Shown here: positions 1-44,258 of the stretch, piece by piece
How the letters are laid out: the number at the start of each line of letters is the position of its first letter
Numbering within the stretch: position 1 is the first letter of the stretch
Source: Thermoplasmata archaeon
GTDB lineage: Archaea; Thermoplasmatota; Thermoplasmata; RBG-16-68-12; JAFNFQ01
Length of the DNA: 44,258 bases
NCBI GenBank assembly: GCA_041489255.1
Contig: JBGPQV010000022.1
Span: 1-44,258, forward strand
Direction of reading: 5' to 3'
The notes under the pieces: generated by a model
Told to the model about the DNA's origin: nothing
Seen by the model: only the letters and a program-made list of their open reading frames with translations
The model's database searches: none
Position numbers and translations under genes: made by a program

Positions 1-141
1 GAAGCTTGACGACAGGAAGGAGACCGAGATCAAGGCGCGGTTCTGCAGGGAGAACCTGCGGAGGCTGTGGTACCTGTGGTACCTGGAAGGAATCACGCTC
101 GATTGCCAGCGAGCACCATCGAGCTAATTGTCCCAAAGCCC
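1..141 (+). mobile_element. Right end of an IS element: transposase C-terminus (2..127) plus putative terminal inverted repeat
   Basis: Frame 2 reads KLDDRKETEIKARFCRENLRRLWYLWYL...*, resembling the E-x(n)-NLRR end of IS4/IS5-type DDE transposases. It is followed at once by TTGTCCCAAAGCC (reverse GGCTTTGGGACAA), an IS5-like GGC end. The partner IR is outside the window. Confidence 0.5.
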
Positions 142-444
142 CTGACTGGGCAGTCCGGTCGAGGCTGAGCGCGGACAGTCCAGTGAGATGACCGCAATCG
201 TTCGGAAGGCCGTCCTCGGCCGTGCTCACTGGGCACAGCCTTGTGCCAAATGGGCTCCGCCTCGCCGTCACAAGGGACGCCTCGCCCGAGAGGTCAGACT
301 GCTCAGCTCGAGGCGTCTTCGCCGACGCATGCCCTCGTGGACACGGTCATCCTATTCTACTGTGGTGTCCCGCCTAGGTCAATCCTCCGCCAGGTGTCCT
401 CGCCCTGTCTGGTTCATTGCTGCTTCCGCTGGAATCCCGTGCGA

Positions 445-2178
445 CTATCGGTACCGGACATACGGTATGCCGAGGATGTTGGATAGATGGACGACCTTGA
501 GGTCGCCGTTCGTGTTATCGCGGTAGCTGATGAGGCCGAGGCCATCGACGCCGATCGTCACGGACGTGTACAAGCCCACATCGCCCGCAGTGTCGAGCGT
601 GGAGATCGTGGCGGTCGTGCAGGCGACATCCGAGCAGTGAGCGACCTTGAAATTGCCGTTCAATAGGCTGTAGTAGCTGATCAGCCCGAGGCCGTCGGCG
701 CCGATCGTCACGGACGTGTGAAGGCCCACAGTGCCCGCGGTGTCGAGCGTGGAGAGCGTGGCGGTCGTGCAGATGACATCCGAGCAGTGAGCGACCTTGA
801 GATTGCTGTTCGTGGAGTCGTAGTAGCTGATGAGGCCGAGGCCGTCCACGCCGATCGTCACGGACGTGTATGCGCCCACAATGCCCGTGGTGTCGAGCGT
901 GGAGAGCGTGGCGGTCGTGCAGGCGACATCCGAGCAGTGAGCGACCTTGAGGTCATCGAGCGTGAAATCGTAGTAGCTGATGAGGCCGAGGCCGTCGGCA
1001 CCGATAGTCACGGAGGTGTATCCGCCCGTAGCGCCCGGGGTATCAAGTATGGAGAGCGTGGCGGTCGTGCAGGCGAAATCCGAGCAGTGCGCGACCTTGA
1101 GGTCGAAGTTCGTGCCATCGCGGTAGCTGATGAGGCCGAGGCCGTCCACGCCGATCGTCACGGAGGTGTACAAGCCCACGTTGCCCGTGGTATCGAGTAC
1201 GGAGAGTGTGGCGGTCGTGCAGGCGAAATCCGAGCAGTGCGCCACCTTGAAGTCGCCGTTCGTGACATCGTAGTAGCTGATCAAGCCGAGGCCGTCGGCC
1301 CCGATTGTCATGGAGGTGTACTGGCCCACGTTGTCCGTGGTGTCGAGCGAGTATGGCGTCGCGACAGTGCACGCGACGTCCGAACAGTGCGCGACTTTCA
1401 GGTCGCCGTTCGTGACATCGTAGTAACTGATCAGTCCGAGGCCGTCGATGCCGATTGTCATGGACGTGTAAGTACCCACATCTCCCGCGGTGTCGAGGTT
1501 GGTTAAGGAGAATACGGCGCGTCCGATCCCAATCCCCTGCGGTCCTTGAGGGCCCATCGGACCCTGTGGGCCCTGTGGTCCTGGGTCTCCCTGTAATCCC
1601 TGCGGGCCTTGGGGACCAATGTCGCCCTGGATTCCCTGCGGTCCCTGCGGGCCTGGATCACCTTGCGGGCCCTGTGGTCCTGGGTCTCCCTGCAGTCCCT
1701 GAGGTCCCTGAGGACCAATGTCGCCCTGGATTCCCTGCGGTCCCTGAGGACCTGGGTCTCCCTGTAATCCCTGCGGGCCTTGGGGACCAATGTCGCCCTG
1801 GATTCCCTGCGGTCCCTGAGGACCAGGGTCTCCTTGCAGGCCTTGCGGTCCTGCGGGTCCCTGAGGTCCTTGCGGGCCAGTCGCGCCGGTCGCACCCGTC
1901 GCCCCTGCCGGCCCCTGCAATCCTTGGGGTCCCTGGGATCCTGGGTCGCCCTGTGGTCCCTGCGCCCCATCAGTGCCGTTTACCCCGTTTATCCCATTTG
2001 TTCCGTTCGTTCCGTTCAACCCGGCCGCCCCGGCATCGCCCTTCGAACCGACGGGCCCCGGTAGCGCGACTGACAGGACGAGCGCGACAGCCGCGAGCAG
2101 GACAGCGACGATACTCAGCGTCTTGCCCATGCCTCCCGATTTAGGAGAGGAGAACCCCTCCGACTCTTCTTCAGACAT
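445..2178 (-). CDS. Membrane-anchored collagen-like protein with C-terminal 7x50-aa beta-propeller-like repeats (paralog 1)
   Basis: N-terminal hydrophobic helix, long Gly-X-Y (GPQ/GDP/GLQ) tract, then seven repeats of [44 protein letters not shown]. Start moved to MSEEES (2178) by alignment with the paralogs. Confidence 0.9.
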
Positions 2179-2241
2179 GCGCCGACATAGGATGACGCAT
2201 GCCATAATGGTTGCCCCGACGGGGGCGTCCGGCCGAGAGAC

Positions 2242-2835
2242 TCAGCGTGGATAGTAGACCGCGACGAGGGATGCGCTGTCGAACCGATCGCCTAAATTGG
2301 CGCCGTTGAACATGAACCCATTCACGTAGAACGTCACTGTGCCTGCTCCGCTGACGGAGAAGGGACGCAAGAGAGGGACGGTCTCGTAGTGGAGCGAGTC
2401 CGTCGGGAGCGAGAACGGGACTGACACGACCCCGGTGTAGTTGTTAAACGTGCACTCCGTGGAGGAGGTCGCGACGACGATGCGTGCCTCATCGCTGAAC
2501 CCGAATGTGTGGTCGATCCCGACGTTGACCGTCGCGCTGACCACGATTATTCCAGCGGCGGGCACGGAGATGGAGACCTCCGCTCCGGGGTAATGCGTGC
2601 AGGTCGAGCCCATCGGTTCAAGCCTACCGACCGAGTGCTGGGCCATGATGCTCCCCGAAGGAGCGGGCCCTGGGATGATGAACGCGATGACGAGGGCCAA
2701 CACGGCAATGGCAATCGCGATTTCGCTCAGACGTCTTGCGGTCAGAAATTCTTGAGGATGTGACTTGCCGCGCTTCTTCGTATCAACCTTGTTCGAATCC
2801 TCATCCGACTCAGTCTTGCCGCGCTTGGAGGGCAT
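2242..2835 (-). CDS. Single-TM membrane protein with extracellular beta-rich domain; partner gene upstream of the collagen-like gene
   Basis: Basic N-terminus, one TM helix, beta-rich domain ending LVAVYYPR. A close paralog at 31238..31831 lies in the same context. Confidence 0.85.
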   Translation of the reverse strand: MPSKRGKTESDEDSNKVDTKKRGKSHPQEFLTARRLSEIAIAIAVLALVIAFIIPGPAPSGSIMAQHSVGRLEPMGSTCTHYPGAEVSISVPAAGIIVVSATVNVGIDHTFGFSDEARIVVATSSTECTFNNYTGVVSVPFSLPTDSLHYETVPLLRPFSVSGAGTVTFYVNGFMFNGANLGDRFDSASLVAVYYPR

Positions 2836-3099
2836 GAGGGGTAATGACGAACTCGACGCAAGAACTTACCGCCGAGGTCGATGTGCGTCTCAGAAGCGAC
2901 CCTCCCGCCATTGAAGGAACGGAAGTGGATAAGGAATCTTTGCAGGTCCGTCTCGAATAGGCGGGTCCATGGCTCCATGGCCACCTGCCCGCTCCGTATT
3001 GGAGAGGACTCACCGCGGAGCGGTTTCAATCAGCCTACGGCGCGAATATGGGGTGACCACGCATGGTCCAGATTCTAGTCAGTGGCTGTTCCAGATGCA

Positions 3100-6000
3100 T
3101 TACGACAGACTAGTCGGACGAAGCTCCTCCACATCCCTGCGCCCTGTGTAGGCCAGAACGACAAGCAGCCCAATCCCCACACCGAGTACCAGCACATCAA
3201 CAACAGAGCCGAGGCCCATGATGGGCGGTATCCCCAACAGCCCTGTCAACATGGACAAGATGCCGGTCGCGGCTTCCGCCATGACGAATGGGAGGGCGGT
3301 GCAGCACCAGGTTTTGAGGGCGGCCTCCCTGGTCGCGATGCCCTTCCACGGGTGCTTCCTCGACGACCATATTCCCAGGAAGCCCAGCGTGATCGAGAAC
3401 ATCAGTGCCACGAGTGGTTTCCAGTTCGGCTCCTTCGTCGGCGGGTCGACGAGAACAACCGCATAGGCGACGCTCGAGTTCCCGTCATCGTCCCTGATAG
3501 AGAGAGTGACGTTGTACGTTCCCGCGGCCTCGTAGGTGTGGTCCCTGAAGACGGCGGTTCCCTCCAGCACCGTGCCGTCGTCGAAGTCGAAGGAGTAGTT
3601 GACGATCACGCCGTCCAGGTCATGGGAACTGGCCCCGTCGAAGCGGATGGAGATCCCCGTGAATGTTCTCTGGGGGTTGGCTGTGATCACCGCAATCGGC
3701 GGGAGACCCCAGACGTCGATGGCGACCGTGTCGGAGTCTGTACCACCATCGCCGTCGTTGACATCGAGCCTGAACGAGTAGGAACCGACTCTCGTGGCGG
3801 TGAAAGATGCAACCGCGCTGCCAGCGTTCGTCAGCGAGACCGCCAACCCGGAAATCTGAGTCCAGGCAAAGGCCAGAACGTCACTGTCTGGATCGGAAGA
3901 GCCGCCGCCATCCAAAATGACGACCAAGGTCTTCCGCTTCGACATGTCTGGACCGGCGTTCGCAGATGGCGGTCTGTTGGCAACCACGACATCGACGGAG
4001 TCGAAGGACGATGCCCCCCACCCGTCAGAGACATTGAGGTAGAACGTGTAGGTCCCCGTCAAAGTTGGCGTGAAGGTCGGCTTCGCTGGAACAGCGCAAT
4101 CGAGGGTAACGGTTGGGCCCACCACCTGGGACCAATCATATGCGAGCGTGTCGCCATCCGGATCGTAGCTCCCGGAGCCGTCCAGCGTGACTAGGTTCCG
4201 CTTGAAGGCGTTCTGGTCTGCACCCGCGTCCGCGATCGGCGGTCTGTTCTGGATGTCGATCGTCAGGCTGTCCGTGTCGTTCTGGTCGAGGATGTCCCAG
4301 ACCGTCAGGTTCACGGTGAAGGTGCCGCGGGAGGAATACTGGTGCGGTGTAATCACGTTCGCATCAGTCGCGCTATCGCCGAACTCCCAGAGGTAGGTCA
4401 CGATACCGACATCGTCCGATGAGTTGCTGCCGTCGAACCATATCATGTCGTTCATGTGTCCGATGGTGAAGGGAGCGTACGCGACCGCGATTGGAGGGCT
4501 GTCCTCGACGAAGAACATCCAGTAGCCCAAGGGAGTGTTGCCATAGTCGGACCAGGTCGCGGGCTCGTAGTCGTCCTTGGCCCTCCCCCGCCAGTAGATT
4601 GTCTGGCCGACGCTCGTGGCGAACGGGGACGATGTCGTGGCGGTGGTCGTGCCGGAGGAAATGATGGACGTGAAGGAAGCATCCGTTGCGGCTTGCCACT
4701 CATAGGTTATCACATCGAACTCAGCGTCACTGCTCGCCCCCCATGTGACCTGCTGAACCGGACTCGCGGGGACTGATGACAAGTGCAGCGGGTCAGCAGC
4801 CCAGGGCGGGGGCGTTGGGATGCTGTTGACGTGGAACCTCACGTCCGTCCAGCCGCTCCATTGCCCGTCCGACACCCTCACCCCGAACCAGTAATCGGTT
4901 CCGCGGACAAGAGGCGTGCCCGCGTAGGTGACGAGAGTGGCCGCACCCGCCATCGGCCCGGGAGCCCACATGTCGCTCCCACCGAACATCCGGCTCACCC
5001 TGACCTCGTACTGCGTCTGCGGGTCGTTCTCGATGTCGCGGTAGGTCCAGTTCAGGTCAGGGGTGAAGTCGGTGATGTGCGTTATCCCCGGGGGGAACAG
5101 GTACGACTGGACGCCGAGGTTGATGGCTTGAGGGGCGTTGTTGGCGAAGAGCTTGAGGACATAGGCGTCGGAAGGATTGCCGTTGTACGTCATGTCGAAC
5201 GCCCCGAGAGTCGTCGGGAAATCGAGGGATGCGGTGAAGCCCGCGACATAGACGCTGCCGGTAGAATCCACGCCGACTGAATTCCCATATTCCTCGTACG
5301 ACCCCCCGATGTAGGTCGAGTACGGCATGCTCGTGCCCGCTGCGTTCAGCTTGATCAAGAACGTGTCGCCGGCGCCGTTCGCCCGCTCGTCGAATGCCCC
5401 GGGGGAGATGGGGAAATCGGAGGATAACGTCCATCCGGTGACGAACGTATTGCCGAGCGAGTCCAGGACGATGCCGCCCGCGACGTCCTGTTCAGCTCCC
5501 CCGACGAACGTGGAATGTACCAGGGTGCTGCCGGACGAGTCGATGCTCGCGACAATCACATCGTCGACGCCGTTGTAGGTCCTGTCGAACGCGCCGGGAG
5601 TCGTGGGGAAGTCGGTCGAGCGCGTCTTGCCCGCGACGTGCACCTCGTTGCCGGCGCCGAGGGTGAGCGAGTAGAGGTCGTCACCGCCGCTGCCCCCGAG
5701 GAAGGTGGAATAGCGCAGGACTGCCCCGTTGGGGTCGATCTTGACCACGAACCCGTCGGCGTTGCCGCCGCGGTAGGACGGGGAGTAGGATCCCGGGGTC
5801 GTCGGGAAGTCGGAACCGCCTGCATGACCGCACACGTACGCGTATCCACTTGAGTCCACCGCGAGCGAGTGCGCCTCGTCCTCGCCCGCGCCTCCAAGGA
5901 AAGTGGCGTAGATCAGGATGCTCAATGTCGGGTCGAACTTTGCCGCATAGCCGTCGTTCTGCCCGCCGAAGGACGTGTCGAACGCCCCCGCGGTCGCGGG

Positions 6001-7380
6001 GAAGTTGGACGAGCCGGTGACACCGCTCACGTGGATGTTGCCCGCGGCATCGAGGGCGATTGCCCCCGTGGTGTCGAAGCCGCCCCCGCCGAGGAATGTG
6101 GACAGCAGGAGCTGGTTCCCGGTCTGGCTGAGCTTGGCGACGAAGCCGTCTTCCTCGCCGTTGTGCGTTGTGTCGAAGGCTGCGGGCGTGACTGGGAACC
6201 CGGAGCTCATCGTCCATCCGCTGACGTAGACGTAGCCGAGGGAGTCGAGGGCGATCGAGAGCCCGATGTCCATGGAATTGCCGCCGAGGAAGGTGGAGAA
6301 CACTAGGGATGTGCCGGAAGGGTTCAGCTTTGCCACGAACGCGTCCCAGCTGCCGCTCTGGACGGTGTCGTAAGCGCCGACTGTCGTTGGGAAGTTGATC
6401 GAGCTCGTGTATCCCGTCACGTACACGGCACCGGCGGCGTCGACCACGAGCCGCCAGCCCGACGCGGCGTCAAGGGAGCTGCCGCCGAGGAACGTGGAGT
6501 AGACGAGCGGGTCGATGATCAGCTGCCTGGAGGCGTCCCAGCTCCCGCAATCGAAGCCGAATGACGAGGGGGCGCGGATTGCGAAACTGCACGGCACCTC
6601 CTCCCCCTCGCCCTGATACGAGTATGGCGGGGAGTCGCGCGCTTCGATCGTCCCGGCGCCGACCACCAACTCGCCGGCTTCCAGGGCGATTGAATCGGCT
6701 CCGACGAGACTCAGCGCGATCGCCGCGGGATCCGCTCCGGGCTGGACGATGAATTCGTATTTCACCGCTCCATGCCGCATGCGGTACACGAGGTCGATCC
6801 CATCGTACAGGTCCTCGTAGACGACCTCCCTGTAGTTCGGCACGTCTGTCCTCCATTTATCCGGGTCGTTGCCGAAGAAGAAGTTGCTGTCGAAGGAGGC
6901 TCTGTCCCTGCCGACTGGGGACGTGGACTTCGCACCGTCGAAGCGAATCATGTATGAGTGCGACATCATTTTCGGCGGTTCAATCGAGGAGAAATCGCGC
7001 GGGTCCGTCATGGCTTGCATTCCGATGTTTTCCCGGTTCACGTCCGGGACCTCCTCTCTCCAGACGAATAGCACGCCGTCGTCTCTGAACGCCACCGCAG
7101 GGTTCCCGCCAGAATAGAAGCGCACTCCGTCATTCGTCTGACCCCGGTTCTCCGTGAAGAAGTCGCCGAAGGAAAGAGCGGCCGCGTACCCGCCATCCGT
7201 GTCGCCTATGGGGTGACCCAGAGCCACCGCCGTCTTGTGCTCGGGTGGGATCTGCACGAGATTCAATGACAAAGGAATCAAGAGCAGAAGGGACGCGACA
7301 CGCAAGGTCATTCCTCCGGAGGATCTGCTCACCGCCCACTTCAGCGACACGCCCCTCATCCCTGTCTCCAAAGTCATCAT
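3100..7380 (-). CDS. Large secreted/surface protein: SBBP beta-propeller repeats, PKD/Ig-like domains, C-terminal TM helices
   Basis: FTENRGQ...YEDLYDGIDL...IIDPLVYSTFLGGS N-terminal region, repeated YVTGxTxSxDFPTTxGAFD units, PKD motifs (YLWEFGD, NRPPIADAGADQ) and three hydrophobic C-terminal segments. Confidence 0.9.
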   Translation of the reverse strand: MMTLETGMRGVSLKWAVSRSSGGMTLRVASLLLLIPLSLNLVQIPPEHKTAVALGHPIGDTDGGYAAALSFGDFFTENRGQTNDGVRFYSGGNPAVAFRDDGVLFVWREEVPDVNRENIGMQAMTDPRDFSSIEPPKMMSHSYMIRFDGAKSTSPVGRDRASFDSNFFFGNDPDKWRTDVPNYREVVYEDLYDGIDLVYRMRHGAVKYEFIVQPGADPAAIALSLVGADSIALEAGELVVGAGTIEARDSPPYSYQGEGEEVPCSFAIRAPSSFGFDCGSWDASRQLIIDPLVYSTFLGGSSLDAASGWRLVVDAAGAVYVTGYTSSINFPTTVGAYDTVQSGSWDAFVAKLNPSGTSLVFSTFLGGNSMDIGLSIALDSLGYVYVSGWTMSSGFPVTPAAFDTTHNGEEDGFVAKLSQTGNQLLLSTFLGGGGFDTTGAIALDAAGNIHVSGVTGSSNFPATAGAFDTSFGGQNDGYAAKFDPTLSILIYATFLGGAGEDEAHSLAVDSSGYAYVCGHAGGSDFPTTPGSYSPSYRGGNADGFVVKIDPNGAVLRYSTFLGGSGGDDLYSLTLGAGNEVHVAGKTRSTDFPTTPGAFDRTYNGVDDVIVASIDSSGSTLVHSTFVGGAEQDVAGGIVLDSLGNTFVTGWTLSSDFPISPGAFDERANGAGDTFLIKLNAAGTSMPYSTYIGGSYEEYGNSVGVDSTGSVYVAGFTASLDFPTTLGAFDMTYNGNPSDAYVLKLFANNAPQAINLGVQSYLFPPGITHITDFTPDLNWTYRDIENDPQTQYEVRVSRMFGGSDMWAPGPMAGAATLVTYAGTPLVRGTDYWFGVRVSDGQWSGWTDVRFHVNSIPTPPPWAADPLHLSSVPASPVQQVTWGASSDAEFDVITYEWQAATDASFTSIISSGTTTATTSSPFATSVGQTIYWRGRAKDDYEPATWSDYGNTPLGYWMFFVEDSPPIAVAYAPFTIGHMNDMIWFDGSNSSDDVGIVTYLWEFGDSATDANVITPHQYSSRGTFTVNLTVWDILDQNDTDSLTIDIQNRPPIADAGADQNAFKRNLVTLDGSGSYDPDGDTLAYDWSQVVGPTVTLDCAVPAKPTFTPTLTGTYTFYLNVSDGWGASSFDSVDVVVANRPPSANAGPDMSKRKTLVVILDGGGSSDPDSDVLAFAWTQISGLAVSLTNAGSAVASFTATRVGSYSFRLDVNDGDGGTDSDTVAIDVWGLPPIAVITANPQRTFTGISIRFDGASSHDLDGVIVNYSFDFDDGTVLEGTAVFRDHTYEAAGTYNVTLSIRDDDGNSSVAYAVVLVDPPTKEPNWKPLVALMFSITLGFLGIWSSRKHPWKGIATREAALKTWCCTALPFVMAEAATGILSMLTGLLGIPPIMGLGSVVDVLVLGVGIGLLVVLAYTGRRDVEELRPTSLS

Positions 7381-7448
7381 CGCGTCTCTCCTAATTCAAG
7401 CTTCCCTCGCGAAGGAATGCCGAGGCGCGCGCCCGGACGCTCAAGGTC

Positions 7449-7715
7449 CTATCTGTATTCCCGTCCGCGAGCGAAGACCTCGATGACCTTGACCTCGGAT
7501 CCCGCGACCGTGTATAATACTCGATATTCTCCTACCCTCAGGCGGTACTTCCGTGGTTCGGTGTCCCTGATCGGGAGGATGTCTGCCTTCGGCCTCGGTC
7601 GAAAAGGATCTTCCTCCAGGAGCCGCATGCCCTTGACGATGCGTTTGCGTGACTCTACCGGTAGCTTCCTGAGCTGGCGAACCGCCGTCTCCGAGAGTGT
7701 GACCCTATAGGTCAT
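7449..7715 (-). CDS. RelE/ParE-family toxin
   Basis: 88 aa with YRLRVGEYRVLY and terminal RGREY motifs; overlaps the upstream antitoxin (ATGA). Confidence 0.9.
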   Translation of the reverse strand: MTYRVTLSETAVRQLRKLPVESRKRIVKGMRLLEEDPFRPRPKADILPIRDTEPRKYRLRVGEYRVLYTVAGSEVKVIEVFARGREYR

Positions 7716-7903
7716 AGATCATCCAGCGGGATGAACTTCTCGTCCTTCAGAATCTTGTTCCACCTTTCGTCGAGTTCCCTGATGGAAGCTCGCTCTATCA
7801 GTTCCTTGATGACCTCGTCGTAGGTCTGGCCCTTGGCCCCGAGTTTCCTTAGCATCTCCTTCGTCTCCTTGTGAAGCGATATCGTCGTCATGGTGGAGGT
7901 CAT
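7712..7903 (-). CDS. Antitoxin (RHH-like) of the RelE pair
   Basis: 63 aa, TTISLHKETKEML...TYDEVIKELI with acidic C-terminus FIPLDDL; coupled to relE. Confidence 0.8.
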   Translation of the reverse strand: MTSTMTTISLHKETKEMLRKLGAKGQTYDEVIKELIERASIRELDERWNKILKDEKFIPLDDL

Positions 7904-8198
7904 CGCGTCTGACTATGGACGTTATGTCTAATAATGGTTGCCATGGCGGCATGTAATCGATGCATCGATGAATCAGTCAGGAAGCTACACCCCGCCGGCG
8001 GATTGGGGTCAATCGTTACCAGACTGCCTAGGCATCACACCCATGCAATCTGCCTCGCGGTTCAGAGTATTAAGGTGACGAATCATGACTCCCCCCACAA
8101 CCGCGTCCTCTTCGTCAGCAACACGAGCGGCCAGATGAGCCCATACACGATGGAGGCGGCAGAAGCGTGCCCGGACCCAACTTCCCGCCAATCGCCGC

Positions 8199-8534
8199 TC
8201 AGCTGAGCTCGACAACAATCTTGCCGTGTCCCTCCGGGCGGATGAGGGCCTCCTCCCCGCCCTTGAGCTTCAAGAATCTCGCGAGCTCCGCGGGGATGCG
8301 GACGACGAGGGAGTTGCCCGACTTGGCTATCTTCACCTTCCCCGCCAACCCCCAGAGGCCGAGACCCTTTGCGCGCGCCTCGATCCGTTCCATCACCTTC
8401 TCGTCGACGAAGGACTCCCCGCAGTTGCCGCACACCTGGGCCGAAAAGGTTCCCAAGTCGACGCCAAGCATCTCTTCGCGGACCTTTCCGCCACGGAGTT
8501 CTCCTTTCTTGCACACGGGACAAGTTTTGCGCAT
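8199..8534 (-). CDS. YgiT-type zinc finger + AbrB/MazE domain protein (antitoxin-like)
   Basis: CPVC...CGNCGE zinc ribbon followed by the AbrB motif KIAKSGNSLVVRIP. Confidence 0.85.
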   Translation of the reverse strand: MRKTCPVCKKGELRGGKVREEMLGVDLGTFSAQVCGNCGESFVDEKVMERIEARAKGLGLWGLAGKVKIAKSGNSLVVRIPAELARFLKLKGGEEALIRPEGHGKIVVELS

Positions 8535-8535
8535 G

Positions 8536-8742
8536 TCACCACCTCGGCGTGACAGTGATAACCAGGATGTCGTCTCCCTGTAGGACGTACACGACCTCGA
8601 AGTAGAGGTACGCCGCCACTATCTTGCCATCCTGGCTTCGTTTCGTGCCTTTCCGAATAGCTTCAACCACTTCGCGCCCTGAAATTCCCTGGAGGATCAT
8701 CCGTTGCCGTGCGTGGCGGCTGAACATGATCCGCCGGGTCAT
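8536..8742 (-). CDS. DUF4258-like small toxin candidate
   Basis: FSRHARQRM...GIS..EV...ILVITV pattern; lies directly upstream of the zinc finger/AbrB gene. Confidence 0.75.
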   Translation of the reverse strand: MTRRIMFSRHARQRMILQGISGREVVEAIRKGTKRSQDGKIVAAYLYFEVVYVLQGDDILVITVTPRW

Positions 8743-8752
8743 TACTTACATA

Positions 8753-8766
8753 TAATACACGTATTA
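8753..8766. promoter_or_regulatory. Palindromic operator upstream of the DUF4258/AbrB pair
   Basis: TAATAC-AC-GTATTA, about 10 bp from the start codon in an AT-rich promoter. Confidence 0.45.
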
Positions 8767-8807
8767 CTTAAGGTTATTCCAGCCTTGAATCTCCTAGGTC
8801 TGGTTGG

Positions 8808-8940
8808 CTAGAAGTACTCCTTCACGATGCGGAAACTCCCGCCATCGTACTCCACTACCGCCGTCGCCGCATTCTTGATCCTCCTCTTGTACTCGATGTC
8901 AAGCCTCTCCCAGCGGATCGAGGCGAGGAACGTCTTGATG
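8808..8940 (-). pseudogene. Diverged duplicate of the 3' end of the histidine phosphatase gene at 10338..10919
   Basis: Translates FLASIRWERLDIEYKRRIKNAATAVVEYDGGSFRIVKEYF*, versus FLASVRGERPDIEYKRRIRNAGTAVVEYEGGSFRIVKDFF* in the intact gene. Confidence 0.95.
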
Positions 8941-8994
8941 GAAAAGTCGGCGGGTGGGCCGCAAGGCGGCAGAGGGGGGCGAATCGGGGCTCGA

Positions 8995-10248
8995 CTACGA
9001 CCTCAGCGCGGAGAGGTAGAGCGGCAGGCTGACCTTGTCTAGGAGATACGACTCCTTGATGTGCCACGGAGGCTTCCATCTCTTGAGTCCCCTGGACACC
9101 TCGAACCCAATCTGTTGTCCGCCGTGGGCGCACACGACATCTACCTCGGTATGATTGCGCCAATAGTAGACAGGGTACCACCTGGAGAGGTGAGCGGCGA
9201 CCGTCGCCTCCCACAGCCAGCTCTCCGTCGCCTCCACGCCCGCGTAATTCTCCAGGACATGAATGATGAACGGGTCAGTGAAATGCACCTTCTTGTTCTT
9301 CCTGTGCTCGACCCTCGAGTCCGGGCGGATGAGGTTGAGAACGAGCGCCGCCTGCATGCCCTCGAGCGTCTCCACGTAGCCCCTAACAGTGTTGGGCGAG
9401 TTGACGCTCGTCTGGGCGGAGATGGAGTTCCAGCTTATCGGTGTCCCCTGCGCGCGGATGAGGTACGACAGGATCTCCTTCATGAAGCCGTCACTCCTGC
9501 CTGCCTTCGTCCAGTCCCCCCTCAGCCAGTCCAGAAACGTCCTTGACGTCTCGGAGGTCACCTTGCCATACCGCGAGTGATCTTGGATGCTCCTGGGAAA
9601 ACCTCCGACCTTCAGGTAGGCCTCGAACAGGTCCGCAAGCCTATCTGAGAAGAGCCGGTTCGCGCTTGAGTTCCTCTTCAGCGTCGCGAGGCTCCCCTGC
9701 TTCGTCTCGAGCCCGCCGACGACGCGGGCGAATGCGGAGAAGGCGAGCGGATGCATCGCGTAGTCCCTGCCGGCCCCTCTCCTGCCCGGGAAGGTCTCCT
9801 TCTGCTTCAGGAGGTCGAGCCTCGCCGATCCCGTGACCACCAAGACATCCTTGGTGAACTCACCGGCGTCTATCCTCGCCTTGACCGCCCTCCACCATTC
9901 GTCCACGAAGGTCACCTCGTCCAGGAGAATCACGCTCCCCTTCACGCCCCACGCCTTCCTTGCGCCGAGGTAGTTGTCGAGGACCTCGCCCAACTCCCTG
10001 AAGTTCGTGAGCTCGTCGCAGGAGTAGTAGAACACCGACTTGGGCGGTCTCTCCTTTATCAGTTTCTGGATGAGGATCCTGATGGCGGTGGTCTTACCGA
10101 CCTGCCTCGGTCCCGAGAGGAAGTGCATGGAGAACGGCCTGAGGGTCACGGCGTCGACGAACTCCGGCACCCAATGAACCTTGGACGCCTTCCACTGCTC
10201 GAAGAGGATGTCCGGCTCGTCCGTCCACCATGGATTGTATCGCTCCAT
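8995..10248 (-). CDS. AAA+ ATPase, COG1373-type (AAA_14 + DUF4143)
   Basis: MERYNPWW start, Walker A GPRQVGKT, Walker B LLDEV, VTGS, GGFP, KKVHFTDP, and C-terminal YWR..EVDVV..FEV. Confidence 0.9.
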   Translation of the reverse strand: MERYNPWWTDEPDILFEQWKASKVHWVPEFVDAVTLRPFSMHFLSGPRQVGKTTAIRILIQKLIKERPPKSVFYYSCDELTNFRELGEVLDNYLGARKAWGVKGSVILLDEVTFVDEWWRAVKARIDAGEFTKDVLVVTGSARLDLLKQKETFPGRRGAGRDYAMHPLAFSAFARVVGGLETKQGSLATLKRNSSANRLFSDRLADLFEAYLKVGGFPRSIQDHSRYGKVTSETSRTFLDWLRGDWTKAGRSDGFMKEILSYLIRAQGTPISWNSISAQTSVNSPNTVRGYVETLEGMQAALVLNLIRPDSRVEHRKNKKVHFTDPFIIHVLENYAGVEATESWLWEATVAAHLSRWYPVYYWRNHTEVDVVCAHGGQQIGFEVSRGLKRWKPPWHIKESYLLDKVSLPLYLSALRS

Positions 10249-10337
10249 GGCGGAGTCTATGCTGACAAGATGTATTTAAGCTGTCCGCAATCAGACTGCA
10301 GATGCCTATTTAAATAATCGGCAGCGAAGAGCGGCCA

Positions 10338-10919
10338 TTAGAAGAAATCCTTCACGATTCGGAAGCTACCGCCCTCGTACTCCACCACCGCCGTTCCCGC
10401 GTTTCTGATCCGCCTCTTGTACTCGATGTCAGGCCTTTCTCCGCGGACAGAGGCGAGGAACATCGTGAAGATCATTCCGTGGCCGACGACCACCGCTTCC
10501 CCCTGTCGCATCTCGTCCACGACGCGCATCATCCCCCGCCTTATGCGCTCGGTCGCCTCGTTGATGCTCTCCCCCGTGTCGGGCTCCCTGTCCAGGTCGC
10601 GCCAGCACTCCTCCTCCCGCCTCAGGTACTCCTCCTCGGTGATGTTCTCGAAGGTGGGGGACCACTCCCTGAGGTCGGCGAGGGCGCGGAGGTGGGTGCC
10701 GAAGGATTCGCAGAGGATCATCGCGGACTGCAGGGCGCGCGGCAGGGTGCTGGAGAAGACCTGTGCCGGCCTCTCGCAGGGCCAGTGCGAAGCGAGCTCG
10801 CGCATCTGAGCCTTCCCCTCGTCGGAGAGCACCGCCTCGTTGAAGGCGACGACACCGGGGTGGATGATGTCGCCGTGACGGACGAGGACTAGGCGAAGCA
10901 TGCGGTCATTGTTCCTCAA
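10338..10919 (-). CDS. Histidine phosphatase family protein
   Basis: LVRHG, SSTLPRALQSA, LRE, GES and VVGHG motifs. The start may be the ATG at 10901. Confidence 0.9.
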   Translation of the reverse strand: MRNNDRMLRLVLVRHGDIIHPGVVAFNEAVLSDEGKAQMRELASHWPCERPAQVFSSTLPRALQSAMILCESFGTHLRALADLREWSPTFENITEEEYLRREEECWRDLDREPDTGESINEATERIRRGMMRVVDEMRQGEAVVVGHGMIFTMFLASVRGERPDIEYKRRIRNAGTAVVEYEGGSFRIVKDFF

Positions 10920-10982
10920 CTTCAGACTCCTCTAGCGAGCATTGGGGAATTCTCGATCCTCCGCGTCTCTCCTCTTGGAATC

Positions 10983-11474
10983 CTATTTGAAACCTTCTTC
11001 GAACTTCTTGCCGAAATCCTTCCCGAATTCTTCCATCTGACCTTTGTACTTCATGCCCCAGGAAGCCCATAAAGCGCCAAGTATCCCACCGCTAATGAGA
11101 AGGACCACCACGATAATCGCGAGATACTGCCAGAAGCCGAAATCCGTCCATAGGAACCAGAAGGCATAGGTCAGGAATATCAGGAGGGCGAGCGGATAGA
11201 TGATCGAGACCGCTATCCTCAATTTGAATCCCTTGACCTTGAACATCTCCCAGTCCTTCTTCGACATCATCCGGAGAGACCAGAACGCCCAGAGCCCGCC
11301 GAGCAGGAGAACCACGACCAGGAGGGACAGGATGACTATCGCGACCTTCTCGTTCGTCCTGAAGCTTTCCGAGAAGAAGGCCAGGAAGAGGATGAAGAAC
11401 ACCAGCCATCCGATCACAACGGCCCCTGAGAAGCCTGCCTTCAGCGGTCCATGTCTGAATTCCTTTTCGTCCAT
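10983..11474 (-). CDS. Four-TM membrane protein with two internal repeats
   Basis: Four hydrophobic helices; the GGLWAFWS and GALWASWG halves are similar. Confidence 0.8.
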   Translation of the reverse strand: MDEKEFRHGPLKAGFSGAVVIGWLVFFILFLAFFSESFRTNEKVAIVILSLLVVVLLLGGLWAFWSLRMMSKKDWEMFKVKGFKLRIAVSIIYPLALLIFLTYAFWFLWTDFGFWQYLAIIVVVLLISGGILGALWASWGMKYKGQMEEFGKDFGKKFEEGFK

Positions 11475-11543
11475 AACGACAGCTCGAATCCCTCAAGACG
11501 AACCGTGGTATTTAGGATTTATTGACAGATCTCGCAACACGCC

Positions 11544-11657
11544 GAGCGACGGTTCCACCTGCGGACTGAGGCGAGGAAGTGGGGGTGGTACAGGTACTTG
11601 CTCAGGATCCCCCGGTTCGGGAGGATCATGTGGATTGTGCATTACAGGTTGAATTGA
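11544..11657 (+). pseudogene. 3' remnant of a probable LCM-type/class I O-methyltransferase gene
   Basis: Reads ERRFHLRTEARKWGWYRYLLRIPRFGRIMWIVHYRLN* and shares GCG(A/G)CGGTTCCACCT (RRFHL) with the relic at 22358..22493. The family call is recalled from the W-x-VHYRL ending and is unverified. Confidence 0.45.
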
Positions 11658-11716
11658 CGGCGAACCTGTCAGGATCGCCCGCCTTGGATGCACAACGGCA
11701 GGCGGGTTGTTCGCAT

Positions 11717-12061
11717 TCAGGCCCTTCGCCGGGGCTTGTTGACTACGACAGCCTCCTCGTGTTCCTCCGGGGTAGAGATTCCGGCCTCAGACATCGCTTT
11801 CGAGAGTTCGCTGTCGAACCGGAGAAGACCACGGACCAGGAGAGAGCGCATGTTGAGCGCATACGTCTCGACTCCCCCGCGGCTCTTCCCCGGCCTTATC
11901 AGGCCCAGCGCGGAGAGCCTTCCCCAGAGGCTGTACAGCGTCGGGCGGGAGATGCCCGCGCCCTCCGCAATCTCGCTCTTGTTGAACTCCGTCCCCGGCT
12001 CGTCCAGGAGGAAATCCACCACCCTGACCAGCTCGCTGGAAGTGAACAGGTCCTTCAGCAT
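11717..12061 (-). CDS. Winged-helix HTH protein
   Basis: VRVVDFLL...FNKSEIAEGAGISRPTLY...YALN, an archaeal wHTH pattern. Confidence 0.85.
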   Translation of the reverse strand: MLKDLFTSSELVRVVDFLLDEPGTEFNKSEIAEGAGISRPTLYSLWGRLSALGLIRPGKSRGGVETYALNMRSLLVRGLLRFDSELSKAMSEAGISTPEEHEEAVVVNKPRRRA

Positions 12062-12093
12062 GCTTCTTGCCCCCAATCATCTACTTCTCTTAT

Positions 12094-12114
12094 CGTGTAA
12101 ATGATATTTACACG
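12094..12114. promoter_or_regulatory. Perfect palindromic operator upstream of the wHTH gene
   Basis: CGTGTAAAT-GAT-ATTTACACG, with 9-bp perfect arms. Confidence 0.7.
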
Positions 12115-12140
12115 GTATTACTTATTCATTTCGGGCGAAT

Positions 12141-12330
12141 TGAGGGCGTCTGCCCCGATCACGATGCCTCCGACCTTCCCGCCAATCCTCATGAGCATCG
12201 CCTGGCGATGGAGGAGCAGCATCTTCAGGAATCTTGCGCTCTCGCTCTCGTCCACGACCGGGAAAGGCGGGCGCATGAAGTCCTTCACGGGCCTGTTCGC
12301 CATCTCGGCGTAGTCCTCTCCCCCCGCCAT
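12141..12330 (-). repeat. CBS-gene 3'-fragment repeat, copy R1
   Basis: Translates AGGEDYAEMANRPVKDFMRPPFPVVDESESARFLKMLLLHRQAMLMRIGGKVGGIVIGADAL; begins at the stop codon of the upstream gene. Confidence 0.95.
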
Positions 12331-12854
12331 CAACTGAAGAAGCGGTGAAGAGCAAGACGCAAGTGATACTCGAAATCCTCAACGTTGCCAAGGTATTCTA
12401 TCTGAGCTGCCCTTTTCTTCACTTCGGATTTCATGAGTCTGAAGATGCGAATGCATTCCTGGATGTCTTGGATGTCACGCTCGTCCAGCCTGCCAATCTT
12501 GGTGACGACAATATCCAGAGGATCCAGAGCTCTGAGTTCGATGTTCCTGAATTCTTTCATCTTCTTGCTTTTCGTCAGATAATCAGGGGGGAGGCATTGA
12601 GAGAAGACCCGACCATCCGCCCATGTATCGATCTTCATCCCATGGGGAATGGTCTTATGGACGCGGTCGAACAGAGCGATGTCCTCCCTTGGTCCGGTGA
12701 AGTCGATGTCCAGCGTCGAGGGTTTTGCATCTAGCAGAGTCATTGCAGTGCCGCCAACCGCCACCAGCGTGATTTGACGAGGCATCTCTCGGTCAATCAG
12801 CTCCAGGAAATCAAGGAGCCGCGATTTGTCTATCTTGTCAATGGGCGAGGGCAT
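12330..12854 (-). CDS. DUF6036-like nucleotidyltransferase (AbiEii/MenT-like toxin candidate)
   Basis: VAVGGTAM...STLDIDF and LDIVVTKIGR..RDIQDI motifs. Confidence 0.8.
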   Translation of the reverse strand: MPSPIDKIDKSRLLDFLELIDREMPRQITLVAVGGTAMTLLDAKPSTLDIDFTGPREDIALFDRVHKTIPHGMKIDTWADGRVFSQCLPPDYLTKSKKMKEFRNIELRALDPLDIVVTKIGRLDERDIQDIQECIRIFRLMKSEVKKRAAQIEYLGNVEDFEYHLRLALHRFFS

Positions 12855-13887
12855 TGTAGGTCCTCATGGTCTTCTCAATGCTTGCATCGTTCACTTTCAC
12901 TTCTCTCACATTAGATTTCTCCAAGAAGCGCAAGGCCCTGCGCAGATCGTCATCTTCTTTGTGCTTAGCCAGGGCGCTCAACAGCCCGTATAGCTCGCCC
13001 TGCAACCCATGCTTCCTAGCGAGGAATAGGAGCAGCGAGTAAATCGCTTTGTTCTTTGCGAGGATGACCGGGATCGCCTGGATTCGCCTCGCATTCCCAT
13101 TCAGGAGCAAAGCGATGACGATGTACTCGATTCCGATGTCCCCGCCTTCCCCTATCCTGGTTCCGAATTCCGTGTATCCGAACCTTGCGAGGTTGTGGAT
13201 GAGATCCTCTTCCGAAATCTTGGCGGGGATTGTCTCATCGCTGTCGAAGTGAATGCGGATGCCATGGGCCCAAGCGTTCCTGATTCTGTTCCAGAGGAGG
13301 TCCGAAGCCTGCATGGCGACGTGTCTGGACAGCATCTCTTTGAGCTGATTCCTGTCTCGCGCCGCCAGGAGCGCACGGAATTCCGCTTCATCTAGCATGA
13401 GGGGGTCAATCCTGATATTCAACCTGCCCTCGATCTCGCGAAGCTTCCTGAAGATGTCCTCGCTGAGACGTGCGTCGCTCGGGCAGTCCGGGAGCTGGAT
13501 GAGGAGCTCCGCGCGGTTCAGCTTGACATTCCTCTCCGCGTCTATCAAAGAGGCCTGGCATGTCGGCAATTCAGTGGAAATAGACTCGAGGAGGCGCCGC
13601 AGGTCCTTCCATTTCGCCACCAGGATGCGCTTCCGGCGGATCTCCATCTCCGTGAGCGCGTCTATCGTCTGCATATTGCCGATATTCAGGGAGACAAGCG
13701 AGGAATTTCCTGTCCGTTCTATTTCGATTATTCCTTCCTCGTGCATCCGCTGGAGCGAGTTGTAGATGTTGGGGTAATGGGCGGTCCCGTGCAGTCGATG
13801 GATGTCCCGGGTGAGCGCACTTATCGAGATTCTCTCGTCGGGGTCCCTCGAAAGGGCGTCTATGATCTTGAATTCCGTTTCATCCAT
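12838..13887 (-). CDS. wHTH-containing partner (antitoxin-like) of the nucleotidyltransferase
   Basis: N-terminal wHTH (ISISALTRDI..HYPNIYNSLQRM..EGII..GNS); overlaps the downstream NTase gene. Confidence 0.75.
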   Translation of the reverse strand: MDETEFKIIDALSRDPDERISISALTRDIHRLHGTAHYPNIYNSLQRMHEEGIIEIERTGNSSLVSLNIGNMQTIDALTEMEIRRKRILVAKWKDLRRLLESISTELPTCQASLIDAERNVKLNRAELLIQLPDCPSDARLSEDIFRKLREIEGRLNIRIDPLMLDEAEFRALLAARDRNQLKEMLSRHVAMQASDLLWNRIRNAWAHGIRIHFDSDETIPAKISEEDLIHNLARFGYTEFGTRIGEGGDIGIEYIVIALLLNGNARRIQAIPVILAKNKAIYSLLLFLARKHGLQGELYGLLSALAKHKEDDDLRRALRFLEKSNVREVKVNDASIEKTMRTYNALAH

Positions 13888-13920
13888 GTGAGATGCCTCT
13901 ATTTTCAGATTCTTGGCTTC

Positions 13921-13960
13921 TATAGCCTTTCAGCTATATGTCTATAGCTTTCAGGCTATA
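13921..13960. promoter_or_regulatory. Tandem palindromic operators
   Basis: TATAGC-N6-GCTATA occurs twice (13921..13938 and 13943..13960), just upstream of the wHTH/NTase operon. Confidence 0.75.
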
Positions 13961-14037
13961 AATGCTTTTCCACAATCCTATTCATAATGATCCGGGTGGA
14001 TTCCGATTTGGGGATCCCGGGGAAAGGGTGCATCGCC

Positions 14038-14814
14038 TCATGAAATGGCATAGGTCGCGTCGAGGTCAACGAGCATGCTACTCCAGCCGTCCACCGTTAT
14101 CCCATACCCTGTCAAGGAGATGATTCCGTTGTTCGTCGAGGAGGGCTCGTGGGACTCGGGCCAGATGAGGCTCTCAGCCGTCCTCTTGGTCCACCAATGC
14201 CTATCGAATTCCAAGTGGACGGTGAGCCCCGGCGCATCCGACCATGCCCAGGCCGTCCCCGAGGCGCGGCCGGTTTCCATGCTGCAGATGACGCTCCTCT
14301 CCTCGTCGAGCGTTGTCATGCTGGTGAGCGCGCAGCCGTCGGAGATGCGGTCGGGCGAGTTGCGCAGCGCATCGTAGTGCCAACGGAGGTTGAGGGCGAA
14401 CGGACCGTTGGAGCGTATCCTCAGCCCAGGGCCATTTGCCGTGTCCACGACATCCAGATCCCCCAGCTGCGCGTCCTCGAAGTCCACACCGGACACGACA
14501 CTCCCGCTGTCCACGATAGGTATCGGCACGAACAGCGTGAAATTCCTTGTGACGCTGGTCACCCTGACGCGGTAGCTATAGGAGTATTCCCGCCCGGAGG
14601 GCAGCCCTGACACTTGCGCGTGATCCGCGTAGACCCAGATAGGGATGACGAACGCGACGACGATGAGGATTACGATCAGGACCTTCTCTTTCTTGGTCGA
14701 CTGCCTCCTCCCGCCACTGGCGGATTCGGTCTGCTTCGCACCAGGGCCTCCCCCCGCCATGGGCTTTGGCGTGGCGTCGGTGGCGGATCCGGTCGGCTCA
14801 TCTTCCGATTTCAT
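14038..14814 (-). CDS. Hypothetical single-TM membrane protein
   Basis: 258-aa ORF, KKEK followed by a hydrophobic helix and a beta-rich domain. Confidence 0.7.
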   Translation of the reverse strand: MKSEDEPTGSATDATPKPMAGGGPGAKQTESASGGRRQSTKKEKVLIVILIVVAFVIPIWVYADHAQVSGLPSGREYSYSYRVRVTSVTRNFTLFVPIPIVDSGSVVSGVDFEDAQLGDLDVVDTANGPGLRIRSNGPFALNLRWHYDALRNSPDRISDGCALTSMTTLDEERSVICSMETGRASGTAWAWSDAPGLTVHLEFDRHWWTKRTAESLIWPESHEPSSTNNGIISLTGYGITVDGWSSMLVDLDATYAIS

Positions 14815-14826
14815 CGATTCATCCCC

Positions 14827-15222
14827 TCATGAGTACGGCATGTAGATGAACACCCTCGCATCATCTGGGTCCAGCAATCCGAAGGACTTCTGCCACGTCG
14901 TATTGAGGTGGCCGCCGCCGCTTGCGAGCATCCCCAGCCGAAGCTCGAATTCCTCTTGGTGGCCTCCATATGTGAAGACGACAAAACGGATGACCGGGAG
15001 CCCGTCGACCGGCCCGTAATTCGTGATGCCCAGGAGGACTGTGATGTTGCCGGGCCCGGGCGCAGTCGAAGGGCTGTCCATGACAATCGAGTAGGAGTGG
15101 TCGAGGGTGTAGCGGGCGCGCAAGCTTGTGCCTAGTCCCGCGGAGACGATGATAAATTCGAAGACGATAAACACCGCCAGGAAGGTTATGATGAGGCTCG
15201 CTTCGCCACGTCTCTCCATCAT
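14827..15222 (-). CDS. Hypothetical protein with N-terminal TM/signal helix
   Basis: 131 aa; hydrophobic N-terminus, then an Ig-like stretch (ITVLLGITNYG). Confidence 0.65.
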   Translation of the reverse strand: MMERRGEASLIITFLAVFIVFEFIIVSAGLGTSLRARYTLDHSYSIVMDSPSTAPGPGNITVLLGITNYGPVDGLPVIRFVVFTYGGHQEEFELRLGMLASGGGHLNTTWQKSFGLLDPDDARVFIYMPYS

Positions 15223-15306
15223 TCTTCAGCTCCCTATAGTCGTCTGCAGCGTGGAGGTCGATTATGAATATTGCGGAAGCAGGGAGCGCGCTGCGCGGTC
15301 TGGATT

Positions 15307-15464
15307 TCGCGCGTTTCTGGCCCGCGTCTTCCTAAGTCCAGGACATCCGCCCATGTCACGATGCCCCCGACCTTCCCGCCGATCCTCACGAGCACGGCCT
15401 GGCGGTGGAGGAGCGGCATCTTCAGGATCCCGGCACTCTCGCTCTCGTCCACGACCGGGATAGG
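15307..15464 (-). repeat. CBS-gene 3'-fragment repeat, copy R2
   Basis: Translates PIPVVDESESAGILKMPLLHRQAVLVRIGGKVGGIVTWADVLDL. Confidence 0.95.
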
Positions 15465-15591
15465 AAGGCGCGAGAAGGCTTTCCGTCGGTTCTGTCCACG
15501 GCGATAATAAGCCACATGTCCGTTGCCCATTAATATGACGAACGAAAGCAGATGTATCCGTTACCTATAAGTATAATGAACAAAATGTGAT

Positions 15592-16209
15592 ATGTCGATG
15601 AATGTGGACAAGCAGGCTGACTTCCTCCCTTCCACGTACGGGGACAAGGTCGATCGGATCTACAGGGTCCTCCTGAGCCGCAAGATCAAGAAGATGACCT
15701 GGTACAGGGTCGCGAAGGAAGCGGGGGTCGGATACAGCTGGGCCTACAGGGTGCTCAAGGACCTGGAGAAAGGCCACATCATCAAGGGTTCCGAGATCAA
15801 GAACCCGAAGGCTTTATTCAGACGCTGGGCCGGCCGGGACGACAGGAGGGTATACCGTGAGTACAACATTCAGGACCCGGCCAAGGTGCTGAAGAAGGCC
15901 AAGATGGACTATGCATTCACTGGCTACTTCGCGGAGAACCTGGTCGGGCACTACATGTTCCCGCGGTTCTTCGAACTGTACATCCACAGTGAGGACGCAG
16001 CCAGATGGCACAGGTCTCTGTCAGAGAGCGGCTACGTGGGGAAGGGGAACGTCCAGATCATGCTGGCCGACGAGCACGTCTTCTTCGAGAGGGGGAAGGT
16101 GGACGGCTGGCCAGTCGTGTCTGTCCAGCAGCTCATCGTCGACCTGTATCGCACTGGAGCGGAGTGCGCCGAGGCGGCCGACCTCCTCGTGGAGAAGGAT
16201 TACCGATGA
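15592..16209 (+). CDS. HTH + AbiEi-like antitoxin candidate
   Basis: HTH (WYRVAKEAGVGYSWAYRVLKDLE), YAFTGYFA, and a PVVSVQQLIVDLY...EAA ending typical of type IV TA antitoxins. Confidence 0.8.
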   Translation: MSMNVDKQADFLPSTYGDKVDRIYRVLLSRKIKKMTWYRVAKEAGVGYSWAYRVLKDLEKGHIIKGSEIKNPKALFRRWAGRDDRRVYREYNIQDPAKVLKKAKMDYAFTGYFAENLVGHYMFPRFFELYIHSEDAARWHRSLSESGYVGKGNVQIMLADEHVFFERGKVDGWPVVSVQQLIVDLYRTGAECAEAADLLVEKDYR

Positions 16210-17009
16210 CCGAGGAGCTGTACGACACGCAGGAGACGCGGATCGCGCTTGAAGCGCTCGGCGCGCTCTCGGCGGCCCTCCCGGAGCCGTTCGTGGTCCT
16301 GGGTGGGTGGGCCGTGTACCTCACGGTGCTCGAGTCATACCGGCGGGAGCATGGCGCCCCATACCTCGGGTCAAGGGACGTGGACGTCGGCTTCCACGTG
16401 GACCCCGCCATGAGCGTGGATGCCCTGAGGACAAGCACGTTCTCGAAGGCGATCGAAATCGTGAGAGGCCTTGGCTACGTCCCGATCGGATCCTTCCGTT
16501 ACTGCAAGTTCATCCACAAGGGGACCGGCGAGGTCCTGACGGAGGAACAGGCGAAGAGCGTCTCCATGATCGACCTGTTCTATGTCTACGTGGACATGAT
16601 GGTGGACCGGATACATCCACAGCACGACCGGGTGTTCAAGGTGAAAGCGCTTGACGAGCCGGTGTTGGGACGGGTGTTCGACGAACGGTGCGGCGTGAGC
16701 GCACGCCTTGGCGACGTCTCGGTCGTCATGCCCTCGCCGCATCTGCTGCTCGCGTCGAAATTGAGGTCGATCCCTGCCCGGCAGAAGGGCGACAAGATAC
16801 TCAAGGACGCATGCGACATCTACGCTGTTATCTGGCACTCGCCGGTGAGCTACGACAGGATACTCTCAGCGGTGCGCGGGGAGTATCCCCGGGAATGTGC
16901 GGCCGCTCTGGCGGCCATCAGCGACGAGATTGCCGAGCGTGCGGCCAGACATCTCGGGGTCGAGTTGGAGGCGTACCTCGGCGTGGTCCGGAAGCTGCAG
17001 ACCGGTTGA
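16206..17009 (+). CDS. Nucleotidyltransferase, AbiEii-like toxin candidate
   Basis: VVLGGWAV..GSRDVDVG, LLLASKL and KILKDACDI motifs; true start MTEELY at 16206 (ATGA overlap). Confidence 0.85.
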   Translation: MTEELYDTQETRIALEALGALSAALPEPFVVLGGWAVYLTVLESYRREHGAPYLGSRDVDVGFHVDPAMSVDALRTSTFSKAIEIVRGLGYVPIGSFRYCKFIHKGTGEVLTEEQAKSVSMIDLFYVYVDMMVDRIHPQHDRVFKVKALDEPVLGRVFDERCGVSARLGDVSVVMPSPHLLLASKLRSIPARQKGDKILKDACDIYAVIWHSPVSYDRILSAVRGEYPRECAAALAAISDEIAERAARHLGVELEAYLGVVRKLQTG

Positions 17010-17322
17010 ACCCCGGGAATCCGAGCGAAAGCCTCCCGCTGGAAGGCATGGCGGGAGCGTCTCAGAACCACCGAGCGATTTCCTCCATCGTCCTGCCGAT
17101 GTCTCCTCTCGAGGATCGTGCCAGCCAGGCGACGAGACTGATTGGCGGATTGACTGCAGAAGCATTCGGGACAACTCGCGGAACTCAGCAACTTGCAGCG
17201 ATGCCATGGAGTTTCACCGCCGCGGCGGTTAGATATATGCCGAGGCCGATTATCTGACGGTCGGCGACAGGGGAATCCCGCGATGTACCACCGAACGTCA
17301 TCGGGCCACCGGATGTGAGAGA

Positions 17323-18210
17323 TTGCAGTTGCCAGCCAGAGATGTCGACCTGTTCTACGACCTCTACTTCCCATTCCTGGCCTACGCGAACGAGAAGACA
17401 CACGCGCTCCCGGGACAGTCATTGCCTGAGAAGCCGAAGCGAATGTACATGGAAGACGCCAGCGCAATCCGCGACCGTCTCTATGAGCGGCCGGAACTGA
17501 TAGACTCGTACATCTCCGAGAACCCGCATCGCCTCGGACAGGCCCATCTCGACATCGTCAGGAGCTGGAGGGGCTACGTGAAGGGCAGGTTCGTTGTCAT
17601 GCGCCACCTGAAGGAGCACACAGTTTTCCTGTCGACCGAAGGGCAGCAGATGGCCTTCGGCATCCTCGGGTTGAGAAAACCCCTTGAAGCGATTCTCGGC
17701 CAGCGTCTGCCGGTGTTGGTCGATGCGGTGCTCCTGCCCTTCCGCGACCGCATAGTCTACGACGGCATCTTGCATCCTTACAGCGTCCTCTTTGGCGCGG
17801 GCATCAGGCGCGAGATGAAGGAGGGGTACGAGATGGCGGTGGCTAAGTACGGGATCGTCACGTCTCTCCCCGTCCCGGGCGAGGCCAGAGACCTGGAGGA
17901 CGCCGAGAGGCTGAAGCTGTACCTCAGGGACGAGCACAGCAGGGAGAGGTACGCGGAGGACATAGAGAGGCTCGTCAGGAAGAGCCCGGATCTCCTCGCG
18001 ATATACTACAGGGAGATGGGCAAGGTCCACGCCAGGCGGCTTGGGAAGGAGCTGAGGTCGCTCGGGATATCGGACGCGTGGTTTGGGGTGATCGGGGATA
18101 TGGTCGTGGCCAGTGGGCCGTCTAAGGAAGACTTGGAGAGAACCTTGGAGCGCGTCCTCCCCGCGGACAGGCTCGGGCACGTCCACGTGTTCCGCGTGCG
18201 CGCCAGATAA
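17323..18210 (+). CDS. Hypothetical protein
   Basis: 295-aa ORF with coding-like codon usage and an LLPFRDRIVYDG motif; adjacent to the pRiA4b ORF-3-like gene. Confidence 0.75.
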   Translation: MQLPARDVDLFYDLYFPFLAYANEKTHALPGQSLPEKPKRMYMEDASAIRDRLYERPELIDSYISENPHRLGQAHLDIVRSWRGYVKGRFVVMRHLKEHTVFLSTEGQQMAFGILGLRKPLEAILGQRLPVLVDAVLLPFRDRIVYDGILHPYSVLFGAGIRREMKEGYEMAVAKYGIVTSLPVPGEARDLEDAERLKLYLRDEHSRERYAEDIERLVRKSPDLLAIYYREMGKVHARRLGKELRSLGISDAWFGVIGDMVVASGPSKEDLERTLERVLPADRLGHVHVFRVRAR

Positions 18211-18308
18211 CCGTCCGCGGACGGTCGTGGCGGGGTTCGCGCATCGCAGCACGATCGCCTCGGGTCGAGACGGTCTCTTCCGGCGAATGCACATCTCCGT
18301 CGTGGCGA

Positions 18309-19028
18309 GTGGTAAATACGAAGACGGAATTACAGTCGCCCATGAAGAGAAAGTTCACCCTTGGGGAGTGCGTGCTCTGTGGGTCGCGTCATGACAAGGC
18401 CGGCATGGGGCGGCATCTCGGATCGTGCTATCCGGGGCGTGGGCTGAAGACGGAAGCGCGGGCAGGGAGGAATCGCCGTTCATTCCTGCTCCTGGTCGAG
18501 GCGCGTCATCGGCCGCAATACTGGATGTACTTGGGCGTGCAGGGCAGGCAGACGCTTGGGGCCCTGGACACAGTCCTCAAGGACACCTGGCTCGAATGCT
18601 GTGGACACCTGAGCGCGTTCTCCATCGAGGGGGAGCAGTACGACGCGATGCCTGAAGACGAACCTGGCCTGAGGAGCATGGGATCCAGGCTCGACAGCGT
18701 TCTCGCTCCCGGCCTCAGGTTCTCCTACGAGTACGACTTCGGGTCGACGACGGAGCTTGCGCTGAGGGTGATTCTGTCACAGGAGGGCGATGACCCCCGG
18801 AATCCGATTCGCATCCTTGCCCGCAACGAGCCGCCTGAGATCGCCTGTGCCATATGCGGTGGTGCCGCCACCCAGGTCTGCCGACAGTGCTTCGATGAGG
18901 CGAATGGAAAGGCCTGGCTCTGCCATCGGTGCGTGAAGAGGCACGGGTGCAAGGATGCTGATACCGTCCCGTTGGTGAACTCACCGCGCACCGGGGTGTG
19001 TGGGTACATTGGGGGCCATGGAGACTAG
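18309..19028 (+). CDS. Plasmid pRiA4b ORF-3-like (IS1096 passenger TnpR-like) Cys-rich protein
   Basis: WLECCGHLSAF, YEYDFGSTTEL, ARNEPP, multiple CxxC and NSPRTGVCGY motifs. Confidence 0.85.
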   Translation: MVNTKTELQSPMKRKFTLGECVLCGSRHDKAGMGRHLGSCYPGRGLKTEARAGRNRRSFLLLVEARHRPQYWMYLGVQGRQTLGALDTVLKDTWLECCGHLSAFSIEGEQYDAMPEDEPGLRSMGSRLDSVLAPGLRFSYEYDFGSTTELALRVILSQEGDDPRNPIRILARNEPPEIACAICGGAATQVCRQCFDEANGKAWLCHRCVKRHGCKDADTVPLVNSPRTGVCGYIGGHGD

Positions 19029-19083
19029 ATCTCAAATCCTGGCGGCTCTCGCAGATATATGATCCCATCGGAGACGGGCGCGT

Positions 19084-19273
19084 GGCATTGACATCCAATT
19101 GACCTCTGGGTCGCTACCGTTCTTGGTCAGCGTATCGCGCGCTTCTGGCCTTCGCCTTCCTGAGGTCGAGGACGTCCGCCTAGGTCACGATGCCTCCGAC
19201 TTTCCCGCCGATCCTCACGAGCACGGCCTAGCGGTGGAGGAGGAGCATCTTCAGGATTCCGGCACCCTCGCTC
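19084..19273 (-). repeat. CBS-gene 3'-fragment repeat, copy R3 (two internal stops, includes 3' UTR)
   Basis: Translates GAGILKMLLLHR*AVLVRIGGKVGGIVT*ADVLDLRKAK. Similarity with R6 continues about 30 bp beyond the stop codon at 19114..19116. Confidence 0.95.
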
Positions 19274-19379
19274 AATCCTCGCCCGCAAAGAGTGCTTCCT
19301 AGAAGGGCTCCAGAGGATTCTATCAAACCAGCTCTCAGGGACCTCATCTGTCTGCGAAGAAATTAAGTACATGCGATAT

Positions 19380-19416
19380 GTTCACTATTTAGCGAACAAT
19401 CGATTAAGTAGTGAAC
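19380..19416. promoter_or_regulatory. Inverted-repeat operator upstream of the HTH gene at 19421
   Basis: GTTCACTA...TAGTGAAC, with an internal near-copy TAGCGAAC. Confidence 0.55.
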
Positions 19417-19420
19417 GGCC

Positions 19421-20125
19421 ATGAATCCCATTGCCCCGACTACATACACGGCCCTGCTGGCGGTGCTTACCAAGAAGGAGACCTCGCAACGCGATCTCGC
19501 ACGGGAACTCGGGGTCTCGCTCGGACAGACTAACAAGGTGTTCCAATGGCTTGAGCAGAACCGCTTCGTCGAGAGGACCGCGGCCACGGGCCGAGCGACC
19601 GGTAAGGCGAAGCGGGACGTCTACGTCCTCACGAATCCGACCGGTCTGCTACGGGCGGTCAGCCTCTTCAGGGACATGAGCCGCCTCAGGCTCTTCACCA
19701 TGGCGGTTGACACACCGAGGGGGGACCTGCTCTCCGACCTTCGAGAGCACTATGTCATCTTCTGCCTCGGGACCGCCCTCGAGAGGTTCAGCAAGTTCTA
19801 CAGGTCCGACGAGGTCTCCTTTTACGCGGTCGGCGGTGCCGGACGCGGCCGGGCTGACGAACTGCGTGAGAGCTTGGCTGCAAGGAGAGAGGGAATAACC
19901 CGCCTGGCGTGCTACTCCCTGGACACTCGGACGCACGGACGCAGGGAGCGCGAAGACGTGAGACCCCGGGAGGCCATCGACAGGTTGACGGGCTGCGGCT
20001 TCGCCGAGAAGACCACGAAGGGAGCATTCACCACCAAAGTGCAGACCGTGGTTGACCTGTTCTGCGACGGGAAGGCCTTCGCCGCGAGAGACCTCCTGAA
20101 GGAGCTGTGGGGGATCAACCTCTGA
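19421..20125 (+). CDS. wHTH (MarR-like) protein resembling type IV TA antitoxins; no partner toxin follows
   Basis: TSQRDLARELGVSLGQTNKVFQWLE HTH, plus FCLGTAL and QTVVDLFC motifs. Confidence 0.8.
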   Translation: MNPIAPTTYTALLAVLTKKETSQRDLARELGVSLGQTNKVFQWLEQNRFVERTAATGRATGKAKRDVYVLTNPTGLLRAVSLFRDMSRLRLFTMAVDTPRGDLLSDLREHYVIFCLGTALERFSKFYRSDEVSFYAVGGAGRGRADELRESLAARREGITRLACYSLDTRTHGRREREDVRPREAIDRLTGCGFAEKTTKGAFTTKVQTVVDLFCDGKAFAARDLLKELWGINL

Positions 20126-20138
20126 GGGCGGAGGACGA

Positions 20139-20303
20139 CTACTTGCGAGGGAGCAGAGGACGAAGGCCTTGGAGGTCCAGGAACATCGTCCTGTTCTCTT
20201 TCCTCCGTTCGCGCGCCGTCTCGAACGTCATCTCCTCGAATGGCAGGACCCGTGACTCCGCGAGGTCGATGCTCGCGGGATGGGCAAAACAGGAGGCTGC
20301 CAT
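20139..20303 (-). pseudogene. 54-aa ORF, probably an internally deleted GNAT-type toxin gene
   Basis: GGAGG RBS; MAASCFAHPASIDLAESRVLPFEEMTFETARERRKENRTMFLDLQGLRPLLPRK. RTMFLDL resembles GNAT toxin C-termini, but the acetyl-CoA-binding core is absent. Confidence 0.4.
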
Positions 20304-20321
20304 CTTCCTCCCGAGGGGAGA

Positions 20322-20483
20322 CTAGTCTTTCCTGCGGTTCTTCCCTTCGGAATGCGAGAAAGCCACGAAACCCTCTTTGAAGAGCCGCCTCTGGGCCCCG
20401 GAAAGCTTGAAATCCCGCAGACGCTCAAGGAACTTCTCGCTATCCCTCCCCTTGATTGCAGGAATAGGTTCTGGATAAGCCAT
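20322..20483 (-). CDS. 53-aa small protein, antitoxin-like (below the ORF-track cutoff)
   Basis: MAYPEPIPAIKGRDSEKFLERLRDFKLSGAQRRLFKEG...; the P-x-x-x-G-x-D-x-E-x-FL pattern is recalled from small proteins preceding GNAT genes. Confidence 0.55.
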   Translation of the reverse strand: MAYPEPIPAIKGRDSEKFLERLRDFKLSGAQRRLFKEGFVAFSHSEGKNRRKD

Positions 20484-20662
20484 GTGGTTTTCCCCCAAGG
20501 AAGCCGTGGATTTCTTTCTTGCGATGACGATATGATATTGCGGGCTACTTAATCGCTTTGCCGTTTATGGCTTCATGCCGGAATCAGCTGGGACCGCCCG
20601 TTAAGCCTGGCGGCGCAGTGATAGACCTGGAAGCACGTGGATCGAAGCAGTAAGGCGTTGGA

Positions 20663-22177
20663 CTATGATGTAGCCTTCACCCGGTCGTGTTGTGCCATCT
20701 TGGCCAGTCTCTCGACTTCCTTCATATCCAGCCTGAGTCCCTCGGCGACCCGGCGGCCATAGTCCGGGTCCACCTTGAAGAACAAAGCAGTCTGGCGGAG
20801 CTGTATGCGTCCCTGCGCGCCCCCGAGATGACCGACGATGTTGCCTATCAGGTTCTCGCGATCCTGGTCGGTCATCACGTCCCGGTACAGGTTCCCGGCC
20901 TGGACGAAATCATCGTCGGGGCGCGTGAAGGGATGGCGGTCGGCCATGCCCGATGTCTCGAAGGGAGGTTCTTTCGAAGAGATGTCCGGCTCCGGGCCGT
21001 TGTAACTGTTCGGCCAGTAGTTCGGGCCGCCACCGCCATTCGCATCGGAGCGCATGAACCCGTCACGCTGGTAGCTCCTCTCGGGCGCGTTCTTGGGCGC
21101 GTTCACCGGCAGCAGGTGATAGTTCGGCCCGAGCCTGTGGACGTGGGTATCGTGATACGAGAAGAGACGCGCCTGGAGCATCTTGTCCGGAGAGGCGGCG
21201 ATGCCGGGCACCAGGTTCCCCGGGCAGAACGCGGCCTGCTCGACCTCCGTGAAGTAGTTCTCGGGGTTGCGGTTCAGGACGAGCTTTCCGACCTCAATCA
21301 ACGGGAAGTCGGCGTGAGGCCACACCTTCGTGATGTCGAATATGTCCCAGCGGTAGTCCTCCGCCTGCTCGGGGGTCATTATCTGCATCTGGAGGGTCCA
21401 TGACGGGTAGTCCCCGCGCTTGATCGCCTCGTGGAGGTCCCTCGTGGCGTGGTCCGGGTCCTTGGAGCGCAGGACTTCCGCTTCCTGCCGGGTGAGGTTC
21501 TTGATCCCCTGGTCCGTCTTGAAATGATACTGCACCCAGAAGTGCTCGCCCTTCTCGTTGTACCACTTGAACGTGTGACTGCTGTAGCCGTTCATGTGCC
21601 GGTACGTGGCGGGTGTCCCGCGGTCCGAGAAGAGGATGGTCACCTGGTGGATCGACTCGGGCGTCAGGGAGAGGAAATCCCAGAACATGTCCGGGTCTTT
21701 GCAGTTGGTCGCCGGGTTGCGCTTCTGCGTGTGTATGAAATCCGCGAACTTCAACGGGTCGCGGATGAAGAACACAGGGGTGTTGTTCCCGACGAGATCG
21801 TAGTTGCCCTCCTCGGTGTAGAACTTCACCGCGAATCCACGCGGGTCGCGCTCGGCGTCTGCCGAACCCTTCTCCCCTCCGACGGTGGAGAAGCGGGCGA
21901 ACACCTCGGTTCTCTTGCCGACCTTGGAGAGGAACTTCGCCTTCGTGTATCCCGTGACGTCCGCCGTGACCTCGAAGTACCCACCCGCTCCGGCCCCCTT
22001 CGCGTGCACCACGCGCTCAGGGATGCGCTCACGGTCGAAATGAGTCAGCTTCTCCAGCAGGTGGACGTCCTGCATCAGGACAGGCCCCCGTTCTCCTGCG
22101 GTCAGGCTGTTCTGATCGTCACCGACAGGTATTCCGAAAGCAGTGGTCAACCTATTCTTCTTGCCTTTCTCGCTCAT
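20663..22177 (-). CDS. katA: Monofunctional heme catalase (small subunit)
   Basis: [41 protein letters not shown] and the proximal heme motif RLFSYHDT; 504 aa. Confidence 0.98.
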
Positions 22178-22273
22178 AAGTGCGACTCCCCTCTTGCGCT
22201 CGTTCGCAAGTCAGCAATCTGGGAGATAAGAATGTTGCGAATTATGGGGCGCACCGAGATTGTTGCAGGATGA

Positions 22274-22340
22274 CCTTCAAGCGAGGATGTCCGCCCAGCT
22301 AACGATGCCTCCGATCCTGCCATCAATCCCCCCAAGCAAG
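22274..22340 (-). repeat. CBS-gene 3'-fragment repeat, copy R4 (short, diverged)
   Basis: Translates GIDGRIGGIVSWADIL; DNA GAGGATGTCCGCCCAGCTAACGATGCCTCCGA matches the repeat core. Confidence 0.8.
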
Positions 22341-22357
22341 GTCGGATGGATGATCGC

Positions 22358-22493
22358 GCCGAGCTCGCGTTCGAGACGGTCAGCACGTGGGGGGCGCGGA
22401 TAGCGAGGGGCAGGGCGGGGGCGGCGCAAGTTCAGGCGGCGGTTCCACCTCGGGAAGGACGCGGTCTTCAACTGGGGGATGGAGGACAGCCAC
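22358..22493 (+). pseudogene. Internal, frameshifted remnant of a probable LCM-type O-methyltransferase gene
   Basis: AELAFETVSTWGARIA.../KFRRRFHLGKDAVFNWGMEDSH; shares the RRFHL DNA segment with the 11544 relic. Confidence 0.4.
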
Positions 22494-22521
22494 AATGACA
22501 GGGAAATTTGGGGTCGCCGGA

Positions 22522-23226
22522 CTAATCTTGCTTCGCCAGAAGGCCTTTCACCAAACCTTCGAGTCTTTCGTCGCATGTGTCAACGAAGTGCTGAAACTCC
22601 TTTGCATCACGATTCCTGAAGACAATCGATAGGCCCAACTCGGATTCTGGTCTGGCTATCGACGGTTCTATGTAGATCTCGAAGTAATCTGGACTGTCGA
22701 TCTTTGAATCTGCAGCGATTAGACGCGCGGTGAACAACGACATGTCTTTTCCATAACTCTTGGCAGCAAGTTTCAACAGGGTAGCATTCTTGCACGATCC
22801 GCGCATGGCAATCGACGCATTTCGAGTGAGAACCTTGTATCGCGCTTGCAGTTCATGAAAGCGGATTCTCTCTTGTGATACGAGAGCTTCCGAGACTAAA
22901 TTGTCAAGGATTTCGCGAAGCTTTTCGTAATTTGAGAGGGAGTCGCCACCGGAAACCCCGATGAATTGCCGCTCCGTGCTCACGTCCACCAGATGACGAT
23001 CCTTCCTTGCCACGGGTCCTGATGCCGCAAGGCCCATCGATAGCGGTCCCAATGGAGGTTCAGGCGGCAGCGGTTGGAGGAGGTGGAAGCCGAGGTTGAC
23101 AAGGCATTTCGCAAGGCCCCGCACATCAAGAGGAAACACGATGTAATCGAATCTCGCACTGGATCGTGACGAGATTCCCTCAATCTTGAAATCGGAAGAG
23201 GGTTTCTGCTTCAGCTCACGTTTCAT
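22522..23226 (-). CDS. Hypothetical protein
   Basis: Long ORF in a visibly lower-GC segment; ATGA overlap with the upstream wHTH gene. Confidence 0.75.
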   Translation of the reverse strand: MKRELKQKPSSDFKIEGISSRSSARFDYIVFPLDVRGLAKCLVNLGFHLLQPLPPEPPLGPLSMGLAASGPVARKDRHLVDVSTERQFIGVSGGDSLSNYEKLREILDNLVSEALVSQERIRFHELQARYKVLTRNASIAMRGSCKNATLLKLAAKSYGKDMSLFTARLIAADSKIDSPDYFEIYIEPSIARPESELGLSIVFRNRDAKEFQHFVDTCDERLEGLVKGLLAKQD

Positions 23227-23846
23227 CGTATCACCTGGCCGCTCAGGCAAGGTTCGTCACTCCCCACAGCAGTATTGCATTCATAGCTGGATCCGCTCTC
23301 CGTAAGACTTGAGACGTTCACCGCGAACGGACGATAGGTCGGCGGACCAATGGGCTCTTCCATTGACTTGCGGTCGGGATGTTCCTCGGTATTAGTCCAC
23401 GTCAAAGCCGTCGGCTCCGTAAAGTAAATCGCATGAATCTTCGAAGGAGACGGCTTCTTCGAGCGGACTGCTTCTTCGGGGGATTCGAACAGCTCCGGCC
23501 TGAATAATCTGGGAAGCGGGAATGTTTGTCCCAGTTCTATGCCCTCATCTCGTCTGATCTCGTTTTCCAATTGTCCCATTGCCATGACGTCCGCGAGGTA
23601 TACTACCGCCTTCCCTCTGGGATCCGTTTTATTGAGCTGGTAGTAGTCACACTTGCCCAATCTTTCTTTAACAACGAGCATTCCATCTTTCAAGAGCCTT
23701 CGAACATGGATGTAGACGGCCCTTTTCGAGACTCTTGTGATTCGTACTATCTCGGGCACTGAAAGAGTCTCGTCCGAGTTCTCTGCGAATGCTTCTACCA
23801 CAGCCACTCTTGGTGACGCCCCAAGGAGCTTCGTTAGTATCCCCAT
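23223..23846 (-). CDS. wHTH protein with low-complexity C-terminal extension
   Basis: Start MGILTKLLG follows an AGGTGG RBS; LSVPEIVRITRVSKRAVYIHVRRLLKDG HTH, similar in type to 11717..12061. Confidence 0.8.
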   Translation of the reverse strand: MGILTKLLGASPRVAVVEAFAENSDETLSVPEIVRITRVSKRAVYIHVRRLLKDGMLVVKERLGKCDYYQLNKTDPRGKAVVYLADVMAMGQLENEIRRDEGIELGQTFPLPRLFRPELFESPEEAVRSKKPSPSKIHAIYFTEPTALTWTNTEEHPDRKSMEEPIGPPTYRPFAVNVSSLTESGSSYECNTAVGSDEPCLSGQVIR

Positions 23847-23959
23847 GTTACCACCTTTTAGAGAGCGACGCAAGTATAAAAAGTATCCTTTATGGGTATC
23901 AAGAATGTTCGCTATCCCGTTTGTGAAGCTTATAAAACGAGAGTGGGATAAGAGCCCCC

Positions 23960-24268
23960 GTGGTCGGCGATTCCGTTGCGGAGATAGTTCAAGGCCTGGC
24001 TGACGAAGAGAAGACCCTGCTAGAGGAGCTGCCCAGAATAGCGAAATCTGATCGCAACAATACATTCTTTGAATCGCAGCTTGAGAGACGCAAGAAGTGT
24101 TTCGAGATAGAAGTTAGGGACGTTCTGAAGGCCTTGAGCAATAGGGGATTGGTCTCTTTCGTTGGTGGAAGCCGATGGCGAACTACGCCGCTTGGAAGAA
24201 AAGTCTCACATGCTGTGTTCGATGATATGATGTCCAAGAAATACCCATCCTTGACTATTCGGAAGTAG
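23960..24268 (+). CDS. Small wHTH-like protein, divergently transcribed
   Basis: VLKALSNRGLVSFVGGSRWRTTPLGRKV wing motif; TATAAAA upstream. Confidence 0.6.
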   Translation: MVGDSVAEIVQGLADEEKTLLEELPRIAKSDRNNTFFESQLERRKKCFEIEVRDVLKALSNRGLVSFVGGSRWRTTPLGRKVSHAVFDDMMSKKYPSLTIRK

Positions 24269-24420
24269 ATGCTTGCAGCTATCCCAACAGGCTTTCTCTG
24301 CTATGCGTTTTATTGTTGAAGTCACTGCGGCACTCAGAGGGAGCGACTGCGATGAAGCCAAGTCTTTGCGCAGAATTATTGCCTGCTCCTGGACGGCGCC
24401 CCCCACCTTTCACCGTATCC

Positions 24421-24575
24421 TCACAACCGCATCCGTGCGACAAGAACCGGCGGTATCTCCCTGTAGTTCCCCCAACCGAGCGGCCTCTTCGCCTCCGCCC
24501 TCTCGTCGAACACGGGCTCCTCCAGTCCGTCCAGGACGAACCCCGCCTCGAGGCATGAACCGAAGAACGATATGT
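24421..24575 (-). pseudogene. 3' fragment of a class I SAM methyltransferase gene
   Basis: Translates FFGSCLEAGFVLDGLEEPVFDERAEAKRPLGWGNYREIPPVLVARMRL*; AGFxxDxLEEP is a typical MTase C-terminal motif. Confidence 0.75.
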
Positions 24576-24650
24576 CATGGTCGATCATTGTGCTTCGACA
24601 GTGATCGTGATCTTACTTGTCCGTCTAGGATGTGCATGCATCAAGCGCAA

Positions 24651-26699
24651 TCATGCAGGCTTCTTTCCACGAGGCGTGGCCTGCTCATCCTCACCGGAAG
24701 AGCCAGTCTTGCTGCTGGCCGGCGCTCTCTTCCGCCGCCAAGCGAGTAGCAGGATCAGTAGTGCGCCCACCAGGATGGCGACAATCAGCCACACGCGCCA
24801 GTCCTGCAGAAAGCCACCGGCATTGTCGGTCGGTCCGGAGAATCTGAAAGATCCGCTCGCAGAGCCCCAGTTGCCCGCATCATCCCAAGCCAGCACGACA
24901 TACGAGTAGTCGCCCCCGGTCTGGGAGACGAAATTGACATGGCAATGCCATGAGGCGTCGCATGTCATGGTCAGGTTCTGGGTCGTGCCGTCCGGCGCTG
25001 TGATGTTCACGCGGACTCCCGCCACTCCGACATCATCCGACGCGCTCGCGGTGATGCTGACGTAGCCGCCGATGGCCTGCGGGTCAGGGGAATCGCTGGC
25101 CTGGACCAATGGATGCGTGTGGTCAGGCGGGCTGACGATGGTGAACTGGCCGGCGGTACTCGCCCAGTTGTCGGACGTGTCGTTGGCCCAGATAACGTAG
25201 TCATAGGTGCCGAGGGCGGCGAACGTTGCGTTGTATGTCCACAATGAGGTCGTTGGCTCATGGACCATGGAGCGATTGCCGAGATCGCTACCGCCGGGAT
25301 CGCTGATGCACACTAAGACGCTTGAAACGTCCCTGTTGTCCGTGGCGGTGGCGTTGATCCACACTGTTCTTCCTGTGATCTGCGGGTCGGGAGCGTCAAC
25401 GGCGGTCAACGTCGGGGGCGTGACATCCGGCGGCAGAACGACGGTGAAGGTCCCCGAGTCGTGGCCCCAGTTCAGGAAAATGTCCCCCGCCCATATGGTG
25501 TAGCTATAGGTCCCGATGTCCGAGAAGAAGAGGCCGACCTCCCACTTGCCGCTCGACGCGAGGTACGTCATGGTATGGTTGCCTATCAGGGCTGCAGACG
25601 GGTCCCTCACCTCCAGCGTCACCGTTTCCAGGGCGGTGTTTTCTTCGACGGTGGCATTGAACGCAATCGTGGCCCCTGTGACGACCGGATCGGGGCCATC
25701 GGCGGCGGAGACCGTCGGCGGGACCTCGTCCTTCCCGTCCCATCGCCACACCCTTGGGACGAGCCCCAGCCACGCATCCTCCCCGCTTATCGTGTACACG
25801 TAGCCGTTGTGATACGCCATTGCGTTCCTGCCGATGCCCGTCTCCGGCACGACAGGGCCGTTGCACCACAGGCCGCGGTCCGGGAGGTACACCTCCACTG
25901 GGATTGTGGTAGCTTGATGGCTACCCACGACTACTATCCTGTCGTCCATCGCGGCAGCCCCGTAGTCGCGCCGGGAGTCCTTTAACGGCGCGACGGGGGT
26001 CCAAGTGTTTGTCGCGGGGTCGTACCTTTCGACGTCGCTGATGGTGTTCGACCAGCCGAAGCCCCTGACGCCAGCTATCGCGTACATCGAGCCGTTCAGT
26101 GAGACCATCCTGTGACTCTTCCTCGGGACGATCATCGGTGCGACGCGCCACCACGTATCGTTGACGGGGTTATACGCCTCGACCACGTTTATCGACGTGC
26201 TATCCCCGCTGAGCCACCCACCGGAGAGATAGAGGATTCCGTTCAACGCCGCGACGGCGTAGTCGAGCCTGTTCGTCGGCGGGTAGGGCACGTCCACGAA
26301 GAGGCCTGTGGTGAAGTTGTAGTACATGGCGTCTGACCAAGAGTGGAGGATATACATCCTGTCCCCGATGACCGCGCTGTCGATGTCGTCGGACAAGGAA
26401 ACCGTTCCCTTGTCGAGCCAGGTGTCGTTGCCCGGATAGTAGACTTGGACGTTGCGGCCGATCGCGTAGATGGCGTCGCCGTATGCCTGGGCGGTGCCCC
26501 GCTGGGCGACAGGGATGGGAGCGCGCGCCTCCCATTCCCAGGGGCTGCCCGCCTCCGCATTGGGGACGAGGGGAGAGACGGAGAACAATGTTGCAGAGAT
26601 GAGCAACAGCGTCACCATTATTGTGATATGATTGCGTCCGAAGTCACGCACCGATTCAAGACCCGTTGACACGGATTGACCGCGCACGATTCCCTTCAT
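24651..26699 (-). CDS. Kelch-repeat + three Ig-like domain surface protein with C-terminal TM anchor
   Basis: Signal-like helix, Kelch motifs (LYLSGG..VEAYNPVNDTW), three D-x-x-PP...D.PDP Ig repeats, then TM + RRKR. Start placed at MKGIVR after GGTGAG. Confidence 0.9.
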   Translation of the reverse strand: MKGIVRGQSVSTGLESVRDFGRNHITIMVTLLLISATLFSVSPLVPNAEAGSPWEWEARAPIPVAQRGTAQAYGDAIYAIGRNVQVYYPGNDTWLDKGTVSLSDDIDSAVIGDRMYILHSWSDAMYYNFTTGLFVDVPYPPTNRLDYAVAALNGILYLSGGWLSGDSTSINVVEAYNPVNDTWWRVAPMIVPRKSHRMVSLNGSMYAIAGVRGFGWSNTISDVERYDPATNTWTPVAPLKDSRRDYGAAAMDDRIVVVGSHQATTIPVEVYLPDRGLWCNGPVVPETGIGRNAMAYHNGYVYTISGEDAWLGLVPRVWRWDGKDEVPPTVSAADGPDPVVTGATIAFNATVEENTALETVTLEVRDPSAALIGNHTMTYLASSGKWEVGLFFSDIGTYSYTIWAGDIFLNWGHDSGTFTVVLPPDVTPPTLTAVDAPDPQITGRTVWINATATDNRDVSSVLVCISDPGGSDLGNRSMVHEPTTSLWTYNATFAALGTYDYVIWANDTSDNWASTAGQFTIVSPPDHTHPLVQASDSPDPQAIGGYVSITASASDDVGVAGVRVNITAPDGTTQNLTMTCDASWHCHVNFVSQTGGDYSYVVLAWDDAGNWGSASGSFRFSGPTDNAGGFLQDWRVWLIVAILVGALLILLLAWRRKRAPASSKTGSSGEDEQATPRGKKPA

Positions 26700-26858
26700 G
26701 CCCTCACCAACGTCCTTGGTGCCCTCAATAGAGTCCGGATATTCAATATTTCCCTCATGGACTCGGATAGAAAGCTTTCCGCGCCTTGCGTCCAGCATGC
26801 AAGGTCTTCTGGGCCGGAGGAACTGATGAATGACGGTTTGGACTTTTCCCGCCGATTC

Positions 26859-27068
26859 CTACGATCGTATCTGGGCGACAAGGGCCAGCGGCATCTCCCT
26901 GTGGTTCTTCCATCTGAGCAGCCTCTCCTGCGACGGCGCGACGAGGAGGGTGTGGAACTCGTTCCCCTCGCTCATCCTCCCGTCCCAGAAGTCCGCGTTC
27001 CGGTCCCAGACCTCCCTTGTCTCCCTGCTCGGGTCCCCTGGATTGCTTGGCAGTCCCTTCTCGCTCAT
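26859..27068 (-). pseudogene. Internally deleted class I SAM methyltransferase gene (N-terminus fused in frame to C-terminus)
   Basis: WDRNADFWDGRMSEGNEFHTLLVAPSQERLL (the pre-motif-I region of MTases) joins WKNHREMPLALVAQIRS*, which aligns to WGNYREIPPVLVARMRL* at 24421. Confidence 0.75.
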
Positions 27069-27137
27069 GTGCATCAGCGCGGGCGGAACGGATGGATGGG
27101 AATTAAGACTGCCACTGGTCTATGACAGGAGCCGGAA

Positions 27138-27302
27138 TCAATGCATCCTGATGCCAATCATGAGCCAACGCTTCCAGCTCTCGGCGTGGAACGAGACGGG
27201 ACGCCCCTTGTAGAAGAAGTCCGCGGTCCTCCCCGTGCCCATGCAGAGCATGCACTTCCCGTCGTCACAGAAGCAGGTCTCCCCCTCGACCTTATCTGTC
27301 AT
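27138..27302 (-). CDS. Small Cys-rich ORF (CxC..CxxCxGxG), possibly a remnant
   Basis: MTDKVEGETCFCDDGKCMLCMGTGR...; only one CxxCxGxG motif. Confidence 0.35.
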   Translation of the reverse strand: MTDKVEGETCFCDDGKCMLCMGTGRTADFFYKGRPVSFHAESWKRWLMIGIRMH

Positions 27303-27449
27303 CGCAGCGTCTCGGGGTGAGTCCCACTGCGCTTTGGAAAGCATATCGCACTCGTCCGCAAGCCTCTCCATTGCATTGCAGTTGCCCGGGGAAACCGGGT
27401 GAAGGGGCTATGGCTATGCGCGGTCATTTTCCGCTGGGGTGTTGTATGG

Positions 27450-29207
27450 CTATCTGTACCGGACGTACGGGATGCCGAACACGTTCGAGCAGTGCGCGAC
27501 CTTGAGGTCGTCGTTCGTGGTATCGTAGTAGCTGATGAGAGGCAGACCGTCGACACCGATCGTCACGGATGAGTACAAGCCGACGTTGCCCGTGGTGTCG
27601 AGTGCCGTTATTGTGGCGGCCGTGCACGCGACATCTGAGCAGTGAGCGACCTTGAGGTAGTCGTTCGTGGTGTCGTAATAGCTGATGAAGCCGAGACCGT
27701 CGGCGCCTATGGTCAGGGACGTGTGCCAACCTACATCGCCCGTGGAGTCGAGCGTGTAGTTGGTGGCGGTCGTGCACGCGGTGTTGGAGCAGTGAGCGAC
27801 CTTGAGGTCGCCATTGACGAGCTCGTAGTAGCTGATCAGGCCGAGGCCGTCAACGCCAATAGTCATCGACGTATGTCGGCCGACAAGGCCCGCGGTGTCG
27901 ATCGCGGAGACCGTTGCGGTCGTGCAGTTAACATCGGAACAGTGAGCGACCTTGAGGTCGTAGTTGGTTTCATCGTAGTAGCTGATGAGGCCCAGACTGT
28001 CCACGCCGATGGTCACGGATGTGTAGTAGCCTACATCGTCCAGGGCGTCGAGCGTGTAGTTGGTGGCGGTCGTGCAGGGGAGGTCCGAGCAATGAGCGAC
28101 TTTCAGGTCGCCGTTCGTGAAGTCCCTGTAGCTGATCAGTCCGAGGCCGTCGACGCCGATTGTCAATGACGGGTATGAGCCCACGTCGCCCGCGGTGTCG
28201 ATCGTGGTTACGGTGGCGGCCGTACAGGCGACGTTGGAACAGTGAGCGACCTTGAGATTGCGGTTCGTGAAGTCCCTGTAGCTGATCAGTCCGAGGCCGT
28301 CGGCGCCGATCGTCAGGGATGTGAGTTGGCCGACATCGCCCGCGCTGTCGAGGGTGGAGGTAGTGCCGGAAGTGCACGGTACGTTGGAGCAGTGAAAGAC
28401 CTTGAGGTTCCCGTTCATGTCGTCGTAGTAGCTGATGAGGCCGAGGCCATCGACGCCGATTGTCAGGGATGTGTATTGGCCGACATCGCCCGCGGTATCG
28501 ACGCTCGTTAGTGAGAACACGTCGCGTCCGATCCCGATCCCTGCCGGCCCCTGAGGTCCCTGCGGCCCTTGAGGCCCCTGTGGACCCTGGATCCCCTGTT
28601 CTCCCTGCGGTCCTTGAGGCCCCTGTGGACCTTGCAGCCCCTGCATTCCCTGTTCTCCCTGTGGGCCTTGCGGGCCCGGGTCGCCCTGAGGTCCCTGCGG
28701 ACCTTGAGGACCTTGTGGCCCCTGAATCCCTTGCTCTCCCTGTGGACCTTGCGGGCCCGGGTCGCCTTGAGGTCCCTGCGGACCTATCGGTCCCTGGGCT
28801 CCGGTAGCTCCCTGCGGTCCCGCAGGCCCTTGTGGTCCCTGCAGGCCTTGCAGCCCGGTTGGCCCCTGTGGACCCATGCAGTCAAGCACGTTGACGACGA
28901 GGTCCCCGTTCCTGTCCTCCGTCGCGGGGTCGCCAATTCCGTTCCCGTTCAGGTCCCAGCAGCTGATGCCATCCACGCCGTCCGCACCATCATCGCCAAT
29001 AGGCCCCTGCTGTCCCTGCGGTCCTGCCGGTCCTTGGATGCCGGTGGATCCCTGCTGCCCCGCCGCTCCCGTCACACCCGCCGGTCCCGGAATCGCGGCG
29101 GACAGGACGAGCGCTGCGGCGGCTAGGAAGACAGCGACGACACTCAGAACCTTGGACTCGCCTCCCGATCTAGGAGAGCTTGAACCCTCCGACTTCTGAT
29201 CTGACAT
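27450..29207 (-). CDS. Collagen-like + 7-repeat propeller protein (paralog 2), with a Cys-bounded acidic insert
   Basis: Same architecture as paralog 1; the Gly-X-Y tract is interrupted by [28 protein letters not shown]. Confidence 0.92.
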
Positions 29208-29266
29208 GCAACGGAATACGGCTTGTCACATAATAGTTGTCCACAAGGGGGTCGTCGTATTGGAGC

Positions 29267-29293
29267 TCAACGCGGGCAGTAGACGGCGACGAG
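29267..29293 (-). pseudogene. 27-bp 3' remnant of the partner membrane-protein gene
   Basis: Reads LVAVYCPR*, versus LVAVYYPR* at 31238 and 2242, at the same distance upstream of the collagen start as in paralog 3. Confidence 0.8.
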
Positions 29294-29408
29294 CCATCCA
29301 TGGTGCGTCTCGGTGGTGTCTGGCCTGCAACAGCCTCGCTCCGTGTCCTCCGCGAGGTGTCCCTGACCTGCGCCTGCTCAAGACTCCTTCCGCCGAGGTC
29401 TCATCAGG

Positions 29409-31178
29409 CTACCGGTACCGGACATAGGGGATGCCGAAGACGTTGGAAAGGTGCGCGACCTTGAGGTCGTCGTTCGTGCTATCGTAGTAGCTGACGAGGC
29501 CGAGGCCATCGACGCCAATCGTCACGGAAGTGTAATAGCCCACACTGCCCACGGTGTCGAGCGTGGAGAGGGTGGCGGTCGTGCATGCGATGTCCGAACA
29601 GTGCGCGACCTTGAGGTTCAAGCTCCCGGCGTTGTGGTAGCTGATGAGGCCTAGGCCGTCGACGCCGATCGTCACGGATGTGTACCGGCCCACGATGCCC
29701 ACGGTGTCGAGCGAGGAGAGGGTGGCGGTCGTGCATGCGATGTCCGAACAGTGCGCGACCTTGAGGTCGCTGTTCAGCTGGTCGAAATAGCTGATGAGGC
29801 CGAGGCCGTCGACGCCGATCGTCACGGACGTGTGAAGGCCCACAGTGCCCGCGGTGTCGAGCGTGGAGAGCGTGGCGGTCGTGCACGCGATGTCCGAGCA
29901 GTGAGCGACCTTGAGGTCGTAATTGGACTCATCGTCGTAGCTGATCAGGCCAAGGCCGTCGACGCCGATTGTCAATGACGTGTAGTAACCTACATCGCCC
30001 ACGGTGTCGAGCGTGGAGGTGGTGGCGGCCGTGCACGCGATGTCCGAGCAGTGGGCGACTTTCAGGTCACCGTTCGCGATGTCCCGGTAACTGATGATGC
30101 CGAGGCCGTCGACGCCGATCGCGACGGACGGGTATGAGCCCACATCGCCCGTGGTATCGATCGCGGTTATGGTGGCGGTCGTGCAGGCGACGTCCGAGCA
30201 GTGAGCGACCTTGAGGTCGCGGTTAATGTTGTCGTAGTAGCTGATCAAGCCGAGGCCGTCGACGCCGATTATCACGGATGTGAACATGCCTACATCGCCC
30301 GCGCTGTCGACCGTGGAGGTTGTGGCGGCAGTGCACGCGACGTTCGAGCAGTGGGCGACCTTGAGGTCGTGGTTAGTGTTGTCGTAGTAGCTGATGAGGC
30401 CGAGGCCATCGACGCCGATTGTCGCGGACGTGTACTCGCCCACATAGCCCGCGGTGTCGAGGCTTGTGAGGGAGAACACATCGCGTCCGATCCCATTCCC
30501 CGCCGGTCCCTGAGGTCCTTGTGGCCCCTGAGGTCCTTGTGGCCCCTGAGGTCCCTGGGGTCCCGGATCTCCTTGCGGCCCTTGAGGTCCCTGCGGACCT
30601 GGATCACCTTGCGGGCCCTGCGGACCCTGAGGTCCTGGGTCTCCCTGTGGACCCTGCGGGCCCTGAGGACCAATCTCGCCCTGGATTCCCTGCGGGCCCT
30701 GAGGTCCTGGGTCTCCCTGTGGTCCCTGCGGGCCCTGAGGACCAATCTCGCCCTGGATTCCCTGCGGGCCCTGAGGTCCTGGGTCTCCCTGTGGTCCCTG
30801 CGGACCTGGATCACCTTGCGGACCCTGCGGACCTGGGTCTCCCTGCAGGCCTTGCGGCCCGGTCGGTCCCGTTGACCCCTGCAGGCCCTGTGGTCCCTGA
30901 GGTCCGGTGTCTCCCTGCAGGCCCTGAGGGCCAGCGACCCCCTGATCGCCTTGAAGCCCCTGAAGACCTGTATCGCCTTGGAGTCCCTGCGGTCCTGTGT
31001 CGCCCTGGACGCCTTGGGAACCTTGCGGCCCCGTCGTTCCCTGTACCCCCGCGGGTCCCGGCAACGCGACCGATAAGATGAGCGCGACAGCCGCGAGCAG
31101 GACCGCGATGATACTCAGCGCCTTGCCTATGCCTCCTGATCTAGGAGAGCTTGAACCCTCCGACTTCTGATCTGACAT
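29409..31178 (-). CDS. Collagen-like + 7-repeat propeller protein (paralog 3)
   Basis: TM helix, uninterrupted Gly-X-Y tract, seven 50-aa repeats, ending GIPYVRYR like the other paralogs. Confidence 0.92.
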
Positions 31179-31237
31179 GCAACGGAATACGGCTTGTCAC
31201 ATAATAGTTGTCCATACCGGGGTCGCCGTGTGGTTGC

Positions 31238-31831
31238 TCAGCGAGGATAGTAGACGGCGACGAGGGACGCGCTGTCGAACCGGTCGCCTGAATCGGCGCC
31301 GAGGGCCATGACCCCGTTCACGTAGAACGTCACCGTGGCGGCCGCGTCGACTGAGAAGGGATGCAGGAGGGGGACGGTCGTGTAGTGGTATGGATCCGTC
31401 GGGAGCGAGAACGGGACTGACACGACCCCGGTGTAGTTGTTAAACGTGCACTCCGTGGAGGAGGTCGCGAGGACGATGCGCGCCTCGTCGCTCACCCCGG
31501 ATTCGTGGTTGATGCCGACGCCGACCGTCGCGCTGACCACGACCGTTCCGGCGCCGGGGACGGAGATGGAGACCTCCGCCCCGGGGTAGTGCGTGCAGGT
31601 CGAAGTGATCGTCACCGGTCCGCCGACGGAGTGCTGCGCCATTACGTTCCTCGGCGCCCAAAGTCCTGGGGCGATGAACGCGACGACGCGGGCGAGCACG
31701 GAAAGGACGACCGCGACCGCGCTCAGGCGCGTGGCGGTCTGGTATTCCCGAGATGGCGTCTTCTTGCGACCCTTCGTCGCTTCCTTGGTCGAATCCCGAC
31801 CAGATTCGTCTTCGTCACGTCTGGAGGGCAT
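31238..31831 (-). CDS. Single-TM partner protein, paralog of 2242..2835
   Basis: Start MPSRR by homology; near-identical core (STCTHYPGAEVSISVP, FNNYTGVVSVPFSLPTD). Confidence 0.88.
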   Translation of the reverse strand: MPSRRDEDESGRDSTKEATKGRKKTPSREYQTATRLSAVAVVLSVLARVVAFIAPGLWAPRNVMAQHSVGGPVTITSTCTHYPGAEVSISVPGAGTVVVSATVGVGINHESGVSDEARIVLATSSTECTFNNYTGVVSVPFSLPTDPYHYTTVPLLHPFSVDAAATVTFYVNGVMALGADSGDRFDSASLVAVYYPR

Positions 31832-32050
31832 GAGGGAGCGATTGCGGCCTCGGCGCAAGTACTTTCCGACTGAGTCAGCGCGCATGCTGCGACCTCCAAG
31901 ATGGTCGAAGTTGACCCTATTGTCCCGCAGCACCCTTCGATGTTTGGCTGGAGGGTCTTGCGGGGTACGTGTCCCCATTCGAATGACCACGGGATGCTGG
32001 CTCACAATGCACTTCCGTGAGGTGCGGCGCCACGCGTCCGTGCCGACACT

Positions 32051-32248
32051 TTAGCGGTGATTCGTCCTCTTCTTCGCCTTTCTGATATTGAGTACATCCG
32101 TCCAATTCACGATTCCACCTATCTCCCCGCCAATCCTCACCATCACGGCCTGGTGGTGCAGCAGCAGCATCTTCCGGATCCCGGCGCTCTCGCTGTCGTC
32201 AATGATTGGGAAGGGAGCGCGGATGAACTCCCTCACGGGCCCGTTCGC
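32051..32248 (-). repeat. CBS-gene 3'-fragment repeat, copy R5 (most diverged long copy)
   Basis: Translates ANGPVREFIRAPFPIIDDSESAGIRKMLLLHHQAVMVRIGGEIGGIVNWTDVLNIRKAK. Confidence 0.92.
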
Positions 32249-33078
32249 TTCTTGACCCACTCTTGAAACAGTTTCACGGATTTCGGCGGCAAGTCGGTGC
32301 GTACGTTTACTGGCAATCCTAGATGATCATAGATCTTCTTCGTGAGATTCTCTTGGCCGAGAGGATAGATTTGTGTCTTGAAGGTCCATGTAAAGCCGTT
32401 GGCTTTGTAGACTTGATCCAAGTAGGGCTTATTCCATCTCACCGCGAATACAGGCGTGATTCCGAGATGCTCACACATTCGCAGTTTGATTGAGACCTCG
32501 TCTTTCGGCACCACGGCCAGCGTGTTCTTGACTTCAACGCCGATTACAAGTCGGTCAGAGTGGTGTTTGGCGATGAAGTCCAAATTGTGTCCGGTTTCCG
32601 TCCAAACAACGCCTTGATAGGAGTTTGTGTTCTCCCCCACAATATCGAACTGCTGAGCGCGGAGTTCAGCCTTCACCAGCGCTTCGAGGTGGCCGCCTAG
32701 CGCTTTCGTAATAATGGGGTCTGACATTTTATCGATCAGGGAACAAGCCCGCTTTGCGCGCGTTTTGATGATTCGGGTCTCCTTGTCGGTAACGAGCGTG
32801 GCGTTGTGGTAGAAGATGACCTTTGGCTGGCGCTTCGTTTTCGTGGTGAAGCTCTTTAGGCGCCCGTCTTCAACGAGTATTCCGAGTGCGTCCGAAACAA
32901 CCCAAGAGAAGAATTCGCCCTCGAGAAGTACTTCCAATTGACCCTTGTAATAGGTTTTCTTGTTGGGTCGGCCTTTGCTATCCCGGAAAAACCTCCCAAT
33001 GCGTTCTTGCGCTTTCTGGACGGCCGGGTCTGCGCGTGGGGCGAAAGGGTGTCCGTCGGGTCCGGGTTGTCCGTCCAT
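32233..33078 (-). CDS. wHTH-like + PD-(D/E)XK nuclease-fold protein
   Basis: GGHLEALV...LDFIA...IGVEVKN catalytic pattern; flanked by repeats R5 and R6. Confidence 0.8.
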   Translation of the reverse strand: MDGQPGPDGHPFAPRADPAVQKAQERIGRFFRDSKGRPNKKTYYKGQLEVLLEGEFFSWVVSDALGILVEDGRLKSFTTKTKRQPKVIFYHNATLVTDKETRIIKTRAKRACSLIDKMSDPIITKALGGHLEALVKAELRAQQFDIVGENTNSYQGVVWTETGHNLDFIAKHHSDRLVIGVEVKNTLAVVPKDEVSIKLRMCEHLGITPVFAVRWNKPYLDQVYKANGFTWTFKTQIYPLGQENLTKKIYDHLGLPVNVRTDLPPKSVKLFQEWVKKRTGP

Positions 33079-33214
33079 AAACTCGGGTCCCTTGAATTGT
33101 TGGAAAGAGGGTTGTGTTGAGTATATAAAGGGTATTTAAGGAATCATACGGACGTTCCTTCCCCTATTGAATACAACATGTGTCGGTGAGCTGTTCAATT
33201 ATATGGAGAGGTGC

Positions 33215-33487
33215 GGCACTGACTGCCGATCGACTTCTGTGTCGCTACGGTCCTCGGTCAGGACGTCTCGCCCTTCCGCCCTTCGTCTTCCTGAGGTCGA
33301 GTACATCCGCCCAGGTCACGATGCCCCCGGCCTTCCCGCCGATCCTCACGAACACGGCTTGGCGGTGGAGGAGCAGCATCTTCAGGAATCTTGCGCTCTC
33401 GCTCTCGTCCACGACCGGGAAAGGCGGGCGCATGAAGTCCCTTACGGGCTCGTTCGTCATCTCGGCGTAGTCCTCTCTTCCCGCCAC
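33215..33487 (-). repeat. CBS-gene 3'-fragment repeat, copy R6 (longest, includes stop and 3' UTR)
   Basis: Translates AGREDYAEMTNEPVRDFMRPPFPVVDESESARFLKMLLLHRQAVFVRIGGKAGGIVTWADVLDLRKTK...*. Confidence 0.95.
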
Positions 33488-33609
33488 CTTTTCAGTCAGG
33501 TCCTAAGTGCAAATCGATTGACGTCGAAATCTTCTTGGCGATTGGCGCCCTCAAGTCCCTGGGATGGCGGGAGTGCGATGAACCTATCACGGGACTGTAG
33601 GTTTCCTCG

Positions 33610-34080
33610 TCAATGCTTTCTCCTGACGGGTTCAAGGGTGATCGTGGATTCCGAGTCGTCGAATGTCACCCTGTATAGTCTGAAGACCGGATCCCTCCCG
33701 ATCAAGATTGGCGTGTCCCCTTCCTTGGGTATGCTTGCCACGACATCTCTGAATATGAAGTAGCGCCCGCCGCGCCCGATGGTCAAATCCACTTGAGCTG
33801 AAAAGCGAGGCACCTCGTGGCTCACGACTCTCATCGGTTTCTTCTCGTCCCGCAGCTCCAATTCCAGGACCTTGGCCACGCCCATCGGCAACACGAGACC
33901 ATCAGATCCCGAGTCAAGAATCCCTTCTGTCGGGGAGGTTTTCCTGCCCCTCCGCTCAAAGGTGCAGGGCAACACCGGGTAGCTATACATTTCCATAGAG
34001 CCCGTGGCGGGATTCGTGACCTCTTGTATCTTGTACTTGAACACGAATCTGAGCGGTTCGCCGCCTTCCAACGGACTCAA
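33610..34080 (-). CDS. Retropepsin-like aspartyl protease
   Basis: ILDSGSD and ILIGRD motifs. Confidence 0.88.
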   Translation of the reverse strand: MSPLEGGEPLRFVFKYKIQEVTNPATGSMEMYSYPVLPCTFERRGRKTSPTEGILDSGSDGLVLPMGVAKVLELELRDEKKPMRVVSHEVPRFSAQVDLTIGRGGRYFIFRDVVASIPKEGDTPILIGRDPVFRLYRVTFDDSESTITLEPVRRKH

Positions 34081-34319
34081 TAGAAAGAGGCTCCCCCGGA
34101 AAGAATTCTCGTGACTAGGACTTGCTCAGGCGGGTATTTCGCGGCCTCTCGGAAGACCTTCTCAGCGCTGTCGCTTGAGACGATGACGCGGTCGTTCAGG
34201 ACAAGGACCCATTTCCCCTCGACCCCCCGGACTCTTCCGGTCTCGATGGGCTTCATTCGGGTGCCCGCCGACCCGCTGCTCGCGTGGCGTTTCTTGTGTT
34301 CGGTCACTGATATCTTCAA
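34077..34319 (-). CDS. DUF5678-like small protein
   Basis: GKWVLVLNDRVIVSSDSAEKVFREA..YP pattern; coupled to the aspartyl protease gene, a commonly seen pairing. Confidence 0.75.
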   Translation of the reverse strand: MKISVTEHKKRHASSGSAGTRMKPIETGRVRGVEGKWVLVLNDRVIVSSDSAEKVFREAAKYPPEQVLVTRILSGGASFY

Positions 34320-34397
34320 TGCGTCAGGGCCCTTATCAACATTGGCATCGGGCGTAACACCTCAGGACCGGAGTAGACGTCATCCTCAATCAAGATG

Positions 34398-34523
34398 ACG
34401 CGCATTTCCTGCATTCGCCTTCCTCGCGTCCAGGTCATCCGCCCAGGTCACGATGCCTCCGACTTTCCCGCCAATCCTCACGAGCACGGCCTGGCGGTGG
34501 AGGAGCAGCATCTTCAGGATCCC
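34398..34523 (-). repeat. CBS-gene 3'-fragment repeat, copy R7
   Basis: Translates GILKMLLLHRQAVLVRIGGKVGGIVTWADDLDARKAN. Confidence 0.95.
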
Positions 34524-34629
34524 CGACCACTTGCTTGTGTTCAGTGTGGCGACATCCCAAAGTATCGGCACGACTTTCTCGGAACAGCCAATGTGATTAG
34601 GATGCAGTGACATCGAATTCCTGCTCAGC

Positions 34630-35328
34630 TCATATTCGTCCCGATTCATCCGGTGGAACTGTAATACCTATGATCTCTGATTCCGTCAGGTACTCCTCTC
34701 TCGAAATCTCCCCTGCATCGTAGGCTGCCCTGAGCTTCTTGGCTGAAGCCTCGACATCATCCATGCCTCGTATCCTGCTTCGAATCCACCTGACATCGTC
34801 TAATGTGAGCTTCGGTCCCTCCAAATCGTCAGAATCGTATCTCCTCCGGTCGTCGTAATAATCAACGACCGCCGGCCCAACAAGGGACAAGCTCGCCGCA
34901 AGAAGGCCGATCACGATGCCGTATCCAAAACCGAGAGAAATCGAGGAAGTCTGCCCTGCCAGACCCACTATCCCAACCGACGCGACCGCGTCTCCTGCAA
35001 ACATGAAGACGGACATCTTCCAATCCAACATAGTAAAGAAGCAGGCAATCGCGAATATCCCGATTCCGATCAGCATCACTGCGAGCCATGATGTACCGCC
35101 CGAGCTGACTGTTTGATTCGTTCCCGGAATGCTCGTGCTGAAGAGCCCCAGGAAGTCGATGGCGCTAATTGTGATGCCAATGTTTCCACCTCCTAAGGTT
35201 GGGATGCTCACCACGGCCCATGGCAGTTGCATGCTGAAGAGGCCAAAGATCCCTCCCAACAATCCCACTGCCCACTTCCCATTGAATTCTACCGGTATGA
35301 GCATCGAATCCCTGCTGGAGCGCGTCAT
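34630..35328 (-). CDS. Four-TM membrane protein with SHOCT-like C-terminus
   Basis: Hydrophobic helices including an LPW motif; C-terminal LRAAYDAGEISREEY. Confidence 0.78.
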   Translation of the reverse strand: MTRSSRDSMLIPVEFNGKWAVGLLGGIFGLFSMQLPWAVVSIPTLGGGNIGITISAIDFLGLFSTSIPGTNQTVSSGGTSWLAVMLIGIGIFAIACFFTMLDWKMSVFMFAGDAVASVGIVGLAGQTSSISLGFGYGIVIGLLAASLSLVGPAVVDYYDDRRRYDSDDLEGPKLTLDDVRWIRSRIRGMDDVEASAKKLRAAYDAGEISREEYLTESEIIGITVPPDESGRI

Positions 35329-35652
35329 GGCAATTCACCCTCGGCAATGGAGATTCCCGCCCAAGCCTGTCGGAGCGGATTCACGGAAGAGGAGGTCCGA
35401 GCGAGAATGACCGGTGTCCTCATCGCGTTTCCCATTCTTCAAAGCATCGTCTCCCCTCCACGGGAAGCATGTCCTCTCTTTCGGCGGGGTCGTTCCCCGT
35501 GATGAGACAGCCGCAAGCCCCAGACTCTCCTTGACGAACTCATAGTCGCGTGGAGAATCTGGAAGCCGTTCGAGAAGTCCCAGCCTTCGAGGGAGCAGGA
35601 GGGTGTCTAGCGCGTCCGAGGGATGAAAGGGGCAATCTTTTCAGTCGCGCGC

Positions 35653-36228
35653 TTACCTCGCGGGTCCGGCGCAAAGGACTCCCGACAGCGTGAATGCAAT
35701 AATGATCGGCGCCAGATTCACCATCAAACCATTCAAGAAGCTGAGATGAGAGGCGAGTTCCCCCAGCCGTCCTTTGAGTGCCTTGGAATCGACACAGGTG
35801 ATGAACAAGAGGAGGTTGCCCAGCGTGAAAGACACACTCCACGCCGTGCCGAAAGGCAGGGTCAGCATTCCACAGTTGGAGACTCTCCACAAGCCATAGA
35901 TGGAGAAGACAATCAGACCCAGGTTGAACAGATTGAACGCGAGCAGGGCGACAGGCGGGATTCCAAAGACTCCGAAAGGGCGTCCCTCCGCGCTCTCCCT
36001 TCTCAGGATCCAGGTCATGGAGATTGCAAGTGCGATCCAGACAAGGATTCCAATCAAAGCAGACAGGAGAAGGGCCGTGAACAGTGGCTCGCTCAGGAAA
36101 TTGCTGACCTCAAGGAACCCGAGAAGGAAATAGGCTGCCGCCGCGAGGTACATGGCGATGGGCACAAGGGACAGCGCCCTCATCCTCGGTGAGAGCGACC
36201 GCCAGACAGTCCGTCCACCGGTATCCAT
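35653..36228 (-). CDS. Multi-TM hypothetical membrane protein
   Basis: About five hydrophobic segments; start placed at MDTGG after a TATA-like TTATA. Confidence 0.65.
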   Translation of the reverse strand: MDTGGRTVWRSLSPRMRALSLVPIAMYLAAAAYFLLGFLEVSNFLSEPLFTALLLSALIGILVWIALAISMTWILRRESAEGRPFGVFGIPPVALLAFNLFNLGLIVFSIYGLWRVSNCGMLTLPFGTAWSVSFTLGNLLLFITCVDSKALKGRLGELASHLSFLNGLMVNLAPIIIAFTLSGVLCAGPAR

Positions 36229-36461
36229 CGAGCAGACATGCGAGACCGTTGCTATAATGCCTTCTCGGCTTCGCGGCGTTCCATGCGAACTCGCCGATTG
36301 GACGACGAGGACAAGGAGAAAGAAATACCAAGGCAAACGAGGAGAGAGGAATCCCGGGTTGCCGCTTCAGCAACGCCGGAATCGTTTCCCAAGATGAAAC
36401 CAAGCGCGTTGCGTCACAAACCGCTGAGCGGCATCGGTCATCCGCTGTACCGCATCGGTCC

Positions 36462-37055
36462 CTAGAAGAGTCTCGTGCCCCCCACGCCATAGCGCTTTGC
36501 GAATTCGCCGCTCAAGTCCGCCCTGAGCCTCGACAAAACCAACTTGTTCAGCGGTGTCTCCGGACCGAAACCGATTTCGACGATTGGAGGGTTGAAAGAC
36601 TCGCTGAACCAGACTCTTAGCTTGAAATCCACATCATAGATGTCGAAGTAGGTTATGTTCACCTTGAAGGCCGTCTTGCTGTCCTCTCGGGGATTCAGAT
36701 AGCCATGCTGAGCGAGGAACGCCCTCGCCATCCCCAAGACGTCATCCCGTCTCAGTCTCGCGTCCTCCAACGCGGAGAAGTACCAGTCTTTCTTGCCCCT
36801 GTCAATCTGAACCAGCTTGACCATAGCGATGACACCGGCCAGGACGGTCGATATCGTCGCGGTGCCTATCGCGACCGCGGCCTTGTTCACAGAAGGTATG
36901 AACTCCAGGGGGAAGAACGACAGCGGGATGTAGATGACCGCCCAGAGGAAGACCAGCGCCAGGGCTACGAAGGCGGACTTCATCGCACCCAACTTCTTGG
37001 TTTCGTAGCGCTCCCATTCATTCCTCAATATCTGATCCATCTTCTTCTGCACCAT
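36462..37055 (-). CDS. Two-TM hypothetical protein
   Basis: Start MVQKK after GGAGG; two TM helices and a soluble C-terminal domain. Confidence 0.75.
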   Translation of the reverse strand: MVQKKMDQILRNEWERYETKKLGAMKSAFVALALVFLWAVIYIPLSFFPLEFIPSVNKAAVAIGTATISTVLAGVIAMVKLVQIDRGKKDWYFSALEDARLRRDDVLGMARAFLAQHGYLNPREDSKTAFKVNITYFDIYDVDFKLRVWFSESFNPPIVEIGFGPETPLNKLVLSRLRADLSGEFAKRYGVGGTRLF

Positions 37056-37306
37056 CGTGCCTCCCCTGCGCCATTCGCGCTCAGCGCCGCCACTCACACC
37101 GTTGAGCATGGATATCCCCGCCCATATAGAAACAAGCCGCCATGATGATGGGCGAGCCATTGAAGGATCGCAAGTTGCTCGTGGAGAGGTCGCCGAAGGC
37201 GTACATGGAGCAAATCGGGTGTCCTCTTGTTTTGCCGTTCGTCAAAATGGCGACAAGCGCATTGACCGGAGGTGCAAGTGACGGCAGAGCACTTATCCCG
37301 ACACTC

Positions 37307-38584
37307 TCAGCAACCCTCAAGGGTCTCAGCCCATCTTCCTAGGTGATCAGATTCAAGGTCATAATCTCTTACCGGAATGGGGGCAGCATCGGCCTCCATC
37401 CGCCGAAGAAAGCTCGCGATGTCGCTCGCGGACTGACCTCGCAGACCGACAGCTTCTTCGTAGCGAGTCTCCATGAAGTGAGCCCCTGCGCGCTCGTCAT
37501 CAATCATCCCGAAGTAGGTCTCAATTTGCCTTAAGGTGGGCTTGCCTCTGCTCGACATGCCAGATTTTCCCCAAAGCTCGGCGCACACGGGACACCGGCA
37601 CGGTTGAACTGGCTGGTCGGAAAAGAGAGCCCGGGCATTGGTGATCACCGTCTTCATCTTGAGTCCTTTAAGATAGAATCTAGTCGCGAACCCGCCTCCG
37701 GTTGCTTTGACATCTATGCTTTTTGAGTCTCCGTAGCCGATACCGTGACTGAGTCTCGATAGACCAAGAGAGGCGAGTGACAGAGAGAAATACCCGCCAT
37801 ATAGCATATGGACCGTCCCGACTCTTTGCGACAGTTCTCGAACCGCCAGGGCGACCGCCGTCAAGTCAGCAACGCTGCTCCTTCGTTCATTGAAACCGGA
37901 TATCCATAGAATGAGTCCATCGACTCCCTTGAGATCTCTGGCAAGCCGGGTCCAATCCGCTGAGTGCAGGAAAGACATGTCGGTCGAGACCACGGCATGC
38001 ACCTTGGACTTCCCTCGGAGGCCGACCATTTCCTGGACCGAGGCCACGTTGACTGGGTACAACGGGTCGCTTTCGTCCTTGAAGTGGAAGTAGGGTGCGA
38101 CAAGGGCATCCGGCTTGATTTCTCCCTTTGTCTCTTCGCCGAGCATCTGTCGGTATTTATCCAACGATGCCTGCGAGGGAGACTTCGAACGGCACAGATC
38201 GGTCTGAAGCTCCAAGCTCTTTCGAACAATGCTGTTCAGGAGAGAAGTGGACTTACCTTTACTATCTACAAGGGCGTTTGGTTTTAGCGGTCCCGACGAG
38301 AATGCTTTGGACACGTTCTTGCCGAGGTACTCAATCAATTTCTCCCAGGACTTTTTCACTCCCGTCCCCTTACTGATGAGTCCTTGGTCGAGGGTCAGAG
38401 CGTATGTCATCGGGTCGACAATGAAAGGCTTTCCAAGCTTCGGAAGGAATTCATTGATCCACGTTCGCCACCAGACCAGGATGTGCGCCGGGATGACAAG
38501 GCCGTGGTATCGCGTCTTGTACCTCTCCAAGAGTCCTTGCTCCTTTACGGAGCCTAGGCGATACCACAACTCAGGAACGGCCAC
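37307..38584 (-). CDS. TIM-barrel-like protein with TGT-type Zn site (CxCxxC...H), function unknown
   Basis: CRCPVC...AHF near the C-terminus, FIVDPMTY, APYF and HGIGYGDSK; lacks the canonical TGT DSGG motif. Confidence 0.6.
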   Translation of the reverse strand: MAVPELWYRLGSVKEQGLLERYKTRYHGLVIPAHILVWWRTWINEFLPKLGKPFIVDPMTYALTLDQGLISKGTGVKKSWEKLIEYLGKNVSKAFSSGPLKPNALVDSKGKSTSLLNSIVRKSLELQTDLCRSKSPSQASLDKYRQMLGEETKGEIKPDALVAPYFHFKDESDPLYPVNVASVQEMVGLRGKSKVHAVVSTDMSFLHSADWTRLARDLKGVDGLILWISGFNERRSSVADLTAVALAVRELSQRVGTVHMLYGGYFSLSLASLGLSRLSHGIGYGDSKSIDVKATGGGFATRFYLKGLKMKTVITNARALFSDQPVQPCRCPVCAELWGKSGMSSRGKPTLRQIETYFGMIDDERAGAHFMETRYEEAVGLRGQSASDIASFLRRMEADAAPIPVRDYDLESDHLGRWAETLEGC

Positions 38585-38996
38585 CGCCAGTCCCTCCGGT
38601 CTGTTTTGAACGATGCTCCACGTGATTCCTCACTTCTTGGAGAAGCCCGACATGGATGATCCTTGACTCCCTTGCCTTCGTTACGACCGTTGCCTGACCA
38701 TCGACTGCGATTAGCCCGATCCCGTATCTTGCCAAAGCATCCTCATCAGTATTACGTGAGAAGCGCTCTTCGACCGCCAAGTATACGCGGTTCGCGCACA
38801 GGCGATACATCATAGCCTGTCTCAGTCCCGCCCGCCAGTCGCGGACTTTTGCCTCAACTGCAATGACACGACGTGAATGGGAATCGACCGCCGCGAGGTC
38901 AATCTTCTTGCGACCCAAAGGGACCTCCCTGGCGGTAACCATTCCATCTTCCATGAGGAATCTGTCGACCCGCCGGACTATCGTGGACTCCTTCAT
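38571..38996 (-). CDS. Small PD-(D/E)XK nuclease-fold protein
   Basis: REV...IDL...AVEAK..W..GLRQA..Y....NRVYL...GIGLI motif series. Confidence 0.85.
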   Translation of the reverse strand: MKESTIVRRVDRFLMEDGMVTAREVPLGRKKIDLAAVDSHSRRVIAVEAKVRDWRAGLRQAMMYRLCANRVYLAVEERFSRNTDEDALARYGIGLIAVDGQATVVTKARESRIIHVGLLQEVRNHVEHRSKQTGGTGGGRS

Positions 38997-39406
38997 GAAA
39001 GCTCCTTCCTTCCTCCTATGTAGACCGCTTCCCGACGACCCTTGAAATGGCCATCAAGAGTTAAAACCTTACCATGGTTCGATTCAGCCACTGCGAGGAG
39101 GATGCAATCCACGATTCCCATGCCTTTGTTGTCGTGCTTGGCAAGTAGCTGTCCAACTCTGACAGCTGTGTCGCAATCTAGGACGGGGAGCTGTTTGCTC
39201 ATAATCTGGATATTCGTCATGTCCTGGTCAAATCCGGGCTGATTCTCCTTCGCATAGTGCTTCTGCATCTCTGCGAGCACAACTGTCGGGGTGAATATCT
39301 CGACGGGCTTGCCCGGAGGGCGGATGAGCCGACTCACGCGTTCCCCCCGGTCGGTTCCCCTGAAGTAGTCGATCCAGGCGGAAGCGTCGACGATATACCT
39401 TCGCAA
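38993..39406 (-). CDS. PIN-domain (VapC-like) ribonuclease
   Basis: IVDASAWIDYF, VVLAE, GIVDCILLA and LTLDGHF motifs. Confidence 0.92.
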   Translation of the reverse strand: MRRYIVDASAWIDYFRGTDRGERVSRLIRPPGKPVEIFTPTVVLAEMQKHYAKENQPGFDQDMTNIQIMSKQLPVLDCDTAVRVGQLLAKHDNKGMGIVDCILLAVAESNHGKVLTLDGHFKGRREAVYIGGRKELS

Positions 39407-39421
39407 TCTTGCATCCTCGCA

Positions 39422-40015
39422 CTATTCACTGTGTTCAAAGGCGGGCAGGTCCGGACGAGAGCCGAAGCCGAGTATCTTGTCCAATATCTTCGACTTCCGG
39501 ATCATCCCTGGGTAGCGTTTGTAGACATACTCGAGAAGCTCATTGAGTTCGATAGCATTGAACCTCTTCTTGATGCTCTGCAGGGCGCGGCGCTCCTCGG
39601 GCGCAAGCCCGGTGAACAAGGCGCCTCCGACCCGCTTACCTCGCTCGGTCAAGGCGTAAATCTCCACCGTTCTAGGTTTCTCAGCTGCTGATTCCTCATA
39701 TCTGCTGGTCACCATGAGGCCGTCCACGACCTCGCTGTAAGACTGAAGCTCCTCGACCCGTCCCGTGACCAGGCCGCCTGCCTTCAGGGCATCCAGGATG
39801 TCGACCACTTCTCCCGAATACGGACCGAAATCATAGGCCTCGTAGACGAGTTCACCGCCAGTCTTGTTCTCGAAGTCCGCTTCCTTGAGCAGGAGGAAGA
39901 GAAGCTTCTCCAGTCTGGTTATCCCTCTGATCTCCTCAGACGGCTTCCCCGTGCTCCCAGGAGCGTACAGCAGCGCGATTATCAGATCGGCTCCAGACTC
40001 GATCGGCATGAACAA
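39422..40015 (-). CDS. SocA/Panacea (DUF4065)/YwgA-like wHTH protein
   Basis: GITRLEKLLFLL, YEAYDFGPYS, YALTERGK and LLEYVYKRYP motifs. Confidence 0.8.
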   Translation of the reverse strand: MFMPIESGADLIIALLYAPGSTGKPSEEIRGITRLEKLLFLLLKEADFENKTGGELVYEAYDFGPYSGEVVDILDALKAGGLVTGRVEELQSYSEVVDGLMVTSRYEESAAEKPRTVEIYALTERGKRVGGALFTGLAPEERRALQSIKKRFNAIELNELLEYVYKRYPGMIRKSKILDKILGFGSRPDLPAFEHSE

Positions 40016-40045
40016 TCCTCCATCTCGAAATCGGGGCCGCCTTAT

Positions 40046-40273
40046 TTAAGTTGGCAGGAGAGCTAGCTGCGAGTGCCGACAACGGCCGCCGAGTACGAGC
40101 GGGGGCTTGCGGTGCTCTTCCTCGCACTTCATGAACTCTTCCAATGCATCAGGCCCGTGGAGGCCATGGAGTATCGGCACGACGTCGTCCGAGCCGCATT
40201 TCTCGCACTTTGGCGGCGGTTCCATATCATCGTCGTCTTGTTCCGTCTTCTCTTTCTCGGGCATGGGCTGCAA
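40046..40273 (-). pseudogene. Small zinc-ribbon ORF, apparently truncated
   Basis: CEKCGSDDVVPILHG...VLGGRC; the expected second CxxC is missing. Confidence 0.4.
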
Positions 40274-40481
40274 CTTTGTCAGGAGGCATGTGTGAATATC
40301 ATCCTAGATGATTCAATTCCGTCTCGAATCGCGCCATGGAGGAGGCAATTGATTCCAGAGCGAGTCGCGGTCTATCCGGCCTTCTCGCGATCGACATCAC
40401 CACCTTTCCGACTCGGATGAGACGATTCTTTCGTTGCAGCCCCCACAGCCTTTTTACTCCGACCGCGTCTATGGCCCTGGC

Positions 40482-41672
40482 ATGCCTGAAGGGGATCCAG
40501 AGGACAAGAAAGACCCAGCGGAAGAAGCCCCTGCGGTGAAATATCTGTCAGTCAGCCAGCTCAACCGGAGCGTCAAGGCGCTGATCGATAGCGAACCCGG
40601 CCTCCAAGGCGTCTGGGTCCTCGGCGAGTTCTCCAACCTCAAGCCTGCGTCCAGCGGCCACTGCTATCCGACCCTCAAAGACGAGGACTCGGAGATAGGC
40701 TGCGTCATATGGGCCAGGACGCTGCGCCAGCTCTCTGTCCGTCCCGAGGAGGGCATGAAGGTCCTCGTCTACGGGGATGTCGACGTCTATGAGCGGAAGG
40801 GCAGGTACCAGCTCGTCGTCCGCGACGTCAGGAAGTTCGGCGTGGGGGACCTCTACGCCCGCATGGAGGCGCTCAAGGCGAAGCTCAGGAAAGAAGGGCT
40901 CTTCGACCGGAAGCGGCCCCTGCCGGAGTTCCCGAGGGTCGTCGGCCTCGTCACATCCGACACTGGAGCAGCGGTGCAGGACATGATACGCATCATCGGC
41001 CGCAGGTTTCCCATCGCGCGCATGATCCTGGTCCCTGTCTTGGTCCAGGGGGCCGAGGCGGCCGAGGACATCGCGGCGGGGATCCAGGAGATGAACGGGC
41101 TGCGAGAACCCCGCCCTGACGTGATGATCGTGGGGCGCGGCGGGGGCAGCATCGAGGACCTCTGGGCCTTCAACGAGGAGGTCGTCGCGAGGGCGATGTT
41201 CGCCTCGGACATACCTGTCATCTCGGCCGTGGGGCACGAGACGGACTTCACGATCGCGGATTTCGTGGCGGACCTGAGGGCAGCGACGCCATCCGAGGCA
41301 GCGGAGAAGGTCGTGCCCGACAAGGAGGCCTTGCTCGGACAGATCGACGGGACCCAGGAGGCCCTGTCCAAGATGATGACGGACGCGATCCAGGGTCTCG
41401 AGCAGGGTCTGGACGACGAGGCGCTGCAGCTCGAGGGCGCGATGGGAGAGCTGCTCGTTTCCGGCTCTCGAGACATCGATCACGTCGCTGAGATGCTGGA
41501 ATCCCTTGGCCCCCGCAAGGTCCTCAGGCGCGGCTACGCGATAGTGACCCGCGAGGGAGAGACGGTGAGCAGCGTGGCGGTGCTCCATCCCAAGGACGAC
41601 GTCGAGATCATAGTGACCGATGGGAAGGCGGGAGCGGAGATTCAGAAGGTGAAGAGGGTCAGGACGGTCTGA
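40482..41672 (+). CDS. xseA: Exodeoxyribonuclease VII large subunit
   Basis: LSVSQLN, GEFSN..SGHCY, TSDTGAAVQD, GRGGGSIEDLWAFNEE, SAVGHETDFTIADFVADLRAATPS and VLRRGYA motifs. Confidence 0.97.
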   Translation: MPEGDPEDKKDPAEEAPAVKYLSVSQLNRSVKALIDSEPGLQGVWVLGEFSNLKPASSGHCYPTLKDEDSEIGCVIWARTLRQLSVRPEEGMKVLVYGDVDVYERKGRYQLVVRDVRKFGVGDLYARMEALKAKLRKEGLFDRKRPLPEFPRVVGLVTSDTGAAVQDMIRIIGRRFPIARMILVPVLVQGAEAAEDIAAGIQEMNGLREPRPDVMIVGRGGGSIEDLWAFNEEVVARAMFASDIPVISAVGHETDFTIADFVADLRAATPSEAAEKVVPDKEALLGQIDGTQEALSKMMTDAIQGLEQGLDDEALQLEGAMGELLVSGSRDIDHVAEMLESLGPRKVLRRGYAIVTREGETVSSVAVLHPKDDVEIIVTDGKAGAEIQKVKRVRTV

Positions 41673-41685
41673 GAGGAGTGTGAAC

Positions 41686-41946
41686 ATGACGAAAGCGAAG
41701 AGAGGCGGGGCTGGAGGCGCGTCCGATGTCGACTTCGAGGAGAACCTGAAGAGGCTGCAGGATATCGTTGCAGGTCTGAGCGAGGGGAAGCTGCCCCTCC
41801 GCGAGGCGCTGTCGGACTATGAGGAGGGGATGAGGCTCGTGAAGGATTCCCGGAGGATGCTGAAGGAGTCGAAAGCCAAGGTGGAGAAGCTCAACAGGCT
41901 GGCCGGGCGGCTCGAATCATTCGAGCCGATGAACAACGAAGGGTAG
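41686..41946 (+). CDS. xseB: Exodeoxyribonuclease VII small subunit
   Basis: FEENLKRLQDIV..L..G.LPL.EAL..YEEGM.L pattern; directly downstream of xseA. Confidence 0.93.
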   Translation: MTKAKRGGAGGASDVDFEENLKRLQDIVAGLSEGKLPLREALSDYEEGMRLVKDSRRMLKESKAKVEKLNRLAGRLESFEPMNNEG

Positions 41947-42249
41947 TCAATCGTCAAGCTCCAGAACTTGGCGGAGTGCCGCAACGCGATTATGGAATTC
42001 CTCAGGAGGCCGCTGAGAACCCTAAATGTGGCGGTTCTAAACTTTGGCTGATGCAAAGGTCAAGGTATCAGTTCCGGTGGAAACTGGAGATCGGATATCT
42101 CATTTCGATTTGAGGGAGCTATCTAATATGACCTGGGTGGAATTACCCCCGAGGTTGAGAATGCGGGATTCACGCTTCTGCCCGGTTTGTAATTGCGGAG
42201 CAGAAATCGAAACCGCTTTTCTCTGCCATGTGAACATGGAGGTGTAGAG

Positions 42250-43962
42250 ATGAGACAGAAGATTCTATTGATTGGAATTGTGGGCATGCTTGTGAGTGGA
42301 GCGATGTTCTTCATCCCGGGCACGGCCACGGCGCACGACGGCACCGTGACCGTGATGTCGGCGAGGCTGCCGACCGTGAGTGCATTGATGCCCGCTGTAT
42401 GGAACGGGACTTACGCGTATGTGTTCGGTGGCGGCGTGACCGGACCCAGCGTCATAGACGAGATAGTGAGATACGACCCTGCGACGGACACGGCAACAAC
42501 AATGAACGCAAAGTTCTCGATTGGGATAAACCAGATGGCCGCGGTCAAGGTAGGCCAAGATATCTATGTATTCGGCGGCTACTACATAAGCGGCCAAACC
42601 GATGAAATAGTCAAGTATTCCCCTTCGACAGACACTCTGACAGTCATGTCCGCCAGAATGCCCTACTCCGCTTCGATGACGAACGCTGTCTTCGATGGGA
42701 CCTGTGTCTACTTGTTCGGCGGATGGGATGCATACAATTTCAGGGGCGAGATATGGAGATACGACCCTACCTCGGACACTATGACGGAGCTGTCAACGAG
42801 ACTCCCGTCGCCCTGGAGGGGACAGGCAGTCTGGGATGGACAATACGTGTATCTACTGGGCGGCGAGGGTTCCGCTGGGTATTCGAATCAAATACTCAGG
42901 TTCAATCCAGGGACCGGCGAAATCGCTCCGATGTCTGCAACACTGCCTGAAAGCATGGGGTTCACCTCGGCGCTATGGTCAGGTGACCATGTTTATGTCT
43001 TTGGTGGTGGAGTTGCAGGTGGACAGTCTGACAGTATCTTTGAATACACTCCTCAGACAGACAGTATCAGGACGCTTTCGGCGAGACTGCCGGCGGGATT
43101 GGCAACGTGGGGATCTGCCATATGGGACGGGGGTGCGGCCTACATCTTCGGCGGTCTGAGACCAGCGCCAGCCAGAGACAGCGACCTGATATTGAAGTTC
43201 ACTCCAGAGCAGCCCGATTTCAGCCTGTCAGCAACACCATCTTCCCGAACGGTTTCGCCTGGAGGGACGACAATGTATTCAGTTCGGGCAATCAAGCAGG
43301 GGTATTTCAGTGATCCCATCACCATATCGGCGACGGGTCTGCCAGCCGGTGTCACCGCGGGCTTCCTCGACAATCCCCTGACACCCCCTTCCTCGACGGT
43401 GATGACGGTCTCGGTCGGAGGCGGTGTGCAACCTGGCACCTACTCGATCACGATCAATGGGACGGGGGGAGGAAAGGATAACTACACATCAGTCAACCTA
43501 ATCGTGCCGTCAGGCGACTTCAGCGTGTCCGCAGCACCACAATCTCACAGCGTGGTTCCCGGCAATAACGCGACCTACTCGGTTCAGCTCATCGAGCTGG
43601 GTACTTTCGAGAGCCCAGTCACCCTGTCGGCAACCGGCCTGCCGGCCGGGGTCACGGCGAGCTTCCTCGACAATCCTCTGACGCCTCCTTCCTCTACTGC
43701 AATGATCATCTCTGTAGGTTCGAGTGCGCAACCGGGAACGTATAGCATCACGATTACGGGGGTGGGAAATGGGAAGTCCCACTCGACGGCAGTGAACCTG
43801 ACGATAGAGGCCATTGGATCTGGCAGCCAGCCTTCCCTCCAAGTGGACGTGTGGTGGGCAGTGATTCCTTTGTTGATATCGGTCGTTGTGATTGCTGTGC
43901 TCTTGGGTTTGCTTTCTTCCAGACGCCGCAAGGAAGCGCCAGAGGATCGGAAGGCTCCATAG
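42250..43962 (+). CDS. Kelch-repeat protein with two tandem Ig-like domains and C-terminal TM anchor
   Basis: GGAGGTG RBS, signal peptide, six YxFGG Kelch repeats, a duplicated ~100-aa domain (SATGLPAGVTAxFLDNPLTPPSST), then TM + RRRK. Confidence 0.92.
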   Translation: MRQKILLIGIVGMLVSGAMFFIPGTATAHDGTVTVMSARLPTVSALMPAVWNGTYAYVFGGGVTGPSVIDEIVRYDPATDTATTMNAKFSIGINQMAAVKVGQDIYVFGGYYISGQTDEIVKYSPSTDTLTVMSARMPYSASMTNAVFDGTCVYLFGGWDAYNFRGEIWRYDPTSDTMTELSTRLPSPWRGQAVWDGQYVYLLGGEGSAGYSNQILRFNPGTGEIAPMSATLPESMGFTSALWSGDHVYVFGGGVAGGQSDSIFEYTPQTDSIRTLSARLPAGLATWGSAIWDGGAAYIFGGLRPAPARDSDLILKFTPEQPDFSLSATPSSRTVSPGGTTMYSVRAIKQGYFSDPITISATGLPAGVTAGFLDNPLTPPSSTVMTVSVGGGVQPGTYSITINGTGGGKDNYTSVNLIVPSGDFSVSAAPQSHSVVPGNNATYSVQLIELGTFESPVTLSATGLPAGVTASFLDNPLTPPSSTAMIISVGSSAQPGTYSITITGVGNGKSHSTAVNLTIEAIGSGSQPSLQVDVWWAVIPLLISVVVIAVLLGLLSSRRRKEAPEDRKAP

Positions 43963-43974
43963 GATATTGCGAGC

Positions 43975-44111
43975 GCCCAACCACAGAGGGCAGCACGCTC
44001 ATTCCACTTTGAGATACAGGTTCACCTCCTTGCAACGCACCTTCGGAGTCATCCACCTCAACCTCCGCTTCGTTCCAACCGACCTAGTATCCAATCGGAA
44101 AGAGGCGCGCG
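43975..44111 (+). mobile_element. Degenerate right end of an IS3-family-like element
   Basis: NHRGQHAHSTLRYR resembles the N-x-x-R-x-HS-x-L-x-Y end of IS3/IS481 integrase cores. It ends in a 38-bp sequence (44072..44109) inverted relative to 44124..44161. Confidence 0.5.
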
Positions 44112-44121
44112 GTACTAATAC

Positions 44122-44258
44122 TACGCGCCCCTCTCCGATTGGACAGTAGCACGGTTGGAACCGGAAGAACTGAAAGAGAGGAAGCGCTTCACGTGGAGGG
44201 GAGACGATGAGCGGTCCCTTCACGCCGGAACAGAAGCGGGAGATCGTGGTCGCGCTGC
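44122..44258 (+). mobile_element. Left end of an IS3-family-like element; ORF starts at 44207 and runs off the window
   Basis: IR resembles IS3 ends (GCCCC-N8-TGGACA); GGAGG RBS; MSGPFTPEQKREIVVAL resembles the OrfA HTH start. Confidence 0.65.

Follow-up and report, generated by a model that had tools for sequence, protein, structure and literature searches.

Co-oriented relics of a CBS-domain gene separate reshuffled gene modules in a genomic island of an uncultured archaeon

The genomic island analyzed in this work is divided into accessory gene modules by relics of the 3′ end of one protein-coding gene, all lying in the same orientation. The host is an uncultured, non-methanogenic sediment archaeon, and the stretch of DNA under study (the window; 44,258 nt, the whole of contig C22 of the 2.74-Mb metagenome-assembled genome G000) makes up most of an additive "flexible genomic island" that exceeds 45 kb. 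We give roughly an even chance to the interpretation that the relics are recombination joints and that modules move by single crossover within them, mainly through host homologous recombination, the founding integrase having since been lost or unlinked.

The relics and their parent gene

The window was compared with its own genome (G000), the sister MAG G001 and 11 metagenome contigs (L-numbered), giving 35 relics from 17 sources. A repeat search of the window identified a 60-nt core family (D13) with seven copies, at 12141, 15338, 19167, 22282, 32089, 33298 and 34430, which are 73-100% identical to the reference copy; the longer families D11 and D12 join subsets of the seven. The co-oriented seven-copy repeat described in the initial annotation is thus borne out, with coordinates correct to within a few bases of the re-drawn boundaries, and the family extends to contig C9, G001 and the metagenome contigs. 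All seven window relics (60-290 bp) lie on the minus strand, translate as the C-terminus of a CBS-domain protein and cover the last CBS domain and the 3′ flank of an HTH/CBS-pair gene; in copies 1, 5 and 6 the frame stays open over 69-80 aa. The claim that all copies keep RIGGKVGGIVTWAD holds approximately, since copy 1 reads ...GGIVIGADAL, copy 4 GIDGRIGGIVSWADIL and copy 5 RIGGEIGGIVNWTDVL. The 23-nt core motif has four matches at up to three mismatches, with none expected (100 shuffles). An imperfect dyad is visible by eye in the core (CCTGGGCGGA / TCGACCTCAGG).

When the whole of G000 was searched with a DNA profile of the repeat, eight copies were found at E ≤ 2.1e-7, the next match having E = 0.052. 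Seven of them lie on C22, all on the minus strand, and the eighth at the end of contig C9 (C9:95631-95732); the same search found no relics elsewhere in the MAG, so the copies are confined to the locus and are neither scattered nor inverted. G001 holds nine relics and the metagenome contigs 18, and in all 10 of the 10 sources with two or more relics the copies occupy a single strand. Average identity among relics is 86%. An assembly artefact or a MITE-like dispersed repeat has hardly any probability left and is refuted as far as present data go. Such an origin could be read from the breaks of MAG contigs at relics (the read-level data consist of contigs only) and from fold-back joins at two G001 contig ends. 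Against it, the copies occupy one strand at one locus and one contig end and represent a fragment of coding sequence with third-position bias; inspection of the boundaries by eye revealed no obvious terminal inverted repeats or target duplications; and the relic-module junctions recur in Logan contigs of other studies and in independent assemblies, L025 and L026 being 98-100% identical across relic 2 and L022 spanning relic 3.

Assignment of the repeat to the 3′ end of an HTH/CBS-pair gene, as first proposed, is supported by the peptide of copy 6, which shows a weak match to Pfam CBS (E 0.0018, 19 bits, under the 24-bit cut-off) and shares 76% identity with P0001, a CBS protein of 160 aa, over the C-terminal half of the latter. 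Residues 9-149 of P0001 are in turn 32% identical to the XRE-HTH + 2xCBS protein encoded on contig C1 of G000. The intact form of the parent XRE-HTH/CBS-pair gene is no longer present. It was found in neither G000 nor G001, the best parent match outside the genus in 401 genomes of the class is at most 39% identical, and 5.8 billion protein clusters yielded five matches, only P0001, which has no HTH, being longer than 125 aa. The supposed hot spot downstream of a CBS gene was not recovered either: no intact CBS gene stands at the head of the array in any source (among them G001:C49, L029, L028 and L027), and the head copy is itself a relic, starting at -84/-91 right behind the stop codon of a small Zn-ribbon gene (positions in relics are given relative to the second base of the V codon in GGIVTW, the anchor). 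This head junction recurs in four diverged versions (G001:C49/L029, L028, L027 and C22/L024). Mismatch rates among relics at codon positions 1, 2 and 3 are 0.083, 0.056 and 0.137, which indicates that part of their divergence arose in living genes and hence that the copies are not simply duplicates drifting in place.

Modules and their order in related populations

As had been proposed, the relics bound discrete gene modules. The modules comprise 1-7 genes on both strands with their own regulators, and module GC ranges over 51-61% vs 59% for the genome. The cargo includes toxin-antitoxin-like pairs, NTase/wHTH pairs, catalase, a methyltransferase, surface proteins and candidate defence genes.

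Relic 1 (12139..12333; anchor 12161; -168 to +19) adjoins a gene for a 119-aa wHTH protein (wHTH119; 11717..12076, minus strand), which repeatedly lies downstream of a relic elsewhere (G001:C28, G001:C49 and L024). Its open 71-aa ORF starts in overlap with the stop of the DUF6036 nucleotidyltransferase gene of module B (12334..15290; 56% GC), which also encodes a wHTH protein (349 aa), a membrane protein (131 aa) and one further protein of 258 aa. Relic 2 (15291..15483; anchor 15358; -125 to +63), whose junctions are identical in the independent contigs L025 and L026, separates it from module C (15484..19028). The latter consists of two fused modules, the first (15484-17102) with a TrmB-wHTH gene and a 334-aa NTase-like ORF, the second (17103-19028) with a 295-aa ORF and a PRiA4_ORF3 protein. 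The TrmB/NTase module starts with a coreless relic remnant (17082..17102, minus strand) of which only the 3′ arm is left, from +21 onward, and to which PRiA4 (window, L022) and HEPN-MNT (L026) are joined at one and the same base. Relic 3 (19029..19273; anchor 19187; -86 to +158) carries two in-frame TAG codons and precedes module D (19274..22281), composed of a MarR-type wHTH gene, two small ORFs and a catalase gene, the last of which stands by itself between two relics in G001 and L022.

The shortest copy, relic 4 (22282..22341; anchor 22302; about -39 to +20), retains only about 20 residues and abuts the catalase module with its 3′ end. Besides proteins of 242, 280 (HTH_20) and 255 aa, module E (22342..32018) encodes a Kelch/Ig surface protein and two collagen-repeat proteins; in G001:C28 a relic lies immediately past the Kelch gene. 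The most diverged copy, relic 5 (32019..32248; anchor 32109; -139 to +90; 73-84% identity to the others), is followed by module F (32249..33214), a single 281-aa ORF without a family match and with 51% GC, and by relic 6 (33215..33504; anchor 33318; -186 to +103), which has an open ORF of 80 aa and exceeds all other window copies in length. Module G (33505..34382) encodes a DUF5678 protein and, by a weak match, an aspartyl-protease-like ORF. Relic 7 (34383..34534; anchor 34450; -84 to +67) has its 5′ boundary inside the last bases of a Zn-ribbon gene, an arrangement shared with the head copies of G001:C49, L029 and L024. Module H (34535..40085; SHOCT membrane protein, two membrane ORFs, a 425-aa unknown, MmcB-like nuclease, PIN and SocA/Panacea) is inserted between this relic and the Zn-ribbon gene without a second flanking relic, and is missing from the corresponding place in G001:C49 and L029. 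The conserved head flank (40046..41946) contains the truncated Zn-ribbon gene (40046-40273, minus strand), xseA (40434-41672, plus) and xseB (41680-41946, plus). As module H and several coreless junctions demonstrate, illegitimate events of other kinds have a part in shaping the island.

Relatives do carry other module orders. Catalase, NTase/wHTH pairs, HEPN-MNT, PRiA4 and surface proteins are found again, 88-100% identical, beside changed neighbours, three different ones upstream and two downstream in the case of catalase. The order in G001:C49 is wHTH119 flank, relic, MarR, relic, TrmB/NTase, relic, Zn-ribbon/xseAB, and that in G001:C19 and L022 is relic, catalase, relic, methyltransferase; the MAGs are population composites, so some of these orders may be strain mixtures. 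Two contigs of G001 begin with one common flank and then diverge. L026 is 98% identical to window positions 13359-17103, after which HEPN-MNT replaces the PRiA4 gene and 295-aa ORF of the window, and in a Logan contig from another study position 22493 is joined to 34065 via 1188 other letters.

Rearrangement from within, starting from an old tandem duplication with a CBS tail, after which unequal crossing-over, deletion and illegitimate insertion wore the copies down, would need neither circles nor transfer. It would accommodate the wide variation at both relic boundaries, the coreless fragments (3 of 35 profile matches, plus the TrmB arms), the placing of module H beside a relic and the duplication of the collagen locus within the island (repeat families D14-D16). 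We attach little probability to it in view of the differing module GC, the third-position excess, which points to divergence in separate living genes, and the whole-module swaps bounded by relics between near-identical strains, such as L026 and the window.

Exchange within relics and the search for a recombinase

Relics with the same upstream module share their 5′ boundary and those with the same downstream module their 3′ boundary. Each relic is thus a hybrid, with a 5′ boundary that moves along with the module upstream and a 3′ boundary tied to the one downstream. Judged from sequence, such hybrids may be the footprint of single-crossover insertion and excision of circles. Under the recombination-joint interpretation, accessory modules would enter, leave and change place through one crossover inside a relic, by Campbell-type pop-in and pop-out of circles or by unequal exchange involving the arrays of separate cells or of separate chromosome copies, leaving a relic with its 5′ part from the upstream and its 3′ part from the downstream module.

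The exchange points are variable, not fixed. L029 and G001:C49 differ by two mismatches over -300 to -32 and by at least 12 from -31 onward; relic 7 of C22 and its counterpart in L024 are identical from -147 to -31 and differ thereafter; relic 1 and G001:C49a have common variants from about -38; and a TAG at +6 is incompatible with any single crossover point. Relic divergence is also decoupled from that of the flanks: relics attached to Zn-ribbon flanks of 67-75% identity are 81-88% identical, and beside a flank of 99% identity the relic is only 90% identical. Both observations show clearly that homologous recombination or gene conversion acts between relics, and present traffic would mainly consist of these two processes. 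The notion of one scar per acquisition is therefore too simple, as relics exchange parts, some junctions lack the core and module H entered beside a relic. Homologous recombination alone cannot explain how a new module first gained its relic arms, a point against the recombination-joint interpretation. The founding copies most likely arose when circular elements were integrated into the once-living gene by an integrase now unlinked or lost.

A site-specific origin of the array is possible. Tandem accretion, in which the CBS gene's 3′ end offered a short core (about -7 to +28) for the serial insertion of elements bearing a tyrosine or serine integrase, all of which decayed to integrase-less CIME-like remnants still moved by an integrase located elsewhere or on an unbinned plasmid or virus, is in our estimate a rather unlikely alternative. 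Co-oriented direct repeats of a gene's 3′ end around foreign modules are its standard footprint (PMC5704250, PMC3146451, PMC6563490). The segment -7 to +19 is retained in 32 of 35 relics, and at least four independent junction types fall at +19 to +21 (catalase start, wHTH119 flank, PRiA4/TrmB arm and HEPN-MNT/TrmB arm), a clustering expected from site-specific crossover and not from homologous recombination alone, which counts against the recombination-joint interpretation. So does the short catalase module, which implies an att-sized common piece of only about 27 bp (-7 to +20), short for homologous recombination. The dyad of the core would also fit accretion. On the other side, the core lies exactly midway along the longest unit (-186 to +158), where random erosion from either end would produce an identical "core"; conservation is flat over -70 to +30 without a core peak; the 5′ arms differ from att identity blocks in being long and of variable extent (-186 to -7); and at least three exchange points lie 5′ of -31. 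Accretion as a rule regenerates its target, and the heads of G001:C49, L029, L028 and L027 are without one.

Six-frame searches for PF00589, PF00239 and PF16795 gave no match on C22, on the C9 end or on G001 contigs C19, C28, C49 and C80, and a Pfam scan of 44 window ORFs detected no recombinase or transposase domain, so the earlier statement that the window lacks a recombinase holds for the tested families. Among 64 array ORFs scanned there were no integrases, the sole mobility gene being one DDE_5 transposase in L020; several array ORFs are without a detectable family (e.g. the 425-aa, 295-aa and 281-aa ones), and an unrecognised recombinase is possible among them. Viral contigs gave no relic copy, a further point against accretion. 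The genomes as a whole offer many recombinases in trans, which favours accretion: PF00589 has four matches in G000 and two in G001, PF00239 10 and 7, PF16795 none. One serine recombinase of 288 aa, as well as a serine-recombinase trio, shows 95-99% conservation between the two MAGs.

The array is not an integron, and the "integron-like" label is not supported in the strict sense: it has no IntI, none of the seven sites folds into a hairpin (z-scores between -0.39 and +1.49), and its multi-gene cassettes lie on both strands with their own regulators. These features, together with the lack of a co-localised recombinase, the varying crossover points and the occurrence of arrays in one genus only (2/2 of its genomes; 0/399 other genomes of the class had more than two matches), make us doubt a dedicated platform on which the relic behind Zn-ribbon/xseAB is the primary landing site, the other relics are cassette-borne and a specific recombinase is encoded elsewhere. 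The diverged versions of the head junction speak for such a platform, as does the excess of relics over any parent (35 to 1). Selection on a DNA site could explain why relics are better conserved than the genes beside them; gene conversion accounts for this equally well. Of the initial reading, the CBS 3′ end, the bounding of modules and their reordering stand, and the integron sense, the CBS-gene hot spot and the single scars are not supported.

Relation to known tandem-integration systems

ICESt1-type elements, which have fda as their target, exemplify CIMEs and tandem accretion at a protein gene's 3′ end. CIMEs are described as integrase-less, keeping attL and attR from the 3′ end of a target gene and accumulating in tandem; they adjoin an intact target and are moved by the integrase of a related ICE or IME, whereas in the archaeal array no helper, relaxase or intact target was seen and crossovers are not confined to the core (PMC5704250). 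Integrons and CALINs resemble it in having cassettes split by a repeated recombination sequence of variable length, a shuffled order and, in CALINs, no integrase in cis. Their attC sites, as characterized in PMC9024848, are non-coding, IntI-specific imperfect palindromes that work in folded single-stranded form, unlike the archaeal repeats, which are coding-gene relics without a hairpin and separate multi-gene cassettes on both strands with regulators. Archaeal integrons have been reported (bioRxiv 10.1101/2022.02.06.479319). Tyrosine-recombinase elements said in PMC6563490 (2019) to form arrays through site re-use are large, carry integrases and short att sites and occur in ones or twos, in contrast to the archaeal array with its seven or more small modules, which lack integrases and a live target and are separated by long relics.

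In Prochlorococcus, successive integrations of tycheposons at one site push older elements inward (bioRxiv 10.1101/2020.12.28.424599). Partial target copies, degenerate elements and niche and defence cargo are common to those islands and ours; the tycheposons reported there use tRNA-gene targets and include 937 integrase-carrying elements, and the archaeal array has none. The ssrA-specific islands of Dehalococcoides are likewise tandem, several of them following one another downstream of a single gene, each bounded by a co-oriented repeat of that gene's 3′ end, and their number and content vary with the strain (McMurdie et al. 2011, PMC3146451). As presented in that study, the array is headed by an intact ssrA, its repeats are uniformly 20 bp long, and a serine-recombinase integration module is present in 16 islands, some others being without it and treated as cis-mobilizable. 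The archaeal array differs in that its protein-gene target is gone, its 60-290 bp repeats vary at both ends and its modules have no integrase. We class it as a variant of tandem-integration islands, in which relics seem to act as joints without a nearby integrase gene and related populations reorder the same modules.

Copies and origin of the repeat

The window constitutes the whole of contig C22 of a metagenome-assembled genome (MAG) of a Thermoplasmata archaeon, G000 (2.74 Mb, 59% GC, 41 contigs, 96% completeness). A repeat search of the window revealed a 60-nt family of seven members at 12141, 15338, 19167, 22282, 32089, 33298 and 34430, as well as two longer repeat families that tie together subsets of these copies. 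All seven, designated relics 1 to 7, lie on the minus strand and translate to a CBS-domain C-terminus, ...ESESAGILKMLLLHRQAVLVRIGGKVGGIVTWADVLDLRK...; copies 1, 5 and 6 are open reading frames of 69-80 amino acids, copy 3 contains two in-frame TAG codons and about 20 residues are left of copy 4. When a DNA profile derived from the copies was run against G000, eight sites were found at E ≤ 2.1e-7, i.e. the seven in the window and C9:95631-95732, and the best match after them had E = 0.052. The eighth relic is located at the contig end and is adjoined by rve-type transposase-like ends (judged by eye). A relic-like match at C14:6268-6317, near a pair of recombinase genes, was rejected as a chance hit (E 0.18, in an apparent coding sequence). 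The repeat is real, far beyond chance, and limited to the C22 locus and one contig end.

Nine relics were found over four contigs of G001, a sister MAG of the same genus, and 18 further ones on 11 contigs of JGI metagenomes. In each of the sources with at least two relics (10/10) every copy is on one strand. Direct, co-oriented repeats of the 3′ end of the target gene flank the modules, i.e. the gene blocks between relics, as they do in tandem accretion and in CIMEs, and at least 20 different modules in the two MAGs and 11 metagenome contigs are bounded by relics of one gene. The seven co-oriented copies of a CBS-gene 3′ end reported in the initial annotation are thus confirmed, and the set has been enlarged by the copy in C9 and those of G001 and the metagenomes. 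The genome-wide count that it called for gave eight copies in G000, at the C22 locus and the C9 contig end, with none scattered. A MITE or another transposon, the finding that would have spoken against a cassette array, was rejected, the G000 copies representing one locus and one contig end with a single strand within each contig; no terminal repeats were noticed by eye at the printed relic boundaries.

The peptide of copy 6 gave a weak match to Pfam CBS (E 0.0018, below the cut-off). A search of longer proteins in 5.8 billion clusters retrieved a single protein for it, P0001, of 160 amino acids and 76% identity, which contains CBS (E 1.3e-14) and lacks an HTH. Residues 9-149 of P0001 are 32% identical to a protein encoded on contig C1 of G000 that combines HTH_3 (E 9.8e-14) with two CBS stretches. 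Because copy 6 resembles P0001 and P0001 resembles the C1 protein, the repeat is traced, by similarity, to the final CBS domain and the adjoining 3′ flank of the gene for an XRE-HTH/CBS-pair regulator, and the earlier attribution to an HTH-CBS regulator, termed COG3620-like there, is borne out through these two proteins. The intact parent gene, sought genome-wide as had been proposed, was not found in G000 or G001. Among 401 genomes of the class (G149 included, with no statement here depending on it alone) the best match to the parent outside the genus was at most 39% identical, and more than two matches occurred only in G000 (7) and G001 (4). A second protein search returned five proteins at E ≤ 1e-15, four of them fragments of 91-125 amino acids; as P0001 has no HTH and four of the five matches are fragments, relics outnumber any near-intact parent 35 to 1. 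Viral contigs contained neither a relative of P0001 nor a match to the degenerate core pattern. Relative to their consensus the relics have mismatch rates per site of 0.083 (first codon position), 0.056 (second) and 0.137 (third), and this third-position bias indicates that part of the divergence arose while the copies sat in living genes.

Module order and exchange between relics

The same modules occur in a different order in G001, in the metagenome contigs and in the window, and near-identical strains differ by whole modules. In G001 contig C49 the 119-aa wHTH gene that adjoins relic 1 in the window (wHTH119 flank) is followed by relic, MarR module, relic, TrmB/NTase module, relic, Zn-ribbon gene and xseAB, and in G001 contig C19, as in the metagenome contig L022, the order is relic, catalase, relic, methyltransferase; the G001 orders near the fold-back ends of these two contigs are to be read with care. 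At those ends (G001:C49:1-259 and G001:C19:18759-19117) the wHTH119 flank is present both forward and inverted, which probably reflects a misassembly at a repeat. The window has catalase and MarR in one module (module D, 19274..22281), and in L022 catalase directly follows a DUF6036 module. Contig L026 is 98.2% identical to window 13359-17103 and carries HEPN-MNT at the place of the window PRiA4 and 295-aa ORF. The presence of different genes or a different order between copies in relatives, predicted by the initial annotation, was thereby established for G001, L022 and L026. Rearrangement of a purely internal kind is a rather improbable explanation of the locus as a whole.

Contig L027 matches window 1-1630 at 99% identity and then continues to another relic; the array therefore reaches past the left end of the window. 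Relic 2 is crossed at 98-100% identity in L025 and L026, and in X6, a Logan contig of a separate study, 22493 and 34065 are connected by a stretch of 1188 other letters. The Logan assemblies, seen as contigs, are arranged differently in X6 and break off at relics; stretches of the window left uncovered in X6 and X9 carry no weight. Since these assemblies are independent, the window is not a chimera, and an artefact as the source of the array is hardly credible.

Relic coordinates have as their origin the second base of the V codon in GGIVTW. On this scale the 5′ ends fall between -186 and -7 and the 3′ ends between about +7/+20 and +158; relics with a common upstream module share the 5′ end and those with a common downstream module share the 3′ end. 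Such boundaries have the topology expected of a single crossover between a resident copy and a circle bearing a piece of the gene (-Y to +X), which holds equally for a site-specific or a homologous crossover. The stretch from -7 to +19 is kept in 32 of 35 relics; as it lies in the geometric middle of the longest unit, loss of sequence at both ends would spare it as well. Conservation stays level (0.85-0.92) from -70 to +30, with no peak at a core across this interval, and an imperfect dyad seen by eye in the core, compared with the dif-like 11-6-11 site on which the host Xer recombinase acts in IMEX and dif modules, coincides with no conservation peak.

A specific crossover site is favored by at least four junction types at +19 to +21 (catalase start, wHTH119 flank, PRiA4 and HEPN-MNT, the last two both attached to the TrmB arm at +21) and by the short catalase module, which implies a shared piece of just 27 bp. 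A fixed crossover conflicts, however, with the switch points of three pairs: L029 and G001:C49 are near-identical up to -32 and different beyond, relic 7 matches L024 exactly over -147 to -31 and departs from it thereafter, and relic 1 and G001:C49a have common variants from about -38. It also conflicts with the TAG at +6, which could not be assigned consistently to either side. At least three exchange points lie 5′ of -31, in a mapping by mismatch runs whose resolution is low for most pairs, only 3-4 being informative. The divergence of the relics (mean pairwise identity 0.86 for 24 relics) is decoupled from that of their flanks: Zn-ribbon flanks of 67-75% identity adjoin relics of 81-88% identity, and a flank of 99% identity adjoins a relic of just 90%. 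Because the exchange points vary and the divergence is so decoupled, the sequence comparisons show that homologous exchange or gene conversion acts among the relics, at least in part; an additional site-specific component is possible.

Flanks, cargo and recombinase genes

In G001:C49 and L029 the array starts beside xseBA with a small Zn-ribbon gene, directly after the stop codon of which the relic begins, from -84/-91. Diverged versions of this Zn-ribbon/relic head unit were found in L028 and L027, and remnants of it inside the arrays of L014 and L022. No intact CBS gene stands at the array head in G001:C49, L029, L028 or L027, where tandem accretion would place it. In the window, module H (34535-40085; SocA/Panacea, PIN, MmcB-like nuclease, a 425-aa ORF and membrane proteins) lies between relic 7 and a truncated Zn-ribbon gene, and as it has no second relic it entered by another route. 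Its overlapping four-gene operon on the minus strand (37307-40015) encodes SocA/Panacea-like, PIN and MmcB-like PD-(D/E)XK nuclease proteins and the 425-aa protein. The latter contains a CxCxxC motif, could not be assigned to a family with Pfam, NCBIfam, PHROGs, PADLOC or the PDB, and has unnamed clusters of ~400-aa proteins from bacteria and archaea as ESM Atlas neighbours.

The right end of the window (44119-44258) is 99-100% identical to the contig ends G000:C35:2-141 and G000:C7:1-132 and is for this reason considered a repeated, IS-like element. An ORF resembling IS3-type OrfA (judged by eye) starts there, preceded by a palindrome (44072-44134) with which the longest 3′ arms of relics, those of C9, G001:C49 and L029, likewise end.

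The cargo comprises three minus-strand collagen genes (445-2205, 27450-29207 and 29409-31178), unusual for an archaeon. They encode paralogues of ~585 amino acids in which Pfam recognizes Collagen triple-helix repeats (E 1e-25 to 1e-28), have 150-bp tandem repeats and each adjoin a gene for a 197-255-aa partner (2242-2835, 31238-32005). The island contains this locus in duplicate, the identity being 72-86%. A 1426-aa surface protein (3100-7380, minus strand) combines DUF7948, SBBP beta-propeller and PKD, and its G001 orthologue has 321 amino acids, the internal domains being deleted or collapsed in assembly. An AAA_14/DUF4143 ATPase (8995-10248, minus strand), assigned by PADLOC to the candidate defence family PDC-S01 (E 8.5e-28), adjoins a ParE/DUF7557 pair and a DUF4258/MazE-like pair (7449-8742). 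Module F (32249-33214) is a single 281-aa ORF of 51% GC, against 59% for the genome, in which a nuclease motif, D...EVK, may be present (judged by eye) and for which no family matched. Large multi-gene clusters beside relics at L029:7679-17286 and G001:C28:12234-19977 are possible defence systems. One of them encodes a radical-SAM/Fer4_12 protein along with ORFs of 696, 891 and 755 aa, and in the other there are ORFs of 647, 1095 and 825 aa.

Six-frame searches yielded four matches to PF00589 in G000 and two in G001, ten and seven, respectively, to PF00239, and none to PF16795 in either MAG. No match to any of the three was located on C22, at the C9 end or on G001 contigs C19, C28, C49 and C80, and Pfam detected no integrase among 44 ORFs of the window and 20 of related arrays; the only mobility gene among these 64 was a DDE_5 transposase in L020. 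The claim that the window contains no recombinase accordingly held for these three families and the 44 scanned ORFs, and the recombinase expected to co-occur with such arrays was not encountered on any array contig. An integrase of a helper element may reside outside the MAG. The 425-aa ORF (37307-38584) and nine others were examined as candidates for a hidden recombinase, NCBIfam and PHROGs giving weak HTH matches at most; PADLOC gave weak candidate-defence matches only for an overlapping set of ten window ORFs that includes the 425-aa one, and searches of PDB sequences and the ESM Atlas (unnamed clusters) gave nothing useful. Neither Rfam families nor tRNA genes were found in the window. A search for the MCR alpha subunit was negative.

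G000 and G001 share, at 95-99% identity, a serine recombinase of 288 aa (G000:C4:77478-78344) and a serine-recombinase trio; these candidates could act in trans, as could XerA-like genes, with no tie to the array seen. Adjacent trios (about 411, 364 and 323 aa) are located at G000:C25:26733-29815, G000:C28:14907-17953 and G001:C36:48947-52095, the C25 trio being 95-98% identical to that of G001 and the C28 trio a paralogue of 67-73%. A serine-recombinase gene stands beside a tyrosine-recombinase gene at four loci (G000:C14:7324-9414, G000:C18:17634-19608, G001:C15:12347-14336 and G001:C1:22171-24460). The 430-aa tyrosine recombinases of C18 and C15 are 54% identical orthologues with syntenic flanks, and they were rejected as the recombinase of the array since tRNA-His, another integration site, follows the G001 gene. 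That the locus is a dedicated platform served by a recombinase in trans seems improbable to us.

The island compared with known systems

The locus is not an integron, as it has no IntI, no hairpin site and modules that are multi-gene, on both strands and with regulators. IntI may be missing in a CALIN. Matches to PF00589 sit on other contigs, with none for an IntI-type tyrosine recombinase on those of the arrays, and no hairpin-forming, attC-like site was revealed by ssDNA folding of the seven window copies (z-scores from -0.39 to +1.49 against shuffles). Unlike the non-coding imperfect inverted repeats of attC, the repeat is the relic of a reading frame with third-position bias. Whereas integron cassettes are mostly single, promoterless, co-oriented ORFs, the modules here span 0.9-9.7 kb, contain 1-7 genes on both strands and have their own regulators, among them wHTH proteins. 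Of the integron-like array initially proposed, the relic-bounded modules and the shuffled order stand, and IntI, hairpin sites and single-ORF cassettes do not.

Nor is it a textbook accretion array, since an intact target is lacking and no module contains an integrase. Classical integrase-driven accretion with subsequent loss of the integrases, for which the co-oriented 3′-end repeats speak, is accordingly a minority reading that we regard as doubtful. We favor, with middling confidence, a relic-jointed additive island, founded by integrations into a once-living HTH/CBS gene, the modules of which would pop in and out through recombination between relics that may at present be mainly homologous. 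A bolder and unlikely proposal is that the relic outlived its gene as a recombination module, an analogue in archaea of attC/attI. Circles that bear a relic, whatever their genes, would then be captured and shuffled at a relic serving as landing pad behind the conserved Zn-ribbon/xseAB flank, either by an unlinked recombinase, e.g. one of the serine recombinases that are 95-99% conserved, or by host homologous recombination alone; if true, a platform for cassette capture would have arisen here independently of integrons.

Archaeal genomes contain large variable regions, the origin of which is mostly unexplained, and at this locus the joints of such a region are legible. If relics of a dead gene sustain exchange with no linked integrase, searches for islands keyed on integrases, tRNA genes and intact targets miss such loci, and homologous recombination at short shared relics would be an underrated way in which uncultured archaea acquire genes for defence, stress and the cell surface cassette by cassette. 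The locus also offers concrete PCR and long-read targets for measuring this traffic in sediment samples.

No publication joining CBS domain, integrase, attB and archaea was found in a literature search the scope of which ended short of the supplementary tables of PMC6563490 and of the tycheposon preprint. Arrays bounded by direct repeats of the 3′ end of a gene are described for the ssrA islands of Dehalococcoides (PMC3146451) and for CIME accretion (PMC5704250), the Prochlorococcus islands shaped by tycheposons (preprint) are listed among such arrays, and the CALINs, integrase-less clusters of attC, provide a further system for comparison (PMC9024848). The island described here differs from these known systems in that the target gene is dead wherever seen, no module carries an integrase, the relics are long and ragged at both ends, and the exchange between them is homologous at least in part.
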